A DNA stretch of 64,000 nt. It comes from Candidatus Babeliales bacterium. GTDB taxonomy: Bacteria; Babelota; Babeliae; Babelales; JANWKD01. The stretch is from the NCBI GenBank assembly GCA_963722255.1, contig CAVRJO010000001.1, positions 800,001-864,000 of the forward strand, written 5' to 3'. The position numbers were made by a program, and so were the translations under genes. A model generated the notes under the pieces. The model did no database searches. It had not been told where the DNA came from and saw nothing but the letters and a program-made list of their open reading frames with translations. Of this stretch, positions 1 to 64,000 are shown piece by piece (positions within the stretch are counted from its first letter, which is position 1; every line of letters begins with the position of its first letter).

Positions 1-2
1 AG

Positions 3-1441
3 CTGCGACCATTTGCAGAACATGAAGAACAGGCAATACCTTATTATGTAAAACTAAGTAATGACGGCAAAACACTCCTCTATGTTGTTAGAAAGCGCCA
101 TATATATAATACTATAACACCTTTATTAACAGCTATTATTTATAAAAAGAATCAATGCACTAATAAATTTGAAGAAAATTTACGCGTCGAAGATGTAATT
201 TGTGCTGGTCTTGATCCTAAAAGCTCATCTTTTGCAGTAATTAGGGAAGACTATGAAAAACTTCTCACCTTAAATCTTCATATGTGTCAAGATTCTGATC
301 AATATGAATTAACGCATTCCGTGAAACTAATTATACCAGCATATTATTATAATCGCCAAGTTGAATTTTTTGATTCACAAAATCAAAAAATTGGATGCAC
401 CAAATACCAACTACCTTCAATTTTTTTCACTGCAAGAAACGAGCTTTACTTTAAAATAGAATCCTTCGAGCCCGTCTTGCTTACTCTAAAAGACTTAACA
501 AAGGAAAGCGATTTAAAGTTAAAATCGAATCCGCGACTTGATAAATATTACCAGGAAATGATTACTGTTAATAATAACGGATCTTGTGTCTACCTAAGAA
601 AAAAAAGACAGAATATAATCAAACCGAAGGATATCATATTGCTTCTAAAAACCTTGATGAAGGAAAAGAAATAATACACATCAAAAAACTTTACAATGCA
701 GCAACAATACCATATTTAGGCCTCTCTGATAATAATATTGTTTTACAACTAATATCCGATAGAATATTTGATGAAGAAACCGACAACTATTTAGGACCTC
801 TTGATACTGAACAAAATCTACTTCCCGATCAATTTGCAAGAAATCCGATAAATGCAGGAGCAATAAGCTCAGATGGCTCTATCGCATTATTATGTCAAGA
901 CGAAGGGAATATTTATCTTTATGATATTGACCACGACATTATATCAAAAATAGTTCATCATTCTAAAAAGAAGAATATAATCAACTATGGAGCTCAATAT
1001 TCACATAAAATTGAAGCTTTCGATCTATCAGCAATTCGTGCTCTTGAAACCAATCAAAACGGAACCGAATTTGTAGCTGCCCGCGCAACCGGCGTCTTAG
1101 AATTTTACACATCTGACTATGCCAAATTAAAAGATGAATTTATTCGAAATGAAGAAAATCTTATTGCTTTAAAAAAAGTCTTTTATCTCCAAAATATGAA
1201 AATATCTCGTCGCCCAATCAATATTTCAAGTTTTTACCATCAATTACCACGATGGATACAATCAACAGTTAAAAAAAAGCTTAATGTCCGTACCGGTTGG
1301 GGCCTTCAAAGTACCATTGATCTCATGCGAAACAATGCTATACCTTTTCGCTACAAACTTGAAGCAGCTTTTCCATACGTAGTTGGCGCTTCAACAATTG
1401 TCGTTGGTGGCTATTTTGCAGCAAAAAAACTTCTTTCTTAA
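3..1441 (+). pseudogene. 5'-truncated beta-propeller (WD40-like) protein with C-terminal membrane anchor, split by a -1 frameshift at an A8 tract (599-606)
   Basis: The frame of ORF 282..674 is open from base 3 and overlaps ORF 584..1441. One extra A gives ...YLRKKKTEYN.... Blade-like motifs VKLSNDGKTLLY, AISSDGSIALL and ETNQNGTEFV; hydrophobic C-terminus VVGASTIVVGGYFAAKKLLS. Confidence 0.55.
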
Positions 1442-1466
1442 GAAAATTATAGGACTTTTACTTATA

Positions 1467-2837
1467 TCAGCATATTTGAGTATACAAAAGTTTAGACTTT
1501 TTGCTTTCAATGCCGTGATCAACCATCGGTAACGGATAACCGTTAATCTTCGTTTTTTGTTTAAACCAGGTATGAATAACCGACTGAGGTACATTTTTGA
1601 GCTCTGGAATCCATCGCTTAATATAAATACACTGATTATCAAATTTTTTTTGCTGTAACCAAGGATTGAAAACTCTAAAATAGGGTTGTGAATCAGATCC
1701 GGTTGAAGCTACCCATTGCCAATTTCCATTATTAACACATGGATCATAATCAACAAGATTTTGTGCAAAATAACGCTCTCCCCATTGCCAATCAATATGT
1801 AAATCTTTTACTAAAAATGAACCAACTATTAAACGCAACCTATTATGCATAAATCCCGTAGCATTAAGTTCTCGCATGCCTGCATCAACAAGAGGAAATC
1901 CAGTACTACCTTGGCACCAACGCTTAAATAATTTTGTATTCTGTGACCATGCAATATTGGCATATTTTGCACGAAAGGGCTGACCAAAAACAAAGGGAGA
2001 AAAGTAGGCTGCAGAATAAAAAAAATCCCGCCAATAGAGCTGCCGCAACAAAGGATGGTTAATGCCTAATACTTTTTTTATTGTATGATAAACTTGCCTA
2101 ATAGAAACAGTCCCAAACTTATTATGTGCTGATAGATGCGTGGTTGCGATCGCAGGAAAATCATGTTCCTGAGTATAGTTTTTAAATGTATGAATATTTT
2201 TTAAAATTTTTTCCGCTTGTACAGTTCCGCCGAGAATAGTACACTGCTCATTTTTTGATTCAATACAGTCGTATACCGTATATTTTTTGTGTCCTGCTAT
2301 GGGTTGCTTATAAAAATTGTCACCCACCAATTTTTCAGACAAAGTCACCGGCAATTGGCGAGATCGTTTATAAAAAGGGGTAAATACACTATATGGTTCA
2401 CCATTGTTAGTTGCAACCTCTTCAGGCTCATGCAACAGTGCATCATTAATTTGATAAAAATCTACCCCATAATGAACTGCTTTTTTATGCAGAGCTTCAT
2501 CACGATGCAAGCTAAAGGGAGTATAATCACGACACACATACACAGCGTTAATTTTTTCTTGAGCAATAAGTTTTTCAACAACTTCATCAGCTTTTCCAAA
2601 AAAAGTATACAAACGAGCACCATGTTTTTTTAGCTGCTGCCTAAGATCTTCTATTGATTCAAACATAAATTGCAACGCATTTTCTGAACGATATTTGTTT
2701 TTTTCTGTAATTTGACGTGGATCAAAAATAAAGCAGGGAACTACTTTTTCAGAACTTCTGAGCGCTTCATTAAGCCCTTTATTATCATGCAAACGAAGGT
2801 CTCGCCTAAATATAAATAAACTTTTTTTATAGCTCAT
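1467..2837 (-). CDS. phrB: Deoxyribodipyrimidine photolyase (CPD photolyase/cryptochrome family)
   Basis: FRRDLRLHDN N-terminus, WRDF, TGFPLVDAGMREL, GFMHNRLR, LVDYD..NNGNWQW, RVFNP motifs. Confidence 0.93.
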   Translation of the reverse strand: MSYKKSLFIFRRDLRLHDNKGLNEALRSSEKVVPCFIFDPRQITEKNKYRSENALQFMFESIEDLRQQLKKHGARLYTFFGKADEVVEKLIAQEKINAVYVCRDYTPFSLHRDEALHKKAVHYGVDFYQINDALLHEPEEVATNNGEPYSVFTPFYKRSRQLPVTLSEKLVGDNFYKQPIAGHKKYTVYDCIESKNEQCTILGGTVQAEKILKNIHTFKNYTQEHDFPAIATTHLSAHNKFGTVSIRQVYHTIKKVLGINHPLLRQLYWRDFFYSAAYFSPFVFGQPFRAKYANIAWSQNTKLFKRWCQGSTGFPLVDAGMRELNATGFMHNRLRLIVGSFLVKDLHIDWQWGERYFAQNLVDYDPCVNNGNWQWVASTGSDSQPYFRVFNPWLQQKKFDNQCIYIKRWIPELKNVPQSVIHTWFKQKTKINGYPLPMVDHGIESKKSKLLYTQIC

Positions 2838-2951
2838 ACTTAACTCTTTTTTACTGAAAGACCCCTATACATATTTTTTTACTAACTTACGTATCTAAGT
2901 ATAAAGAAAGGGGATATTTAAAAAGAACAGTTTTATAAACATTAATCTGTG

Positions 2952-4307
2952 TTAGTTGTTTTTTGATTTTTCATGCTCATTAAATAAGCCAACGAGCTCG
3001 GGAAACCTATCCTTATTCAATTCTGCGAATTGACGAGGAGTTTGATATCCGCCTTCCGTATATATATAATATTCTTTATCTATATCAGCCTCATGGTCTA
3101 ATAAAAATTTAATTAGCTCGATTTCTTTCTCTTCCAGTTCTTCTATTGAGATTCCAGATTGTACCAATTTTTCAGATAACATTAATAATACACAGCCGAA
3201 TAATGAAGTCGAAAGACTACTAACGCCATATACCCCATAATTTGGGCTAATATCTTTACTTACTAACTCCCTAATTATATCGTAATATACAGCTTTATAA
3301 ATGCTCGGAATATAAAAGCCTAGGCAAAAGCATTCTTTTAATTTTTCTTTAATTAGATCAATATCGAGATTTTTATTACGCAATAAAGCCAGTGCAGTAT
3401 AAGGTGATGTAGCAAAAGCTAACACGAATGGAATCTGATTATAGTTTGCATTTAATAAATATGGGTGTTGTTTTTTTTCTTCAGTATAGTTTTGAGTTCG
3501 CATGTTACTATCTGCTCCACTTTGTAGTAAATAATTAGCTAGGCAGGGCAATCCATTGTTAATTGCTATGTGAAATAAGTTGTGGCTGCAAATAAATAAA
3601 TTAGGACTAATACCTAGAGCAATGAGATATCGTAGAGATTCATCAATTGGGCTATTTGTTTCATTGTAATGGTTTTTTTCCAGAACAGGCAGGCCAGGAG
3701 GTGTTCTATATTTTCGTAATTGAATTATTTTCAAAAAAATATTCTTAATGGTGCCGCAAATAGTTTGATCTTTTGTGTTACCAGTTAAGCTCTCGAAGTT
3801 TAATTCTTTAATTACTCCTGGATGCAATGAATTAAATAATTTAGGTATTGTTGCTCTCTTAAAGACATCAGTGAATAAATGGTCATTAAATTTTTTAACT
3901 CTCGCTATCGATGCTAGATCCATTAATGCAGCTTTAAAATCTTTTTTTGTTGTTATCGATTCAGATATTGTTTGCAACAAAATTGACATCCATATTTCGG
4001 ATGGAATGAAAAATTCCCCATCTTCACTTTGAACTAATGAAATATCTTTTCTACCGGTATATGCTTGCTCTTGCGATTCTCTTTCAGATTCTATGTTAGT
4101 GCCCCATGCTTTTGAGTATATTACTAAAGGAGCATAAGCTTCTCTTATTTCAATATTTTTTTTAATTTCATTGAATAGAGAAGGCATCTGCGCTCCATCT
4201 TTATCACAACAGTACATTAAAGATGATGCAAATAGGCTTATACAAGGTATCAAAAAAGCAAAAAAAATTTGTTGTTTAGCAAATAGAGAATTAAAATATT
4301 TTATCAT
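2952..4307 (-). CDS. Secreted ankyrin-repeat protein with F-box-like segment
   Basis: N-terminal hydrophobic signal; IPSEIWMSILL...LASIARVKKF; ankyrin-like LFHIAINNG..LANYLLQSGADSN, LIKFLLDHEADID, QTPRQFA. Confidence 0.65.
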   Translation of the reverse strand: MIKYFNSLFAKQQIFFAFLIPCISLFASSLMYCCDKDGAQMPSLFNEIKKNIEIREAYAPLVIYSKAWGTNIESERESQEQAYTGRKDISLVQSEDGEFFIPSEIWMSILLQTISESITTKKDFKAALMDLASIARVKKFNDHLFTDVFKRATIPKLFNSLHPGVIKELNFESLTGNTKDQTICGTIKNIFLKIIQLRKYRTPPGLPVLEKNHYNETNSPIDESLRYLIALGISPNLFICSHNLFHIAINNGLPCLANYLLQSGADSNMRTQNYTEEKKQHPYLLNANYNQIPFVLAFATSPYTALALLRNKNLDIDLIKEKLKECFCLGFYIPSIYKAVYYDIIRELVSKDISPNYGVYGVSSLSTSLFGCVLLMLSEKLVQSGISIEELEEKEIELIKFLLDHEADIDKEYYIYTEGGYQTPRQFAELNKDRFPELVGLFNEHEKSKNN

Positions 4308-4442
4308 AATTATAATTTATTCTTTTCATATATGTTAAATAGGATTAATTTATAATACCTTGTATAAACGATTCACGCTAGTAAAAATCAGTTAATCCAA
4401 CCAAATCAGTAGGCCTTAAAAAAGATTTTAAAATCTTTTTAC

Positions 4443-5999
4443 TTAACTGTTTTTTGATTTTTCGTGCTCATTAAATAAATTAATAAGTCCAGGAAGATTA
4501 GTTCTATTTGATTCTGCAAATTGACGAGGAGTTTGCTCATCACGCACAAAATTTTTAAAAGATTTATTAAGATTTGCCCCTTTTATAAGTAAAAATTTAA
4601 TTAACTCTGGCTTTACCGCTGTTAATCCTTTACGAGCCGCTTCTTCCAAAACGTATCCAAACAACGTACCACTATCATTGATATCAGCATTGGGATCAAT
4701 ACCCTTCTTTACCAATTTTTTTATTACCTTACAAAACTTACTACGCTTATCATAATAATCACGTGAACTATGATACATGTCACGCCCGTCAAAACATCTT
4801 CTCAGGTTCTCTTTAATCAAATTTATATCAGCACCTTTTTGTAACAAAATAATTGCTGAGCGTGCTGAAAATTTACAAGCAAAAACAAAAGGAATGGAAT
4901 CTTCGTATAATTTTCGCTGATTAACTTCTTCGATAGGCTTTGCAAGGTTTCTACTTTTCATATTACAATCAGCCCCTTTTTCTAATAATTCTATTATAGC
5001 TTCACGGGCATCATTTATAATTGCGGCATGCAATAAATTATTATGGTTAACAAAAAAGTTTGGTGAAATACTAAAACCCAAAAGCCTCGTTATGGATTTA
5101 TTTAACCTCACATCTGTGTCCACACAACGATCACTTATTGAGAAAAAGCGGCACTCATTAATATCATGTAATACTTCTTTAAATGCCAGCATAAACTTTG
5201 ATGGATATGTTAACTCAATGCTACAAGATGACGACATCTTCTTATAAATTAACGGCCTATATTTCCAAACTTTATTTTTCACATGAAAATGAGGATTGTT
5301 CATAAAAATAGAATCAATTACTTCTGGAGTAACACAAAGAAGAAATCTTTCAACTATTCTTTGTGTTAACCATTCACCGCTAAGATAAGCATTGAATCGT
5401 TTGTTTACTCTTGTTAAATTAGCAAAAGAGTTCAGTATTACTTTAAATTCATTTAATGAAATATTTGTTTCCGGGACTATTTGCAAAAAAATCAACTCCC
5501 ACATTTCTTTATCCAAATATTCAATATGAACTAATGACGAATTTTTACCATTGGACACTTGCCCTTGCGATTCTCTTTCAGATTCTTTGTTAACAACCCA
5601 CGGTTTTGAATGCATTACTAAAGGGGTAGACACCATTCTTATTTTAATATTTTCTCGAATTTCTCTAAATATGCTCTTAGATGAATTAAAAGCTGTACTC
5701 TTAGTAGAATGAACAAGGCTTTCATTATCATGATAAAACTTTGAAAAAAACCCTAGTAAATTTGAAGGTACAATCTTTTTTGTGTTTATATAAGGATTCG
5801 CCCAAGGCTTAGGGACCTCTGCTGCGACCAGAAACGCTTTTCTTATTTCAATATTTTTTTTAATTTCATTGAATAGAGAAAGTTCCTGCGCACCTCTATT
5901 ACAACAGTAATTTAAAGATGATGTAAATAGGCTTATACAAGCTATCAAAAAAACAAAAAAAATCTGCTTTTTAAAAAATAGAGAATGAAAAGGCATCAT
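4443..5999 (-). CDS. Secreted ankyrin-repeat protein with F-box-like segment (paralogue of 2952..4307); start probably at MMPFHSLF
   Basis: LLHAAIIND..AIIELLEKGADCN, LIKFLLIKGANLN; N- and C-termini near-identical to the neighbouring gene; start chosen by alignment to the paralogue (ORF track starts at 6071). Confidence 0.65.
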   Translation of the reverse strand: MMPFHSLFFKKQIFFVFLIACISLFTSSLNYCCNRGAQELSLFNEIKKNIEIRKAFLVAAEVPKPWANPYINTKKIVPSNLLGFFSKFYHDNESLVHSTKSTAFNSSKSIFREIRENIKIRMVSTPLVMHSKPWVVNKESERESQGQVSNGKNSSLVHIEYLDKEMWELIFLQIVPETNISLNEFKVILNSFANLTRVNKRFNAYLSGEWLTQRIVERFLLCVTPEVIDSIFMNNPHFHVKNKVWKYRPLIYKKMSSSCSIELTYPSKFMLAFKEVLHDINECRFFSISDRCVDTDVRLNKSITRLLGFSISPNFFVNHNNLLHAAIINDAREAIIELLEKGADCNMKSRNLAKPIEEVNQRKLYEDSIPFVFACKFSARSAIILLQKGADINLIKENLRRCFDGRDMYHSSRDYYDKRSKFCKVIKKLVKKGIDPNADINDSGTLFGYVLEEAARKGLTAVKPELIKFLLIKGANLNKSFKNFVRDEQTPRQFAESNRTNLPGLINLFNEHEKSKNS

Positions 6000-6104
6000 T
6001 ATCGTAAAAATTTTCAGATATGCTATTATTATTATTTTAAAATACATTTCATATACAATGATAATATACAATCAGTAAAAATGCAATTGACTAATAATCC
6101 CTAT

Positions 6105-6142
6105 AAAAAAAGGCCTTTCCATTTGAGTTTAGAAAGGCCTTT
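6105..6142 (-). terminator. Intrinsic terminator downstream of 6184..6714
   Basis: AAAGGCCTTTC...GAAAGGCCTTT stem next to an A7 run (U-tract on the minus strand). Confidence 0.7.
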
Positions 6143-6183
6143 AATCATGTAAAATCAAATAAAAAATTATACGTTACTCAAAA

Positions 6184-6714
6184 TTAGCCTATTTGAAGTA
6201 TAACAATCGATGCATTAACGCTTAAAGGCTTTCCAAGCTTTCCAGCCGCTTTAAGATATGCAGGACCTTGGCCATTAGCAGGGCTATAATTTCTAAGCGT
6301 AATGACATCTCCCGCTTTAGCATTAATTATTAATTGGCCATACTCTTTTCCTAGCTTATCAGCAACATCCGGTATCGATTCGTATGATCCCCCAGGAACT
6401 GCTACATTATTTACAAAAAGCACAAATGATGAAGCAAAAAGACCTTGCGTTAAAAAATTAATCAAGTAAACACCATCATTATTTATTACAATATCACTCG
6501 TGCCCGTTGTATGCGTAATAGATAAAGACATAGGACCATTAGAATCAAAAAGAATGGCATTACCAGGATTTATAGTTTGATCATTTAAATTATAGATATA
6601 AGCATAGCTGAATGACGCGAGCAGACCCTCACGGGATCCTATTTTACGCTGCTGAGCAGCCTGAATACCAATACTAATACAAAACAAAACGGCTAAACTA
6701 GATCTTTTTAACAT
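6184..6714 (-). CDS. Secreted BclA C-terminal/C1q-TNF-like jelly-roll protein
   Basis: Signal peptide (IQA|AQQ); AYIYNL..QTI.PG.AILFDSNG..ITHT.GTS.I.I...GVY.I.F...SVNASIVI pattern resembling BclA_C domains; no collagen repeat. Confidence 0.6.
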   Translation of the reverse strand: MLKRSSLAVLFCISIGIQAAQQRKIGSREGLLASFSYAYIYNLNDQTINPGNAILFDSNGPMSLSITHTTGTSDIVINNDGVYLINFLTQGLFASSFVLFVNNVAVPGGSYESIPDVADKLGKEYGQLIINAKAGDVITLRNYSPANGQGPAYLKAAGKLGKPLSVNASIVILQIG

Positions 6715-6990
6715 ACTAACCCCTTTACAGAAAAAAACATTTAAATATATTATATTTGAATTTAACAAAAATAGTTTATACTTTTCAATAGTTTTACAAA
6801 AAGTACAAAAAGGTTCACTCTGTAATTACGAACAAATTTTCTAATATCAGTCCTTCCACAAACATCCTCTACGCAGGTTGTCTTTAGGCGATAAAAATCA
6901 ACTAAGCATTCAACACTCTTGTTTTTTTTGTTCCAAAAAGTCTATAATGAGTGAAAGAAAAAAAAATAACAGATGAAGAAAGGGTCTACA

Positions 6991-7473
6991 ATGAAAAGAA
7001 TAGTAACCGTTGTAGGAATCTTTATGAGTTTTATAGCAGCTTCTCATGCTATGGAAGAAGGAACAGGAAACTCTTTAACCGCATCTACCGATTGGGAAAT
7101 AGTTGGACAAAAAAATCAACCGTTACCGGAAATCTTTGAGCAAATCCCTCCAACCATTATTGTCAGTCATGGTCTTACAACTGATACAGCACCACAAAAT
7201 GAAGGTGAGAATGGACCCCAGAAAGAAGAAAAAGCCGATCATCAACAATTAATTCAAGAACCACAAATAGCTGATATTCATAGTGAACTATCTGTACCCA
7301 AATCTCACTATCGCATTCCTCCTTTAAAAGACCTTTATCAAAGCATCTTAGCAACTATCACCGGTAATCCATGGTATCAGAATAGGACAGCTCGCTATTC
7401 ATTGCTTGCCGGAACTGGAACCATTACCATTACCATTGGTGCTTTGGGATATTTTTATCTTTATAAGAAGTAA
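6991..7473 (+). CDS. Secreted hypothetical protein with C-terminal tail anchor
   Basis: Signal MKRIV...SHA|MEE; disordered acidic middle; C-terminal hydrophobic helix followed by KK-stop. Confidence 0.7.
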   Translation: MKRIVTVVGIFMSFIAASHAMEEGTGNSLTASTDWEIVGQKNQPLPEIFEQIPPTIIVSHGLTTDTAPQNEGENGPQKEEKADHQQLIQEPQIADIHSELSVPKSHYRIPPLKDLYQSILATITGNPWYQNRTARYSLLAGTGTITITIGALGYFYLYKK

Positions 7474-7595
7474 CACAATACAATTAATTTAAATAGAATA
7501 TAAATATAGGCGCTTGAACTTATTTTTATGTATGATATACTTAATTTTACTAGCATAGTATCTAATTTATAAACTAGTAATTAAATGGGGTTATC

Positions 7596-8312
7596 GTGGT
7601 TATTAAAAATATTCAAAAAGCTTTGCTTATCTCTTCTTTTTTTATAGGCATTAATGCATTTTCTTCATCACAAGCATTAGATCTAAATTCATTTAAAAAC
7701 CAGCCTACTTATACAGCAACTCAAATAACTGCTTGTTCTATTGGCATCTTCCTTGCATGCGAATTCATGCTATTTTCCTATAACAAAATTTCCGAATATA
7801 TTGAAAACAAAATCGTCAATGCCATTGCAGATTCAATTATTTTAGCTGTTACACCACCTTCGCATCTTTCAACAAGATTAACAGAAGTTGATTACGCAAA
7901 AGCTTTACAAAAAAAAGCACGTTTGATTGTACTACGCAATAAGGTGCTTAAGGATCTAGTAATAGCCCTTAAAGATACTCATAATTTTTCTGTTGACCAC
8001 AAAAATGCTCTGCAAGGACAACTAAGAGCAGCGATAACATTCTTTTCAAGCATTGACCGTATACGCCAACAAAATCCCTATGAAAAAGAGTATAGTTTAT
8101 CGTTCTTAGATAGATATATAGCTAATCAAATTGTTTCTTCTTGCATTCTTTTGGCAAAACCAGATGCTGAATGTACCTCTAAAGAGCTTCAAGAAAAAAA
8201 GTCAAAAGTTACTCGAAGGAATAAAGTCATCGAAGAATTAAAGCTTAGAGCTTGTGAACATATTTTTTTTAGCACAATTAACATGATAGATCTATTTATA
8301 GCGCCATTATAA
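7596..8312 (+). CDS. Hypothetical membrane/secreted protein
   Basis: 238-aa ORF, GGGG RBS before GTG, signal-like N-terminus and a second hydrophobic segment. Confidence 0.65.
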   Translation: MVIKNIQKALLISSFFIGINAFSSSQALDLNSFKNQPTYTATQITACSIGIFLACEFMLFSYNKISEYIENKIVNAIADSIILAVTPPSHLSTRLTEVDYAKALQKKARLIVLRNKVLKDLVIALKDTHNFSVDHKNALQGQLRAAITFFSSIDRIRQQNPYEKEYSLSFLDRYIANQIVSSCILLAKPDAECTSKELQEKKSKVTRRNKVIEELKLRACEHIFFSTINMIDLFIAPL

Positions 8313-10517
8313 TGTCTCAACCAAATTCTTTGTCGGCCGCAATTCTTTACTTTGTGCATGTTCTTCAAAACCAAGCTTAATAATAAGATCAATAAAATCC
8401 ATTGGCTTAATACCAACTTCAGCAGCCTGATGAAAAATGCAGGTAGCAGGGGTCATGCCGGGCAGCGTATTAATTTCTAAGGTAACAACTCGTTGACGAC
8501 CGGTAGGGCTTTGCTGTTCATTTTGGTAAAAACAGTCAATGCGTGCATAACCTTTTGCTCCAACTGCTTTATAAATCTTTTCCATTGTTGTTTGTACAAA
8601 TCGCAAAGCTTCTGAGGGAAGATTGGCAGGGGTTTGGTTTTCACCGGCTCCGGGTAAAAACTTTTCCTCAATTGATAAAATATCGTGCTGGGCAATGGCT
8701 TGACTTGGTGGTAATGCACGGACTTCATGGTTACCAATAACACCAACAGTTAACTCAGTTCCTTTAATAAGTTCTTCAACTAAAAGATGCGATTTTTTTG
8801 TTGTTGCAAAAGTTGTCGTAACAAACTCAGCAAGCTCTTCAAGAGATTCTGCTTTAGCAACCAAAACACTACACCCATCATCATGAGGTTTTATAATACA
8901 GGGGAATATAATCTTTGCTGCAATCTGATCGAGAATTTCTTGTTTGGCAACAAACCAATCTTGTGCAGAAATAAATACCGAATCGGGAACATCAAAGCCT
9001 TCTGAGCGCAAAAAAGCATTTGTTTCATATTTATTCATACATAATGCGCTCGCGAGCACCCCTGAACCATTATAGGCAATCCCAAGCATTTCTAGTGTAC
9101 CCTGAATGCAGCCATTTTCTCCTTCTCCACCATGTAAACCGATAAATGCAAAATCGATAAGCTGTGGTAAGTCATTCCATGGCACCAACGTTGCTTGACT
9201 CAAATCATTTTCAATCTCTTTAGTTGAATTGCGCACTAAAATCTTTTCATCAATCTGATAAAGTTCTAATGAACTTGTTACAAAAAGCGCAATGGGTTCA
9301 TACGATTCGGGTGATAATTTATACAGAATATTACGACCCGATTCTAACGAAATCTCCTTTTCATTGGAACGTCCGCCAAGCAGAACACCGATTCGTTTTT
9401 TTTGCACATTACTTTGCATAGTTTTACCTTGTTGTAAAGGAAGCATAAAATCTGAATGTGTATGTCGTAACTCATTTTCTATCAAATAATTAATAACCTG
9501 CGTATGATTCATATTTATTTCAGCAGCTTGACGAAATAAAAAACTTGAAGGACTCATACCTGAAAGACTATTGGGATCAATAATAACAACATCGCCAGTG
9601 GGCGTTAAAAAACCGTCAATACGCGCCATGGTTAAATGCAATGCACGCATAACTTCTAAACAGGTCTGTTGTATTTTTGTAATTGATTCATTGCTACACC
9701 GCGCCGGTGTAAATTTTGTTGCTCTTCCCGGCATATATTTTTGATCATAATCGAATATATCTGATTCAGGAATAACTTCTGTTGGCGGTAAAACTAGATA
9801 ATCATTATGCTCTAAATTGCCAAGTATAATACACGCAAACTCCATGCCTTCTATTTTTTGCTCGATTACGACATCTTGCATACGTCGCTCATCAATGATT
9901 GCCGCTTTATGAACTGCAGATAGGAGTTCATCCAATGTTTGTACAAGTGATACGCCAAGACTTGAGCCTTCAAGCGCCGGTTTTACAACAAGAGGAAAAT
10001 GAAGTGAATATTCATCAAGTCGCTTTTTAAGAAATTCCCTTGAAAGTTTAGTAGATTCTGATGAAGCAATGGTCAAACCAGAAGCAACTTGAATACCACG
10101 ATGCTCTAAAAACTTTTTTTGCATCACTTTATTCATCGAAAGAGAGCTACCAAAAACCTTTGAGCCCAAATAGGGAATTTGCAATACCTCTAAAAATCCC
10201 TGCAATGTGCCATCTTCAGCGTAAGCACCATGCAATGCAATATAAACAAAATCAACGATTTTTTTTAAATCATCCCATCGTAATTTCTGCGCTTCTGTTG
10301 CTAAGCGATGCTCAAAATCAGTAATTTTACCGCGATATAAAAATCTCCATGGTAGCTCATATAAAATTCCATTGTGCGTTTGAAAGATGGGAATAATCTC
10401 ATAACGCGATGTATCAAGATGATCACAAATTGTTCTGCCGGAATTAAATGAAACTTCTCGCTCTATAGATTTACCACCCATTAAAACGCCAACACGAATT
10501 TTTTGCATAGATACCAC
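8307..10517 (-). CDS. ddl: D-alanine--D-alanine ligase with two tandem ATP-grasp Ddl domains
   Basis: Two copies of GGxSxE(R/K)E(V/I)SxxSG, LHG...EDG/ENG..QG.LE, MNK, VKP/IKP, ARID; the second copy has LEINTLPG. Confidence 0.9.
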   Translation of the reverse strand: MVSMQKIRVGVLMGGKSIEREVSFNSGRTICDHLDTSRYEIIPIFQTHNGILYELPWRFLYRGKITDFEHRLATEAQKLRWDDLKKIVDFVYIALHGAYAEDGTLQGFLEVLQIPYLGSKVFGSSLSMNKVMQKKFLEHRGIQVASGLTIASSESTKLSREFLKKRLDEYSLHFPLVVKPALEGSSLGVSLVQTLDELLSAVHKAAIIDERRMQDVVIEQKIEGMEFACIILGNLEHNDYLVLPPTEVIPESDIFDYDQKYMPGRATKFTPARCSNESITKIQQTCLEVMRALHLTMARIDGFLTPTGDVVIIDPNSLSGMSPSSFLFRQAAEINMNHTQVINYLIENELRHTHSDFMLPLQQGKTMQSNVQKKRIGVLLGGRSNEKEISLESGRNILYKLSPESYEPIALFVTSSLELYQIDEKILVRNSTKEIENDLSQATLVPWNDLPQLIDFAFIGLHGGEGENGCIQGTLEMLGIAYNGSGVLASALCMNKYETNAFLRSEGFDVPDSVFISAQDWFVAKQEILDQIAAKIIFPCIIKPHDDGCSVLVAKAESLEELAEFVTTTFATTKKSHLLVEELIKGTELTVGVIGNHEVRALPPSQAIAQHDILSIEEKFLPGAGENQTPANLPSEALRFVQTTMEKIYKAVGAKGYARIDCFYQNEQQSPTGRQRVVTLEINTLPGMTPATCIFHQAAEVGIKPMDFIDLIIKLGFEEHAQSKELRPTKNLVETL

Positions 10518-10602
10518 GTTAGTTATTTCAGTTTTTTTGTTAAAATCATTGGCTTCAGTGTATAACTTTTTTTACGGTGTATCAAAAATCAAATCCTTGT
10601 TA

Positions 10603-11178
10603 CTAATTACTATTTTTACTATTTTTAATTTCGTTCTGATATTCACTATAGGCTTCTACCGCTAGTCGATTAAGCTCTATCATATGAACCTTTTTTCTTT
10701 TTAATATTTCTTTAACTTTTTCATTTGATTCCAACTTAATCGAATTATCAATAATTTTTATCATTACATTATTTGTATTGTTGTTTATATATAAATGATG
10801 CCTTAGAAATGGCCAAGCAAAACTAGGAAGCTCTGTTATAAACTCAATAGTGTAAATAATTGTAGTCAAATCTATTGCGACTTGTTTTAAATTTTCTTGG
10901 CATTTTTTTGAATATAGCAATGCTTCAAATGTAAGAAGCAGCACTTCCCGTACATTATTTTCACAAGACTTTGCATATTTTTCACCAAGTTTGGCACCAA
11001 TCTCATCAACATGCCTTGTAACGCTCGACCAAGCATTAAACAGTTCCTTTAAATCGTCAGTTTTCAATATCTCCACAAACTTGCTTGTGTCTTGATACAA
11101 TTGCTCTTTATTTTCCATTGCCTGTAACAAACTGAAAAAATTCAAAATAAAAACGGCAGATACCAAAATTCGTTTCAT
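10603..11178 (-). CDS. Secreted helical hypothetical protein
   Basis: AGGAA RBS before ATG 11178; signal MKRILV...LQA|MEN. Confidence 0.7.
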   Translation of the reverse strand: MKRILVSAVFILNFFSLLQAMENKEQLYQDTSKFVEILKTDDLKELFNAWSSVTRHVDEIGAKLGEKYAKSCENNVREVLLLTFEALLYSKKCQENLKQVAIDLTTIIYTIEFITELPSFAWPFLRHHLYINNNTNNVMIKIIDNSIKLESNEKVKEILKRKKVHMIELNRLAVEAYSEYQNEIKNSKNSN

Positions 11179-11442
11179 AAATTTCCTTTGTAAAATAGTT
11201 TTACAATATAAACATATATAGTATAGCATGCAGAATTCGTTATGATAATTATTTTTTAATAAAATATGATTTTTTGGGAAAATAGCTTTTTTATTCACTT
11301 ATTAAAAATAACACACTTTTTTTATGCATAATATCTCAGTCTTTTTCGGTCTATCAAAAATTCTCATAATTTTTTATACTAGCCATCAACAGTTGAATTC
11401 ATATCAGTTTAATGATTTAATGCACATTCAAGGAAAAATAGT

Positions 11443-12675
11443 ATGAAGTTATCATTTATAATATCTCTTTACTCATTAATCTTCATTTTTTCTTCACTAT
11501 TCTGTATGAAAAAAGAAGATCCAAAAATTCCAAAGGTTACCGCGAGCATGCATCTTTCATTTATTGAAGCATTGCTGGCAGGAGGAAATTTTTGTGTTCA
11601 TACCGATTCTGATATGCTGGAATTCAAACATTTTAAAAAAGAAAAACATTTTTTGTTTCCCATCGATGAACTTGAAGCCTTAACAGGAACTGATGATATT
11701 TTTTCTGTAAAAGATCCAACAGCAGGCTCTATTCATCCAAAATTCATCAAACCATATAACGTCATTAAAAAGCTAATGCTTGAAGTGCAGCATAAACGAT
11801 TGTGTGACTTTAATGCAATACAAGATTATTCTTTGCTTGCAGACGATGAAATCAATGTTGTAAGACAACAAAATCGTAAACGATTACAAAAAGCATTATC
11901 GGAAAAAAATAGTGCAAAAATCGCAGAAGCATGTCCTACATTCCTCTGTGAAGGCTATGATTGTTTAATTCAAGAACCAAGACTTAACGGGCATCTTGAA
12001 AAAATTAAAGAACCTTGCTTGATTAGGGAAAAATTTGCAATAAAAATCCCTCATCTTAAATATTTTATATCTTTTTTTGATGCTGCAATTAATAGCCAAA
12101 ATTTCCATATCGATTCTGAAAAACAGACCATACAGTTTAAGCATTTCAAAAAAGATAAACTTCTTATTGCCACCTTATTTGTACATATCGATACTATTCA
12201 TCAACTTTTTGCTGAGAGCATTATTCTTAATGATATTGCTCACTATCTTGAAGCCAACATTTCTTGCAAAAAAGATATCATTCAAAAGTTATCACTTTTA
12301 AAGAAAAGACAAAGAAAAATGTTTATTGCAGTCCTAAGATTGACTCGCTACTTTGAAAAACCTTTTGCCTTTTCTGATAAGCGATCGGAATTAAAAAGAA
12401 AGCTTAAAACCATGACTCCTGAACAACGAGAACTTTTAGATGGATTTAGTAATATCACAAGGAAACAACCCAAAGGTAGTGAAAATAGAAAATTACACGT
12501 ATACGCAGGCGAAGTTGTCAAAAAAATACAAAATCAAGACAAATTCCGCATGGTAATGGATGAAAGAAAAGTTGATCATCTTGCAGAATTAAAACTACCC
12601 CTTGCAATAGAATTCATTCCTTTTCAAGAAGAGTTTGAAGCATTAGAAGCTGAAGTTGAAAAAATTATGCAATAA
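11443..12675 (+). CDS. Secreted hypothetical protein
   Basis: 410-aa ORF, AAGGA RBS, signal ...LFC|MKK. Confidence 0.7.
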   Translation: MKLSFIISLYSLIFIFSSLFCMKKEDPKIPKVTASMHLSFIEALLAGGNFCVHTDSDMLEFKHFKKEKHFLFPIDELEALTGTDDIFSVKDPTAGSIHPKFIKPYNVIKKLMLEVQHKRLCDFNAIQDYSLLADDEINVVRQQNRKRLQKALSEKNSAKIAEACPTFLCEGYDCLIQEPRLNGHLEKIKEPCLIREKFAIKIPHLKYFISFFDAAINSQNFHIDSEKQTIQFKHFKKDKLLIATLFVHIDTIHQLFAESIILNDIAHYLEANISCKKDIIQKLSLLKKRQRKMFIAVLRLTRYFEKPFAFSDKRSELKRKLKTMTPEQRELLDGFSNITRKQPKGSENRKLHVYAGEVVKKIQNQDKFRMVMDERKVDHLAELKLPLAIEFIPFQEEFEALEAEVEKIMQ

Positions 12676-12715
12676 TTTAAATCCAAAATGATTTTGTTTT
12701 AACTCTTCTATCTAT

Positions 12716-14035
12716 TTAATGAAATAATGAATCTTGCAAAGGCTTTGATTCAAAATATTCATGAAAACAAGATGGTAAATCTTTGTAAGAAACTCTTGAT
12801 GTTGCAGAGGTATAGTCATCAGCACAAAAGGTATTCCAAAATAAAATTGTATCATGCTGAGAGCCATTTCTAGAAACATCAGATAATAATCCTGCAAAAG
12901 CCTTACCAGAATAAACACCATCTAAAAGATCTGATTCTTTCTCTCTAAGGAGCTTTATTGCTTCAATGCCTTCTTGTGTAAACAATGCATATCCGTTACC
13001 GGTAAAATCATGCAAAATATTGAGCTCATTTTCATCAAAAGGGAATAAAGCGAACGAAGAATCGGCATTATGCAACAACTCATTTGTTTCTTCAAACAGC
13101 CTCTTTATTTTATCAAGCTGCGCTCTTTGATCTTCAGGCTCCACTGAAATTCCAATTAATTTACTTTTTATGCCTGCAGCTTTTAATCCGAGCAATAAGC
13201 CTACATAGGTGCCACAGCTACCAACAGGAATATAGATTGTAGTGGGCTCTTTGAGCTCATGGTTATCAATCTGCTCTTTAAGTTCAAATGCAGCATTAAC
13301 ATATCCTAAAATTCCCAAAGCGCATGATCCACCTGTAGGAATAACATAAGGAAATTTTCCATGCTCAAGTTTGTGCGCTAAAAAATGATGCGTTGCTGAA
13401 ATAGCTCGTAATTTATTGGTTGGTGCAAAAATCATCGTAGCTTCTGCATCTGCATCCAATAATAAATTTCGCTGCACTACTAATGAGTTTGCTTGAGGCA
13501 AAAGCATCAAAATAGACTGTAATCCAACTTCTTTGGCATACACCGCTGTTGCTAATGCATGATTTGAACCAACGCAGCCAAACGTCATAACTGCATCAGC
13601 CTTTTTTGCAACTGCATTAGCAAGCAAAAATTCCAGTTTGCGTACTTTATTGCCACCAAACAATATTGTCTCTTCGTTTATTTTTTTTCCAGTCAAATCA
13701 TCTCGCTTCATTAAAAGCTCCGCAACTCCCAATTTATTAGCTATGTTTGGATATTGAGTAATTGGCGTCGGTAATGTTGCCAAAGAAGCATATGAAATCG
13801 ATTGAGAAAGTAATGGAAAGTTTTTAAACAAGGGGATAGTTGTTTTCTCTTTCTGATCAAAAATAGGTAATTCTTCATTGTCGGTGGATGCAAGCTTGCT
13901 AAGATCTGCAAAAATTGCTTCAGGTAAAATTGGTAGTAATGCACGTTTCAAATCAGCAATTGCCTGCTGATCATGATTCATGCAGTTTAATGGCATTAAA
14001 AAGAACAATAAAAATCCATATAATAAAGTAAACAT
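12716..14035 (-). CDS. PLP-dependent D-cysteine desulfhydrase / ACC deaminase family enzyme with signal peptide
   Basis: PTPI, KRDDL..GGNKVRKLEFLL, SNHA, IPTGGS..G.LGY, GSCGT, LDGVYSGKA; N-terminal signal ...LNC|MNH. Confidence 0.85.
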   Translation of the reverse strand: MFTLLYGFLLFFLMPLNCMNHDQQAIADLKRALLPILPEAIFADLSKLASTDNEELPIFDQKEKTTIPLFKNFPLLSQSISYASLATLPTPITQYPNIANKLGVAELLMKRDDLTGKKINEETILFGGNKVRKLEFLLANAVAKKADAVMTFGCVGSNHALATAVYAKEVGLQSILMLLPQANSLVVQRNLLLDADAEATMIFAPTNKLRAISATHHFLAHKLEHGKFPYVIPTGGSCALGILGYVNAAFELKEQIDNHELKEPTTIYIPVGSCGTYVGLLLGLKAAGIKSKLIGISVEPEDQRAQLDKIKRLFEETNELLHNADSSFALFPFDENELNILHDFTGNGYALFTQEGIEAIKLLREKESDLLDGVYSGKAFAGLLSDVSRNGSQHDTILFWNTFCADDYTSATSRVSYKDLPSCFHEYFESKPLQDSLFH

Positions 14036-14197
14036 TTCTTACCTTTCAACAACTCAACAAAAAACCAGACTTACCGTAGTAAACTAAAACAAATATGTCA
14101 ATCAAAAAAAATCTCATCTCTTTATCTTTAGATACTAAATTTGTCACACTATGTGTAATAAACGAAGCGCTACAAATAAAAGGCAAAGGATAAAAAA

Positions 14198-14659
14198 ATG
14201 ATTAGTATGAAAAAAATAATGAGCGTTATTCTTATTATGTTCTTATGTTTTATTCAATTTTCACTACATGCAATGAATGATGAAGCAAAAAAAAGACGTC
14301 GAGAAAACAGGAGAATTAGAAAAATTATACGAGAAAAAAATAAAGAGACTCGTGTCCTAGAGCTTCTTGATCAATGCAAACAGGGCAATAAAAATATACG
14401 AAGCTATAGAGTCAATGAACAGACTCTTGTAAGTTATGATGGTAAAAGCACTCTTATCACAGTCTATGATAAAAAGGGCCAAGCATTACATCGAAGCTTC
14501 AAAGATTATATTAAACTTATGCAAGAAGAAAGCAGCGATGAGGATGAACCTACTATTGACCTTGAATATTCAAATCGTGAAGATGGCCCTACAAGCGAAA
14601 AAGAACAGTGCCTTAAGAAAGACGAGAAATCAAAAAGATGTTGTTGCGTTCTTATTTAA
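14198..14659 (+). CDS. Secreted hypothetical protein with C-terminal CaaX motif
   Basis: Signal ...LHA|MND; basic KKRRRENRRIRK; ends KKDEKSKRCCCVLI-stop. Confidence 0.75.
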   Translation: MISMKKIMSVILIMFLCFIQFSLHAMNDEAKKRRRENRRIRKIIREKNKETRVLELLDQCKQGNKNIRSYRVNEQTLVSYDGKSTLITVYDKKGQALHRSFKDYIKLMQEESSDEDEPTIDLEYSNREDGPTSEKEQCLKKDEKSKRCCCVLI

Positions 14660-14687
14660 GGATTAGAAAAATAATTATAATGGATTA

Positions 14688-15869
14688 TTAATCTTTTATT
14701 ATTCTAGGTAATAAAGGATTGATGCGTGTTACAAATTCATAGTTAATGGTATTGCATTGAGCAGCAAGAGTATCTGCCGTTAATCCATCATAATTTCCCA
14801 GCAAAATAACTTCGTCATTTAGATTGACATTCAATCCAGTTACATCAACCATCATAAGGTTCATAGCAATAGTACCTACCAAAGGTGCACGTTGATTATT
14901 AATGAGAACGAATCCTTTATTTGAAAGCTTTCTATCATAACCATCCCAATAACCGACCGGCAGTGTTGCAATTCGTGATATTTTGGTAACACAATGGGTT
15001 CTATTATATCCAACATAACTTCCTGCAGGAATTTCTTTAAGATGAATAATCTTTGTTTTCCAACTCATAACGGGCTTTAATGAAAAATAATTACCATCAG
15101 CTTGCACTGTTTTTTTATTATCATATGACGGCCATAACCCATACACACCTATTCCAGCACGTGCTAGGGTAAAATAACTTTTGTGATTTACTGTTATTGC
15201 TGCAGAACATGAAGCATGCTTTAAAGGAATTTTGATATTTATTTGTTCTAAAGAATCAACAATTTGTTTAAATCTATCTATTTGCAGATCAGTAAATGTC
15301 TGATCCATCTTTTCAGATTCAGCAAAATGCGTAAAAATTCCTTGTATAGTGATATACTGCAATTGGTGCAGTTCTTGTATAAATGATAGTGCATCATTAT
15401 ACATAACGCCCAATCGCGAAAGCCCAGTATCAACCTTTATATGTATTTTAATTTTTTGCTGTAACTGAGCTCCCATTCTATGTAAAACTATTGCTTGGCA
15501 CCTATCAAAAACAACCAAATCAATATCATGAATAAATGCCTGTTCTAACGCATCATCAATAATGCTTAATACCAGCAAAGGTTTTGTTATACCATATTTT
15601 CGCAATGAAACTGCTTCAGATAAACTTACAGTACAGATATAATCCACATTGCTATTTTTTTGAGCAAGTGCAGCAATGTGATGCATGCCATGTCCGTAGG
15701 CATTACTTTTTATTACAACAGCAAAGAGAGAAGGAGAAACTATTTTTTTATATTGATGAACATTATGATCAAATGCATCTTTATCAATCTCAATCCAGGT
15801 GAGTGGTGATGTTTGCACTTCAAGAACATAAAGTTTTGTAGGTTGTTTTATTATTATTTCGTTGTGCAT
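14688..15869 (-). CDS. alr: Alanine racemase
   Basis: VIKSNAYGHG (PLP Lys), HIKVDTGLSRLG, FTHFA, VGYWDG, TINYE. Confidence 0.95.
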   Translation of the reverse strand: MHNEIIIKQPTKLYVLEVQTSPLTWIEIDKDAFDHNVHQYKKIVSPSLFAVVIKSNAYGHGMHHIAALAQKNSNVDYICTVSLSEAVSLRKYGITKPLLVLSIIDDALEQAFIHDIDLVVFDRCQAIVLHRMGAQLQQKIKIHIKVDTGLSRLGVMYNDALSFIQELHQLQYITIQGIFTHFAESEKMDQTFTDLQIDRFKQIVDSLEQINIKIPLKHASCSAAITVNHKSYFTLARAGIGVYGLWPSYDNKKTVQADGNYFSLKPVMSWKTKIIHLKEIPAGSYVGYNRTHCVTKISRIATLPVGYWDGYDRKLSNKGFVLINNQRAPLVGTIAMNLMMVDVTGLNVNLNDEVILLGNYDGLTADTLAAQCNTINYEFVTRINPLLPRIIKD

Positions 15870-15909
15870 GGTACTTTTATCTTTTGTTAGGCAATATAAT
15901 CAGAAAAAC

Positions 15910-16026
15910 TGTCATCCTGAGGAACGAAACGAAGTGAAGTGACGTAGAGATCCAGGATCAAACAATAAATCAAATCGGATAACTAATAAACTATTTCTGG
16001 ATTCCTGCGCTTCGCTCAGAATGACA
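15910..16026. repeat. REP/RPE-like palindromic element (copy 1)
   Basis: Ends TGTCATCCTGAG ... CTCAGAATGACA with an inner ATCCAG/CTGGAT stem; homologous to 19943..20116. Confidence 0.8.
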
Positions 16027-16064
16027 ACTGTATTTATCGTTTATCACAAGAATAACATCATTGC

Positions 16065-17855
16065 TTATTCTTCGCCATGATTTTGCGTAGCCTGCTTTCT
16101 CCATAAGCGGGCATATAATCCATCCTTTTGTAATAATTCTTGATGAGAGCCTTGTTCAACAATCGAACCATGCTCAACTACAATTATATTATCAGCATGT
16201 GTAACGGTCGAAAGGCGATGTGCAATAATAAGTGTCGTTGATCCTGTGGAAATCTCTTCAAGGTTTTTTTGAATTTCTCGTTCGGTACGCGTATCTAATG
16301 CAGAAGTCGCCTCATCAAATAAATACATAAGTGGTCGCTTCAGGAGAACTCGAGCAATCGCGACGCGTTGTTTTTCTCCTCCTGAAAGTTTAAGACCCCG
16401 TTCTCCCACCATAGTCAACAATCCCTCGGGAAGTTGTTCAATAAAAAGATCTAAATGAGCAAGACGAGCCGCTTCTTCAACTTCTTCTACGGTTGCATCT
16501 GGTCTTCCATATGCAATATTGTAAAATAAACTATTATTAAATAAAACTGTATCTTGAGGAACAATGCCAATCAATTTTTGCAATGATTCTTGGGTCACTA
16601 ACCGAATGTCATGGTTATTAACTAAGATTGCACCTCCTGTTATATCATAAAAACGAAACAAAAGACGCGCTATCGTTGATTTTCCTGAACCACTTGGTCC
16701 TACAATAGCAACACTGGTTCCACGAGGAACTTTAAAAGAAACGTCATTCAAAATCAGTCTATTGGATTCATAACCAAACACAACATGTTTAAATTCTATT
16801 TCTGCATAATCAGAGCGAAGTACAATTGCACCGGGAATATCCTTAATTTCCGGTTTTATATCCAAAAGGCTAAGAACATTCTCCATGTCTGTTAGCCCTT
16901 TACGAATTTTACGCAAAAAATAACCAAACCAACTCAAAGGCTGAACAAATTGTAAAAGATAACTATTGATCAAAATAAAATCACCAACATTCATGGTTCC
17001 TTGTAAAACATTATTACCCGTGATCCAGGTCAAAAGTATAAGTCCTAAACCAATAACGACCCCTTGACCTAAATGAACAGATTCTGAAGTGATATGTTTT
17101 TTGGTTGCGGCATCTTCCGATTCTTGCAATAGTTTATCAGTTTCTTTTACTTCAAACTTTTGATTGCAAAAATATTTGACCGTTTCAAAATTTAACAAAC
17201 TATCAACAATTCGTGCTTGTGCATTAAAATGTTTTTCATTATTGATTCGTTGAGCCAATGCTGACCATTCAGTACCAATTATGCTAAACAGGGTGTAGCA
17301 GACTAAAATTGCAAATAAAATAAGCCCATAGATGCTTCCATAGAGGCTCCATAAGATGGATATTGCAATAAGAACTTCTATAATCGTTGGACCAAGCGAA
17401 AGAAAAATTCCCCAAAATATGTCGGGAAATGAGTCTTGTGCCTTTTCAATAGCACTTGTTATTGCTCCGGTGCGACGATTTAAATGAAATCGCAATGATA
17501 AGGTATGAAAATGCGAAAATATATTAATACTTAATAAATGAATACCATGCTCCATAACCCGAAAAAGAACAATTTCACGTAACTGACTTGTAACTTGCCC
17601 AATTAACCATAAACACCCATAAGAAAGTAACAACATTTGTACATAGTGAACAGGCGCTACCGGAAGAGCAAATAATGAAATTATTTTTTTTAATATGAGA
17701 GGAACGCTTACATTGACAAGCATCGTTACAATAATAAAAAATCCTGATGCAAAAACACGTAAACGAAGCTTCCAGTCTTTAATCCATAAGTAGGGTAACA
17801 AATAGGCAATAATCTCTGATGGACGTCTCGTAACTTTTTGACTTGAATCCTTCAT
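16065..17855 (-). CDS. ABC half-transporter, ATM1/HMT1-like (TMD+NBD)
   Basis: SLRFHLNRRTG, DSLLNFETVKYF, Walker A GPSGSGKS, VPQDTVLFN, LSGGEKQR, DEATSALD, IAHRLST. Confidence 0.9.
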   Translation of the reverse strand: MKDSSQKVTRRPSEIIAYLLPYLWIKDWKLRLRVFASGFFIIVTMLVNVSVPLILKKIISLFALPVAPVHYVQMLLLSYGCLWLIGQVTSQLREIVLFRVMEHGIHLLSINIFSHFHTLSLRFHLNRRTGAITSAIEKAQDSFPDIFWGIFLSLGPTIIEVLIAISILWSLYGSIYGLILFAILVCYTLFSIIGTEWSALAQRINNEKHFNAQARIVDSLLNFETVKYFCNQKFEVKETDKLLQESEDAATKKHITSESVHLGQGVVIGLGLILLTWITGNNVLQGTMNVGDFILINSYLLQFVQPLSWFGYFLRKIRKGLTDMENVLSLLDIKPEIKDIPGAIVLRSDYAEIEFKHVVFGYESNRLILNDVSFKVPRGTSVAIVGPSGSGKSTIARLLFRFYDITGGAILVNNHDIRLVTQESLQKLIGIVPQDTVLFNNSLFYNIAYGRPDATVEEVEEAARLAHLDLFIEQLPEGLLTMVGERGLKLSGGEKQRVAIARVLLKRPLMYLFDEATSALDTRTEREIQKNLEEISTGSTTLIIAHRLSTVTHADNIIVVEHGSIVEQGSHQELLQKDGLYARLWRKQATQNHGEE

Positions 17856-17930
17856 GCAGTTTAAATCCTTATTGGGCAACGATAGTTTTGTTAAGAGTAA
17901 CAAAGAAAAAATAAAAAATAATAGACTTTT

Positions 17931-18215
17931 TCAATAGGTTCGAGTAATTGTTGTTTTTCTATTTTCTTGATACGGTTCACGTCCTTCTAATTCCAACATT
18001 TTGATGCGAGCAAATTGTTCTTGAGCTAAAACTTGTTCATCAATAACTTCTATTTGAGGCTCATTAGGATTTTGTAAGTTCCTCTTATCAGCAATAGGTG
18101 CTGCCGCTCCGGGCTGTTTTATTACATAGTTATTAACAGTTCTTGCATAACTTATCCTAATCCCAAATATCAAACTTGAAAAAATGAAAAGCAGACAGCA
18201 AAAACGATTGACCAT
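17931..18215 (-). CDS. Small secreted hypothetical protein
   Basis: GAGG RBS, signal-like N-terminus, co-oriented with neighbours. Confidence 0.55.
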   Translation of the reverse strand: MVNRFCCLLFIFSSLIFGIRISYARTVNNYVIKQPGAAAPIADKRNLQNPNEPQIEVIDEQVLAQEQFARIKMLELEGREPYQENRKTTITRTY

Positions 18216-18234
18216 TGTAATAATACCTCAAAAA

Positions 18235-18819
18235 TTAGTATGAAGGAGTTGATTTCTTGTCTATATTTTTTGCAGCAAAAGATAACATGATCAATGTCCA
18301 ACCAGTAAAAATTGCATCTATTCCAATAAGCATCCCAATAACCCAAAGCCCTGAAAGCGGCCATTGTTGCCAAATAAGAACCCCGAGAATAAAGGTAACA
18401 ACGCCATTAAATGCAAGCCATCCTTTATGCGGAACATTTTTTGCTAAAGCAAAAATTACCTTCAAAACACCGGTAACTATAAAAAATATAGCCAGTAATA
18501 ACGTCAATGAAATAGCATTTTCGGCTGGATGCATAACAATAAAAAAGCCGCCAATAGTATACAAAACGCCTAAAAAAAGATGTAAAAAAAAGTTACTCCA
18601 ACGGCTCAAAGTAAATGATTGAATTCCTTCAAAAACACCAAGAATAATCAAAAAGATTCCTAAATAAATTACTGAAAAAATAGTGCTTGTATAAGCAAAA
18701 ATGGTAGCCAGAGTTCCAAAAACAACCAAACTTATTCCAAGAAATAAAAATGATTTTCTATGTTCTTGAATTTGTTGAATCGTTTTTTCATTTAATTCAT
18801 TATCAAACATATAGTTCAT
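18235..18819 (-). CDS. HdeD/DUF308 family membrane protein
   Basis: About six TM helices; WPLSGLWVIGMLIGIDAIFTGW motif. Confidence 0.85.
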   Translation of the reverse strand: MNYMFDNELNEKTIQQIQEHRKSFLFLGISLVVFGTLATIFAYTSTIFSVIYLGIFLIILGVFEGIQSFTLSRWSNFFLHLFLGVLYTIGGFFIVMHPAENAISLTLLLAIFFIVTGVLKVIFALAKNVPHKGWLAFNGVVTFILGVLIWQQWPLSGLWVIGMLIGIDAIFTGWTLIMLSFAAKNIDKKSTPSY

Positions 18820-18991
18820 GAGTTATTATCCTTTCTTTTAGATAATTGTACTGAGATTGAATACAAAAAAGCAATAGATTTTATTTTTTAATTGAAATAT
18901 AAAAATAAAACTCTTCCATTATTCTTTTTGTTTTACTAGAGTAAAACTTAGTTCTCATATTAACCACTTTTACTCTATAGGGAGTATTCTT

Positions 18992-19823
18992 ATGAAGAAA
19001 TTCATGTATCTGAGCTTAACTGGATTAATGGTATTGAGCCCAACAACCAACTGCATGGAACAGATCATAACAGCAGATAAAGAAGCAGAAATACCCTCAA
19101 AAGGGGAATTAATTAATCAATTCATGGAAGCAGCTCTTGCAGTATCGACTCTCAACCGTTATGCTGTTGCGGAATCTGCAGAATTTAGTTCCATGCAAGA
19201 AATATATGGAACCATTAAAAAAGTTAACAACGGAAATAAAGAACAAACCCAAGCAGAGCTGTTAGATGGATATCACAGCGGAGATGAAGATTATTACAAA
19301 AAGGAAATCGAAAATGCCGACAAAACGTTGCAAAAAATTAGATCCATTGATGCAATTTTAGCCTTCAGAACCCAACCAAAATTGGCAGATAATCAAAAAA
19401 AATTTGAAAAATTAACACGACAACAAAATGAATTAAATGAGTCTTATAAAGATATATTGAACAAAAGAGCTAATAACAAAGCAGAATTAGCTAAAATAGC
19501 AACAGAAAAGGAAGTTCTTGAACAAGCCCGCACAATTCTTTACTAATAACAGAGAGCAAGAAAATTCATTACTGCACGCACGCAAAGAAAAAATAACCGC
19601 AGACATAGCAGCAGTTGATGAACGTATTGCAAAACACAAAAATGCAACTTACGCTTTACTCGATGCACCAGTAAGCGAAAGCGTTAAGGAAGCTGGAATT
19701 GAAGATAGTATAGAGATTGAAAAAAGTTTAGCTGAAGAAAAAATGCAATTACAGGAAAAACTCAATAAAGTTGAAGCTGTAATTGAAAACTTAAAACCTA
19801 AACAAGGTTGGTTTGGTTGGTAA
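18992..19823 (+). pseudogene. Secreted coiled-coil protein split by an apparent +1 frameshift near 19538-19546
   Basis: ORF 18992..19546 (signal ...TNC|MEQ, GGGAG RBS) overlaps 19518..19823. Both are coiled-coil-like, and removing one T at CTTTAC joins them into 276 aa. Confidence 0.55.
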
Positions 19824-19844
19824 TTTAAACCATATTTAAAAGCT

Positions 19845-19878
19845 AAAAAAAGCCCATCAATTGCGATGGGCTTTTTTT
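19845..19878. terminator. Bidirectional intrinsic terminator
   Basis: A7-GCCCATC-loop-GATGGGC-T7. Confidence 0.85.
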
Positions 19879-19942
19879 ATAGCAACCTTCATTAAGATAA
19901 GCATATTTTTTGCAATGATAAAAATGATACTAATCGAAAGAA

Positions 19943-20116
19943 TGTCATCCAGAGAATTTTCTCGAAGTGAAATTCGTGGGATCCAGTAATTAAAATTGAA
20001 AATCCTAATAAATTTTTCAAGACTTTAAAACATCAAAAAAATTAATTTTTTCATAGGTTTTTATTATTTAACTGGATCCCACGTCACTACACTATGTTTC
20101 GTTCCTCTGGATGACA
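19943..20116. repeat. REP/RPE-like palindromic element (copy 2, opposite orientation)
   Basis: TGTCATCCAGAG ... CTCTGGATGACA ends; inner CGTGGGATCCAGT/ACTGGATCCCACG stem; reverse complement of the right arm matches the left arm of copy 1. Confidence 0.8.
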
Positions 20117-20246
20117 GTTTTGCCTTTATTGTTTTTTTTAAATTCAAATTGCGCGGTTTAGCGCGGGGCGCTATACAAAACCATACAAAAATATGTTGCA
20201 TCTGATAAAATGCCTATTTTTTTTCACTCCATAAACTTATTATACT

Positions 20247-21256
20247 TTAAATATTCATTCCTTTAGGTTTTGGATGATCTTTTTTATGATGCTGTTTCAA
20301 AGCTCCCTGTGAACCGTTTGATTTTCCGCATAATTTACAGATATATGCTTTAGAATGATCTACTTTAGTATGCCGACGCAAAAGTGATGCATCCCGTGCG
20401 TTATAACCACATAAACGACAAATTAATTTATTCCCTTGAGCCGGATGTTCAGCCTTATAATGCTGCTGCAAAGCTCCCTTAGAACCTATCGATTTTCCGC
20501 ATAATAGACAGGTATATGCTTTCACATGATCTGCTTTGCTATGCTGTTGCAAAAACGAAAGATTGAATGCTTCATAACCACATAAACCACAAATTAATCT
20601 ATTCCCTTGGGCAGAATGTTCAGCCCTATAATGCTGCAGTGTAGCTCCCTGGGAATGAAGAACTTTGTTACATGTTCTACAAGTAAATTGCTTATGGAGA
20701 GCTTTTATATGTAATTCAAACGTATACTTAAATGGAGAAACATATTCACAGCGATCGCAACTATATAATGTACCAATACTAGTTTTTCTCTTTTTTTTAC
20801 ACCTTCTTGATCATCACAATAAAGTTGTAAGTCCTTTGTCGCTTCAAAAATATCTGTACTGTTTTCTCCAGGCTCTACTAAATTATCAACTTCATCAAAA
20901 ACGGATATTTTTCTTTTAACCCTTAATCTAATATCATTGGATTCAAAATCAGCAGCAAAAGCATCAGATTTAGGATCATACAGCAGATAATTTATTGCAT
21001 CATTAGACATTTCAGCGTCAATACCAATTCCAGTTAGTTCGCAACATTCTTGGATTGACTGCGGCCAATAAGAAACATCATCCTTACCTGGTCCAAGCAA
21101 AAGCTCAGCCACTTCATGAATTGACATCTTGCCCAAATCATTATTAATCTGAAATCTTTCTGAAGAACTGGTATCTAAAAAACTTTTTGGAACATTTTCC
21201 ATACATACAATTCCATAGTTGATTAAAAATAGCACTATTACCTTATATTTATTCAT
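20247..21256 (-). pseudogene. Secreted C2H2 zinc-finger protein (6 fingers) interrupted by a -1 frameshift at an A8 tract (20791-20798)
   Basis: Adding one A gives VKKKRKTSIGTLYSCDRCEY..., open through to ORF 20247..20552 and colinear with paralogue 21418..22758; 336 aa when restored. Confidence 0.85.
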
Positions 21257-21417
21257 AATAAATCCTAAATAATGTACAAAAAACAAAGCTTTATGAAGAA
21301 AATTTAATAAATAAACTTCAAAGTATTAAAGAATATAATTCAAAATCATATGCAATTTATCATGACTTCTCAATCTTAATGCATAAGTTGCTTAAAAAAA
21401 TAACATATAATCTAAAC

Positions 21418-22758
21418 TTATGTTCTTGGATGATCTTTTTTGTGATGCTGCCGCAAAGCTCCATTAGAACCGTTCGGCTTTCCGCATAATTGACAAGCAT
21501 ATAATTTCGTATGGTCTGCTTTATTATGTCGTCTCAACATTGCCGGATTGGCTGCTTTATAACCGCATATACTACAAATTGACTTATTCCCTTGAGTTGG
21601 ATGTTCAGCCTTATAGTGTTGCTTCAAAGCACCTTCGGAATAACATATTTTATTGCATACCTTACAAGTGTATAATTTATGAGGAGCTTTTATATGTTCA
21701 TTAAAAGCTCCTTTGGTTTTAGTAACATATTCACACCTATCACAACTATATAATGCATTTGAACCAACATTAATATTTTTTTTTATAAGAGAAGCATGTT
21801 CTTGAGGAGTCACAGCTTTTCTTTTCTTTTCTATATAATCTTGTTTTAATGCAAGTTTACCATCATGCCATCGTAATTCTTTAGCAATCAAAGCATTTTT
21901 TGCTCTACGTTCAGTGGATTCATACTCTATATTACAAGCATCATGCCCACACTCAGGCTTATCAATCCATATATCATCACGAGTTATCATTTCTGTGTTT
22001 AACCCATATTCTTCAATAGTAGATTTTTTAAAATGGCTCGTTAAATGCTGCAATAAAGCCTCAAAAGAATAGCATTTTTTACTACAAACCCTACAATCAT
22101 ATACATTTTTATAATTTGCGTTATCATTTTTTTTCGATTCTGTAGTCGCAGTTTTAACGTAACCAAGTATAGCAGTGTCTTTTGGAATAAAATGTTTATT
22201 CTTATAATGATTTATAAGAAACTTTTCAGAACTACATACTTTCTTGCATAGGTTACATTCATATGGTTTAAGATGCGTATACTTATGACGCTTGAAAAAC
22301 CCTTCAAAAACAGTGTAATATTCGCAATGTTCACAGGGATAAAAGGAACCTGCACCGACACCACTATTTTGTACAAGATCATGAGTAGCACGTTCATCAA
22401 TAATTTTTCTTTTCTTTTTTACACTTTCATGATCATCAGTATAATGCTGTAAATTAAGTGCAGATTCAGAACTATCAATTTTATCAAAATCAGGTGCCTC
22501 TCTTGTAGCTCCGTGCCTGAGTTCAAGAGATGCAAAGCCGGTAGCAAAAATAGTTTTAGGCTCACTTGTATCAAACGGAGTTGTTACTCCTACATCAATT
22601 CCACAAAATAACTCATAGGATTCTTGAATTGATTGTTGCCATGAATCTTCATCGACAAATTCATCGAGAAAAGATTCCATACAGAGCATTTCACACGAAA
22701 AAAATAAAAGCAGTAAAAATCGTTTTTTGATTATCCCAACGGAACCTTTGCATTCCAT
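21418..22758 (-). CDS. Secreted eukaryote-like C2H2 zinc-finger protein (7 fingers) with NLS-like motifs
   Basis: Seven CxxC-x12-H-x3/4-H units; KKKRK and KKRK; acidic N-terminal region; signal ...MLC|MES; exact start uncertain. Confidence 0.85.
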   Translation of the reverse strand: MECKGSVGIIKKRFLLLLFFSCEMLCMESFLDEFVDEDSWQQSIQESYELFCGIDVGVTTPFDTSEPKTIFATGFASLELRHGATREAPDFDKIDSSESALNLQHYTDDHESVKKKRKIIDERATHDLVQNSGVGAGSFYPCEHCEYYTVFEGFFKRHKYTHLKPYECNLCKKVCSSEKFLINHYKNKHFIPKDTAILGYVKTATTESKKNDNANYKNVYDCRVCSKKCYSFEALLQHLTSHFKKSTIEEYGLNTEMITRDDIWIDKPECGHDACNIEYESTERRAKNALIAKELRWHDGKLALKQDYIEKKRKAVTPQEHASLIKKNINVGSNALYSCDRCEYVTKTKGAFNEHIKAPHKLYTCKVCNKICYSEGALKQHYKAEHPTQGNKSICSICGYKAANPAMLRRHNKADHTKLYACQLCGKPNGSNGALRQHHKKDHPRT

Positions 22759-25193
22759 ATGTCCTGTTCCCCAATAAGCTCGGCACTTTCAATTGTTTCC
22801 CGAGAATAGATAATGGAAGCTGCATGAGTTACCCCCTTAATTATTTGCTCAAGCGGCATTAAAGCGTCCAAAATTTGCTTTTCATTGCAATGGATTTCAA
22901 GGTTTTGCAAAGGAACCTTGAGTGAAAGTTGACGTGCAGTTTTTAGGCTTCTAATGTGGGTAGTTAGAATAATAAGATGCTGTGTTATTGCTGCACTTTG
23001 TTCAAAAATAAACTTTCGAGAATCATAGTGTGTGCTGTGTACTGAAATTGTTTTTTCTTTTTGGCCATAGAGCTCTTTATAGAGTGTCTCAGTTATATAG
23101 GGTAAATAAGGAGCAAATAATTGTAAGATATGTAACCCTGCGGTATAGAGCGTCCAACGAGTTCCCGCAACTGCATCTGATGAATACAATTCTGGTTTAA
23201 AAAGCTGCTCTTTAACTAATTCTATATAATTATCACAAAAATCATGCCAAAAAAATTTTTCAATAGCATCAAGCGCTAAACTAAATTCACCTTCTTCAAA
23301 ATATTTTTTATACAATACAAAACAAGCGCTGCTTTGATGAAGCAGCCATTCATTAATGGTTCCAACAGGATCAGTTTGATGCATTGGAGCATCATTCATA
23401 TGTTCATGAATAAATCTAAAAGCATTCCACAATTTAGTTACAAGCCTTTGGCCAATCTTCAATTGATTTTCTGAAAATGCAACATCCTGACCTAATCTTC
23501 CAGAAGCTGTCCAATAGCGAATAACATCAGCTGAATATGTTTGTAATAAAAATTCCGGAGAAATTTTAGTATTCTCTTTTGATTTTGATAATTTTTCTTT
23601 GGTATCGCTTAATACATGCCCTGAAATTATAATATTTTTCCATGGTAATCTTCCATAATGCATCCATGATTTTACTATAGTATAAAATGCCCATGTTCTA
23701 ATAATATCATGAGCCTGCGGTCGCATGCTCATAGGTATAAATTCGTGAGCCGCCGATTCAAAAGGATTTTTATCAGGATATAATAAAGCAAAGCAAATCT
23801 GAGGTGTTAATGATGAAGTATTCCAAGTGTCCATTACGTCTTTATCAGGTTCTATAACTGCCGAATCGCATTCAGGACAATGCCCTTTATATGCTTGTTC
23901 TTGTGGATCAATAGGCAATTGATCCAGTGAAGCTACAATAACATGTCCATTTATGCAATGCCATGCTGGAAAAGGAATACCGTAAAATCTTTGACGGGAA
24001 AGGCACCAATCCCAACTAATTGCCTCAACCCAATTTATATAGCGAGATTTCATAAAAGAGGGGAACCAGTCAAGCTCATCTGCAAGCTCCAAAAACTTCT
24101 GCTTATGAGGCAAAATAGAAAGAAACCATTGCGTAAGCGCCAAATATTCTATCTCTTTCTTGCAACGTTCATGAACATTTACCATATGCACAATTGCTTT
24201 TTGATTACGTAAAAAGCCTTGTTTTGACAATTCTGCTAATATTGCTTCTCGTGCTTGAGTTACTTTTAAACCGCCTATAATATCAATACTTTCATCAAAA
24301 CGACCATCAAATTTTAAAGATGTTTTATAGGGCAAATTATATTTTTTAAACCAACCAATGTCTGTTTTATCGCCAAAAGTGCAACACATGACAAGGCCTG
24401 TACCCTTTTCTATAACAACAGCCTCATCAGCTATAATTGGAACAGTATAATTGAAAAGAGGAACAACTGCCTGCTTGCCCTGTAATTGCGTATAACGCCG
24501 ATCATTGGGATTATAAAAAATTGCCACACACGAAGCGAGAAACTCAGGCCGTGTCGTTCCGACAATTAGTTCAGAGCCGTCTTCTGATTTGAAAACAATA
24601 TCATTAAATAATGAAGATTTTTCTACATCATCAAGTTCAGCTTGGGCAACAGTTGTACGACATGTTGTACAATAAAGAGCCGGCTCATGCTTGCGATATA
24701 TAAAACCTTTCTGAAAAAGCCTTATAAACGATTCTTGAGATATTTTTCGAGATGTTTCTGAGATAGTTGAATAGCACTTATCCCAATCTACAGAAAGCCC
24801 CATATCTTGCCATAATTCTTTAAATTTTGTTTCAACTTCAGCAGTCTCTTGAAGACAAAGCTCAATAAATTCCGAACGTTTCATGCTATGAGCATTAATC
24901 TCACGCTTTTTTTCAACAAATCGTTCTGTCGGCAAGCCATTATCATCAAATCCAAATGGATAAAAAACAGAGAGGCCGCTCATTCTTTTATAGCGAGCTA
25001 TAATATCTGTTTGCGTATATGAAAAAATATGACCTATGTGCAATGACCCGGAAACAGTAGGCGGTGGCGTATCGATGCTATACATTTGGGCACTATACAT
25101 CTGAGCTTCAGGAGAAACCTTATAAATACCTTGGTCTTGCCATTCCTGCTTAAGCATCAATTCATGTTTTTTATGGTCGTAATTTTTTTCCAT
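22731..25193 (-). CDS. valS: Valine--tRNA ligase (short, type 2/archaeal-like architecture)
   Basis: DTPPPTVSGSLHIGH, GTTRPE, GTGLVMCCTFGD, WDWCLSRQRFYG, DVMDTW, MRPQAHDIIRTW, KLSKS. Confidence 0.95.
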   Translation of the reverse strand: MEKNYDHKKHELMLKQEWQDQGIYKVSPEAQMYSAQMYSIDTPPPTVSGSLHIGHIFSYTQTDIIARYKRMSGLSVFYPFGFDDNGLPTERFVEKKREINAHSMKRSEFIELCLQETAEVETKFKELWQDMGLSVDWDKCYSTISETSRKISQESFIRLFQKGFIYRKHEPALYCTTCRTTVAQAELDDVEKSSLFNDIVFKSEDGSELIVGTTRPEFLASCVAIFYNPNDRRYTQLQGKQAVVPLFNYTVPIIADEAVVIEKGTGLVMCCTFGDKTDIGWFKKYNLPYKTSLKFDGRFDESIDIIGGLKVTQAREAILAELSKQGFLRNQKAIVHMVNVHERCKKEIEYLALTQWFLSILPHKQKFLELADELDWFPSFMKSRYINWVEAISWDWCLSRQRFYGIPFPAWHCINGHVIVASLDQLPIDPQEQAYKGHCPECDSAVIEPDKDVMDTWNTSSLTPQICFALLYPDKNPFESAAHEFIPMSMRPQAHDIIRTWAFYTIVKSWMHYGRLPWKNIIISGHVLSDTKEKLSKSKENTKISPEFLLQTYSADVIRYWTASGRLGQDVAFSENQLKIGQRLVTKLWNAFRFIHEHMNDAPMHQTDPVGTINEWLLHQSSACFVLYKKYFEEGEFSLALDAIEKFFWHDFCDNYIELVKEQLFKPELYSSDAVAGTRWTLYTAGLHILQLFAPYLPYITETLYKELYGQKEKTISVHSTHYDSRKFIFEQSAAITQHLIILTTHIRSLKTARQLSLKVPLQNLEIHCNEKQILDALMPLEQIIKGVTHAASIIYSRETIESAELIGEQDIWNAKVPLG

Positions 25194-25208
25194 ACTCTTT
25201 TTACCAAA

Positions 25209-25409
25209 TTAGATCGATTTAGACCTTTTTCGCTTTTCTATTTTTTGAGTAACTGCTTTATCTGTACGTTGATTATATTTTTTTTCAATTTCACTCATCA
25301 TTCTAATTATAGGATTAGTTTCAGCGATAAGCTCAAAACTATGCAACAGGCCTAAAAAAAGTCCTATTGCAAATAGATGTAATAAATTTTTTTTAGTAAA
25401 TTTAACCAT
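25209..25409 (-). CDS. Small hypothetical membrane protein
   Basis: GAGG RBS, one hydrophobic helix and basic tail, directly upstream of valS. Confidence 0.5.
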   Translation of the reverse strand: MVKFTKKNLLHLFAIGLFLGLLHSFELIAETNPIIRMMSEIEKKYNQRTDKAVTQKIEKRKRSKSI

Positions 25410-25572
25410 GTTGATTCCTCAAAACTATACATTATTCACACTTTGAGTTTAGCGTTCAATCTAATATTGTAAAGATTAATCTTGATCTTCCCTATACTCC
25501 AAATGGCTACTGGACTCTACTAATGATCAGTTAGGTCACGTGGTATCCAAAGGAGTTCATGAACTTTTTTGA

Positions 25573-27831
25573 TTAAGCTTTATTTGACTTAATCCGGTTT
25601 TTCATGAGAGAAAGTTCATTTTGAGCTACAAGTTTAAACTGTTCAGGTATAGAAGGTTGTTGCATTACGTCTCGTAATATTGCTTCACTCTCAGAAACAT
25701 TATTAAGAAGTTTATGGCAAAAGGCCATTCTCAACGGCAAATTTGGCAATGTGTGTCCCAAAGATTTAGCCTTTTGAAATGCATTAAGTGCTTGTTGAGG
25801 ATTATTGGTTTTCAAGTAGGCCTCACCCAAATTATACCAAGCATTTTTCTCTTCTGGATGTGCATTGAGAAGTTTCTTATACGCAAGAACCGATTGATCA
25901 AAATTTTCATTCAAATATAAGGCATGTGCACAATTAAAAATATTTTCTTTGGTTGGCTGAATTTCAACCATTTTGCTATAAGCAAAGGCTGCATCAGAAT
26001 ACTTTTTTAGTTTCATAGACATATGCGCGTATAATTGAAAGCCTGTCTCATTATCCAAATCGGCTTTTGTACACGCACTTTTAAAACATTCAAAAGCCTT
26101 TTCTTCTTCATTTCTAAAAAGATGCACTTTCCCTAAGTTAAAAAATGCCTTACCATAATACGGCCTTAATTGTAGCGCATAGTGTAATGCTTTTTCAGCT
26201 TGATCATAATCTTTTTTGGTAATTAAAAATGAGGCAAGATTATTATATGCTTCTGGATACATTGGTTGAATCATTATACTGCGTCTTAATGCATCAATTG
26301 CTTTATCAAGATCTCCTAGAAAAGAAAATGCTACGGCAATATTATTAAGCGGATCGGGGTATGAGCCATCCATTTCAATTGCCTTTTGATAATAAGGAAT
26401 AGATTCTTTGTAAAGTCCCTTTTCAGATAAAGCTACGGCGTAATTATTATATGCACGGGCTTTGCCCGGTGCATTTTGAATAATATTTGCCCAAAAATTT
26501 TCTCCGCTACTCCACACTTTATTTCGCTGATAGGTAAAAAATCCCAAAGGGAAAGCAAGCAGAATTACAAAAATACTCTCAAGCTCTTTCTTACAATAAA
26601 AAAGCTTATGCTGTTTTGCATACTCAAAAGCCATTTTACAAAGTTTAACAACAAAAAGAGCCAACATAAAAGTAAGACCTATTGAACCTGTATAGGTTTT
26701 ATAATCGGTAAGCAACTCAGAAGAAGGTATAAATGAAGAGCGAGGGGCAATACTTACAAGAAACCAGATAATACCAAAGACCCCAATATGTGATCTATTT
26801 TTATGTAAAACTCTTATGATTGACCCTAACATTGCACAAAGAATAACAAAAGGTACAAAGCAATCAAAAGAGAAAAAGCTTTTTACTAACTTCCAATCAT
26901 ATTCAACACTAATATTAAAAGGCCAAATAAACATAAAAAGATAATGTAAAATGACTTTAAATTGCGATATAAAAAAGTGTAACGGTAAAATTTTCTCATT
27001 AGCTTTTTCGGTTAAAATATTTCCTATATTATTGCGAGCCTCTAGTTTAAAACCAAATAAATTTATAAAAAAAGTTGGCTTCAAAAAATAGAGATACACA
27101 GAAAATATCATTGCTGTATACAAGCCATAGAAAATTTTTCTTCTTTTTATTGATTCAAAATCTCCTTGAGCAATAAAAAACCAATCAAAAGTCATAAGTA
27201 AAAATGGTGACATGATTGCAATTTCTTTAGTCCCGCATGAAAGAATACCTAGGATAAAAACCAGAGTCAGTAGATATGTTTTTACAAAAAAATCTTTTGT
27301 GCGTGATGCCAAAAGAAAACAAAAAGCAATACTGACAATAAAAAATCCCGCTAATCCTTCCAATTGCCCTTGAATAACATAGGAAACTGTTTGAGTTTGA
27401 ACAGGATGCAGTAAGAATACAAGTGCTGAACAGAGTGAGATTAAAAAAGCATTTTCAGAAAAAAAAGTTCTTTTTTTTAGCCCAGAAAGAGCTAGATAGA
27501 AAAGATAAAAAATTATGATACTTGTTATGGTATGGCTCATTACATTGAATAATCTGTAGCCGAATGGATTAAATTTACCAATTTTATAATGAATCGTATT
27601 AAGCCAATAACTTATCCAACGAGAACTTTGAAAAAAAAGCTGAGAAAAAGTTGAATTACGTATACTATAAAGTTTTGTTATATTTGCTAAATCATCAAAT
27701 TGAAAACTATAATTCAAAGAAGGTGTGTAAAAAATAGCTGCCAAGATTGATAAAATAAAAGGTGGAAGATAAAGATAAAGAAAATGAGTTGAGGCTTCGT
27801 TTCTTACAACACCACTTTTTACTTTTTTCAT
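25573..27831 (-). CDS. TMTC-like multi-pass membrane protein with C-terminal TPR array (putative GT-C glycosyltransferase)
   Basis: FQFDD after TM1, LHPVQTQTVSY, WPFNISVEY, RNKVW, followed by repeated AYNNLA/AFFNLG/AWYNLG TPR units. Confidence 0.75.
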   Translation of the reverse strand: MKKVKSGVVRNEASTHFLYLYLPPFILSILAAIFYTPSLNYSFQFDDLANITKLYSIRNSTFSQLFFQSSRWISYWLNTIHYKIGKFNPFGYRLFNVMSHTITSIIIFYLFYLALSGLKKRTFFSENAFLISLCSALVFLLHPVQTQTVSYVIQGQLEGLAGFFIVSIAFCFLLASRTKDFFVKTYLLTLVFILGILSCGTKEIAIMSPFLLMTFDWFFIAQGDFESIKRRKIFYGLYTAMIFSVYLYFLKPTFFINLFGFKLEARNNIGNILTEKANEKILPLHFFISQFKVILHYLFMFIWPFNISVEYDWKLVKSFFSFDCFVPFVILCAMLGSIIRVLHKNRSHIGVFGIIWFLVSIAPRSSFIPSSELLTDYKTYTGSIGLTFMLALFVVKLCKMAFEYAKQHKLFYCKKELESIFVILLAFPLGFFTYQRNKVWSSGENFWANIIQNAPGKARAYNNYAVALSEKGLYKESIPYYQKAIEMDGSYPDPLNNIAVAFSFLGDLDKAIDALRRSIMIQPMYPEAYNNLASFLITKKDYDQAEKALHYALQLRPYYGKAFFNLGKVHLFRNEEEKAFECFKSACTKADLDNETGFQLYAHMSMKLKKYSDAAFAYSKMVEIQPTKENIFNCAHALYLNENFDQSVLAYKKLLNAHPEEKNAWYNLGEAYLKTNNPQQALNAFQKAKSLGHTLPNLPLRMAFCHKLLNNVSESEAILRDVMQQPSIPEQFKLVAQNELSLMKNRIKSNKA

Positions 27832-28046
27832 ATAATTTCCTTTTTTTGCTAATCACTTTTTCACTTTTTTGATCATTCTACTCAATAAAGAATTTTTGTC
27901 GAGGGCGTAGACAAATTTATTAGTATCTCTTTTTTAGAGCTTTTTACCTCTATAGATCATAAAGTCATTAATAAACAAATAACTCTTTCTAACTAACTAT
28001 TTTTTATACTATACTTAAGAAGAATAATTATATTTTTAGAATAAAA

Positions 28047-28325
28047 ATGAGTTCATTCATGAAACAATCGCCATTTATGTTGTTCGTTATTGGCATTAAT
28101 ATTTTTATCGTCTTTTTTTTGGTGTATAAAAATAGCCGCATTGTTGAATTATCTTTTCAGAAGCAAAATCATGAAAAAGCTAGAGCAATGCTTCTCAAAG
28201 AAAAAGATAGATTACAACAACAATTGTGTGTTGCTCAAAGCAAATCAATGGTTAAACATTTTGCGAAAAATGAACTCAAAATGGAAAAAATTAAAGCTCA
28301 CAATATAAAATCTGTTTCCTCATGA
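28047..28325 (+). CDS. ftsL: Cell division protein FtsL-like
   Basis: Single TM plus coiled coil ending AKNELKM; overlaps the PBP gene start (ATGA). Confidence 0.55.
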   Translation: MSSFMKQSPFMLFVIGINIFIVFFLVYKNSRIVELSFQKQNHEKARAMLLKEKDRLQQQLCVAQSKSMVKHFAKNELKMEKIKAHNIKSVSS

Positions 28326-29977
28326 TAAATAGTAGCTATAAAATACGATCCTCATTCATTTTTATACTTTTTTGTTTTGGTTACGCAATTATTATAGGCG
28401 CGCTTTATACCATTCAGATAAGGAAAAGAAATTTCTTTATCAATTTAGGCAAACAACAATACCAAATCACTATAAAAAAACATCCTCCCCGAGGGCTTAT
28501 TTATGATACGAACTTTAAATTTTTAGCGCTTAATAAAGATACATTATCTGCATTTATTTTACCCAATCAACTTGAAAATGTTGAACAACTTGAGCAGTTT
28601 TTGAGAAAACATTTTCCTCAAGCATTACAACGGCTACAGGCAAATCCACAAACACAATTTATGTATATTAAGCGAAAATTATCACCAAAAGAACTTCAAC
28701 TGCTCGAAGAATCTATGATACTCGATATAAAACTTGTTAAAGAACCAAGCAGGTTTTATCCTGATAAATGCATGAATCAGATTGTCGGTATAACCGATAT
28801 AGACAATAATGGACTCTTTGGGTTAGAACTTATATACAATAAAAAACTTGCCGGATCACCGGCGACCTATTGTCTTGAAAAAGATGCTCGCTCCGGCCAT
28901 TTTTATTTTAAAAAAGAAACAATGGTTGAAGGCATTGATGGCGAACCATTAGTATTAACCATAGACAGTGATTTACAATTTTTAGCATATCAGGCTTTAA
29001 AAAAAACAATCCAAACATATAATGCGCAAGAAGGGTCGGTGCTTATTCTTGATCCGACAAATAACCATATCTTAACAATGGTTAATTATCCAACGTTTAA
29101 TCACGATAATACCAATGACATTGATTTTGAAAAAACAAAAAATAAAATTGTAACAGAAGCCTATGAGCCCGGTTCTGTTATGAAAGTCTTTGCAGCGCTT
29201 GCTCTTCTTGAAGAGAATTTAGTAGATCCTGATGAGCTCGTCGATTGCGAAAACAGTGTTTTTGGTAAAGTTAATGGAGCCCGTTTCACTACAACAAAAG
29301 CTCATGGGATACTGCCGTTTACAGAAGTTATACAACATTCAAACAATATAGGCATTGCTAAAACTGCCTCACGCCTAGGACCTTTACTCTATGAACATTA
29401 TAGAAAATTAGGATTTGGCAAAAAGTTACAATTCGATTGGCCTGGACAACAAGCCGGATTTGTAAATCCCCCTCAAAAATGGTCTCGTTCATCTTTAGTT
29501 TCCTTATCGTTTGGTTATGAAATTCGAGCAACACTGTTGCACTTGGCTCAAGCATTTTCAATTATAGTTAATGATGGAAGACTTCTTCCTTGTACACTTA
29601 TTAAAAATCCAAATCAAAATAATGAACAACATGAATCACCAAGACTCTATGATCACAAATCAATACAGGATATAAAAAATATACTCTCAAAAACAAATGC
29701 AAAGCCTCTTAATGGTTATACCATTTGGGGTAAAACAGGAACAGCAAATTTGGTTATTGATGGTGAATATTCACACAATCATAATATTTATACGTTCATG
29801 GGAGTTATTGAACAGAATACTTTTAAAAGAATAATTGTTACCTTTATAAAAGACACACAACGCAAAGATTTGCGTGCTGCAACCGTGGCCGTTCCACTTT
29901 TTGATACGATTGCACATGACATAGTTGTACAGAATACAATGCATAACAAGGAAAACCATAATGGATCTGAACATTAA
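28322..29977 (+). CDS. ftsI: Class B penicillin-binding protein (FtsI-like)
   Basis: RGLIYD, RFYP, GLFGLE, LTIDSDLQ, YEPGSVMK (SxxK), SNN (SxN), KTGTA. Confidence 0.85.
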   Translation: MINSSYKIRSSFIFILFCFGYAIIIGALYTIQIRKRNFFINLGKQQYQITIKKHPPRGLIYDTNFKFLALNKDTLSAFILPNQLENVEQLEQFLRKHFPQALQRLQANPQTQFMYIKRKLSPKELQLLEESMILDIKLVKEPSRFYPDKCMNQIVGITDIDNNGLFGLELIYNKKLAGSPATYCLEKDARSGHFYFKKETMVEGIDGEPLVLTIDSDLQFLAYQALKKTIQTYNAQEGSVLILDPTNNHILTMVNYPTFNHDNTNDIDFEKTKNKIVTEAYEPGSVMKVFAALALLEENLVDPDELVDCENSVFGKVNGARFTTTKAHGILPFTEVIQHSNNIGIAKTASRLGPLLYEHYRKLGFGKKLQFDWPGQQAGFVNPPQKWSRSSLVSLSFGYEIRATLLHLAQAFSIIVNDGRLLPCTLIKNPNQNNEQHESPRLYDHKSIQDIKNILSKTNAKPLNGYTIWGKTGTANLVIDGEYSHNHNIYTFMGVIEQNTFKRIIVTFIKDTQRKDLRAATVAVPLFDTIAHDIVVQNTMHNKENHNGSEH

Positions 29978-30848
29978 TTCAAGTGTACAAATACCGGCAG
30001 ATGTAAAAAAGGAGCATATCGATGAATACAAGAAAAACTATTTGGCTATAACTCGTGGCTTCAACCGATTGTTTTTATTTTCATGTGATCAAAAGATAGA
30101 ACATCTCAATAAAGACTTTTACGGTCCCTCGATAGATCCTCAAGACAATGATCCTGAACATTTATTTAAAATTGCTCAACATGGAGATATTGGTGCATTT
30201 GCAACGCATTTAGGACTTATTGCTCATTATGGCAAACAATATCCCACAATCAACTATATTGTAAAGATGAATGGGAAAACTGATTTAGTTCCTTATAGTC
30301 AGCACGATCCTATGAGTTACACTTTATGGAGCATAGACCAAATTGTTGAATTTAAACAAAGATCACAACTTCAAATTGCCGGTGTTGGTTATACCGTATA
30401 TCTTGGCAGTGAATTTGAATCACAAATGCTTGCTCAAGCAGCTCAAATTATCTATCAAGCACATTGCTATGGTTTAGTAACAATTCTATGGATGTATCCG
30501 CGTGGTAAAAATGTAAAAAACGAACGATCCGGCGAAATCATAGCCGGAGCAGCCGGTGTCGCAGTTTCTCTTGGAGCCGATTTTGCAAAAATAAATACAC
30601 CAGATCCTTCTGATAATAAAACAACAAACGAATGGTTAGCTATAGCAGCTCAAGCAGCGGGCAAAACTAAACTAATTATCTCAGGAGGCAGCAAAGTAGA
30701 AGAACAAAGATTTTTATCTGAGCTTAATAACCATATACAATTGGGCTTTGTTTCAGGAACAGCTACCGGACGAAATATTCATCAAAGAAGTTTAACTGAT
30801 GCAGTAGCACTAACTCGTTCAATAAGCTCGCTTATTTATAAAAAATAA
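29961..30848 (+). CDS. Class I fructose-bisphosphate aldolase (DhnA family)
   Basis: DQKIEH, WMYPRG, LGADFAK (Schiff-base Lys), SGG, GRNIHQ; AAGGA RBS before ATG 29961. Confidence 0.88.
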   Translation: MDLNINSSVQIPADVKKEHIDEYKKNYLAITRGFNRLFLFSCDQKIEHLNKDFYGPSIDPQDNDPEHLFKIAQHGDIGAFATHLGLIAHYGKQYPTINYIVKMNGKTDLVPYSQHDPMSYTLWSIDQIVEFKQRSQLQIAGVGYTVYLGSEFESQMLAQAAQIIYQAHCYGLVTILWMYPRGKNVKNERSGEIIAGAAGVAVSLGADFAKINTPDPSDNKTTNEWLAIAAQAAGKTKLIISGGSKVEEQRFLSELNNHIQLGFVSGTATGRNIHQRSLTDAVALTRSISSLIYKK

Positions 30849-30942
30849 ACCATTTTTTGTCTCAATAATTTAATAGTAGATACCTTGTTTTTCTTGCCAA
30901 CCTATCCTAAGCTAATGAACGAATAAATTAAAAAGGAAGACA

Positions 30943-32460
30943 ATGAGAAGACTATGGTTATTATTTTTTATTTTAATTCTCTATAACGTTTCAATAACGG
31001 CAATTGATTTTTTCGATTTTTCCGATCGATCTGACAGAACAACATCCTGCACTGAGGTTTTCGGATTTTGTCCAATAACCTGTCTTCCTAATAGATCTTT
31101 TATGTTTACACGGCCAATATATAGAGACATTGGTGTTCAAAAGCCAATATGGCAAGAATTTGTATTCAATCCATGCGAAACTTTTGCAGTTCAAGTTGCT
31201 CCAATCTATCAAAAATCATTTGGATCACGAAGTTTAGCAAAATATTTTTTATTTAATGAGCAATATGATTTGCTCATTAAAGGTGATAATGCCATTAATA
31301 ATAATCCAAATACACGTGACGTTAGAGCAGAGTGGATCGGTCTTCCGAGTAATTATATCGGAAGCTTTTCTGTTCATCCACATCAAAAACAGTTCGGAAT
31401 TTGGATTGAAGGAAAAATGCCTTTAAGCTTTTGCTTTGATCATGAATTTTTTGAATTTTTATGGGTAGGCTTGGCCGTACCTTATCAGATTGTAGAAAAC
31501 AATATTAGACCAACGCAAACACCACCCATAAATCCTGCGCCTTCTTTTCCACGTGATGCTCTTGAAGCACTTTCCAATCCAGCACTTCTTTTTGGCAAAT
31601 TTGGTGGCAAAAAAAAAGTGAGTGGATTTGCTGAAATTGATTTTAAATTAGGTTACAACCTTCTCAATCAAGATTATTTTCAAATAGGTCTTTACTCTAT
31701 GCTTGTTGTCCCTTTACACAAAGGCGTAAAGCAGCATTTTGTTTTTGAACCATTTATAGGCAACGATCGTCATTTTGGTTATGGTAATGGCGTTACCTTT
31801 AAATTACCACTTCTTTGCGATGCAGAATGCCAACTATTTTCATTTTTTGCCTATTTTGAAAACATATACTTTTTTCGGCATGTTGAACGTAGATGTTTTG
31901 ATTTGATTAGTAATCCATGGAGCCGCTATATGCTCCTCAACAGTAAAGAAGGTGCTGTAAATGTTCCCGCTATCAATATTTTTACAAGAAAGGTTCGAGC
32001 ACGCTGCTATAATATGCTTGACCTCTTAACAGGATTTGATTGGGAAGTTGGCAATGTTCAAGTAGAGGTTGCTTATGGATTGTGGGCTCGTGGAAGAGAG
32101 CAATTAAAGCTTGCTGATTGCTTCCCTGCTGATTACGCCTTTGCAGGCGTAGGCTTTTTGCCTAACTCAAAAATACCTGCAAGTGCAAGCCTTAGTACAA
32201 TCTCAGAACAGGCACCAAATGACGTCAATGCCACAACGGGCCAGCAACAGTTTGTTCCCATAACCGTACAAGATTTAGATCTCAATTCCGGTGCAGCTCG
32301 AGGAGCATTATGCCATCGCGGGCACTTTACCGTTAGCTATCTTTATCAAGGTGATATAATTGAAGGTTTTATGTCTTTGGGAGGCTATATTGAAATTTCT
32401 CAATATAATTCAGCGCTTTCAAATTGGGGAATTTGGGGAAAGATAGGACTTGCACTATAA
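30943..32460 (+). CDS. Exported protein, probable outer-membrane beta-barrel
   Basis: Signal peptide; aromatic-rich alternating beta-strands; terminal strand WGIWGKIGLAL. Confidence 0.55.
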   Translation: MRRLWLLFFILILYNVSITAIDFFDFSDRSDRTTSCTEVFGFCPITCLPNRSFMFTRPIYRDIGVQKPIWQEFVFNPCETFAVQVAPIYQKSFGSRSLAKYFLFNEQYDLLIKGDNAINNNPNTRDVRAEWIGLPSNYIGSFSVHPHQKQFGIWIEGKMPLSFCFDHEFFEFLWVGLAVPYQIVENNIRPTQTPPINPAPSFPRDALEALSNPALLFGKFGGKKKVSGFAEIDFKLGYNLLNQDYFQIGLYSMLVVPLHKGVKQHFVFEPFIGNDRHFGYGNGVTFKLPLLCDAECQLFSFFAYFENIYFFRHVERRCFDLISNPWSRYMLLNSKEGAVNVPAINIFTRKVRARCYNMLDLLTGFDWEVGNVQVEVAYGLWARGREQLKLADCFPADYAFAGVGFLPNSKIPASASLSTISEQAPNDVNATTGQQQFVPITVQDLDLNSGAARGALCHRGHFTVSYLYQGDIIEGFMSLGGYIEISQYNSALSNWGIWGKIGLAL

Positions 32461-32464
32461 AGAA

Positions 32465-32922
32465 CTTTTCTAAGCATTATTATTGTTAGTTATTTTTTAA
32501 ATTTATTCGTTTGATTCAACATTTTGGGTTGTAGTTTCAATTTCATTAATCACAAAAGAAACTGATTCTTCACCATCAACCAACTTTAATGTCGCAGGTG
32601 TTCCGACTATTACAGGTTGAGCAACCAAAGCTTCATTTTCACCTTGAACTACATAAAAATTAAATTCTACTACCAAAATGCCTTCTTCATTTTTAGCCAT
32701 TTTAGTAATAACTACTTTGAAAGTTTTACCATTAAGTTCAAATGTTATTTGTGAAAGTGATTCAGATAACACAACAGAGTGAGATGCAGTTTGATTGCCA
32801 ATTGTATGTATTGTTTCAAAAGCAATATCTGCTTTTGCGATTGATGAAGCCAATAAAATAATTGATAATAAGAGCTTTTTCATAGGTTCTCCCTAAAGTA
32901 ATAAAAATAATGCTTAGAAAAG
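32465..32922. repeat. 27-bp inverted repeats (17 bp perfect) enclosing gene 32503..32883
   Basis: CTTTTCTAAGCATTATT at 32465-32481 and AATAATGCTTAGAAAAG at 32906-32922; 24/27 identity when extended inwards. Confidence 0.85.
32503..32883 (-). CDS. Small exported beta-rich protein
   Basis: GGGAG RBS; signal MKKLLL...AKA|DIA. Confidence 0.8.
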   Translation of the reverse strand: MKKLLLSIILLASSIAKADIAFETIHTIGNQTASHSVVLSESLSQITFELNGKTFKVVITKMAKNEEGILVVEFNFYVVQGENEALVAQPVIVGTPATLKLVDGEESVSFVINEIETTTQNVESNE

Positions 32923-32959
32923 CTCATGAAAAAATTAATTGTTACATTAATTTAGCTTC

Positions 32960-32987
32960 ACTATACTGCTTTGCAGCTTTTTGTCAA
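32960..32987 (-). promoter_or_regulatory. Sigma70-type promoter for 32503..32883
   Basis: Minus strand TTGACA-N16-TATAGT. Confidence 0.6.
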
Positions 32988-33130
32988 TTTAATCTTTTTT
33001 AGCAAGCATAAAAAATAGTGAACCGTTTTCTAAAATTTTTCAATTATTTTTAAAAAATAATTTATATAGATAATTTTATTTTTTTCTATTAAACTTTTCT
33101 TGTATTTTACACCCTCTAAAAATCTAATGT

Positions 33131-34306
33131 ATGCTCTCAAATCAATTTAGAACTATTTCGATACATCCATTATTTATAGCCTTATGCTTTTTTAGTGCAG
33201 GAGTTTATGCACAAACAGCCTGTAGCCAACTTGCACTATCTATGATGTTGCTTGTTGCTCTTTGCATACTTTGCTTACTACAAAAAAAATTTATTTCTTT
33301 GCAAAAAATTATGTATGCTTGCGCATTCTTTGCAGGAAATTATGCTTATAATGCTCAATTAACCAATCACAATCACTTTTTTACAACCATCGATGAACAA
33401 CAGCCATATAGCTTGACCGGGGTTATTGCTTCTATCCAAGATCTTCAATTCAAACGATATTCACGTTATTGTATTCTAAAAAACGTTACCTTGTATCAAA
33501 ATAAATCTAATACAATTGTGCATGAAAACTTTTGCATGGGCTTTTATTCAAATAATCTCAATGATTTTTGCATAGATGATACAATCTCTTTACAAGGTAT
33601 CAAGTTTAAAAATCCACACGCATCATATCAACACTACCTCATTAAGGAAGGACTCATTGCTACCTCTTTTTTACAGAATGAATGCCAACCATATCTTGTA
33701 TCTCGGCCATTATTCTCATTCAAACGTTGGATTTTCAATAAAAAAAATGAACTTTTATATTCGTTAAAAAACAAAATGAACGCATCATCTTTTACATTCT
33801 TTTCTTCCCTTTTTCTTGGCAATAAAACGAATAGTTTTCATTATGAAAAATTAAAAGATCATTTTAAACGTTGGGGTTTATCACATTATCTAGCTCGTTC
33901 CGGACTCCACTTAATTTTATTTATTGCCCTCTGGCAATTTCTCTTACGATTTATACCCTTGGCATTCATTATAAAGCATCTAATCCTAAGTTGTATAGTA
34001 GTTCTATATTTCATATTTAGTTGGCCAAGCTTGCCGTTTATTCGTTCTTGTATTACGTATTTTGTATATTTTATTTATATTCTATGCAATAAGCAGATCG
34101 ATTCTTTGCATATACTTACTCTTGTCACATGGCTTATACTTCTGTCTAATCCTGTGCAGCTTTTTTCACTTGACTTTCAACTGAGCTTTGGTCTCACCTT
34201 CGCGCTAATTTGGTTTTCACGATTGCAAAGAGTGCAAACCAAAAATCGAACCACATCCCACAAAATAAATCCAATTACGAATTTAGAATTTATACAAAAG
34301 CATTGA
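33131..34306 (+). CDS. comEC: ComEC/Rec2 competence membrane protein (no C-terminal nuclease domain)
   Basis: GLSHYLARSGLH, FIRS, NPVQLFSLDFQLSF motifs. Confidence 0.8.
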   Translation: MLSNQFRTISIHPLFIALCFFSAGVYAQTACSQLALSMMLLVALCILCLLQKKFISLQKIMYACAFFAGNYAYNAQLTNHNHFFTTIDEQQPYSLTGVIASIQDLQFKRYSRYCILKNVTLYQNKSNTIVHENFCMGFYSNNLNDFCIDDTISLQGIKFKNPHASYQHYLIKEGLIATSFLQNECQPYLVSRPLFSFKRWIFNKKNELLYSLKNKMNASSFTFFSSLFLGNKTNSFHYEKLKDHFKRWGLSHYLARSGLHLILFIALWQFLLRFIPLAFIIKHLILSCIVVLYFIFSWPSLPFIRSCITYFVYFIYILCNKQIDSLHILTLVTWLILLSNPVQLFSLDFQLSFGLTFALIWFSRLQRVQTKNRTTSHKINPITNLEFIQKH

Positions 34307-34370
34307 TTTACTCATATTGAATTAAGTATTCTACAATTAAATACAAGTATTTAACAAAAAGGAGAAGTTC

Positions 34371-35795
34371 ATGCTTATCTATATTAAAAACTATTTTTAT
34401 CGCAGCACCGGGTTATTTCTTTGTATACTCATTCCGCATCTTATGATGAATAACCATTCTTCTTATTGCATTTCTGAAAAATTTATTTCAAAAATTGAAT
34501 CAGCATTACCGACGGATATTCTCAAGCTTAATAATAAAATTGTTACTGAAAAAGATTTAACTATCATATTTTATCTTGCCGGTGTAAACAATCTAGGCTA
34601 TTTTTTAAGAAAAAATCTAAATCAATTAGCAGAAAAGGGCTCCAATAAATATTACAATATAATTGTACAACTTGATGTGCTGCTTCCTGGCAATAAAAAA
34701 GTTACAAAACGTTACTTTGTTGAGAAAAACAAATTGGTTATTTTAAATCAAAATGACCCATCGACACAGAGCATGGATAGTGGCGACCCAAACAGTCTTA
34801 TTAGCCTATGCACCTATTGCGTTGAAAATTATCGAGCAAAAAACTACATGCTCGTGCTATCAAATCATGCAACTGGTATTATTGATATAGGCCAAATGAG
34901 AGCCGTAAATCCATCTCAACTGTTTACTTTTAATCCAACAACAAACATGATTGAATTAAACAGAAATTTGCCTTTCTTAGAATTTATTATGTCACCAGAA
35001 AATCAACGTGGTATATGTTTTGACGACATAACTGGCCACTATTTAACAAATAGACAACTTGATATGGCGCTCAAAACTATTTGCACCAAAATCATTAAAA
35101 ATAAGTTTGAAACCATAATATTTGATGCATGTCTGCAACAAATGTATGAAATTGGGGCTTTACTCAAACCCTATGCAAAAATCATGCTTGGATCACAAGA
35201 GGTAATTTTAGCGCCAGGCCTAGATTATGAAGATGTACTGACTCCTTTTGAAAACAAGAAAATAGATACAGCCATCTTTGCAAAACATGTTGTTGCTTCA
35301 TATGAAAATACCTACAAAAAAATAACGCATGACTACACTTTTTCAGCGGTTGACTTGTCATTGATGCAATTTTTAGAAAACAACGTAAATGCAACAGCAG
35401 CATTGTTGACTGAGGGAATTAAGCACCGACAAAACAATTTTATCAAAGAAGCAATTAAAACAAGCAGACATAAATTATTATGCACACATTTTGAAGAACC
35501 AAGCTATATTGATCTACACCATTTTTACACAAATTTATTAAACAATCTTTCTCGCTTTAATTTCCAATCAAATCAACACGATGAATACCTTAAATCATTA
35601 ATCAACAAAATTAACCACCACCTTAAAGATGGATTAGCAATCATCAAAAAGGTAGTCTTTGCAAATGTTGCAGGAAAGAATATTAGTCAAGCAAAGGGCT
35701 TGTCAATCTACTTCCCTGAATATGGTCAAAAACATCCCTCATATGGCTATAACCATCAATGGAGTCAATTCTTAGATTATTACTTACACTCGTAA
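34371..35795 (+). CDS. Clostripain family (C11) cysteine peptidase
   Basis: YLAGVNNL, MDSGDP, NHATG (His), ICFDD, FDACL (Cys), SQE, YIDL, GLSIYFP. Confidence 0.85.
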   Translation: MLIYIKNYFYRSTGLFLCILIPHLMMNNHSSYCISEKFISKIESALPTDILKLNNKIVTEKDLTIIFYLAGVNNLGYFLRKNLNQLAEKGSNKYYNIIVQLDVLLPGNKKVTKRYFVEKNKLVILNQNDPSTQSMDSGDPNSLISLCTYCVENYRAKNYMLVLSNHATGIIDIGQMRAVNPSQLFTFNPTTNMIELNRNLPFLEFIMSPENQRGICFDDITGHYLTNRQLDMALKTICTKIIKNKFETIIFDACLQQMYEIGALLKPYAKIMLGSQEVILAPGLDYEDVLTPFENKKIDTAIFAKHVVASYENTYKKITHDYTFSAVDLSLMQFLENNVNATAALLTEGIKHRQNNFIKEAIKTSRHKLLCTHFEEPSYIDLHHFYTNLLNNLSRFNFQSNQHDEYLKSLINKINHHLKDGLAIIKKVVFANVAGKNISQAKGLSIYFPEYGQKHPSYGYNHQWSQFLDYYLHS

Positions 35796-35803
35796 AAAAA
35801 GCG

Positions 35804-35842
35804 TTGTCAGTGAGTTCAATTATTATTTGAACTCACTGACAA
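35804..35842. terminator. 16-bp perfect hairpin between convergent genes
   Basis: TTGTCAGTGAGTTCAA-N7-TTGAACTCACTGACAA. Confidence 0.75.
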
Positions 35843-35859
35843 TTTTCTAAAAAATTATT

Positions 35860-36213
35860 TTAGTCTTTCTTTTCCTTAGCCTTCTTGTTCGCTTGGTACA
35901 GCTGCACAGTTATAGCTGCAACCCCAGCGCAGAAAGCGGCACCGACAGGAGCGACTAGAGTCCCAACAACGAACATATCCGGTCTTTCTAAAGGAAATTG
36001 ATTAAATAGTATGCAACAAGAACCTAAGCAAACAGCACCTGATATAGCAGCTTCGCAACAACTATGTTCATCATACTCTATTTGATTAGAGGGCATTTTT
36101 TTATGTTCTTTGCACATCTCTTTCTTTTCGCAACGTTCCATTGATGATATTTCAAAACTGGTGCACAACAAAATAGGCAAAAACAACAGACTTAAAAATC
36201 TTCTTTTTTTCAT
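35860..36213 (-). CDS. Secreted small Cys-rich protein with hydrophobic hairpin
   Basis: AAGGAG RBS; signal ...ISS|MER; two hydrophobic segments and a basic tail. Confidence 0.7.
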   Translation of the reverse strand: MKKRRFLSLLFLPILLCTSFEISSMERCEKKEMCKEHKKMPSNQIEYDEHSCCEAAISGAVCLGSCCILFNQFPLERPDMFVVGTLVAPVGAAFCAGVAAITVQLYQANKKAKEKKD

Positions 36214-36350
36214 ACAAGCTCCTTAAAAAATGGCGTAGAATAAAGAAATTAATATTTTTTCAATTGTATATTAAACTAACAACAAGCAGTTTATTCTAAC
36301 TTTTGCAACAACAAAATACAATCAAAAAATCTCTATTTGGAAAGGCACAT

Positions 36351-36929
36351 ATGACTCATAAAACAAACTCCGATCTACTTCATGAACTGTACAGCAAATT
36401 CCCAAACTGCCAGTCAATACCAATCGATACCCAGGGGGCCACGAGAGTTGTCTATGGCCAAGGAAATCCTAATGCGGAACTTATGATCATCGGTGAAGCA
36501 CCAGGTCAAAAAGAAGATGAGCTTGGCAAACCTTTTGTAGGAAGATCAGGAGAACTGCTTACTAATACCTTGCAAGCACTTGGCATAAAAAGAGAGGATA
36601 TTTTTATAACAAATGTTGTTAAGTGCCGTCCCCCTAATAATAGAACCCCAACACAAGAAGAGGTTGATCTTTATAAAAAATATTTTTTAATACCTGAAAT
36701 TAAAATAATCAGGCCAAAAATAATTATAACCGTAGGAAACATAGCATTCAAAGCGATTCTTTCTGATACTGGATTAACAATTTCAAAAGCCCGTGGTCAA
36801 TTGTTCCAACGCGGCAATTTTCTCATTATACCCACCTTCCATCCTGCGTATATATTAAGAAACCCTTATGAATTAAACAATTTTAAGGCTGATCTCGCTT
36901 TGGGCGCCTCATTTTTAAAAAAGGAATAA
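36351..36929 (+). CDS. Uracil-DNA glycosylase family 4
   Basis: IGEAPG, PFVGRSG, TNVVKCRPP.NRTP, PTFHPAY. Confidence 0.9.
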   Translation: MTHKTNSDLLHELYSKFPNCQSIPIDTQGATRVVYGQGNPNAELMIIGEAPGQKEDELGKPFVGRSGELLTNTLQALGIKREDIFITNVVKCRPPNNRTPTQEEVDLYKKYFLIPEIKIIRPKIIITVGNIAFKAILSDTGLTISKARGQLFQRGNFLIIPTFHPAYILRNPYELNNFKADLALGASFLKKE

Positions 36930-36958
36930 TAAAAAAAATTAAAAGTGCACATAGAAAT

Positions 36959-37238
36959 TGTGGATAACTATGTGGATAACTATGTGGATAACCTGTGGAT
37001 AACTTTGGACATATCTGTCATTGTTTGCTGCAGAAGGCGACTTCAAAGCCCATGCTATTTAAATTACCACATAGAAGATGATATTGAACCATATGGGGCA
37101 AGTTATCCACAAGTTATCCACATAGTTATCCACAAAAAAAATTGGCAAATAATGCTGTATTCTAAAGGCTTTTTGCAAAAGTTATCCACAAAAATGCGTT
37201 TGCCTATTATTATTAATAATATATATATATATAAATAA
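36959..37238. other. Chromosomal replication origin oriC
   Basis: TGTGGATAA at 36959, 36971, 36983 and 36994; TTATCCACA at 37103, 37114, 37126 and 37182; then GCC-TAT-TAT-TAT-TAA-TAA and an (AT)n tract; strand-composition switch. Confidence 0.92.
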
Positions 37239-37371
37239 TGGTAATACGAGGTGGTGTTTTGAGATGTATGCGGTAAATTTTAAAATCTTACGCATTGCTT
37301 CTCTTTTTTTTATTTTTTGGTACACTTTAAACTAATCCCTACAATTTATATGATTTAATACAGAGGATATC

Positions 37372-38448
37372 GTGAAACTTTCTCAAGTTATAGAAGAACT
37401 CGTCGAAGAAAAAGGTCTGGAACGTACTATTCTTAGTACTATCATTTGTGAAGGCATGTTGGCTGCTTATGAAAAACGGTATCCAGGATTAGTCTTTAAG
37501 GTTGACTATGACAAAAAATCTGACGAAATTGAAATCAAGGCTCAAAAAGATGTTGTTGCCGCTGTTGAAGATGAAGAGACAGAAATAAGCTTACGAAAAG
37601 CTCGCAATATTAATCCTGAAGCGGCGGTTGGAGATCGTATTTGGGTGCCATTTGAGGGCCGCATCGGACGTATCGAAATTTTAAGAGCAAAGCAAGTTAT
37701 AGCAAACAAAATACGCCTTATTGAATCCACTATCATTTACGATCAGTTTAAAGATAAGCAGGGGTCAATTGTTCATGGTGTTATTCATAAATGTGAATAT
37801 GGTGGCGCTACAATTAAAATTGAAGAAACCCTCGCTTTCTTACCTAAATCTCTAAGTATTCCCGGAGATAAATGCACTGTAGGTTTTCCAATTAGGGCAA
37901 TTCTTAAGGAAGTTTTGGCCGAACCTAGAAACGATAATCAACTGATTTTGGATAGAACTAGTCCATTGTTTGTTGAAAAGCTTTTTGAATTGGAGATTCC
38001 TGAAGTCTTTGAAAAGCTTGTAGAAATAAAAAAAGTAGTTCGCATTCCAGGTTATAAATCTAAAGTAATTGTTGTTTCGCATGATAAGAATATTGATCCT
38101 GTTGGAACATGTGTTGGAATCGGCGGAGTTAGAATAAAACCTATTTTAAAAGAACTTGTTGCGGAGAAAGTCGACATTATTGCTTCGCGTGATTCATTAG
38201 AGCTTCTTATAAAAGATGCATTGAAACCCGCTGTTGTCAATCGTGTTGAGCTTGTTGACAGTAAAAATGCTCATGTCTGGCTTGATGAAGATCAAAGATC
38301 ATTGGCAATTGGAAAGGGTGGACAGAATATCCTTTTAGCCTCCCAATTGGTTGAACTGAATATTCATCTTGTGAACAGCGAGCCTCAAAATAGATCGAGT
38401 AATGAAGATAAAGAAATAATGCTAGAAAAAACTTTTGAAGAAAATTAA
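37372..38448 (+). CDS. nusA: Transcription termination/antitermination factor NusA
   Basis: GRI...AKQVI, LFELEIPEV, R.PG.KSK, DPVGTCVG..G.RI, SLAIGKGGQN. Confidence 0.95.
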   Translation: MKLSQVIEELVEEKGLERTILSTIICEGMLAAYEKRYPGLVFKVDYDKKSDEIEIKAQKDVVAAVEDEETEISLRKARNINPEAAVGDRIWVPFEGRIGRIEILRAKQVIANKIRLIESTIIYDQFKDKQGSIVHGVIHKCEYGGATIKIEETLAFLPKSLSIPGDKCTVGFPIRAILKEVLAEPRNDNQLILDRTSPLFVEKLFELEIPEVFEKLVEIKKVVRIPGYKSKVIVVSHDKNIDPVGTCVGIGGVRIKPILKELVAEKVDIIASRDSLELLIKDALKPAVVNRVELVDSKNAHVWLDEDQRSLAIGKGGQNILLASQLVELNIHLVNSEPQNRSSNEDKEIMLEKTFEEN

Positions 38449-38523
38449 CAATTAGGGCATATAAGTGATTTAATTTGCTGAAATAAAAAATAATTAATCC
38501 GATAGTGAGATAATGTAAAGACT

Positions 38524-40524
38524 ATGCGTATATACGAATATTCAAAAAAAAATAATGTTTCCAACAAAGAGCTTCTTGATTTATTAAAAGAACAGAGTTT
38601 CGATGTTGTTACGCATATGTCGGCGCTATCAGATGAAGCAATAGCTTTCCTTGATAGCCATTATGCTCAAAAATCTACTCCTTTAACTCCTTCATCGCAA
38701 CAAAAAGAAAAAAACGTGTCGACCATACAAGAAAAACCAAAGTTTGTAGAAAAGAGCGCAAAGCCTGTATCTGATTCTATGCCCCATGAAACACCTATGC
38801 AAAAACCTCCAGCAGAAGAAGAATTTGTTTTAGCACCAATGACGGTAAGTCAATTTGCACAAAAAATTAAAAAACCGGTTAATGATGTTATGCTGACCCT
38901 GCTAAAACAGGGTTTTGTATCTTCAAAAAATCAATTATTGCCCATTAAAATGGTCGAGCAACTAGCTCGTCATTATCAAATTACTATTTCGACCCAACAG
39001 GCAAAAAAAGAAGTAGAGTCTGCTCATGAGGTTGAACAAAAAATTGTATTAGATGCAGAGCACCAGCGACTTCCTATTGTTGTGGTTATTGGGCATGTTG
39101 ATCATGGAAAAACAACGTTGCTTGATTTTATACGTAATACTCGCGTTGCTGCACGAGAACATGGTGGTATTACGCAACATCTAGGCGCCTACGAGGTTAA
39201 AACTCCTCATGGTGGGATTGTCTTTTTAGATACTCCTGGCCATGCAGCATTCATAAAAATGCGAGCTCGTGGAGTAAAGGTTGCCGATATTGCTATTCTT
39301 GTTGTTGCTGCTGATGATGGAGTTATGCCCCAAACTGTTGAGGCTATTAAGCATACAAAAAATTTAAAAGTTCCTATCATTGTTGCTATTAATAAAATTG
39401 ATAAAGCAACGCCTATTCAAATTGAAACAGTTAAGCGTCAACTTACCAACTATGATTTATTGCCAGAAGAATGGGGTGGCCAAACAATTTGTGTTCCTAT
39501 CTCTGCAAAAACAGGAGTTGGCATTGATCAATTATTAGAAATGATCCAATTGCAGGCTGAAGTTATGGAATTGCGTGCTGATGCGACAAAGCCCGGTAAA
39601 GGTTTTGTTCTTGAAGCTCGGATGGAAAAGGGTCGCGGTGCGGTAGCTACTGTTATTGCTCAAGAGGGGACGATTAAAATTTCCGATTATTTTAGAGTTG
39701 GTTCAACGTTTGGCAAAGTGAACTCCTTAGTCGATTCAACTGGAAAAAGTTTGAAAAGTGTAGGCCCTTCAATTCCGGTACTTATTGCAGGATTTGATCT
39801 TTTGCCTGAAGCCGGTGATTTTTTTGAAGTGATACCCCAAGATCAGTATCAAATAGCAAGATCTTCTCGTGAGGCTATCAAAGAAGAGCCGAAGCATTTT
39901 GCTACAGAAGGTGCACTTAATCTTCTTGTTAAGGCTGATACTAAATCTAGCAGTGAAGCGCTTGTTCAATCTATTGAACAGCTAAATGAAAAAAGCGTTA
40001 AGAAGTTTCAGGTTGTTTATACAGGCATTGGTGATATTAGAGAAAGTGATGTGGAGCTTGCGCATACCACTGATTCGATAATTTATGGTTTTAATGTAAA
40101 ATTTGAATTAAAGGCTGCAGCTCTTGCCCAAAAGCTTAATGTGCAAATTAGAACTTTCCAAATTATTTATAAAATGCTTGATGATATTGAGCTTTTGGCT
40201 AAAGAAAATGAACCTGTTAAATATGTTTCTACAAAAATTGGCGAGGCAGTAGTTCGTAAGATTTTTGAAATAAAAAACCTTGGTACCATCGCTGGTTGTT
40301 ATGTAAAAGAAGGAAGACTTTCTCGCAATGGCCGAGTTATCATTATGCGTGGTAAGAACAAAGTTGGAGAAGGTTCGATTAAAAGCTTGGAGCGTGATAA
40401 AAAATCGGTGAAAGAAGTTCATGCAGGATTTGAATGTGCGTTTTTGGTTGAAGGTTTTAATGAGTGGAAAATCGATGATCGCGTTGAATGCATTATTGAG
40501 CTTCCTGCAAAAGCAAATAATTAA
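38524..40524 (+). CDS. infB: Translation initiation factor IF-2
   Basis: [47 protein letters not shown]. Confidence 0.97.
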
Positions 40525-40617
40525 AATATAGATCAATTTCTTGATAAATTTTGCTTAGCTTTTTATTATACGTTTATTCAAGGGCATGGCTTTTTGCTGG
40601 CAAGAGGGGAGTTGTTT

Positions 40618-41634
40618 ATGAGTAGTATTATAATTTTGAAGCTTTTATTCTCAGTAATATTTTCATTTTTGGTCACTTTTTATTTAGTTCCCATGTTTGT
40701 TATTTTTGCTTATCGTTTGAATGTTTTGGATGTTCCCGATGGTAAAATAAAAAAACATGCTCAAGTTACCCCTTATTTGGGGGGTGCGGCAGTTTTTGTT
40801 GGGTTTTTGATGTCACTTGCACTTGTATTTCCCTTTGAAAACAAAATTTTACTTTTTATTGTTGGTTCAACCTTGTTGCTGTTTGTAGGGCTTATTGATG
40901 ATATCCTGAGGATCAAGCCATATCAAAAGTTTTTTGGACAAGCTGTTGCTGCCTTATGTTTTTTAAAAGCAGGATTCCATTTAAAAGAGCTGTTTTTTTT
41001 ATCAAATTATTGGAACATTCCCATATCATTTCTTTGGATGATGACCATTATTAATGCCTATAATTTAGTCGATGTTATGGATGGTCTTGCAACAACTCTT
41101 GCATCTTGTGCTGCATTATCATTTATTGTTGTCGCTCTTTGTTTTGGTCAGATTCATATTGCTCTCCTTTTAGGTGCTTTGTTGGGTTCCTTGCTTGCTT
41201 TTCTATGGTATAACAAACCTCCAGCAAAAATATATTTGGGAGACGCCGGGTCTTTATTTATTGGTGGTATATTGGCTACAGTACCATTCTTATTTAACTG
41301 GAGTTTGCATAATTGGTATGGATTTTTAACGCCACTCATAATTTTGGCTATTCCTTTGCTTGAAGTTTCATTTTTAATTATTATACGATTATACAAAGGA
41401 ATTCCTTTTTACCAGGGAAGCCCGGATCATTTTTGTTTATACCTGAAGGCAAATGGTTGGTCAGTCTGGGAAATTTTAATGTATGTCATGATTATGTCTA
41501 AACTCTTATTAGTTGTTTCATTGTTATTTTCTTCCGGATATATTAATCTATTTCAGTGTATTGTCTTTGCGTTTCTTTTTCTTTTTTGCTGGACAACTCT
41601 CTTGGTGCGAAAAAAAAGGGTTGCTTTTTTTTAA
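40618..41634 (+). CDS. MraY/WecA/TagO family polyprenyl-phosphate sugar-1-phosphate transferase
   Basis: GLIDD, NAYNLVDVMDGL, NKPPAKIYLGDAGS; many TM helices. Confidence 0.88.
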   Translation: MSSIIILKLLFSVIFSFLVTFYLVPMFVIFAYRLNVLDVPDGKIKKHAQVTPYLGGAAVFVGFLMSLALVFPFENKILLFIVGSTLLLFVGLIDDILRIKPYQKFFGQAVAALCFLKAGFHLKELFFLSNYWNIPISFLWMMTIINAYNLVDVMDGLATTLASCAALSFIVVALCFGQIHIALLLGALLGSLLAFLWYNKPPAKIYLGDAGSLFIGGILATVPFLFNWSLHNWYGFLTPLIILAIPLLEVSFLIIIRLYKGIPFYQGSPDHFCLYLKANGWSVWEILMYVMIMSKLLLVVSLLFSSGYINLFQCIVFAFLFLFCWTTLLVRKKRVAFF

Positions 41635-41969
41635 GTTGTAGAGCGCTTTGAGATTGTTGTTTTTTTACAAAATTCGAATTTTTGAAATATTAATATCTCA
41701 ATAGGCGGCATTAATAGGTTGTTTTTTGTTGTTGCTTTTCTTGTAATGTACCATTCGTTGTTTTTTATTTTTTTTTAATCAAAACTATAAACGCTTCATG
41801 TTTAATTTGGTATTAAACTCCATATCTGCCTTCTGTGATAGTTTGGTTTTAAGGTAATATGAGTTGAGGCACTGCTTTTTGAGAGTAATAGCTCATTAAT
41901 TACATAAATTATGTGCTACAATTCCTTCTTAGCTTATTTAGGTTTTTGAGCTATTATCTCTCTTCTTTA

Positions 41970-42857
41970 TCAAACATCCAAGAGAAGTTTTGTTTCTGCA
42001 GATACGAGATTTTTTAAAACAGCCATGTTTTTTAAATCGTCACTGAGATCTGTTGCCGATTTAGGCGTCTCAAGTATTTTAGGTATATCAAGAAATTTCT
42101 CGTCGTTCATAAGCAAGCGGAAAGCTTCAAGACCCATTGCGCCTTGACCTATATGTGCATGGCGATCTACTCGAGAGCCAAGCGCCTTAGCTGAATCGTT
42201 GCAATGAAAAGCTTTTAAACGTTGCAGTCCAATGAGATCATCAAAATGATGCCACAGAGCAGTGTACTGTTGTTGGGTGCTAAAAGCATATCCTGCAGCA
42301 AATCCATGACATGTATCAAAACAAACCCCTATTCTTTCTTGTGGCGTGACGTTATTGGCTATTGCGGCTAATTGCTCAAAGGTCGATCCTAAGCTTGAAC
42401 CTTGCCCTGCTGTATTTTCTAAAAGAATCATGGTGTTGCCTGTATCCAGTTTAAGAACCTCAGTTAGGGCTTGTCCGGCATTATCCAAACCTTCTTCAAG
42501 AGATGTGTGTGTAAAAGCGCCTGGATGAAGAACAAGGAATGGTATGCCGAGCATGTGACATCGAGTAAGTTCTTCTTTAAGCGCAAGAATCGATTTGCGT
42601 CTTAATTCTTCATCAGATGTGCCTATATTAATAAGATAACTTGCATGCGAAATTATGAGCTGGCACGATGAGTGGTTTAGGGTATTTTTAAACAATTGGG
42701 CTTGTTCAGGAGTGATTGGCTTTGAGGCCCATTGTCGACTACTTTTTGTGAAGATTTGAAGAGCTGTGCAACCGATTTCTTCGCCTTTAATGATGGCTTG
42801 TTCAAATCCGCCGGAAATTGATAAATGAGCCCCAAGTAAGAGTTTCTTTTTTGTCAT
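41970..42857 (-). CDS. nfo: Endonuclease IV (AP endonuclease)
   Basis: LGAHLSI.GG, HASYLIN, LHPG, LENTAGQG, CFDTCH, HCNDS, DRHAHIG, ILETP. Confidence 0.95.
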   Translation of the reverse strand: MTKKKLLLGAHLSISGGFEQAIIKGEEIGCTALQIFTKSSRQWASKPITPEQAQLFKNTLNHSSCQLIISHASYLINIGTSDEELRRKSILALKEELTRCHMLGIPFLVLHPGAFTHTSLEEGLDNAGQALTEVLKLDTGNTMILLENTAGQGSSLGSTFEQLAAIANNVTPQERIGVCFDTCHGFAAGYAFSTQQQYTALWHHFDDLIGLQRLKAFHCNDSAKALGSRVDRHAHIGQGAMGLEAFRLLMNDEKFLDIPKILETPKSATDLSDDLKNMAVLKNLVSAETKLLLDV

Positions 42858-43115
42858 GAATTGTTCTTCTGGCTATAATGATTAAATATCAGACTATCGA
42901 TTACAATTGATACAATATTAGTAATATTTATGCTGTTTCTCAGTATAAGGCAAATAAGCTTTATTTGACAAATTAATAAAAAGAGTTATTTTTTGCATTA
43001 TCGTTAGTTCATTAAATTCTGTCATTTTTCACAAATAAAAATAGAATTTTGAATGCGCAATGATGTGCACAATAATGTCATTCTTAAACATTTTTTCTCA
43101 AATAGGTAGGTCCTC

Positions 43116-45335
43116 ATGAAACGTAAATGGTTTGGTCGGTTTGTAGTAAGCTTATATTTAATCAGTAATGTAGGGATCTATGCGTATGAAGATGAGAAAA
43201 ATGATATCCACCTTGATGATGATATTCTACTTAATGCATCCCAGCCACTGACCAAAATTGGACGTCCTTATGATGTTTTTAATAATGATAATGCGGAATT
43301 TGATTTAGCAAACCAAGAGGCTCCGATTAATAATACGGTTGCTGAATCTTATGCTGCAATTGAAACAACTGATGAGGGTGTAGATTTTTCTTTGCAAGAT
43401 GCTAATGGTAAAAAAAATTTTACACAAGAGGCCATGAGTTTTGGATGGAAAAACCTAACCGGTAAGTTCCAAATTAAATTTAAGCCGGAGACCTTTTTTG
43501 CCCGCAATGCTAATTTGTTGAATAATGCAAATCGAGAGGATTTTGTTCAGTTCAGTAGAAGTACGCTTGATGTTAACTTTGCTCTTGATTATGGCAAAGA
43601 TTGCTATGGGTATAATGTAGTAGACTTCTTTATGACAATGCGTAACAAGTCAATTTGGGGAAATCCTGAAAGTATTGTGCGCTCAACGGTTACAAAAATT
43701 AAAACATTAGAGAGTCTAGATTCGGGCCATGCCCATTTCATTACTCGTCAGCTGCTATGGATTCGTGAATTATGGTTTAATTTTAGCGTTAACGATGCCT
43801 TAAATCTGCCTTTTAAATCAAAAATATTTTTCATGTTAGGGGCATTTCCTTTTGAGCTTGGCCGTGGTATTGCGCTTGGTTCAGCATATGCGGTTAACCC
43901 GGGAGTTCTAGGATTTTTCTCTGATAATACTATTGATCAGTATGCATTTGGGTATAAATTGAACTCTGAATTTGTGCCAAATAAGTTGAGTCTAGATTTG
44001 TATGGTGCAATTTTACAAAATAAGGGCGATAGCTTTAATGCAACGGGTGAAAAGATATATGGTCAAAAATTTCGTCACTTATTACATCCTGCTCGTGGGC
44101 CTGGTCATGTAGATTTTGTAATTGCAACTCGTTTAAAATGGTTCCCCAAAAAAACGGAATGCACTGTTATCTCGTTTGAACCCTACCTTTTATATAATAA
44201 TAATCCGGAACAAAGTATTGAATTTTTAGCTGATGCGGCATCACGTTTGGGAACAGCCGGTTTGTCAGGAGAATTTGTATATAAGAATTTTGAATGTGGC
44301 TTTGATGGTGCAAAAAACTTTGGTGAGCAGCTTGTTTGGGGTTGGGATCGCAATGTTATCGATCGTGAAAACAGAACAGGGGTATTTACCTTAGTAAACA
44401 GTCAGGTTGTTACCGCTGATCCTTCGGTAAATCCAAAAGCGCCAAAAGTTGTATTTTCGCCAAATGATGCTAATGGAAAAAACATTCAAACCATTATTGA
44501 TACTTCGGCACAAGATGCTTCTCAAAATGGTAAATTAATCGGCAATGCTATTGATCCGCAAACAGGATTGCCTATTCAGTTATTTAATAGTCTTAATAGA
44601 TTTAGAAATCAGTATCGCAACAAACTCTTAGGATGGATGTTTGTAGCTGATGCAGGCTATTGGTTTTGTGACAGAACGTTCCGTATTGCCGGTGGTGGCG
44701 GAGTTGCTTCTGGAGATGAAGATCCAAATAAAGATATTCATAATCCAAATGATAGTAATGTTGATGGGGATTTCAAAGGCTTTATTGGCTTGCAGGAAAT
44801 TTACACAGGTAATGATAGGTTGCAAAGTGTGTTTTTATTAGGTGGTGCCGGAAGAATTCCTCGTCCATTAACGACGCCATCGCAAGCATCCAACGTTTTA
44901 GTTACGTTACCAACGGTTGTTTCAGGCTTTACCAATATAGTATTTACCGGTGGTTCATTATTGTGGACGCCGAAATTTGAAAGTAAACCATTTAAGCTTC
45001 GCCCAAACATTTTGTTCTATTGGCAGCAACATGCGACCAAAAAATTTGATATTGCAACAAAAATGAGCTCAATGGAGTTTGCACGTAACTTCTTAGGCAC
45101 AGAGCTTAATACCTTCTTTGATATAAACTTGTTGCGTGAGCTTAAACTTTTTGTTGTTGGTTCTGTCTTTATTCCCGGCGGCCATTTTACCGATATTAAA
45201 GGCACACCGCTTAATAGAGATCAGCAAAAGCTACTTGACCTATTGGATCCAACGGGCGTTGATATTGACCCAATTCCATTGCTTGGTAATGATACAGCGT
45301 ATACACTTAATATTGGATTAGAGTATAGATTTTAA
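43116..45335 (+). CDS. Probable outer-membrane beta-barrel protein
   Basis: Signal peptide; amphipathic strands; ASGD..P and LGTELN reminiscent of alginate-export-type barrels; C-terminal LNIGLEYRF (BAM-type terminal Phe). Confidence 0.65.
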   Translation: MKRKWFGRFVVSLYLISNVGIYAYEDEKNDIHLDDDILLNASQPLTKIGRPYDVFNNDNAEFDLANQEAPINNTVAESYAAIETTDEGVDFSLQDANGKKNFTQEAMSFGWKNLTGKFQIKFKPETFFARNANLLNNANREDFVQFSRSTLDVNFALDYGKDCYGYNVVDFFMTMRNKSIWGNPESIVRSTVTKIKTLESLDSGHAHFITRQLLWIRELWFNFSVNDALNLPFKSKIFFMLGAFPFELGRGIALGSAYAVNPGVLGFFSDNTIDQYAFGYKLNSEFVPNKLSLDLYGAILQNKGDSFNATGEKIYGQKFRHLLHPARGPGHVDFVIATRLKWFPKKTECTVISFEPYLLYNNNPEQSIEFLADAASRLGTAGLSGEFVYKNFECGFDGAKNFGEQLVWGWDRNVIDRENRTGVFTLVNSQVVTADPSVNPKAPKVVFSPNDANGKNIQTIIDTSAQDASQNGKLIGNAIDPQTGLPIQLFNSLNRFRNQYRNKLLGWMFVADAGYWFCDRTFRIAGGGGVASGDEDPNKDIHNPNDSNVDGDFKGFIGLQEIYTGNDRLQSVFLLGGAGRIPRPLTTPSQASNVLVTLPTVVSGFTNIVFTGGSLLWTPKFESKPFKLRPNILFYWQQHATKKFDIATKMSSMEFARNFLGTELNTFFDINLLRELKLFVVGSVFIPGGHFTDIKGTPLNRDQQKLLDLLDPTGVDIDPIPLLGNDTAYTLNIGLEYRF

Positions 45336-45543
45336 CAGCTTGAATATAAAGGAATTACCCATGTTATTTGTTATTGTTTTTTTATTGCAGATGTGTTTGA
45401 GTTCATATACAGATTACCGGGAGCTATTTTATTTGGGTTTGAGTTTTGCTAAGAAATAGTTTATAGCAAACTCCGTATTTTTTTATGTAATATAAGTCAT
45501 AATGATAATGGTATAGTGTATAAAAAAATACAAGGAGTTTTTA

Positions 45544-45759
45544 ATGAATAAAATTATTTATAGTTTAGGCTTATTGTTCTGTGTGTCAGCGCTTGAGTCT
45601 ATGCAGCAAGATAAACCGATAAAAGTCTCAAATAATCCAAAAGATAATTCGGTAGTGCTTAATAAAGAAGGACAATCGCAGAGAAAAATTAACACAGAAT
45701 GTGTATGTTGTGGCAAGGACGTAGATCATGTGATGAAGCTCTATCAAGAAAATCGGTAG
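45544..45759 (+). CDS. Small secreted hypothetical protein
   Basis: AAGGAG RBS; signal ...LES|MQQ; CVCC motif. Confidence 0.6.
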   Translation: MNKIIYSLGLLFCVSALESMQQDKPIKVSNNPKDNSVVLNKEGQSQRKINTECVCCGKDVDHVMKLYQENR

Positions 45760-45767
45760 TTTTGGAA

Positions 45768-45803
45768 GGGCGATTAAATTACTACAAAGAAATCGCCCCT
45801 TTT
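45768..45803. terminator. Intrinsic terminator between convergent genes
   Basis: GGGCGATT...AATCGCCC followed by CTTTT. Confidence 0.6.
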
Positions 45804-45818
45804 AATTTTTTAAGCCTC

Positions 45819-46352
45819 TTACTTGTTAAGCTTTATGAATTCTGAAGCCGCGGGCTCGTCACCTAGTTTTTTGATAATATTTGCCACAAAGTTTACGAAT
45901 TCTTGTTTTGTTTTAAAGCCTGCTGCAGAACGTAACGTGCCTCGAATATTGACTGGAATAAAACCAATTCCTTCAATATTGAATACAGATTCTTGGTTGC
46001 TGGTAAGAAAAATAACAAAATTTTTAAATATAAGATTTTTAGGGGACTGGTTAAGGCGTTTTATTATTTGTTCAGTTGTATTTTTATCGAAAGGGTAGAG
46101 AGGTCTATTAAAAATGTCATTTAAATATCCAGCTAAATCAACTAGTTTGCTACTAATGTTCTTTTCTATCTGATATTTGCCTTCATAAACATATGTTCCT
46201 ACCTTCATATTTTTAATGTCATTAATGATCACCCCAATTTTAATTAATCTGTTTACAACAAGATTTTCAGGCGTTTCTTTTTGTCCTGCATTCACTGATG
46301 TTATAAGAAGCCCGCTTAGTATAAGGCGCATTAATTTTATAGAATTTTTCAT
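45819..46352 (-). CDS. Exported hypothetical protein
   Basis: AGGAG RBS before ATG 46352; signal ...VNA|GQK. Confidence 0.65.
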   Translation of the reverse strand: MKNSIKLMRLILSGLLITSVNAGQKETPENLVVNRLIKIGVIINDIKNMKVGTYVYEGKYQIEKNISSKLVDLAGYLNDIFNRPLYPFDKNTTEQIIKRLNQSPKNLIFKNFVIFLTSNQESVFNIEGIGFIPVNIRGTLRSAAGFKTKQEFVNFVANIIKKLGDEPAASEFIKLNK

Positions 46353-46535
46353 GTTAAAATCTCCTGTTTTATCGATTAAAATTAGTTTTTTTAAAAGTAT
46401 ATCTATATTTGAGTATAATAAATTATTATTCAAATATTCAATAATACAAACAATAACTCATTATAACTCTGGAATTATCAAACTTAAAGATGGTACAATT
46501 TTTTGACTGGTTTAAAAGCACAAGGGAACTCTTTT

Positions 46536-46895
46536 ATGAATAAAATACAAGTAATGCTCTTATTAATGATGGTGTCTTTATCAAAATGTATGGAAAATGA
46601 ATTTCGGGAAGGTAGTAGTTCTTCATCAAGCACAGAACGCACTCAAGAAGGTTATTTAAGTGAAATTTTGGGTAGCGACTTGGATACGTTGTCTTCTGAT
46701 TCTCCGTTAACATCACCACGTGAATGTGATGAAAATCCGGTTGAAAAAACCGCTTTGTTTCCAAAAAAGATAACCGATAAAAGCTCGCTTTCTGATCAAG
46801 ATACCTCATGTATTTGTTGGTTATGTTGTTGCTTATTTTGTGCGACAAGAAAGAATGAGGGGGCGCAAGCGGTCTACAAGGCCATTGAGAAGTAA
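46536..46895 (+). CDS. Secreted Ser-rich protein with cysteine-string segment
   Basis: Signal ...SKC|MEN; SSSSSS, SP/TSP sites; CICWLCCCLFC. Confidence 0.7.
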   Translation: MNKIQVMLLLMMVSLSKCMENEFREGSSSSSSTERTQEGYLSEILGSDLDTLSSDSPLTSPRECDENPVEKTALFPKKITDKSSLSDQDTSCICWLCCCLFCATRKNEGAQAVYKAIEK

Positions 46896-46985
46896 GTTTT
46901 ATGAGCACCACGTTTTAACTCTTTAAAAAGATGCTATACTAAGTAAGTAAAAAATAATTAATTGTGCTTAGTGTAGAGAGCAACC

Positions 46986-48755
46986 ATGCAAAAATTTTAT
47001 AAACGCACGACCGGGTGCGGTTTACTTGATGAGACATTTTTAGGTAAGACTGTTGATATTTCAGGATGGGTCAATTCTCGTCGTGACCATGGAGGCCTTA
47101 TTTTTGTCGATCTTCGAGATCGGAGTGGTTTTATGCAGTTGGTTTTCAATCCTGCATTTTCTGCTGAAGCGCATACACTTGCTCATTCATTACGTTCTGA
47201 ATTTGTTATATCAGTTACGGGAAAAGTGGTTGAACGTTCTCCAGAAACGATTAATACAGAAATGAAGACAGGTAATTATGAGTTAGCGGTAACCGGACTT
47301 ACTATCTTAAACAAATCAAAAACATTGCCATTTGCTCTTGATGCTGAAAATATTGATGAAGAATTGCGTCTTAAATATCGTTATATTGATTTACGCAGAC
47401 CAAGTATGCAAAATCATCTTTCATTGCGCCATTGGATTGTGTTTGCAATGCGGGCATTTTTGCATGAACAGACTTTTTACGAAATTGAAACACCCATATT
47501 AACAAAAAATACTCCTGAGGGGGCTCGAGAATTTTTAGTACCATCCAGAATAAATGAGGGTTGTTTTTATGCATTACCGCAATCACCGCAACTTTATAAA
47601 CAACTTTTAATGGCGAGCGGCTATGAACGTTATTTTCAGGTAGCCCGTTGTTTTAGAGATGAAGATTTGCGTGCTGATCGTCAGCCTGAATTTACTCAAC
47701 TTGATATTGAAATGTCATTTGTCTATGAAGATGATATAATGCGCCTTATTGAAAATCTTTTTGCGTATATTTTGAAAAATCTTTTTGGTATGGAATTGGC
47801 ACTTCCACTTCCTCGTATGACCTATGATGATGCTTTTGATGCCTACGGTTCAGATAAGCCCGATTTACGCTTTGATTTAAAGATTCATACCTTTACAGAA
47901 ATTTTCAAAGATACTGAACTTACCTTTTTGAGAAAGATTTTAGACAAAGGAGGCAAGATTGGTGGCTTATATGTCCATGGTAAAAATTTTACCCGCTCCG
48001 AGCTTGATGGACTTGTTGATTGGGCGCAAAAAACATGTAACAGTGGCCTAGTATGGATTCGTGTGGGAGAAAATAATAGCTTAGAAGCTCCCGTTGCAAA
48101 ATTTTTCCCTGCTGATTTTTTTGCTCGTTTGCAAACAGTTTGTCCAACGTTGCAAAAAGGCGATACGCTCTTTTTAATTGCCGGTGACTATGAAGATGCT
48201 TGGACGTATTTGGGTAGATTGCGTTTAGAATTGGCACGCATGCTGAATGTTATTCCTGAAGGGCAACTGCATTTTTCTTGGGTTACAGATTTTCCTTTGT
48301 TTGAATTTGAAAAAGATTCTAAGACATGGAACTCAAAACACCATCCATTTACTTCGCCTGCTGCTGGCTGGGAACAACAAGAATCTGGTCAAATGAAAGC
48401 GCGCGCCTATGATATTATTTTAAATGGGGTAGAGCTTGGTGGCGGTTCAATTAGAATTTTTGATAAAGAAACACAGCACAAAGTATTTAAATTATTGGGT
48501 CTTGATGAGCATGCTATGCAAGAAAAGTTTGGATTCTTGCTTGAAGCACAAGAATTTGGCTTTCCGCCTCATGGTGGAATTGCTTTAGGAATTGATCGTT
48601 TAATTATGTTACTTGCTAATGCACAATCGATTCGCGAAGTAATTGCATTTCCAAAAACTGCACGAGGTCATGATCCTATGATGCAATCTCCTACTGGTGT
48701 TGATGATAAGCAGCTTCGTGATTATGGTCTTAAATTGCTTCATCCTAAAAAATAG
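46986..48755 (+). CDS. aspS: Aspartate--tRNA ligase (possibly non-discriminating)
   Basis: RRDHGGLIF.DLRDRSG, TPEGAREF, LPQSPQLYKQ, RDEDLRADRQPEFTQLD, HHPFT, PPHGGIALGIDR. Confidence 0.97.
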   Translation: MQKFYKRTTGCGLLDETFLGKTVDISGWVNSRRDHGGLIFVDLRDRSGFMQLVFNPAFSAEAHTLAHSLRSEFVISVTGKVVERSPETINTEMKTGNYELAVTGLTILNKSKTLPFALDAENIDEELRLKYRYIDLRRPSMQNHLSLRHWIVFAMRAFLHEQTFYEIETPILTKNTPEGAREFLVPSRINEGCFYALPQSPQLYKQLLMASGYERYFQVARCFRDEDLRADRQPEFTQLDIEMSFVYEDDIMRLIENLFAYILKNLFGMELALPLPRMTYDDAFDAYGSDKPDLRFDLKIHTFTEIFKDTELTFLRKILDKGGKIGGLYVHGKNFTRSELDGLVDWAQKTCNSGLVWIRVGENNSLEAPVAKFFPADFFARLQTVCPTLQKGDTLFLIAGDYEDAWTYLGRLRLELARMLNVIPEGQLHFSWVTDFPLFEFEKDSKTWNSKHHPFTSPAAGWEQQESGQMKARAYDIILNGVELGGGSIRIFDKETQHKVFKLLGLDEHAMQEKFGFLLEAQEFGFPPHGGIALGIDRLIMLLANAQSIREVIAFPKTARGHDPMMQSPTGVDDKQLRDYGLKLLHPKK

Positions 48756-48764
48756 TTTAATAAG

Positions 48765-48797
48765 AAAGAGACTTGTACTTTTTATACAGGTCTCTTT
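48765..48797. terminator. Terminator hairpin after aspS
   Basis: AAAGAGACTTGTA...TACAGGTCTCTTT. Confidence 0.65.
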
Positions 48798-48808
48798 AAA
48801 AAAGATTA

Positions 48809-49303
48809 TTATAAATTAGCCTTTTTACTTTGCTTGTTTTTGCTTGCTTTTATTTCGATAAATAGTTTGTAGTTAGGATTAGGCATTGTATCTTCCCATT
48901 TATGAAGTGAAGTTTTTTTTGCCAATGATGGATACATCGTATTGAGTATTTCTATTGCTTGCTTTGCATCATTAATATTTTGAAAATAGAGTTTGCTTTT
49001 TTTAATAGTATCAAAAGAAAGCCCATGTTTGCCTAATTTCCTTATGAGCTCTTTTGCAATTTCATGAGTTTGTGTATCGGCAGTTTTAGTTAGAACGGGG
49101 AATTGTATAATTTCTATTGGTTTTTGTGTTTCAAAGAGTAGTTCATTTTTTACTCTAAAAAGCTCTTCTGCTTTTTCATATAGTTTTTCTGCAGTATTGA
49201 TTATCGTATCTTCTATTTTTTTATACATGCCAAAGTTATTGCAATAAACAAAAAATATTAGGATCAATAAGATATAGTTGTTAATTATTTTCATGAGTTT
49301 CAC
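48809..49303 (-). CDS. Secreted protein with degenerate RidA/YjgF-like C-terminal domain
   Basis: Signal ...NFG|MYK; GLSFDTIKKSKLYFQNIND...YPSL...MPNPNYKLFIEIKA matches the Rid fold pattern. Confidence 0.55.
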   Translation of the reverse strand: MKLMKIINNYILLILIFFVYCNNFGMYKKIEDTIINTAEKLYEKAEELFRVKNELLFETQKPIEIIQFPVLTKTADTQTHEIAKELIRKLGKHGLSFDTIKKSKLYFQNINDAKQAIEILNTMYPSLAKKTSLHKWEDTMPNPNYKLFIEIKASKNKQSKKANL

Positions 49304-49459
49304 CTTGTGGTACTAAATTAAATTTGATTATACTTTCTTTAATTATACCAAATTTATATATAATTATAAATAGTATTATTTTTTTAAGAGCTAAAAAAGC
49401 TCTTAGTATGTAGACAAGTGTAATTGAATGCAAAATTTTAAGGATGAATGCTGAAAAAA

Positions 49460-49873
49460 TTAACTGAAGTTAACAGATTCTGTCAATTTTTTTAATACAG
49501 CATAGTGATTATCTATTTTTGCACATAATTCCTGTGCATTTTCTTCATTGTAAACATGTGTTGTAGCATTACGAATTTCAACGATCTCTAAAAGTTGTTC
49601 TAATTCTTGTTCATTAATTATCTTATTGTTCATACAAGCTTTAAAAACTGTCTTTGATCCTGTGGTCTCTGATCCATATTTGTCAAAGAGATATGCTTTA
49701 TAAAATTTCCATAACATTTCAAAATAAAGTTCAAAATGTTTAATAACAGATGCAGTATATGCTTCTAATTCTGCTTGTGAGGTACCCGGATGTTTTTTAT
49801 AGAGCTCTAAAGCTCGCTCAAAAGCCTTTTGTGATTTTATAAGTGCTTTATATTTATATTCTACTTTTTCCAT
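49460..49873 (-). CDS. HEPN-domain toxin (HI0074-like nucleotidyltransferase substrate-binding family)
   Basis: IKHFELYFEMLWK; RNATTHVY = RX4HXY. Confidence 0.85.
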   Translation of the reverse strand: MEKVEYKYKALIKSQKAFERALELYKKHPGTSQAELEAYTASVIKHFELYFEMLWKFYKAYLFDKYGSETTGSKTVFKACMNNKIINEQELEQLLEIVEIRNATTHVYNEENAQELCAKIDNHYAVLKKLTESVNFS

Positions 49874-50154
49874 ACTATTCCATCTTTAACTATATTTTGT
49901 TGTAACTCACTGGGTATTGCGTGAAAATCAACAACGTCAGTATTCTGAATAAGATTGAGGCATTCAATCATATTTCTAATTTTTTGGAGCTCAACGATAT
50001 CTATTTTATGATCATTATCGATAGCTATATCAATATCTGACCCTAATTTATTTTCCCCGCGCGCATATGAGCCAAAAAGATATATTTTAGCATTAGGAAA
50101 AAACATACTAATTATAGCAATGATTCTGTTTTTTTGTTGTATAGAATTGTTCAC
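49861..50154 (-). CDS. Minimal nucleotidyltransferase (MNT) antitoxin
   Basis: LFGSYARGENKLGSDID = GSX10DXD; DVVD; overlaps the HEPN start. Confidence 0.88.
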   Translation of the reverse strand: MNNSIQQKNRIIAIISMFFPNAKIYLFGSYARGENKLGSDIDIAIDNDHKIDIVELQKIRNMIECLNLIQNTDVVDFHAIPSELQQNIVKDGIVWKK

Positions 50155-50242
50155 AATGTTCCTTATACTATTTTAAAGTCTTTTCATTATAGAATAAAAA
50201 CAACACATAAAACAATTTTTATGTATGGTAATACAGCTAATC

Positions 50243-50542
50243 TTAGTGTTTCTTACTTTTTTTACGGCGTACAAAAATAGATAATGAGCCAAAAAGGATA
50301 GCAATGAATGCATAAAATAAGATTAGTGTTTTAGGTGCTATACCATACGATTTTAAAATATAGTGTAACAAACTAAATGCAATAAAAGTACCTAGGATAA
50401 TTAAAGTTAATCTTGGGGTAATTATTTTTTTAAAATCCCATCCAAAGATACGTGATGCACAATATGCAAGAATTAGTCCAACTGCTGTCCCTAAAATAAC
50501 GCCTATGATTGATGCAATTGTGTTTAATAAAAGTTGATTCAT
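50243..50542 (-). CDS. Small 3-TM membrane protein
   Basis: Three hydrophobic helices; similar layout to the upstream gene (AYCASRIFGW vs AYSASKIWGF). Confidence 0.65.
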   Translation of the reverse strand: MNQLLLNTIASIIGVILGTAVGLILAYCASRIFGWDFKKIITPRLTLIILGTFIAFSLLHYILKSYGIAPKTLILFYAFIAILFGSLSIFVRRKKSKKH

Positions 50543-50856
50543 TTATTGTTTCCTTTTTTATAATATTTTTTTGCTAAAATGACGAAAAAAATAATAATGG
50601 CTACTGTGTTTACAACTACAAAAACTGTTTGATAGCGCTGTAAGTTTTGTGCAAAACCAAATTTGCGCGCTATTACTTGCAAAACATAGCTAAGCTCACA
50701 ACCAAGAATAATTAAAAAAAATAAATTGAGTGGCTTTCTTATTTGAAACCCCCATATTTTTGAAGCACTATAAGCAACCGCATATATGATTGCTGCAAGA
50801 ATGCATCCTGCTCCTGCCCAAACAAGTAATCCTAGCAAAAAATTGTAGATTTCCAT
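50539..50856 (-). CDS. Small 3-TM membrane protein (paralogue of 50243..50542)
   Basis: Three hydrophobic helices; ATGA overlap with the next gene. Confidence 0.65.
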   Translation of the reverse strand: MEIYNFLLGLLVWAGAGCILAAIIYAVAYSASKIWGFQIRKPLNLFFLIILGCELSYVLQVIARKFGFAQNLQRYQTVFVVVNTVAIIIFFVILAKKYYKKGNNK

Positions 50857-51071
50857 TTTTATCCCTTTTTTTCTTATTTTTACATGCCATTTATTGTAAG
50901 CATATCTGATATTTTGGCTTCAATTCAATAATTTATCAATTTTGATATTTTATAGTAGATGAATTATGATTTTTTCGACTATTGCAAATAGAAACTGTAT
51001 TTTGATACTCTATTAATTAGATAATTAAAAAAATAGTGCTTTAAAAACAGCCAATAATTGGGGAGGATATT

Positions 51072-51524
51072 GTGAAGAAAATAGTAGTTATAACTTTTTT
51101 AGCAGCAAGTTTGCTTTTACAAAAAAACAATTTTGCGCAAGAAAATCATAAACTTTTGATTGAAAATAAAACTGATCAAGAATTATATATCGATGTAGAA
51201 AGTTCTTTTAAATGTGTTTCAACATCCCCGAGAACTAACTGCGGCTTTCTCGCAGGAAAAAAAACAATGCTTGATTTTTCTCTAGAACCAAAAACAACTA
51301 AAGATATACAGGCTGAGATAATAAAAGAACTTAATATAAATCCTCAGAAAATGAAAATAGTGATCGAGTCTATCGCAATAAGAGGTATTGTTGATAAATT
51401 TGATAAAATAAAGATTTATGGAAGTAATAAATTGGTAAGTCCACAAAAAACTCACTACGCTGTAACCATTAGAAATAATAAAGAGTATCATGTAGATCAG
51501 TTGATAATTGAAGAAGTGAAATAG
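51072..51524 (+). CDS. Exported beta-rich hypothetical protein
   Basis: GGAGG RBS; signal; IENKTDQELYI motif. Confidence 0.7.
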   Translation: MKKIVVITFLAASLLLQKNNFAQENHKLLIENKTDQELYIDVESSFKCVSTSPRTNCGFLAGKKTMLDFSLEPKTTKDIQAEIIKELNINPQKMKIVIESIAIRGIVDKFDKIKIYGSNKLVSPQKTHYAVTIRNNKEYHVDQLIIEEVK

Positions 51525-51576
51525 GTAATTAAAAAGATATATGTAATTATAAATGAATTTAATTAAGGAGAATGAC

Positions 51577-51939
51577 ATGAAGAAGGTTTTTATACTGATC
51601 TTGAGTATAATTATAGTGGTTTCATCTCAAATAGAAGCTCAAGTAAAAGGTCATATTTTAAACAAAACGCCTTATGATATTTTTCTTATATTGCCATATT
51701 CTTCTTATACCAATACTTGGGTTGTTAAAACAGGTTCTAGTAAAGACTTTTATAATGGTGACAACTCAGTTACGATTTCTTTTCCACCTTATGTCGATAC
51801 AAGTGGGTTTGCCAAAGCTCCAGCAGTGAATAATTTGGAAAGCGGGAATTATGTGGTTACATTTGATAAAAATACACAGAAGTTTGCTATAACAAAATTA
51901 CCTATATCAAAAAGCGCAGCTCTTCAGGGTAAAAAATAA
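51577..51939 (+). CDS. Exported beta-rich hypothetical protein
   Basis: AAGGAG RBS; signal ...IEA|QVK; ILNKTPYDIF motif. Confidence 0.7.
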   Translation: MKKVFILILSIIIVVSSQIEAQVKGHILNKTPYDIFLILPYSSYTNTWVVKTGSSKDFYNGDNSVTISFPPYVDTSGFAKAPAVNNLESGNYVVTFDKNTQKFAITKLPISKSAALQGKK

Positions 51940-51975
51940 TGAACGAAATTAAAATTAAATAAAGGGAGAATAAAA

Positions 51976-52293
51976 ATGAAGAAGATAGTTATAGTAATTT
52001 TAAGTGCATTACTAGTTGTTTCAACGCAAGTTGATGCGGGGACAATTATTAATAATACAAATTATAATGTAAGCATTTATGGATATGGTACTATGGTGCT
52101 TGCACCTCGAACTACATGGCAAATTCCGCCCACTGCTAAAAAATTATCCGGTATAGAGTTGATGACGAATACTAATTTTGAAGGAGATGTGGATCCACGA
52201 TTTAATTATGAACTTATACTAGATCCTACTAAAAAACAATATGTTATCAAAAAGCTTATGCAGTCTATACAAGGTTCTGTGGTAAAAAAATAG
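51976..52293 (+). CDS. Exported beta-rich hypothetical protein
   Basis: GGGAG RBS; signal ...VDA|GTI; IINNTNYNVSI motif. Confidence 0.7.
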   Translation: MKKIVIVILSALLVVSTQVDAGTIINNTNYNVSIYGYGTMVLAPRTTWQIPPTAKKLSGIELMTNTNFEGDVDPRFNYELILDPTKKQYVIKKLMQSIQGSVVKK

Positions 52294-52323
52294 TAAATTT
52301 GTGGTTGGATAAGGAATAATTGA

Positions 52324-52725
52324 ATGTGTAGGATTACAAAAAACATTGTTTATGTATTAGTAGTAGCGATTATGATTTGGCATACTGGGTCAATGCTTGC
52401 TAAGGGTTATATGGCATTAAAGCTTGATGTTGGCTATGAAGCAGAACATCAACGGCCTACAAATGCCATGGGAACTAGAGTTGGTGAATCTGATACCAGA
52501 AATTTTATCCAAAATTATGGCTTAACGACTAATCCGAATCCAACATACAACAGTATTGAAGGAGCTCAATCATATAAAGAGATGTCCGGCGATTATTATG
52601 GAGCTGATGAATTTGAAGAAATTTCCGGTTTTACAGAAAGTGAAAGTTCACATCCTTTTGCTCGAGATATTGAAGAACAAACGCGTGTTTCAGTTGATCA
52701 CCCCTATGAACATCAATTTGATTAA
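52324..52725 (+). CDS. Exported acidic hypothetical protein
   Basis: AAGGA RBS; signal-like N-terminus. Confidence 0.6.
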   Translation: MCRITKNIVYVLVVAIMIWHTGSMLAKGYMALKLDVGYEAEHQRPTNAMGTRVGESDTRNFIQNYGLTTNPNPTYNSIEGAQSYKEMSGDYYGADEFEEISGFTESESSHPFARDIEEQTRVSVDHPYEHQFD

Positions 52726-52818
52726 AATAACTATTTATTGCAAAAAAGATTTTTGATTATTTACACTTAACTTTATATAAGCATATTTTTTACTCGTGTA
52801 AAGTAGGTAAGGTTTTTA

Positions 52819-54072
52819 GTGAAAATTACCAATGTAAAAGCACGTGAAATTTTTGATTCTCGAGGTATGCCAACTCTTGAGTGCCAAATTTTTCTTGACC
52901 ATGATCATTACGTTTTAGCATCAGTCCCTTCAGGAATGTCAAGGGGTATTCATGAAGCAGTGGAACTACGCGATGGAGGATCACGATTATTTGGTAAAGG
53001 TGTTTTAAAAGCAAGTCAGATTATAGAAACGGTTTTTGCGCCGCAACTTATTGGCACATCTCCAGATCTTTTAGTTATCGATACTTTTATGATTGAGGCG
53101 GATGGAACGGTAAATAAAGCAAAGTATGGTGCAAATAGCATGCTTGCTGTAAGTATGGCTGTTGCAAAGGCACAAGCATTGAGTGAGCATATGGAGCTTT
53201 ATGAATGTATAGCGCATCTTTATGGTGCACAAACGGTAATGCTCCCGTATCCGCTCTTTAATGTAATCAATGGTGGCATTCACGCAGATAATAATCTCTT
53301 TTTTCAAGAATTTATGATTTTGCCTATTGGTGGATCAAATTTTCGAGAGTCGCTTGAATTGGGGGCGCTATTTTTTTATGAACTAAAAGTCTTATTAAAA
53401 AAAACAAACAAACCAATTGTATATGGCGATGAAGGTGGAATTGCATCTTCATTTGAATCAGAATATGAAGCACTCGATATGATAACCGAGGTAATAGCGC
53501 GAATTGGCGATGGCAATCTATTTCGTATAGCTCTTGATGTTGCAGCATCCGAATTTTATAATGTTACAACGCACTGTTATGATTTACATGATGAATTCTT
53601 AACATCAGAAGAACTAGTCGCTTTGTATGCTAAACTTATTCAAACATATCCAATTTTCTCAATTGAAGATGGATTAGCGCAAGATGATTGGCAAGGATGG
53701 ATGCATATGAAGAGCGTTTTGGGTGACACTATTCAGCTTGTTGGTGATGATCTTTTTGCGACTTCTGCTCAAAGAATTAAACATGGCGTTATGGTTGATG
53801 CCGCTAATGCTGTCATTATTAAACCCAATCAGGTGGGAACGATTACTGAAACATTGCAAACTATTCAATTTTGTTTCGAACAGGGTTTAAATACTATCAT
53901 CTCACATCGATCCGGAGAAACAGAAGATACTTTTATTGCTGATTTAGCCGTAGGAACAAGTGCAGGTCAAATAAAAGCCGGTGGTCTTTCTCGTTCAGAG
54001 CGGCTTGCAAAATATAATCGTTTATTACGCATTGAAGATACGTTGTTATCAAGTATGTTGCTCGATGTTTAA
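52819..54072 (+). CDS. eno: Enolase
   Basis: AREIFDSRG, VPSG.S, NGG.HA, QEFM, GDEGG, DVAASEF, SIEDG, VGDDL, SHRSGETED, RSERLAKYN. Confidence 0.96.
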   Translation: MKITNVKAREIFDSRGMPTLECQIFLDHDHYVLASVPSGMSRGIHEAVELRDGGSRLFGKGVLKASQIIETVFAPQLIGTSPDLLVIDTFMIEADGTVNKAKYGANSMLAVSMAVAKAQALSEHMELYECIAHLYGAQTVMLPYPLFNVINGGIHADNNLFFQEFMILPIGGSNFRESLELGALFFYELKVLLKKTNKPIVYGDEGGIASSFESEYEALDMITEVIARIGDGNLFRIALDVAASEFYNVTTHCYDLHDEFLTSEELVALYAKLIQTYPIFSIEDGLAQDDWQGWMHMKSVLGDTIQLVGDDLFATSAQRIKHGVMVDAANAVIIKPNQVGTITETLQTIQFCFEQGLNTIISHRSGETEDTFIADLAVGTSAGQIKAGGLSRSERLAKYNRLLRIEDTLLSSMLLDV

Positions 54073-56445
54073 GGGAGCTTCATGCTCTGATAAAGGATTT
54101 TCTTGTCCTCGTATCAAATCTTCAAGTTGCCGTATTTTATCACGTTCTTCGCTATGAATCTTGCCAGGGATTGGAACTTCAGGTCTTTCTGCAATATAGT
54201 CATCAATAACATCATGCGCAAAGTTAGGGTCAGGCTTGAAGAACCAACGTGTAATTGGATCACGTAAATCTTCAAAATTTGAAGACTCTTGAAGATTATT
54301 TTCAGCATAGCACAATTTGCTTTCTGTATAAGGATCATAACCACCACCCAGTCGAGGTTTAATGATTTTGGGACAAATAAAAATCATTAAGTTTGTTTTT
54401 ATTTTCACCTTGTTGCGACGCTTGAAGAACCAACCAAATAAAGGAATCTGACTCAAAAATGGTGTATCGTTTTCAATAGTTTGATCACTAATTTTAACCA
54501 GTCCTCCTAAAGCAAGCACCTCACCATCACCTACATTGGCATTAGTTTGCACCAATCGTGTTGCGCGATTGTTTGCGCTACTTAAAAATTCGTTGACGGT
54601 AATGTTGATTTGAAGATTAATATTTTTTGCACCTTCGCTGATGGTAGGTAAAATATCAATCGCAGTTGCAGCAGTAACATATTCATTTTTTACGGTAATG
54701 GATCCGCCATCACTATTTGCTCCACCAGGTAAAAAACGCTGTTGAGCAAGAGAAATTGTTGCTTGCTTGTTGTCCATAGTTGTAATAAACGGTTGTGTTA
54801 ATATGGTAGTATTTGCGTACTTATCTAAAATTTGTAAAATATTCCAAATTCCGCTTCCATTTGGGTCATTAAAAGAAATTATTAGTGAACCAGGTGTTGA
54901 TTGATTTGCAAAGTTGGCCGTACCATCTAGCTGCAAAAGATTTGCCATCAATGCATTTGCAGGAAATTGATTAACAGTTTGACCAAGTTCATTGGTAATT
55001 CCAGCGGCTGTAATAATTGGGGTTGTAAGATTTGCCGTTTGAAAATTAATGTTATCTGAGACGCTTGTGTTAAAACCACTTTTGTTACGCATTTGCGTTC
55101 CAACGATTTGGTTTTTTTGTGACGTAAGATCAACAACTAAAACTTCTATTGCTACCTGTGGTTGAGGCGTATCAAGTTCTTTTATTAATTTTTTTATACG
55201 TATCCAATCTTCTTTACGTGCAGCAACGAGCAAACGGTTGCCTCCTTGTTGTACGCCTTCTGATTGTGCTGCCTCCGGTTGTCCCTCTACAGCCGTAGGA
55301 GCAATTGTTGCAGCAATGCTTGTTTTTTCAGCTTCAACAATAACATCTTGAAAATATCTACGAGGGCCGGCAGAGACTTGCCCTTGTGATTGAGCTGTGG
55401 TGTCTTGTTTGTTAACTAATTGTTGCAATATGGGAGCAAACTCTTCTGCATTTAAATATTGTAGATCATATAAATGTAGTATTGATTTTCCTGAATCAAG
55501 AGGATGATCGATATATTTTACAATGAATTCTTTAACAATATGAATAGACCGTGTTGTTCCCATAATTACAATGGTGTTTGTGCGATCTAGCGCAAGAACC
55601 TTGGTGTTCGGTGGAAAATAGGTGCTTGATTTTATGGGTGCTTCGCGTGCAACACCCGGAGTAACAGGTACTTGTGCTGTTGCAAGAAGCTTTTTGAATA
55701 GCTCTTCGATAAAAGTTGCTTGCACATGAAATAGAGGAATTACTTGAATATCGTCAGGAATCCCTTCAAGATCAAGTTGTCGAATTATCGTCATTGCAGC
55801 ACGTATGATATTTGATTTATCAATAAGGATCAATGCATTTGTTTTAGCATCAGTTTTAATGACCGCAGTAGGTGAAAGCATTCCTGTTGGTGCTTTTAAA
55901 ATTTGATCTAAAGGACTATTAGGATCGGTAACTTTTAAATTAGAAAGATAAAATACTGCTTGAATGACTTGTCCAGTTTCCGGCAAATCTTCTAAAGGAG
56001 GATTTATATAGAGTGGAAGTGGTTCACGTTGAATGTTTTGATCGATTTTTAAAAGAGTCAATTGATCATTTTTAAGTTCCCAACTATAACCAATAAAATC
56101 AAGAATTCTACCTAGTTCTTGCCATGCTTGATCGAGTGTAACTTTGTAGGGAAGTGAAAATTTAACTTTTGCTGAAAGCGCTTGGGACCCCTGAGGTAAA
56201 AGCACATTGACTTTCTTTTCTGCTGCGAGTTCATTAATGATGTCTATGAGAGCAACATCTTGATAGTTAAATGAATATTTCTTTTCAAAACTTTTTGATT
56301 CAGGTTGCTCTTGAGTAACTGATTCTAAGGTAGGTTTTATATTGAGTTTTTCCTCAAGTAGTTGTTTTATTGATTCTTCAGGTTGCGCATCAACCTTGAC
56401 AAAGGTATTCAATAAAAGGAGCATTAAAACTATTTTTAAAACCAT
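54049..56445 (-). CDS. gspD: Type II secretion secretin (GspD-like), copy 2
   Basis: N-domain repeats (TNALILI, TNTIVIMG, NRLLVA), LDTPQPQVAIEVLVV, LALGGL, PFLSQIPLFGWFFK, NLMIFICPKII. Confidence 0.88.
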   Translation of the reverse strand: MVLKIVLMLLLLNTFVKVDAQPEESIKQLLEEKLNIKPTLESVTQEQPESKSFEKKYSFNYQDVALIDIINELAAEKKVNVLLPQGSQALSAKVKFSLPYKVTLDQAWQELGRILDFIGYSWELKNDQLTLLKIDQNIQREPLPLYINPPLEDLPETGQVIQAVFYLSNLKVTDPNSPLDQILKAPTGMLSPTAVIKTDAKTNALILIDKSNIIRAAMTIIRQLDLEGIPDDIQVIPLFHVQATFIEELFKKLLATAQVPVTPGVAREAPIKSSTYFPPNTKVLALDRTNTIVIMGTTRSIHIVKEFIVKYIDHPLDSGKSILHLYDLQYLNAEEFAPILQQLVNKQDTTAQSQGQVSAGPRRYFQDVIVEAEKTSIAATIAPTAVEGQPEAAQSEGVQQGGNRLLVAARKEDWIRIKKLIKELDTPQPQVAIEVLVVDLTSQKNQIVGTQMRNKSGFNTSVSDNINFQTANLTTPIITAAGITNELGQTVNQFPANALMANLLQLDGTANFANQSTPGSLIISFNDPNGSGIWNILQILDKYANTTILTQPFITTMDNKQATISLAQQRFLPGGANSDGGSITVKNEYVTAATAIDILPTISEGAKNINLQINITVNEFLSSANNRATRLVQTNANVGDGEVLALGGLVKISDQTIENDTPFLSQIPLFGWFFKRRNKVKIKTNLMIFICPKIIKPRLGGGYDPYTESKLCYAENNLQESSNFEDLRDPITRWFFKPDPNFAHDVIDDYIAERPEVPIPGKIHSEERDKIRQLEDLIRGQENPLSEHEAPLNIEQHT

Positions 56446-56454
56446 GGTTATTTT

Positions 56455-57021
56455 TTACTCCGATTTCTGTAATTCTTGCTTTGGTTCTAGCGTAGCAATC
56501 GTAATTTTTACGTTAATAGCTTGAGGTTTTTTTGCTTTTTCTATTTCAAGTTCTTTTGTATAAATTCTTTCTTCTTGTTCAATAGCATAGAGCAATTCAC
56601 TTAATTTTTTTGTATTCAAGTTAGCAAGATTCGCGTAAAGTGTCCATTCGGTATATCCATCAAGCACGTCTTTAGGTAATGTTTCCGGTTCTTGAGCCTT
56701 GTTTGAAGCGATGCCCAACCTTTCAAGAAGATTTTCAAAATATTGTGCAATTTTAAAACTTTTATCTTTTGCTAAAATTGTATTTACTTCTACTTGTTGC
56801 TTTTTGACACGTTCATAGCGTTCAAGCATATTTTGAACATCTTTTCTTTTTTTATTTATAGCACTAATTTTTGATTTAAGCTGTCCTGCAGAGCGATAGT
56901 AGGTAACAATAAGAAGCCCTAAAAGTAGTATAATGCAACTTAAAGCGATCAGAGCATATTTTTTAAAATCTTTTGCATCAAGAGTATCAAGATAATTTTT
57001 AATGCTGAGGATGAAGTTCAT
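56455..57021 (-). CDS. GspM/PilO-like inner-membrane platform protein
   Basis: Single N-terminal TM, coiled coil, ferredoxin-like LSELLYAIEQ segment; operon position. Confidence 0.6.
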   Translation of the reverse strand: MNFILSIKNYLDTLDAKDFKKYALIALSCIILLLGLLIVTYYRSAGQLKSKISAINKKRKDVQNMLERYERVKKQQVEVNTILAKDKSFKIAQYFENLLERLGIASNKAQEPETLPKDVLDGYTEWTLYANLANLNTKKLSELLYAIEQEERIYTKELEIEKAKKPQAINVKITIATLEPKQELQKSE

Positions 57022-58652
57022 TGTTCATCTCCATTTTTTTTCAATGGTAACGTAATGATAAATTTTGGAGCTTGCAGACTTGCAATAGAACTAAACAAAT
57101 TTGATCGTTTAAGTTCTTTTTCTAATATTTTTAAAGCATCAAAATCTCGAACTTCACCATCGAGTATAATATTTCTTGGTTCCTCAGTGATGCTTAATTT
57201 TTTTAGATTAAGCCCGGTGGCTTCGCGATCAATTGCTGCAGTAAGATCTTGCAAGTATTTCAAAAATGAAAAACGCGTTTGGCTTGAGAATGCAAACCAA
57301 ATTGTTTCTTCTTGTTTCACTTTTTCTTCAGATTTTTTTAATGCTTCAGTCAAGGATTTTGCGGTCGTTAATCCACGGTGTTTAAGCGTGGAAACAATTG
57401 CGATTTCATAATTTTTTAAGGCTTTTTTGAGCGTTCCCAGTTGCCAATAGGTATAAAAGAGAATACCTGCAAAGGTGAGCACAATAAGCGAAAGCGCAGT
57501 AAAAAGTTGTCGATAAAAAAGCCCTGAATCAACAATTGAAAATTCATGTCTTCTTAAATTAAAATTTTCAACAGTTGGGGTAATAAGCGCTGTACTTAAA
57601 CTTAAGATGGAAGACTGAGGGATTCTGTTTCCACTTTTTAAGGTTATGAAGTCAGTTTTTAATAGTTCATTGCTATCAAAAAGGTTACAGGTGATTCCTA
57701 ATTGTTGTGTAAAAAATTGTGGTAGGTTAGCAATATCAGAACCTTGGCCTAAAAGAAGAATCTCTTTTATCTTATTTTCAGTTTTAGTTTGCGCCGTAAA
57801 AGAATCAAGAGTGAATTTAATTTCATTTAAGAACGATGATAATGCTTCTTTGATTGCATCATTAAAGGGTTGATCATTATTGTGATTAAAGCCAAACCTA
57901 ATAATTTTTTCTAAGGCATCATTTGAATTTATACTATTTTTTTGCGCTACTTGTTTAGCCCATTGCAACAATCCTTTTGCAAGTGTTCGTACAAGAGTTA
58001 ATTTTCCATCTACAATGAAGGCGATGCGTGTTACATTAAAACCAATATCAATGAGCGCATAGTTTCCTGTCGCGTCTTTATATTTTGGAATGCATTTATA
58101 AAGTCCATAAAGATCAAAGAGATCGACCGTAATGGTTGTAGGACTTACACCTGCTTGTTCAAAATAGCTTATATGTTCTGCAATATGTTCTTTTTTAACT
58201 GCTGCAGCTAATATAACCGATGATTGTTGTGCAGGATTGCTTTGAGTGATAATAAAATCGATAATGGTTTGGTTAATGGGAAAAGGTAAAAAGGGTTCAA
58301 TTTCGTAATTGATAACCATGCTAATTTTTTCAGGATCTGAAAAAGGAAGTGTTAATTCTTTGAATATAGCAATTGAGCTTGAGATGGATGTTCGTAATGC
58401 ATCATAGCGATCAACTTTGGTTAAAATAGTAGCAATGGTTTTAGAAACGCGTTCAGCATAAGGAGCGGTTGCTTCTAATTCTAAAGGCTGATCGATGAAC
58501 TTTTCGAGCGTAACTTTTTTCCCATGTAATAAGAGTTGTGTAACATGAATAGTTGTTTTACCTATATCAAAGCCTAAAATTCGCTGTTTAACCAGATAAT
58601 ATGAACCTACTTTTTTGGGGATTAAAACATCAGTAATTAAGCGACCAATCAT
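57018..58652 (-). CDS. GspL / PilM-PilN-like fused protein
   Basis: Actin-like LGFDIG and LIDIG motifs, NFNLR, TM, then PilN-like ILDGEV domain. Confidence 0.75.
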   Translation of the reverse strand: MIGRLITDVLIPKKVGSYYLVKQRILGFDIGKTTIHVTQLLLHGKKVTLEKFIDQPLELEATAPYAERVSKTIATILTKVDRYDALRTSISSSIAIFKELTLPFSDPEKISMVINYEIEPFLPFPINQTIIDFIITQSNPAQQSSVILAAAVKKEHIAEHISYFEQAGVSPTTITVDLFDLYGLYKCIPKYKDATGNYALIDIGFNVTRIAFIVDGKLTLVRTLAKGLLQWAKQVAQKNSINSNDALEKIIRFGFNHNNDQPFNDAIKEALSSFLNEIKFTLDSFTAQTKTENKIKEILLLGQGSDIANLPQFFTQQLGITCNLFDSNELLKTDFITLKSGNRIPQSSILSLSTALITPTVENFNLRRHEFSIVDSGLFYRQLFTALSLIVLTFAGILFYTYWQLGTLKKALKNYEIAIVSTLKHRGLTTAKSLTEALKKSEEKVKQEETIWFAFSSQTRFSFLKYLQDLTAAIDREATGLNLKKLSITEEPRNIILDGEVRDFDALKILEKELKRSNLFSSIASLQAPKFIITLPLKKNGDEQ

Positions 58653-61474
58653 CCGACAACCTCCTTAGTTTCCGGTAAAAAATCTGTGATCGACTGTTTC
58701 CTTTTGAGCGTTTTCTGATTTTTAAGCTTTGCTTGTGCGATTGAAGCTATTTTTGTTTCATCAGGAGAACCATTTTGTTTATTAGTAGTACAAAGAGGTA
58801 TACATTCTGTAGTAGCTCGCTTTCTAATTGGTGCATATTCACTTTCAGGACATTGGCTGATTGGTTGGCATGGACGAGGATTTTCAGGTTCACAAAGTTG
58901 TGTTACATGATCATCCGGCCCTGGAGGACAACAGCGACATCCTCCAATACAATCGGCGTAATTATTTGGACACACAAGAGGAGGACATATTGCTGCCATC
59001 TGCGCAGCGATAGAATCTTCTTCATATTCCTGGCCCGTACGGCAGTTGTATGCAAGTGGCATTGAGCAAGCGCTTACATTATTGATATAGTTTTCAACGA
59101 TTTCTGTATTTTCGCATGGCGTATCTTTGAAGAACCAACGATGAATAGGATCTCGCTGTTCAGAACAATCCTTCATAGAGCACATAACGTCTTCAGCTTC
59201 CGAAGCTTTCTTTTCAGTGTATGCGCTCATCCCACCTTGAGGACGTGGTTGAACTATTTGTGGAGAAATAAAAATAATTAAATTGTCTTTTAATTTATTT
59301 TTATACTTATTTTTAAAGAACCAACCGAATAATGGTATGCGTTGCAAAAGTGGCACACCATTCTGAAGCTCGTTAATATTGTCTTGTATAAGTCCACCAA
59401 TTGCTAAAATCTCATTGTTGGCCATATTTGCATTAGTTTTAACCGTTTTTGTATCTTTAGTAGGGTTTATTGCATCGGCATTAGTGAAGGTATCAAGACT
59501 TATTTCAATAGCAAGATTAATAATGCCGCTGCTGTTTATTTGCGGTGTGATAGCAACCGAAAGATTAGCCGATACGTCGCCAAGAGTATTCTGAACAGGT
59601 CCTGCACCGGTTACTGTTCCCGTAGCAACACGACGGGTTTCACCAACAGAAACTTGCGCTGTGTATTTATTGGTGGTTGTTAAAAATGGATGCGATACAA
59701 CGCTGGTATACGCATAGGTTTCAAGCGCTTGAAAGAGCGCCCAAACGCCACCAACTAAGCTGCTGCCTATTGAAATTAATGTTGTCCCGGGGTTAAATCC
59801 TGTTGCTAAACTAACCAGATTGCCCATGAGGCCCCCCGCAGGATCAGTAACGATCGAAGTCTGAAGTCCAGGAACGCCTAAGCCAGAGGTTTGAAATGCA
59901 ATATTATCAGTAATTCCAAGTGTGTCTAAACGCTTATTGCGAATTTGTGTTCCAAGAGATTTAATTTTGTTAACAGCAACATTAACAATGAGTACTTCAA
60001 TCGCAACCTGCGGTTGTTTTACGTCCAATTTTTTTATGATTTCTTCTACTTTTAAGTAATCATCTTTTTCTGCTTTGATTAACAGTTTATTTCCCGAAGG
60101 TTCAGCGATAAAGGTCATTGGGCGCAAAAATTTATCTCCATCAAGAACTCCACCATATTTAGCTGCAACACTGCCTGGTGCAAAATTTGTAACTTTGCTT
60201 AAAATTGCAGCCATATTTTCAGCATTCGCATATTGCAATTTATAAACATAAAGAGGCGAATAAGGCTGCTTGAGGGAAGTGTCAACATATTCAAGAATGA
60301 AATTTTCAACTTTTTCTATACCTTCTCTAGTTCCCAAAATGATTAAGGCATTTCCACGAGGCTCAGCAAATAATCGAGTATCTTCAGGAAAATAGATGGA
60401 TGTTGATTGCTTTTTTTGACCAAAGAGCCTTGTTGCTATGGTAGATTTTTCTTCGGTAGATACGAGATTATCATAGAGTGCTACGACATCTTGGGCGTTT
60501 GCATGTTTTAGTTTTAAAACAGACATACCTTCTGGCATGCTAACGCTATCAAGTTCTGAAATGATTGACATGAGGGAACGAATATTGGCTGCTTTATCGG
60601 TAAAAATTATCGCATTTAAGGCATTGAAAGTTTGAACAATTGCTGTTTTGCTTTTAAGATCTTGAACGAGATTGGCAAGGTTTGCAGCAGGACCATTTTC
60701 AACAAAATAGACGTAGCGAATTTTAGTATCATTGTTTGGCAATAATTTCCAATTTATTCCAACAAATGCAGGCAAAGCTGCTTGATTTGCAATATCTAAG
60801 GGAACTACATTGTATGAGTCGGGAAAATTATTGGTAAAATGAGTAGGTACGAGCGTTAATCCAAAAAGATCAAGAAAGTTTAAGAAAAGATCCCAAACAT
60901 TTCGTTTGCTCATGGGCTCATGTGTTCTATACGTTATTAGGTTTCCTGCGACTTTTCCTGCCACAGGTGGATTGATTGCATCACCGGTAAGAAATTTAAC
61001 TTTAAAAATAGATTCGACCCACCCAAGAAGATTGAGAAGCTCTGTTTTATCAAGATTAACCGATATAGTTTTTTCTGAAGGATTAAATGCTTCAAAAGGC
61101 ATAAGAGATGAAGGGTTTCTTAACAAATGCTCTTCAGTATCTTCTCGCGATTTAAATGATGAAGCAAGATCTTGTTGTGAGATTGAAATGTTTTTGGGAA
61201 TGTCCATTTCATTTGGGACTTTATCTATTTTTTTGGGTTGAGCAGTTTGTGGTAATGGATCTTCAAAGCCTTTATTGTTTCGCTGTAATCGTTCTTGCTT
61301 TGAAACTCTTCTTTTTTTAACGCGACCATTATCTTTTGTGGAACCTGATGAAGATAACGTAGGTTCTGATGCCATAGTGTTGTTCATCGTAGGCAAACAG
61401 AGAAAAATAAGCACCAAGAATGTATTGCCAAGAGCTTTATAATAATTTCTAACGTTCATGTATCTTTTCCACAT
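58649..61474 (-). CDS. gspD: Type II secretion secretin (GspD-like), copy 1, with Cys-rich C-terminal extension
   Basis: LKHANAQ, LQYANAE, LDVKQPQVAIEVLIV, LAIGGLI, VPLLQRIPLFGWFFK, NLIIFISPQIV. Confidence 0.88.
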   Translation of the reverse strand: MWKRYMNVRNYYKALGNTFLVLIFLCLPTMNNTMASEPTLSSSGSTKDNGRVKKRRVSKQERLQRNNKGFEDPLPQTAQPKKIDKVPNEMDIPKNISISQQDLASSFKSREDTEEHLLRNPSSLMPFEAFNPSEKTISVNLDKTELLNLLGWVESIFKVKFLTGDAINPPVAGKVAGNLITYRTHEPMSKRNVWDLFLNFLDLFGLTLVPTHFTNNFPDSYNVVPLDIANQAALPAFVGINWKLLPNNDTKIRYVYFVENGPAANLANLVQDLKSKTAIVQTFNALNAIIFTDKAANIRSLMSIISELDSVSMPEGMSVLKLKHANAQDVVALYDNLVSTEEKSTIATRLFGQKKQSTSIYFPEDTRLFAEPRGNALIILGTREGIEKVENFILEYVDTSLKQPYSPLYVYKLQYANAENMAAILSKVTNFAPGSVAAKYGGVLDGDKFLRPMTFIAEPSGNKLLIKAEKDDYLKVEEIIKKLDVKQPQVAIEVLIVNVAVNKIKSLGTQIRNKRLDTLGITDNIAFQTSGLGVPGLQTSIVTDPAGGLMGNLVSLATGFNPGTTLISIGSSLVGGVWALFQALETYAYTSVVSHPFLTTTNKYTAQVSVGETRRVATGTVTGAGPVQNTLGDVSANLSVAITPQINSSGIINLAIEISLDTFTNADAINPTKDTKTVKTNANMANNEILAIGGLIQDNINELQNGVPLLQRIPLFGWFFKNKYKNKLKDNLIIFISPQIVQPRPQGGMSAYTEKKASEAEDVMCSMKDCSEQRDPIHRWFFKDTPCENTEIVENYINNVSACSMPLAYNCRTGQEYEEDSIAAQMAAICPPLVCPNNYADCIGGCRCCPPGPDDHVTQLCEPENPRPCQPISQCPESEYAPIRKRATTECIPLCTTNKQNGSPDETKIASIAQAKLKNQKTLKRKQSITDFLPETKEVVG

Positions 61475-62598
61475 TATGCTTGATGGTTAAGGAGCATATT
61501 TAAGTTTCTCCTGTCTCGATTTCCATAATTTACCATCTCACGTTTTTGTTGCATTTTCAACTGATCTAATGTTGGCGCAAACTGTTTTTGTTTGCGCAAG
61601 AGGTCAATTTTTTCTGCCTCTATTTCTTGTAATGATTTTTCTTTACCCAATATAGTTTGCGTTTCAACCGTTGGTTCTTCCAACTGTTGCAGTGTATACG
61701 TTATGTTTATTTCTTGTTGATTACGCAGAAGGGTTACTTCGATGGTACTTCCAAGATCCATTGAAATTATTTTTTGATAAATTTCAAAACGCGAATCAGT
61801 TGTTGTAGCGGGTATTGCATTTATTGATTCGATAATATCGCCTGTTTGCAATCCCAGAGCAATTCCAATTGTTTTTGGTTGTAACGTACCAATTCGGCAT
61901 CCAATGCTTTGTCCTTTTTTGTAAACAGTGAATAAATTGAGCGTCTCAATAAGTTCAGCTAAGTTAGGAATCGACTGAATAAATGCACGAGGATCAACAA
62001 GATAATCAAATGGCCCTTTCTTTTGAACAACAGAAGACCAATTTGCTCGTGATTGCATTTGCTGATCGATTTCAGCATCATACTGATTTACATAAAGGGT
62101 CTCTTGTTGGCCATTTGAGCGTACTAAAATAATTTTATTGGTGAAAATTCTTATGAGTTGTGCATCATCGATTCTATCACCTACGATATAGTTTTTCGTG
62201 ATTGAATTCTTACTGTCTTGAATAATGGCAATATTTTCAGATTCATCTGAAAGAGTAATTATTCCCTTAAGAACAATCTGTAAAGGTTCTAAAAACTTAG
62301 GAGGCAATGCAAGAGGGACTTTTACCGGTTGAGGAGTTGGTGGTTCAGGCATAGTAATTTTTTGAACCTCTTTTTCTTCCTCTTTTAATTCCTGTGGTTT
62401 GTATGTTTCAAAAAGATCATTGATATAAATTTTACTTAAATCAATTTTTGAAACAGCTTTTTTCGGTAATTTTATTTCCATTTTTGATGTTAAAGGTACT
62501 GGGGTAGGAACTTTTTGTTGTGAAATAAACATGAACCCTACAATCGTTATGAAAACAATAAAAAGTATATCATTAACGAGCCAAAAGGGATGTTTCAT
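61474..62598 (-). CDS. gspC: GspC-like protein with PDZ domain
   Basis: N-terminal TM, Pro-rich linker, LKGII..AII..Y.VGD.I..I...KIIL..NG..ETL, PDZ GLQTGDIIESIN. Confidence 0.8.
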   Translation of the reverse strand: MKHPFWLVNDILFIVFITIVGFMFISQQKVPTPVPLTSKMEIKLPKKAVSKIDLSKIYINDLFETYKPQELKEEEKEVQKITMPEPPTPQPVKVPLALPPKFLEPLQIVLKGIITLSDESENIAIIQDSKNSITKNYIVGDRIDDAQLIRIFTNKIILVRSNGQQETLYVNQYDAEIDQQMQSRANWSSVVQKKGPFDYLVDPRAFIQSIPNLAELIETLNLFTVYKKGQSIGCRIGTLQPKTIGIALGLQTGDIIESINAIPATTTDSRFEIYQKIISMDLGSTIEVTLLRNQQEINITYTLQQLEEPTVETQTILGKEKSLQEIEAEKIDLLRKQKQFAPTLDQLKMQQKREMVNYGNRDRRNLNMLLNHQA

Positions 62599-62727
62599 TA
62601 AGCTTTCCTTTTTTAAATTTTATTTTCAAACAATAACCTTGTTGGGTTAGGTTTGTCAAGCGGAAATTTAAGATTCTTGAGGCGTTGTCAGCTAAATGAA
62701 AAGTGAGAAAATGCATATTAATAACAC

Positions 62728-63714
62728 CTATGGCGTAGGAATGGTGTTAAGAATTATGCGAACAATATCATCCGATTCAATTGCTTGACTTTCGGCCTCG
62801 TAGGTCAGAATAATTCTATGTCTTAATATTGGCAATGCTACAGCTTTAATATCATCAGGAGTTACAAAATATCTTTTTTTCAGAAAAGCATGCGCTTGAG
62901 CCGCATTGATAAGAGCAATAGTTGCGCGCGGTGAAACACCATATTTTATCAAGTTTTTGAGTTGATTAAGATTAAATAATTCTGGGGTTCTCGTTGCAAA
63001 GACAAGCGCTATGCAATAATTATAAATTTTTTCATCAATATATATATCTTTAATAAGCCGTTGCTGAGTCAAAATTTCTTCATGAGAAATTTGCTGTGTA
63101 ATGGGCAGTTCAAGATGAGTCTTTTTAACAATCTCTTTTTCTTGTTCCATTGTTGGGTAGGTGACGAGGAGCTTAAACATGAAGCGATCGATTTGAGCTT
63201 CAGGTAGTCGATAAGTGCCTTCTTGTTCTACGGGATTTTGAGTAGCAAACACCAAAAATGGTTTTTCAAGATTAAAGGTTGTAGATCCAATAGTAACTTG
63301 TTGCTCTTGCATTGCTTCAAGAAGTGCTGCTTGCACCTTTGCCGGAGCCCGATTAATTTCATCAGCTAAAATTAAATTTGCAAAAATAGGGCCTTTTTTT
63401 GTTTCAAAATCTTGAGTTTTTTGATTATAAATTAAAGTCCCAATTAGATCTGCCGGAAGAAGATCTGGTGTAAATTGAATTCGTTTGAATGAAAGGCCCA
63501 ATGCTTTTGTTATGGCTTTAATCATAGTTGTTTTTGCAACTCCAGGAACTCCCTCAAGAAGGACATGGCCATTGCAAAGAATGCTTATAAGAATAAAGGT
63601 GATAATATCTTCATGACCAACAATAACTTTGCTTACTTCGTGAGCTATGTTGGTAAATTTTTTTTCTTCTTTAATGTGTTCTGCAAGGGTAACGCTTGAA
63701 ACATGTGCTTCCAT
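62728..63714 (-). CDS. moxR: MoxR family AAA+ ATPase
   Basis: HVLLEGVPGVAKT, RIQFTPDLLPAD, DEINRAPAKVQAALLEAM, ATQNPVEQEGTY.LPEAQ.DRF, SPRA. Confidence 0.95.
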   Translation of the reverse strand: MEAHVSSVTLAEHIKEEKKFTNIAHEVSKVIVGHEDIITFILISILCNGHVLLEGVPGVAKTTMIKAITKALGLSFKRIQFTPDLLPADLIGTLIYNQKTQDFETKKGPIFANLILADEINRAPAKVQAALLEAMQEQQVTIGSTTFNLEKPFLVFATQNPVEQEGTYRLPEAQIDRFMFKLLVTYPTMEQEKEIVKKTHLELPITQQISHEEILTQQRLIKDIYIDEKIYNYCIALVFATRTPELFNLNQLKNLIKYGVSPRATIALINAAQAHAFLKKRYFVTPDDIKAVALPILRHRIILTYEAESQAIESDDIVRIILNTIPTP

Positions 63715-63837
63715 TTTTTACCTCACAATACTAAAAATTTTATTACAAAACAGAAAAATATACATGATCATTGTACCAAGAGAGTCTCTCTTTGACAAGG
63801 AGGATATTTATAATAAAAATTATAGTAGTGAGACATG

Positions 63838-63998
63838 TTAATGTAGAAAAACTAGCTTCTCTGCATTCTTTTTGCTCTAACCAAAAGATCTTTTAAGTGA
63901 GCAGCAACTCTTTTTAATTCTTCTAATTGTGCTATGAGTTTATTTGTATTTACAGGAGTTCTTGTAGCTATGCTTCTTTTTCTTTCCTCTTCTTTACG
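63838..63998 (-). CDS. 3' end of a hypothetical protein truncated by the window edge
   Basis: Open minus frame RKEEERKRSIATRT...EKLVFLH-stop; helical, charged. Confidence 0.4.
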
Positions 63999-64000
63999 AC

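Follow-up and report, generated by a model that had tools for sequence, protein, structure and literature searches.

The window analysed here, a stretch of 64,000 nucleotides, is located in the 1.62 Mb genome of a protist-parasitic bacterium of the Babeliales (Dependentiae/TM6) with about 1,590 open reading frames (ORFs). The original prediction had named twelve genes by their start coordinates, and their translations all show, as claimed, a signal peptide directly followed by methionine; the position of this Met codon is given separately below. The first gene (6991..7473, +) codes for an orphan with a hydrophobic C-terminal tail in which MKRIV...ASHA is followed by MEE (Met codon 7051); its mature part has no Pfam match, and an SD-like motif precedes 6991 while none precedes 7051. 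Further orphans without a Pfam match are encoded at 10603..11178 (-; ...SLLQA then MEN, Met codon 11118) and 11443..12675 (+; 410 aa, ...SSLFC then MKK, Met codon 11506), the -1 Cys of the latter lying outside any lipobox. A PLP-dependent enzyme (PALP; 12716..14035, -) carries ...MPLNC then MNH (Met codon 13981); in the homologue from another Babeliales MAG, the signal peptide ends in SAHA and YVS follows, without Met. The basic 153-aa orphan at 14198..14659 (+; ...FSLHA then MND, Met codon 14273) ends in the CaaX-like sequence CCCVLI. Orphans also lie at 18992..19546 (+; ...PTTNC then MEQ, Met codon 19055) and 20705..21256 (-; ...YGIVC then MEN, Met codon 21202). A C2H2 zinc-finger protein with KKKRK stretches is encoded at 21418..22758 (-; ...CEMLC then MES, Met codon 22680). 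The remaining genes encode a small protein rich in Cys whose C-terminal part is hydrophobic (35860..36213, -; ...FEISS then MER, Met codon 36141), a 71-aa orphan (45544..45759, +; ...SALES then MQQ, Met codon 45601), an orphan with the Cys string CICWLCCCLFC (46536..46895, +; ...SLSKC then MEN, Met codon 46590) and an orphan at 48809..49303 (-; ...CNNFG then MYK, Met codon 49228). The last of these is the weakest member, with Tyr at +2 and a GTG start that lacks an SD-like motif; AAGG stands upstream of an ATG located three codons after this GTG.

The eight counter-examples likewise proved to be free of the Met. They comprise a 739-aa outer-membrane-type protein (43116..45335, +; IYA then YED) and a 505-aa protein (30943..32460, +; ITA then IDF), both without a Pfam match, a protein at 32503..32883 (-; AKA then DIA), three small exported paralogue-like proteins (51072..52293, +; NFA then QEN, IEA then QVK, VDA then GTI), a protein with a weak BclA_C-like match (6184..6768, -; IQA then AQQ) and a secretin (54049-56445, -; VDA then QPE). 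This secretin belongs to a type II secretion/type IV pilus-like cluster (54049..62598, -) with Pfam matches to Secretin/Secretin_N, PilM_2 and T2SSC, which further contains a small membrane protein, a PilM-like protein (57018-58652, -; PilM_2), a second secretin with a borderline Met (58649-61474, -; NNT then MAS) and GspC (61474-62598, -; T2SSC). The cluster is likely the outer-membrane route for exported proteins. According to the available parts of the respective accounts, Babela has the type II secretion system (T2SS) as its sole secretion system (PMC4378268) and all TM6 genomes have two gspD copies (PMC4776705).

Genes and signal peptides were called heuristically with our own rules instead of a trained predictor such as SignalP. 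Depending on the rule, 148-210 of the ~1,590 ORFs encode a Sec-type signal peptide with a small last residue and then Met; in roughly one gene in eight, the export signal stands directly before Met-Glu (or Met-Asp/Asn/Gln). A hydrophobic N-terminal stretch occurs in 868 ORFs, and in 148 of them (17%, compared with a background Met frequency of 1.6%) Met immediately precedes the first charged residue; the -1 residue is A, S, G, C or T in 135 of these 148. In a second heuristic, the best -3/-1 site was chosen and the +1 residue ignored; of 812 signal-peptide-like ORFs, 164 then had Met at +1 (binomial p ~1e-119 against 1.7%), although this set of 812 is too permissive. Ser was the second commonest +1 residue (75 ORFs), and Met counts at the neighbouring offsets were 14-40. 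The best predicted cleavage site thus lies immediately before the Met, as originally proposed. Among 186 tagged proteins, the +2 residue is D, E, N or Q in 149 (80%; E 100, N 22, Q 17, D 10), the NatB substrate set that had been named at the outset, and is hydrophobic in 8; in the untagged (non-Met) class, D/E/N/Q occupy +2 in just 57 of 177. The pattern is therefore genome-wide, enriched far beyond chance and more extensive than the original prediction had described.

Tagged signal peptides have a positive n-region, a hydrophobic core, a small -1 residue (A/S/G/C/T), often a small -3 residue and a median length of 22 residues, from which a core of roughly 12-15 residues can be estimated. They share this anatomy with Gram-negative Sec (signal peptidase I) signal peptides, and two Peptidase_S26 genes are present in the genome. 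They differ in the nearly fixed Met then D/E/N/Q at +1/+2, in a -3 preference for Leu/Ile and in a -2 preference for Phe/Tyr/Asn (0.92 vs 0.27 bits at -2), while classical signal-peptide sets mostly have Ala and rarely Met at +1.

The tag Met is not a start codon, since an SD-like motif was found upstream of 87 of 164 (53%) signal-peptide starts but of only 3 of 164 (2%) tag Mets. The reference rates were 311/735 for ordinary gene starts and 51/724 for random internal ATGs, and within the window 11/12 signal-peptide starts and 0/12 tag Mets had the motif. A true start at the Met, an objection raised in advance, is accordingly not what we found. When the mature regions of 210 tagged proteins were clustered by BLASTP, 170 clusters including 151 singletons were obtained, so paralogy does not account for the tag. 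GAA and GAG occur at +2 in a ratio of 92:24, matching the genome-wide 18344:4798, and the -1 codons of tagged genes are diverse. Because synonymous codons follow genome usage, the tag is not a DNA motif, and selection acts on it at the protein level. Cys occupies -1 in 16 of the 186 tagged proteins, just one of which fits a relaxed lipobox, and among 19 proteins with a canonical lipobox Met comes next in one.

The tag recurs in related genomes. The count for the same genus was 58 tagged of 450, and in 34 homologue pairs with a genome of this genus no other position between -10 and +12 was as well conserved as +1; its Met was kept in 18 of 34 pairs, compared with 40 of 168 internal Mets (Fisher p=0.0014). 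Samples of 100-200 kb from other families gave 12/117, 17/117 (mostly Met-Asp), 4/127, 2/97 and 2/42, and in the samples of two Babeliales families no tag was found (0/98 and 0/39). An E. coli sample had none either (0/44 with loose and 0/12 with strict rules). Across the order, tag prevalence thus ranges from ~0 to ~15% of signal-peptide-like ORFs. Ankyrin proteins, one from each of 27 genomes, carried the tag in 10 cases and lacked it in 17; it is present in effector islands of families f1, f8, f11 and f17, and in family f19 a large ankyrin family without signal peptide starts with Met-Gln. Several Babeliales families have the tag in common, with a +2 preference that depends on the lineage.

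Ankyrin, WD40/BTB, RING and C2H2 domains abound among the tagged proteins, and so do orphans. Pfam was searched with 106 of the 186 tagged proteins (E-value limit 1e-3) and with 92 of the 177 untagged ones (1e-5); of these 92, at least 7, among them SecA and GlnA, had been mistaken for signal-peptide proteins. Repeat/eukaryote-type and envelope-type domains stood at 23:3 in the tagged and 8:13 in the untagged class (Fisher p=0.0005), and 71 of the 106 tagged proteins had no match. Of the 14 proteins with both a signal peptide and a CaaX-like C-terminus, 13 were tagged, their N-termini being read by eye (p=0.0009). The tag is thus associated with domain content. It sits mostly on host-directed-looking cargo, and classical envelope proteins are mostly without it. 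It is not exclusive to such cargo: five ankyrin proteins, two WD40 proteins and one DOT1 protein of this genome belong to the non-Met class, and the 17 ankyrin proteins noted above also lack it. The proposed effector class is therefore partly supported. Further hydrophobic segments occur in 35 of 170 tagged proteins, which may remain in the bacterial envelope.

The tag invites comparison with other signals near export sites. PEXEL of Plasmodium and RxLR of oomycetes are likewise short linear motifs that follow a signal peptide, and they mark hundreds of unrelated proteins that evolve fast and are directed to the host. PEXEL processing leaves an N-acetylated x-E/Q/D terminus, which is similar to Met-(D/E/N/Q) in both its position and its chemistry. 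These motifs belong to eukaryotic pathogens, depend on the ER and dedicated proteases and lie some 15-30 residues past the cut with Arg/Leu, whereas the bacterial tag directly follows the signal peptidase site; the resemblance is one of function only, without homology or membership. The Lol +2 rule and the Bacteroidota lipoprotein export signal share the idea that residues just past the cut decide the final compartment, but they act on lipidated Cys N-termini, whereas tagged proteins start with Met and rarely have a lipobox, even with Cys at -1.

The explanation that we tentatively consider best is a protein-level Met-(D/E/N/Q) tag on host-directed-looking cargo, whose new N-terminus would act in the host cytosol. 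Ordinary cleavable Sec signal peptides would be combined with a selected two-residue element, Met then Asp/Glu/Asn/Gln, and signal peptidase I would probably cut directly before the Met, such that about one protein in eight may leave the inner membrane with this N-terminus. Some 170 unrelated protein families would each have acquired or retained the element on their own. The outer membrane would be crossed by the T2SS, the only known route in the phylum, and the tag would matter after export, when the effector would begin as eukaryotic proteins do, with residues typical of NatB targets and not destabilising under the Arg/N-degron pathway. NatB substrates are defined by Met then D/E/N/Q, and Met before a non-hydrophobic residue is not an Arg/N-degron. 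As hints towards the host side, the +2 residues match the NatB set, hydrophobic residues are rare there, and the f19 ankyrin family begins with Met-Gln. NatB is a co-translational, ribosome-bound enzyme working on nascent chains, and acetylation of an imported bacterial protein would therefore be unusual. Stability alone cannot account for the choice of Met either, because Ala, Ser, Thr, Gly and Val at +1 also avoid the Arg/N-degron pathway. Some effector-like proteins, moreover, do without the tag, and its Met is not always retained between homologues or paralogues.

We favour this host-side role over a sorting role at the outer membrane, which is possible but unlikely. A periplasmic reader, in the T2SS (e.g., GspC or a secretin) or in vesicle loading, would recognize the cleaved Met-(D/E/N/Q) and split outer-membrane-crossing cargo from resident envelope proteins. 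The tagging of effector-like families and the mostly untagged envelope types agree with this, as do the T2SS cluster with two secretins and GspC inside the window, the T2SS and gspD reports cited above, and the -2 preference, which suggests a recognized surface around the site. The machine is conserved across the order, yet tag prevalence varies widely and many ankyrin proteins with signal peptides lack the tag. T2SS substrates elsewhere are recognized folded and without a linear signal, and we know of no periplasmic meaning of the exact D/E/N/Q set.

The tag could also be a functionless relic of gene birth, an old start Met left behind when a signal peptide was added by 5' extension or fusion to a complete ORF, but we regard this as improbable. 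Orphans dominate the tagged class and its genes evolve fast (in 800 kb of the same-genus genome, homologues at E<=1e-8 were found for 38/186 tagged vs 63/177 untagged proteins), the f19 proteins start with Met-Gln without a signal peptide, and the Met is occasionally lost (Tyr in the PLP enzyme homologue, Met vs Leu in the paralogue pair of genome G073). However, second residues in 735 genes without an export signal (K 178, N 93, E 37) differ from the tag +2, where Glu prevails and Lys is depleted, which argues against a relic of ordinary starts. Retention of the tag Met above internal Mets, the small residue placing the cleavage site precisely against it, and the same dipeptide class in so many unrelated families and several Babeliales families argue against it as well.

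It is very unlikely that a preference for Met-acidic P1'-P2' residues in one of the two S26 signal peptidase I paralogues defines a separate precursor set. Many Babeliales genomes have 2-3 S26 matches and the -3/-2 preferences are peculiar to the tagged class, but genome G001 has one match and a strong tag (12/117 in 200 kb), and peptidase preference alone leaves the link to cargo type unexplained. We give hardly any credence to the Met as a true or alternative start behind an ORF-extension artefact or isoform: it is ATG in 164/164 cases, but SD-like motifs are rarer there than at random internal ATGs, the upstream starts resemble those of ordinary genes, and the upstream segments have full signal-peptide anatomy. 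Equally negligible are one expanded family, despite some paralogue pairs, a DNA-level motif, and lipidation of a Cys before the Met, despite encoded Lgt and LspA, given the clusters, codon usage and lipobox counts above.

In the available text of earlier Dependentiae secretome accounts (Babela, Chromulinavorax), signal peptides are assigned to 79 of 126 ankyrin proteins (PMC4378268) and to 44% of the CDS (PMC6561590). The picture is likewise one of very many proteins with signal peptides, most ankyrin proteins among them, and of the T2SS as sole secretion system. The same text has no mention of a Met or Met-acidic signature; the word 'methionine' does not occur in the available part of PMC4378268, nor 'signal peptide' in that of PMC4776705, and we found no printed description of Met-(D/E/N/Q) after signal peptides. 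The apparently undescribed signature recurs in related genomes, mostly on host-directed-looking proteins, and under the host-side reading that we favour it would set the stability or interactions of effectors in the host.

The original prediction had listed twelve proteins in the window in which a predicted Sec-type signal peptide is directly followed by Met, and all twelve N-termini were recovered by translation exactly as written, the coordinates attached to them being those of the gene starts. The codons of the respective Met residues begin at window positions 7051, 11118 (-), 11506, 13981 (-), 14273, 19055, 21202 (-), 22680 (-), 36141 (-), 45601, 46590, and 49228 (-). The sequences of the eight exported proteins that had been claimed to lack this Met agreed as well, and the C2H2/NLS-like, CCCVLI, tail-anchored orphan, and Cys-string orphan proteins said to belong to the tagged set are indeed present. 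A 101-aa C2H2 zinc-finger ORF without signal peptide (window 20247-20552, -) closely resembles the C-terminal end of the neighboring tagged 446-aa zinc-finger protein (21418-22758, -) and is therefore a probable partial duplicate. Elsewhere in the window, a 736-aa ORF (8307-10517, -), read by eye from the translation, apparently consists of two D-alanine-D-alanine ligase-like halves fused in tandem, and two small overlapping ORFs of 137 and 97 aa are located at 49460-50154 (-). As a nucleotidyltransferase-like GSxxRGxxxxxSDxD pattern was seen by eye in the 97-aa ORF, this pair looks like a toxin-antitoxin system of the HEPN/MNT type.

The signature was then recounted over the whole genome of this member of the Dependentiae/TM6 (1,618,240 bp in two contigs, C1 and C2, with the window at C1:800001-864000; 34% G+C), in which a simple codon-usage caller delivered 1,590 ORFs; both the gene calls and the signal-peptide rules are our own heuristics. 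Met stands immediately ahead of the first charged residue in 148 of 868 ORFs (17%) with a hydrophobic N-terminal stretch, while it makes up 1.6% of the proteome. The residue that follows is Glu in 111 cases, Lys in 18, Asp in 11, and Arg in 8, and the preceding residue is A, S, G, C, or T in 135 of the 148, before any filter on position -1. With a cleavage heuristic that is blind to position +1 and scores only -3, -1, and the distance from the hydrophobic core, Met was found at +1 in 164 of 812 signal-peptide-like ORFs (binomial p ~1e-119), followed by Ser with 75, and the Met counts at the adjoining offsets were 14-40. Since the set of 812 is too permissive, a stricter rule was applied, which yielded a tagged class of 186 ORFs with Met at +1 and an untagged class of 177 ORFs without it, the class definitions fixing -1 in the former and -1/-3 in the latter. 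When Met-(E/D/N/Q) was accepted up to a few residues away from the predicted site, the count was 210 proteins. A strict signal-peptide filter misses many tagged proteins, as it gives low scores to G, S, or C at -1 and to Leu at -3, and percentages derived from it understate the tag. Roughly, the signature is found on 12% of all ORFs and on half of the clean signal-peptide proteins of this genome.

The tagged N-termini have a positive n-region, an uncharged hydrophobic core, and a total length of about 18-30 residues, with a median signal-peptide length of 22 in tagged and untagged classes alike. A small neutral residue at -1 is combined with a small or aliphatic one at -3, which is L, I, S, A, V, or T in most tagged proteins. 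In the 146 tagged proteins that have no additional hydrophobic segment, position -3 is occupied by L (26%), I (15%), S (14%), A (12%), and V (10%), position -2 by F (22%), Y (16%), and N (11%), with 0.92 bits versus 0.27 in the untagged class, and position -1 by A (42%), S (22%), G (19%), C (10%), and T (7%), partly by construction of the class. Met at +1 is followed at +2 by E (55%), N (12%), Q (11%), D (6%), and K (4%), and by polar and charged residues at +3 and +4. Positions +3 to +12 carry 0.08-0.55 bits, with little information past +4. Two Peptidase_S26 genes scored above the cut-off (C2:137986-138699, -; C2:701964-702665, +), and Babeliales genomes have one to three such matches each. 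On every sequence criterion the tag bearers thus conform to Sec/signal peptidase I signal peptides, with a predicted cut site.

Other kinds of signal were considered and rejected. Although Lgt and LspA are both encoded, of the 16 tagged proteins in which Cys occupies -1 just one conforms to even a relaxed lipobox, [LVI][ASTVI][GAS]C, and a Tat-like RR pattern occurs in just 3 of 186. Type IV prepilin signals consist of a short charged leader, the motif G|F/M-x-x-x-E, and a hydrophobic stretch downstream of the cut, whereas in the tagged proteins the hydrophobic stretch lies ahead of the Met and polar sequence behind it.

We also asked if the Met has an ordinary explanation. That it is simply the true or an alternative start codon was rejected on the distribution of Shine-Dalgarno-like motifs, which were found at -18 to -4 before 3 of 164 tag Mets versus 87 of 164 signal-peptide starts (in the window, before 0 of 12 and 11 of 12, respectively). 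The same motif precedes 311 of 735 ordinary long genes, which the signal-peptide starts thus resemble, and 51 of 724 random internal ATGs, so that it is rarer before tag Mets than before the latter. The Met also does not look like a relic of ordinary starts, as the make-up of +2 behind it (Glu 100, Asn 22, Gln 17, Lys 12, and Asp 10 of 186) differs from that of the second codon in 735 genes for non-exported proteins (Lys 178, Asn 93, Glu 37). Expansion of one paralogous family was dismissed, since BLASTP (E <= 1e-5) sorted the mature regions of the 210 proteins into 170 clusters, 151 of them singletons and the biggest with 19 members. A motif at the DNA level was likewise rejected: GAA and GAG are used at +2 in a ratio of 92:24, matching the genome ratio of 18344:4798, and the codons at -1 are diverse. 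Presuming a cut before the Met, 149 of 186 tagged proteins would have a NatB-type N-terminus (Met, then D/E/N/Q), whereas D, E, N, or Q occupies +2 in only 57 of 177 untagged ones. Met and its neighbor therefore act as one unit and do not reflect a general export requirement.

Conservation was analyzed for the 34 tagged proteins whose best homologue in a genome of the same genus (G066) bears a signal peptide. The Met at +1 was retained in 18 of the 34 pairs, more often than any other residue from -10 to +12 (9% to 44%), compared with 40 of 168 internal Met residues in the same pairs (Fisher p = 0.0014). By the automatic rule, 16 of 38 homologues hit by tagged proteins were themselves tagged, with several more recognized by eye; for untagged proteins, a tagged homologue was found in 5 of 63. 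The tag class is heritable. Nucleotide synteny to a same-genus genome matched only housekeeping genes (67-74% identity), and the tagged orphans found no match. The Met can also be lost, as seen for the PLP enzyme at window 12716-14035, which has Tyr in the homologue from a Babeliales MAG. A natural variant pair is provided by two adjoining paralogues in another genome (G073:C3:64001-84000; ORFs 1776-3611 and 3632-5791, -), whose near-identical signal peptides are followed by Met or Leu (..AFG|MQRIKN and ..VFG|LQRIRN).

Identical scripts were run on parts of other Babeliales genomes (13 genomes sampled in part). Among loose signal-peptide-like ORFs, 58 of 450 were tagged in 800 kb of G066 (+2: 40 Glu, 8 Asp, 8 Lys, 2 Arg). 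In samples of 200 kb, 12 of 117 were tagged in G001 of family f2 (9 Glu, 3 Asp), 17 of 117 in G005 of f3 (11 Asp, 3 Glu, 3 Lys), 4 of 127 in G040 of f6 (mixed), and 2 of 97 in G047 of f5 (Asp); 100 kb of G048 (f9) gave 2 of 42 (Asp). Counts of zero were obtained for G041 (f11; 98 ORFs in 200 kb) and G010 (f7; 39 ORFs in 100 kb), and for the first 200 kb of E. coli K-12 (44 ORFs). As these samples are small and were taken from the beginning of a contig, a zero is no proof of absence. An effector island of another f11 genome encodes four tagged proteins (Met-Asn, Met-Asn, Met-Gln, Met-Lys), and the tag is also present in islands of f1, f8, and f17, all four families' islands having been picked for their richness in ankyrin genes. 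When one ankyrin protein was taken from each of 30 genomes, 10 of the 27 readable ones had a signal peptide followed by Met. The tag recurs in several Babeliales families with uneven prevalence: it is widespread in the order, and its +2 preference shifts by lineage. In family f19, some 14 ankyrin genes that lie in tandem in one island (G076:C1:115001-135000) encode no signal peptides, and nearly all of their proteins begin with a conserved Met-Gln-x-Phe-Ser...Ala-Trp; these may be effectors on a non-Sec route, or unsecreted.

To compare the cargo of the two classes, mature regions of the proteins encoded on C1:1-794333 or in the window, 106 tagged (of 186) and 92 untagged (of 177), were scanned against Pfam, with limits of E <= 1e-3 and E <= 1e-5, respectively. 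Tagged matches comprised 8 ankyrin and 9 WD40/propeller proteins (two with BTB/Skp1), 2 Sel1/TPR, 2 DnaJ, 3 GNAT, 1 C2H2, and 1 RING, along with single matches to thioredoxin, LigD_N, a beta-lactamase family protein, an oxidoreductase, a secretin (borderline, NNT|MAS), weak PilA, ubiquitin, and RXYLT1_C, and DUF433; 71 of the 106 had no Pfam family. The untagged scan, which contains at least seven false signal-peptide calls (SecA, GlnA, Gmk, and others), returned a secretin, amidase_3, an ABC substrate-binding protein, peptidases M15, M48, and C39-like, PEBP, thioredoxins/DsbD, and hydrolases, as well as 5 ankyrin and 2 WD40 proteins, DOT1, and a GNAT. The ratio of repeat or eukaryote-type to envelope-type domains is 23:3 for tagged proteins but 8:13 for untagged ones (Fisher p = 0.0005, at unequal E-value limits). 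The lack of a Pfam hit did not separate the classes (p = 0.24 in a first count, the E-value limits differing between scans). The proposed effector class is thus supported in part: the tag is enriched on host-directed-looking cargo and scarce on classical envelope proteins, but the division is not strict, since 5 ankyrin proteins, 2 WD40 proteins, and DOT1 are untagged. Untagged signal-peptide proteins on C1 include eukaryote-type enzymes, namely glycosyltransferase 61, NodZ/FUT8-like and STELLO-like glycosyltransferases, and a DOT1-like histone methyltransferase.

As a marker independent of Pfam, a CaaX-like box ends 19 ORFs of the genome, of which 13 have a signal peptide with Met, 1 a signal peptide without Met, and 5 no signal peptide; by these N-termini, read by eye, 13 of 14 CaaX-like signal-peptide proteins are tagged (p = 0.0009 against one half). 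In the automatic classes only p = 0.06 was reached, because many CaaX proteins lay outside the class filters. As CaaX boxes are known to be prenylated by eukaryotic enzymes only, as in Legionella effectors, the tagged proteins ending in one are expected in the host cytosol. No significant difference between the automatic classes was observed for tail anchors (12 of 186 tagged versus 6 of 177 untagged) or Cys runs (2 versus 0).

Taken together, our results show a Sec-type signal peptide followed by a selected Met-(D/E/N/Q), at the protein level, in many unrelated protein families and several families of the Babeliales. The window also encodes a type II secretion cluster (54049-62598, -) with two secretin genes, GspC, and a PilM-like gene, in agreement with the two gspD copies and missing pilQ described for all TM6 genomes in the available text of PMC4776705. 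Type II is the sole secretion system that the corresponding text of PMC4378268 and PMC4776705 reports for the phylum. Signal peptidase I would cleave after the small residue at -1, directly ahead of the Met, and the cargo would leave through this type II system.

What the exposed residues do is a matter of competing readings, among which we tentatively favor a function on the host side. Met followed by D, E, N, or Q is the NatB substrate set, and Met before a hydrophobic residue makes a Met-hydrophobic degron; hydrophobic residues at +2 are rare (8 of 186). Further reasons are that the tag is optional and varies in prevalence while the secretion machine is conserved, and that the f19 ankyrin family without signal peptides starts with Met-Gln. 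A role in periplasmic sorting for passage of the outer membrane comes second and seems rather unlikely. That the tag is a relic of signal-peptide capture is ranked third and considered improbable; if it were only that, it would still document how exported proteins are created at a high rate in these genomes. A preference of one signal peptidase paralogue is placed last, as highly improbable, because G001 has a strong tag and a single S26 match. It is also conceivable, if still doubtful, that a linear two-residue host-effector tag operates in Babeliales: the signal peptidase I cut would leave an N-terminus mimicking a NatB substrate, which would be read by the N-terminal acetylation/N-degron machinery of the host or by the bacterial type II system and would decide what becomes of hundreds of unrelated effectors.

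The nearest functional kin of the tag are PEXEL, RxLR, and the post-cleavage sorting rules of bacterial lipoproteins. PEXEL and RxLR of eukaryotic pathogens, RxLxE/Q/D or RxLR some 15-30 residues past the signal peptide with a dedicated protease, resemble it in function only; positions +3 to +12 show no Arg/Leu pattern. The lipoprotein rules are a functional neighbor to which the tag does not belong. A search of full-text literature, limited to openly accessible main texts, returned no mention of a Met or Met-acidic signature. Within the text available for each, the Babela paper (PMC4378268) contains no instance of "methionine", the Chromulinavorax paper (PMC6561590) mentions no Met signature, and the TM6 comparative paper (PMC4776705) contains no instance of "signal peptide". 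The signature, a signal peptide with an adjacent secondary tag, thus appears to be undescribed within the literature searched.

The phylum Dependentiae consists of widespread protist parasites, almost none of them in culture, in which nearly half of the proteins carry export signals, and the tag bears on the question of how they part host-directed effectors from their own envelope proteins. Present on about 12% of the proteome, it would let candidate effectors be listed by a simple rule for any Babeliales genome, and it would offer an experimental handle, with two residues to mutate and one N-terminus for mass spectrometry. If the host-side reading is true, the bacterium would be shaping its secreted N-termini to suit eukaryotic N-terminal biology; if the tag is a two-residue effector tag, it would correspond in bacteria to PEXEL/RxLR and make sequence-based effector prediction possible across an entire uncultured phylum.

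Follow-up and report, generated by a model that had tools for sequence, protein, structure and literature searches.

What are two genes for eukaryote-type C2H2 zinc-finger arrays doing on a bacterial chromosome? The genes, here called A and B, are neighbours, arranged in tandem on the minus strand of a 64,000-nucleotide stretch of DNA (the window), and they stand on a genuine bacterial chromosome, flanked by valS and housekeeping genes. The source organism is a Babeliales (Dependentiae/TM6) bacterium, the top relatives of its valS being Babeliales MAGs at no more than 65% identity, and the Babeliales are an intracellular lineage of obligate protist parasites. Our best explanation, which we hold at about even chances, is that A and B are paralogous C2H2 array proteins of eukaryotic type that the bacterium exports to act on its host. 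Since they combine an export signal with a nuclear-import-like motif in a protist-dwelling bacterium, the probable destination of the proteins is the host, perhaps its nucleus. The features on which we base this reading are collected in Table 1.

Table 1. Positions of the features of genes A and B and of related elements in the window.
Feature	Positions	Strand	Basis
Gene A, intact CDS, 446 aa	21418..22758	-	ORF, Pfam
Gene A leader, aa 1-26: basic n-region, FLLLLFFSC core, ...MLC then Met-Glu	22681..22758	-	
Gene A acidic/hydrophobic region, aa 27-113, net charge -16 over 87 aa	22420..22680	-	
Gene A KKKRK, aa 114-118	22405..22419	-	
Gene A fingers 1-3, aa 140-242	22033..22341	-	Pfam, pattern
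Gene A second basic motif KKRK, aa 311-314, within the spacer	21817..21828	-	
Gene A fingers 4-7, aa 337-443, block common to gene B	21430..21750	-	
Promoter-like site TTGAGA-17-TATGAT, 10/12, upstream of gene B	21345..21373	-	consensus match only
Gene B, 6 fingers, split as assembled	20247..21256	-	
Gene B N-part up to the A-run: leader, then acidic region	20799..21256	-	
Gene B leader, aa 1-18	21203..21256	-	
Gene B A8 run, frame-change site	20791..20798	-	
Gene B finger part: 6 fingers (20274-20765), stop codon 20247-20249	20247..20790	-	
Structured repeated intergenic element, nested inverted repeats, directly downstream of gene B	19890..20246	-	
Candidate outer-membrane export machinery: two secretins, PilM, T2SS protein C	54049..62598	-	same window

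Gene A starts 28 nt before the end of valS, overlapping its stop, and AGGA lies 4 nt ahead of its ATG. Its parts follow one another in the order leader, acidic region, KKKRK, fingers 1-3, a spacer with KKRK, and fingers 4-7. When we sampled 87-aa windows of the proteome, just 16 of 16648 were as acidic as the corresponding region of gene A, and none of the 138 leader proteins tested has so acidic a mature N-terminus. The KKKRK motif consists of the five residues of the SV40 large-T NLS core, and the DNA of the second basic motif repeats the DNA of the first (repeat D8). A single-sequence AF2 model of the protein had a mean pLDDT of 31 and was unusable.

The original prediction gave both paralogues the same architecture, namely a leader, an acidic region, the motif VKKKRK and an array of C2H2 fingers. 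Leader, acidic stretch (net charge -18 over 133 aa in gene B) and arrays of seven and six fingers are indeed found in A and B respectively, and the two acidic-region strings that it quoted, MESFLDEFVDEDSWQQSIQESYELF and SYWPQSIQECCEL, are both present, but gene B as assembled is not one open frame. Its N-part frame runs from 21256 to a stop at 20705, the finger frame is open from 20810, and the two parts are one base out of register at the A8 run, inside the KKKRK motif, where the reading is GVKKREK in the N-frame and KKKRKTS in the other. Because of this one-base change of register, VKKKRK is not encoded in any single frame of gene B. The A8 run is also the junction at which gene B lacks the fingers 1-3 and the spacer of gene A, and fingers 3-4 and 5-6 of gene B represent an internal 171-nt duplication. 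In a public read run with 7% of the sampled words, the sole contig covers 20511-20768 and ends before the A8 run. Genome-wide, a homopolymer frame-switch signature occurs at 54 of 8304 sites as against 38 of 12000 random ones, about twice the random rate, though some of the signature sites are repeated IS-like copies and the thresholds used did not pick up gene B itself. Gene B carries either a recent one-base frame change or a homopolymer assembly error. An Rfam scan of the whole window gave zero matches.

All 13 fingers read C-x2-C-x12-H-x3/4-H, within the ligand spacing of the zf-C2H2 family (C-x2-4-C-x12-H-x3-5-H). The Pfam zf-C2H2 scan (PF00096, cut-off 25.2 bits) that had been proposed as a check returned gene A with an E-value of 3.2e-13 (49.8 bits) and the finger part of gene B (frame 20247-20810) with 1.5e-14 (53.9 bits). 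The predicted count of six to seven fingers holds, except that the array of gene A consists of two blocks, of three fingers (aa 140-162, 166-189 and 220-242) and four (aa 337-360, 363-386, 393-416 and 420-443), set apart by a 94-aa spacer that contains the second basic motif. In other respects the fingers are unusual. The spacing H-x4-H occurs in 10 of the 13. Of the usual hydrophobic core, an aromatic at residue 4 and Leu at residue 10 after the second cysteine, the fingers have L or F at residue 10 in 12 of 13 cases, whereas residue 4 is T, C, A, N, S, L or I and in no finger an aromatic, which is often found at position 2 or 5 instead. The linkers measure 4 to 8 residues (His-to-Cys gaps of 4, 5 or 8), and among them we found no seven-residue linker of the TGEKP type in A or B; HLKPYEC, likened to TGEKPY in the original prediction, is present at residues 162-168 of A as the sole near match. 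At the contact positions, five fingers share the same S/G/A/Q set, with no arginine at -1, 2 or 3. Since the linkers are non-canonical, the H-x4-H spacing prevails and the contact set is uniform and free of arginine, it is uncertain whether these fingers read DNA.

The comparison of A with B over the fingers gave a dN/dS of 0.32 with a dS of 0.89, which indicates that purifying selection acted on the two copies for most of the time since they diverged; between them they keep all 52 zinc ligands. We also considered diversifying change at the DNA-contact positions and rejected it, none being detectable between A and B: these positions show no surplus of changes (7 of 16 versus 31 of 80, p 0.78), a result that fits protein or RNA binding equally well as DNA reading.

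When we searched for relatives, the closest solved sequences were CTCF, TZAP, HIC2, ZBTB7A and BCL11A (E 6e-6 to 1e-2), all eukaryotic nuclear DNA-binding factors. Against 5.8 billion clustered proteins, the gene A protein matched itself and one insect zinc-finger protein (E 2e-4), while its N-terminal module (aa 27-139) had no relatives among 1.84 billion representatives, matching itself and one low-complexity repeat protein. In a protein atlas, generic C2H2 clusters alone were recovered, with a recognition value of 1723, below the useful range. Multi-finger C2H2 proteins had been called rare in bacteria; this is borne out by the controls, PF00096 being found in 0 of 201 genomes of the order of a Rickettsiaceae MAG, but not within Dependentiae, where 62 of 261 genomes (37 of 145 genera) have it. 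The distribution in Dependentiae is patchy, with tandem expansions and, in some cases, dozens of fingers. A literature search turned up no paper that treats Dependentiae C2H2 arrays.

A case for export can be made from the leader. We assembled a strict leader set of 141 of the 1462 ORFs of the source genome at a hydrophobicity threshold of 2.2. Its logo shows L or I at -3 and A, G, S or C at -1, then Met, followed by Glu in 108 of the 141, in agreement with the -3/-1 rule, and 122 of the 141 ORFs have no further membrane span. PF00096 matches occur in nine ORFs of the source genome, all with this type of leader ending in small-Met-Glu, which about 141 ORFs share; eight belong to the strict set and gene A falls just below the threshold, at 2.18. 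The leader of gene A is the weakest of the set, with a hydrophobic core of 9 aa and Met at -3. The leader is translated, because a Shine-Dalgarno motif stands ahead of its ATG in 66 of the 141 genes, as against 4 of 141 ahead of the internal Met. The same leader is found on at least 12 of the 33 ankyrin ORFs and on both F-box ORFs (2/2) of the source genome. BTB proteins, which we believed by eye to be present there too, proved unsupported, with two sub-threshold matches only. Met-Glu is preceded by a Cys (E-M-L-C-M in A, G-I-V-C-M in B), which we likewise rejected as the sign of a lipoprotein, since there is no lipobox (L-[AS]-[GA]-C), the residue before Cys being L or V; across the leader class, Cys is just one of four small residues at -1. 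From these signal-peptide-like leaders, we infer that A and B are secreted. Two SPase I genes and two secretins are encoded in the source genome, and a candidate type II-like secretin system lies 32 kb away from A and B, while VirB4 and FHIPEP, markers of type IV and type III systems, were not found in this genome, which is 93% complete. That a cysteine-rich protein would have to cross the periplasm counts against the host-directed reading. In C. destructans, whose cell sits in the host cytoplasm, signal peptides are reported on 44% of CDS and 78% of ankyrin proteins (PMC6561590).

Unrelated C2H2 genes in other Babeliales families show the same succession of leader, acidic stretch, basic motif and C2H2 array. 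In relatives, the fingers usually follow a leader, and often also an acidic stretch and a motif of the KRKR type. We found a leader on 14 of 16 complete C2H2 ORFs and, in further samples, on 10 of 10 in genome G053 and 2 of 2 in G091. The same-genus genome G001 has a run of at least four K/R in six of its seven C2H2 ORFs, mostly KRKR-type, and in G053 a paired basic motif, recognized by eye, stands just ahead of finger 1 in 7 of 10. A run of at least four K/R occurs in just two of the seven multi-finger C2H2 proteins checked in the source genome and in 8 of the 21 ORFs of relatives, and Lys-rich runs are commonplace in the source genome, which is AT-rich (they occur in 75 of its 875 non-leader ORFs). 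TGEKP-like linkers are present in four of the relatives (G019, G039, G022 and G008). With gene A as query, no orthologue was found in G001, and downstream of valS the two genomes show no synteny.

A and B could be exported effectors that act in the host outside its nucleus, with fingers that bind cytoplasmic host RNA or proteins and a basic motif that makes mere contact with nucleic acid or membrane. We consider this unlikely, even though the leader and the comparative evidence are the same as for a nuclear role and several features of the fingers would suit it: their linkers, H-x4-H spacing and uniform contacts, their Pfam side-matches to zf-met, zf-C2H2_jaz (dsRNA-binding) and zf-Di19, and the lack of a four-residue basic run in most C2H2 paralogues of the source genome. 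The identity of KKKRK with the SV40 core points the other way, as do the basic motifs right ahead of the fingers in G001 and G053 and the nearest solved sequences, which are nuclear DNA binders. C2H2 arrays often bring their own nuclear import. A and B might, alternatively, stay with the bacterium, in its periplasm or envelope or as regulators of its own genes, and have nothing to do with the host. A basic n-region, however, would place the fingers outside the cytoplasm, away from the bacterial DNA, and we judge such a role very improbable, although a Sec leader alone delivers to the periplasm only, neither a type III nor a type IV system turned up, and single-finger C2H2 regulators (Ros/MucR) are known in bacteria. 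No match to the Ros/MucR family appeared among the Pfam families listed at E-values up to 1 for A, for the N-part of B and, within the best 25 of 30 families, for the finger part of B. Patchy distribution and tandem expansions are typical of host-interaction genes, a leader in common with ankyrin and F-box proteins argues in the same direction, and even in the genome of the same genus no orthologue was found.

The two genes might also be decaying, non-functional leftovers of eukaryote-derived DNA, gene B at least being a pseudogene. It is frame-shifted as assembled, exactly at the junction where fingers 1-3 of A are missing, and the lack of close relatives among the clustered proteins, and of any for the N-terminal module, would agree with this. 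The dN/dS value and the intact zinc ligands in 13 of 13 fingers speak against decay, gene A is intact, both genes start in bacterial fashion, with Shine-Dalgarno motifs and the lineage-specific leader, and the break in gene B is a single homopolymer event of a kind seen at other sites, which also fits an assembly error; we regard decay as a highly doubtful explanation. The preferred reading, that A and B are exported to act on the host, gains from the protist-parasite lineage and from the translated leader that ankyrin and F-box proteins also carry, and to this extent the host-directed interpretation originally proposed finds partial support; non-canonical fingers and the interruption of gene B tell against it. 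Judged from sequence, A and B are likely to be host-directed exported proteins, whereas a nucleic-acid-binding role in the nucleus falls slightly short of an even prospect. They would then be Sec-exported effectors, plausibly with a nuclear role.

Such effectors would be translated from the leader ATG, as the computational data on the Shine-Dalgarno motifs indicate. Sec would export the unfolded chain and signal peptidase I would cut after the small residue, leaving a Met-Glu N-terminus, a step that we infer from the genome-wide leader logo and the two SPase I genes. The outer membrane may be crossed, speculatively, by the type II-like secretin system or in vesicles. In the host cytoplasm, the fingers would take up zinc and importin-alpha may read KKKRK. 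Once in the nucleus, the fingers might bind nucleic acid while the acidic hydrophobic N-region recruits host factors, the most tentative of these steps. A bolder version, rather doubtful as a whole, would make A and B the Babeliales zinc-finger counterpart of TAL effectors: fast-evolving tandem families of C2H2 arrays, Sec-exported and each equipped with an NLS and an acidic activation-like region, which would enter the protist nucleus, switch chosen host genes there and gain new specificities by duplication and deletion of fingers, as between A and B. The N-terminus left by the lineage-specific cleavage signature, Met-Glu or Met-Gln, would mimic that of a fresh eukaryotic protein (NatB-type, stable under N-degron rules). 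If nuclear entry is true, the Dependentiae, a widespread and almost uncultured phylum, would possess unexplored means of rewriting gene expression in protists, built on the eukaryotes' own DNA-reading module and delivered without type III or type IV injection. About a quarter of the sampled Dependentiae genomes supply concrete candidate genes, and the small-Met-Glu leader may make it possible to compile, by sequence alone, the exported effectors of several Babeliales families.

In ligand spacing and tandem arrays, A and B are like the eukaryotic factors CTCF, TZAP/ZBTB48, HIC2, ZBTB7A and BCL11A, yet they differ from these in their low identity, in having no TGEKP linkers and no KRAB, BTB or SCAN domains, and in being bacterial genes with a leader and a Shine-Dalgarno motif. 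The bacterial regulators Ros and MucR have a C2H2-like zinc site in a single finger, are cytoplasmic and regulate bacterial genes. Their finger differs in fold and spacing from the six to seven of A and B (Ros/MucR are cited in PMC12491435). The same paper reports, in a single sentence with no analysis of architecture or leader, that eukaryotic-like proteins with zinc fingers and F-boxes are enriched in host-associated Endozoicomonadaceae (Kistimonas). That family belongs to a different phylum from the Babeliales; canonical C2H2 arrays are also found on Endozoicomonas contigs, some of which are short and could be host DNA. The TAL effectors of Xanthomonas and Ralstonia are bacterial proteins with modular DNA-reading repeats, an NLS and an acidic activation domain that reach the host nucleus. 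Unlike A and B, they have 33-35 aa RVD repeats, of which the Pfam scan found none in either protein, and depend on type III delivery, for which the source genome yielded no FHIPEP; the part order differs too, the acidic region being N-terminal in A and B.

The fungal proteins MoHTR1 and MoHTR2 of Magnaporthe oryzae are secreted C2H2 effectors that enter host nuclei, bind promoters and reprogram host transcription, as described in PMC7672089. They resemble A and B in joining a secretion signal to C2H2 zinc-finger sequence with basic residues beside it, but have a eukaryotic ER signal and a single finger, compared with a Sec-type leader and six to seven fingers in the bacterial proteins, and there is no sequence relationship. 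The signal-peptide ankyrin proteins of C. destructans come from the same phylum and follow the same export logic with a different payload domain, C2H2 arrays not being mentioned in the available text of PMC6561590, and the ankyrin proteins of the source genome bear the very leader motif of A and B. The concept of an NLS-bearing bacterial effector that acts in the host nucleus, which A and B would share by their sequence, is that of the nucleomodulins, among which the review PMC7819608 names AnkA, TRP120, LntA, SET-domain effectors and also the TAL effectors. The term C2H2 is absent from that text, and its three mentions of zinc fingers refer to host proteins or genes (RYBP, Cbu1314-bound genes) or to the MYND-binding domain of Ehrlichia TRP47. 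If A and B belong to the nucleomodulins, their C2H2 arrays would give this class a DNA-binding module that is new to it.

Two tandem C2H2 multi-finger genes are indeed present, as the original prediction held; they lie immediately 3′ of valS. When the ORFs were read, all four ligands were found intact in the 13 fingers of genes A and B, and the Pfam zf-C2H2 scan proposed with that prediction placed both genes above the cut-off (E 3.2e-13 for gene A, 1.5e-14 for gene B). Gene A, whose ATG is preceded by an AGGA and overlaps the valS stop by 28 nt, is intact; gene B is interrupted as assembled by a frame change at an A8 run.

Features of genes A and B and of related loci (plain numbers are window positions, aa are residues of the protein, and C1 and C2 are the contigs of the source genome, G000)
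Feature	Position	Strand	Remark
Gene A	21418-22758	-	intact ORF, 446 aa
Gene A leader	aa 1-26
Gene A acidic, aromatic-rich stretch	aa 27-113		net charge -16
Gene A KKKRK	aa 114-118
Gene A first three fingers	aa 140-242
Gene A spacer			94 aa, with second KKRK at aa 311-314
Gene A last four fingers	aa 337-443
Gene B start	21256	-	own AGGA and promoter-like site upstream
Gene B leader	aa 1-18
Gene B acidic stretch			net charge -18
Gene B six-finger frame	open from 20810 to stop at 20247	-
Gene B A8 run	20791-20798		N-terminal part and finger frame one base out of register
A8 run between two-frame ORFs	599-606
A11 run between two-frame ORFs	C1:5745
Leader ORF, example	6973-7473	+
Leader ORF, example	18992-19546	+
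Leader ORF, example	35860-36213	-
Leader ORF, example	46536-46895	+
Type II / type IV-pilus-like cluster	54049-62598		two secretins (798, 941 aa), PilM, T2SS protein C
Ankyrin leader protein with NLS-like basic run	C1:465420-466871
Ankyrin leader protein with NLS-like basic run	C1:888006-889541
Ankyrin leader protein with NLS-like basic run	C2:26321-27208

The assembly (1.62 Mb in two contigs, 93% complete) has as its nearest valS relatives Babeliales (Dependentiae/TM6) MAGs, at no more than 65% identity. Host contamination is no issue for genes A and B, since they sit among ordinary bacterial genes (alanine racemase, ABC transporter, PBP, DeoC, NusA and IF-2) and the G+C content is even across the window at about 0.33. 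TGEKP-linked canonical arrays were also seen on contigs deposited as Endozoicomonas, as Poribacteria and as a Promethearchaeota MAG (loci L149, L151-L153 and L156), several of which are only 3-6 kb long and may be host contamination. Within the window the sign of the GC skew reverses around 36-38 kb, where its cumulative minimum lies, and the predominant coding strand switches from minus to plus at about 28 kb; no dnaA was found among the six ORFs tested at 30943-40524, which are competence, C11 peptidase, UDG, NusA and IF-2 genes and one without a match. The 357-nt gap 3′ of gene B (19890-20246) holds nested inverted repeats that fold at -92 kcal/mol, far better than shuffles (z -5.5), and had no match in Rfam. 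It recurs at 90% identity at C1:658868-659137 and at C2:35475-35744, the latter directly 3′ of an ankyrin gene with a leader, along with about 15 partial copies; the element is MITE-like or REP-like and lies near effector genes.

Genes A and B are true paralogues. Fingers 4-7 of gene A align without gaps to fingers 1-4 of gene B at 69% nucleotide identity, and the acidic regions have in common SWQQSIQESYEL / YWPQSIQECCEL as well as the stretch running into the basic motif. The finger regions gave a dN/dS of 0.32 at a dS of 0.89, so purifying selection acted on the two genes over most of the time since they diverged. Gene B carries an internal duplication of 171 nt comprising two fingers, and its junction DNA matches gene A at two sites, one immediately ahead of KKKRK and the other immediately ahead of finger 4 (repeats D3, D4 and D8), so that gene B looks like an A-like gene that lacks fingers 1-3 and the spacer.

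This junction falls in the A-run that carries the apparent frame change, and the one public contig found for gene B ends 23 nt short of the A8 run. Two-frame ORFs at such runs could reflect either homopolymer assembly error or genuine slippage-prone genes. Genome-wide, the two-frame signature occurred at 54 of 8304 homopolymer sites versus 38 of 12000 random sites, an excess for which repeated IS-like copies account in part. Long ORFs in two frames meet at sense-strand A7-A11 runs at about 50 genome sites besides the one at 599-606; several abutting pairs are identical (131 + 143 or 118 + 179 codons) and resemble IS copies with frameshift sites. In G001, a genome of the same genus, valS too is split at a Lys-rich A-run.

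Nine ORFs in the source genome match PF00096 at E ≤0.01, and in all nine a basic N-terminus leads into a hydrophobic core, followed by a small residue, Met and then Glu (His in one); eight belong to the strict leader set, gene A being just under the hydrophobicity threshold (2.18 versus 2.2). The motif was found in 141 of 587 ORFs whose N-terminus is signal-like versus 41 of 875 others, and 122 of the 141 are without a further membrane span. These leader ORFs make up roughly 10% of called ORFs; their leaders end in a small residue, Met and Glu/Gln/Asp, the Met being residue 18-24. Their logo (L/I at -3, F/Y at -2, A/G/S/C at -1, Met, then Glu in 108/141) conforms to the -3/-1 rule for signal peptidase I, an enzyme for which the genome has two genes. 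A Shine-Dalgarno sequence precedes the leader ATG in 66/141 genes (283/719 in reference ORFs) and the internal Met in 4/141 (49/719 at random internal codons), an excess which shows the leader to be translated. The only two secretins found in the genome both lie in the window; VirB4 and FHIPEP were looked for in G000 and neither was found. Eukaryotic NatB acetylates Met-Glu, Met-Asp, Met-Gln and Met-Asn N-termini, and cleaved leader proteins may mimic a host-made N-terminus. No description of the small-Met-Glu/Gln/Asp motif was found in the literature.

At least 12 of the 33 ankyrin ORFs have the leader too, with some ten more judged so by eye, as do both F-box ORFs. C. destructans, the one relative studied in depth, is in line with this: PMC6561590 gives signal peptides for 44% of its CDS and for 78% of its ankyrin proteins, and presence in the host cytoplasm by 3 h. 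Runs of at least four K/R are, per residue, about four times commoner in leader proteins than in other signal-bearing ORFs. In three ankyrin leader proteins, basic runs (RKRK, KSKRPRAK, RKRKF) lie shortly after the cleavage site, making them further candidates for nuclear targeting. In 200-kb samples of other Dependentiae, the signature was seen in 31/96 (G001), 19/68 (G039) and 18/57 (G053) signal-like ORFs, and was near-absent in G091 (1/83).

At E ≤1e-4, PF00096 is found in 37 of 145 Dependentiae genera, or 62 of 261 genomes, of which 58 pass the cut-off, and often in large tandem clusters; a smaller Dependentiae sample gave 10/41 at E ≤1e-3, control genomes 1/14, and the order of a Rickettsiaceae MAG 0/201. 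Among 21 distinct C2H2 ORFs read from relatives' loci, four were cut by the locus end and one lacked an upstream Met. The other 16 are complete: 14 carry a hydrophobic leader, one is borderline and one is without. In the 200-kb samples a leader was present on C2H2 ORFs in 10/10 cases in G053, 2/2 in G091 and 4/6 in G001. G001 has no orthologue of gene A or B but a C2H2 cluster of its own, which indicates that such genes arise and are lost quickly. That cluster comprises six C2H2 genes (L108, G001:C1:215000-227000), mostly with a leader whose end reads FRAMEDPNPP, together with a basic run of KRKR type and acidic tails; one of the proteins has 783 aa and 9 fingers.

The original prediction went further, reading the proteins as host-reprogramming nucleomodulins with an activation domain, an NLS and a DNA-binding array. 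Acidic stretches are likewise a recurrent feature: none of the 138 leader proteins tested has a mature start as acidic as the stretch in gene A, and four of the C2H2 proteins are among the most acidic. Basic motifs ahead of the fingers are frequent, though not universal: runs of at least four K/R occur in 8/21 relatives' C2H2 ORFs, including 6/7 in G001 (mostly KRKR-type), a paired basic motif directly precedes finger 1 in 7/10 ORFs of G053 (by eye), and of seven multi-finger C2H2 proteins checked in the source genome, A and B alone show a run of at least four K/R. The fingers speak against a simple transcription-factor reading in their linkers (4, 5 or 8 residues), their H-x4-H spacing (10/13 fingers) and their contact residues, a set of S/G/A/Q being common to five fingers and arginine at -1, 2 or 3 occurring in none. 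Canonical HTGEKP linkers, present in many relatives (G019, G039, G022, G008), are absent from A and B, as is the usual aromatic core residue, and no excess change was found at contact positions between the two (7/16 versus 31/80 elsewhere). Pfam side-matches include two RNA-binding types of finger, zf-met and jaz, as well as Di19, and the solved sequences closest to the fingers belong to nuclear DNA binders (HIC2, TZAP, CTCF, Snail, ZBTB7A and BCL11A), matched only at E 6e-6 to 1e-2. Taken together, these features make it likely that the fingers bind nucleic acid, less so that they read DNA sequence. The comparative evidence gives good support to export of the proteins and to their being host-directed, and a role as putative nuclear transcription activators is plausible.

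C2H2 arrays in Dependentiae/Babeliales/TM6 are not described in the literature found, although the papers' supplements may list such domains. No description of a bacterial C2H2 nucleomodulin was found either, and "C2H2" does not occur in a nucleomodulin review (PMC7819608). The nearest functional parallel to A and B comes from fungi, namely MoHTR1 and MoHTR2, which PMC7672089 presents as secreted C2H2 nuclear effectors.
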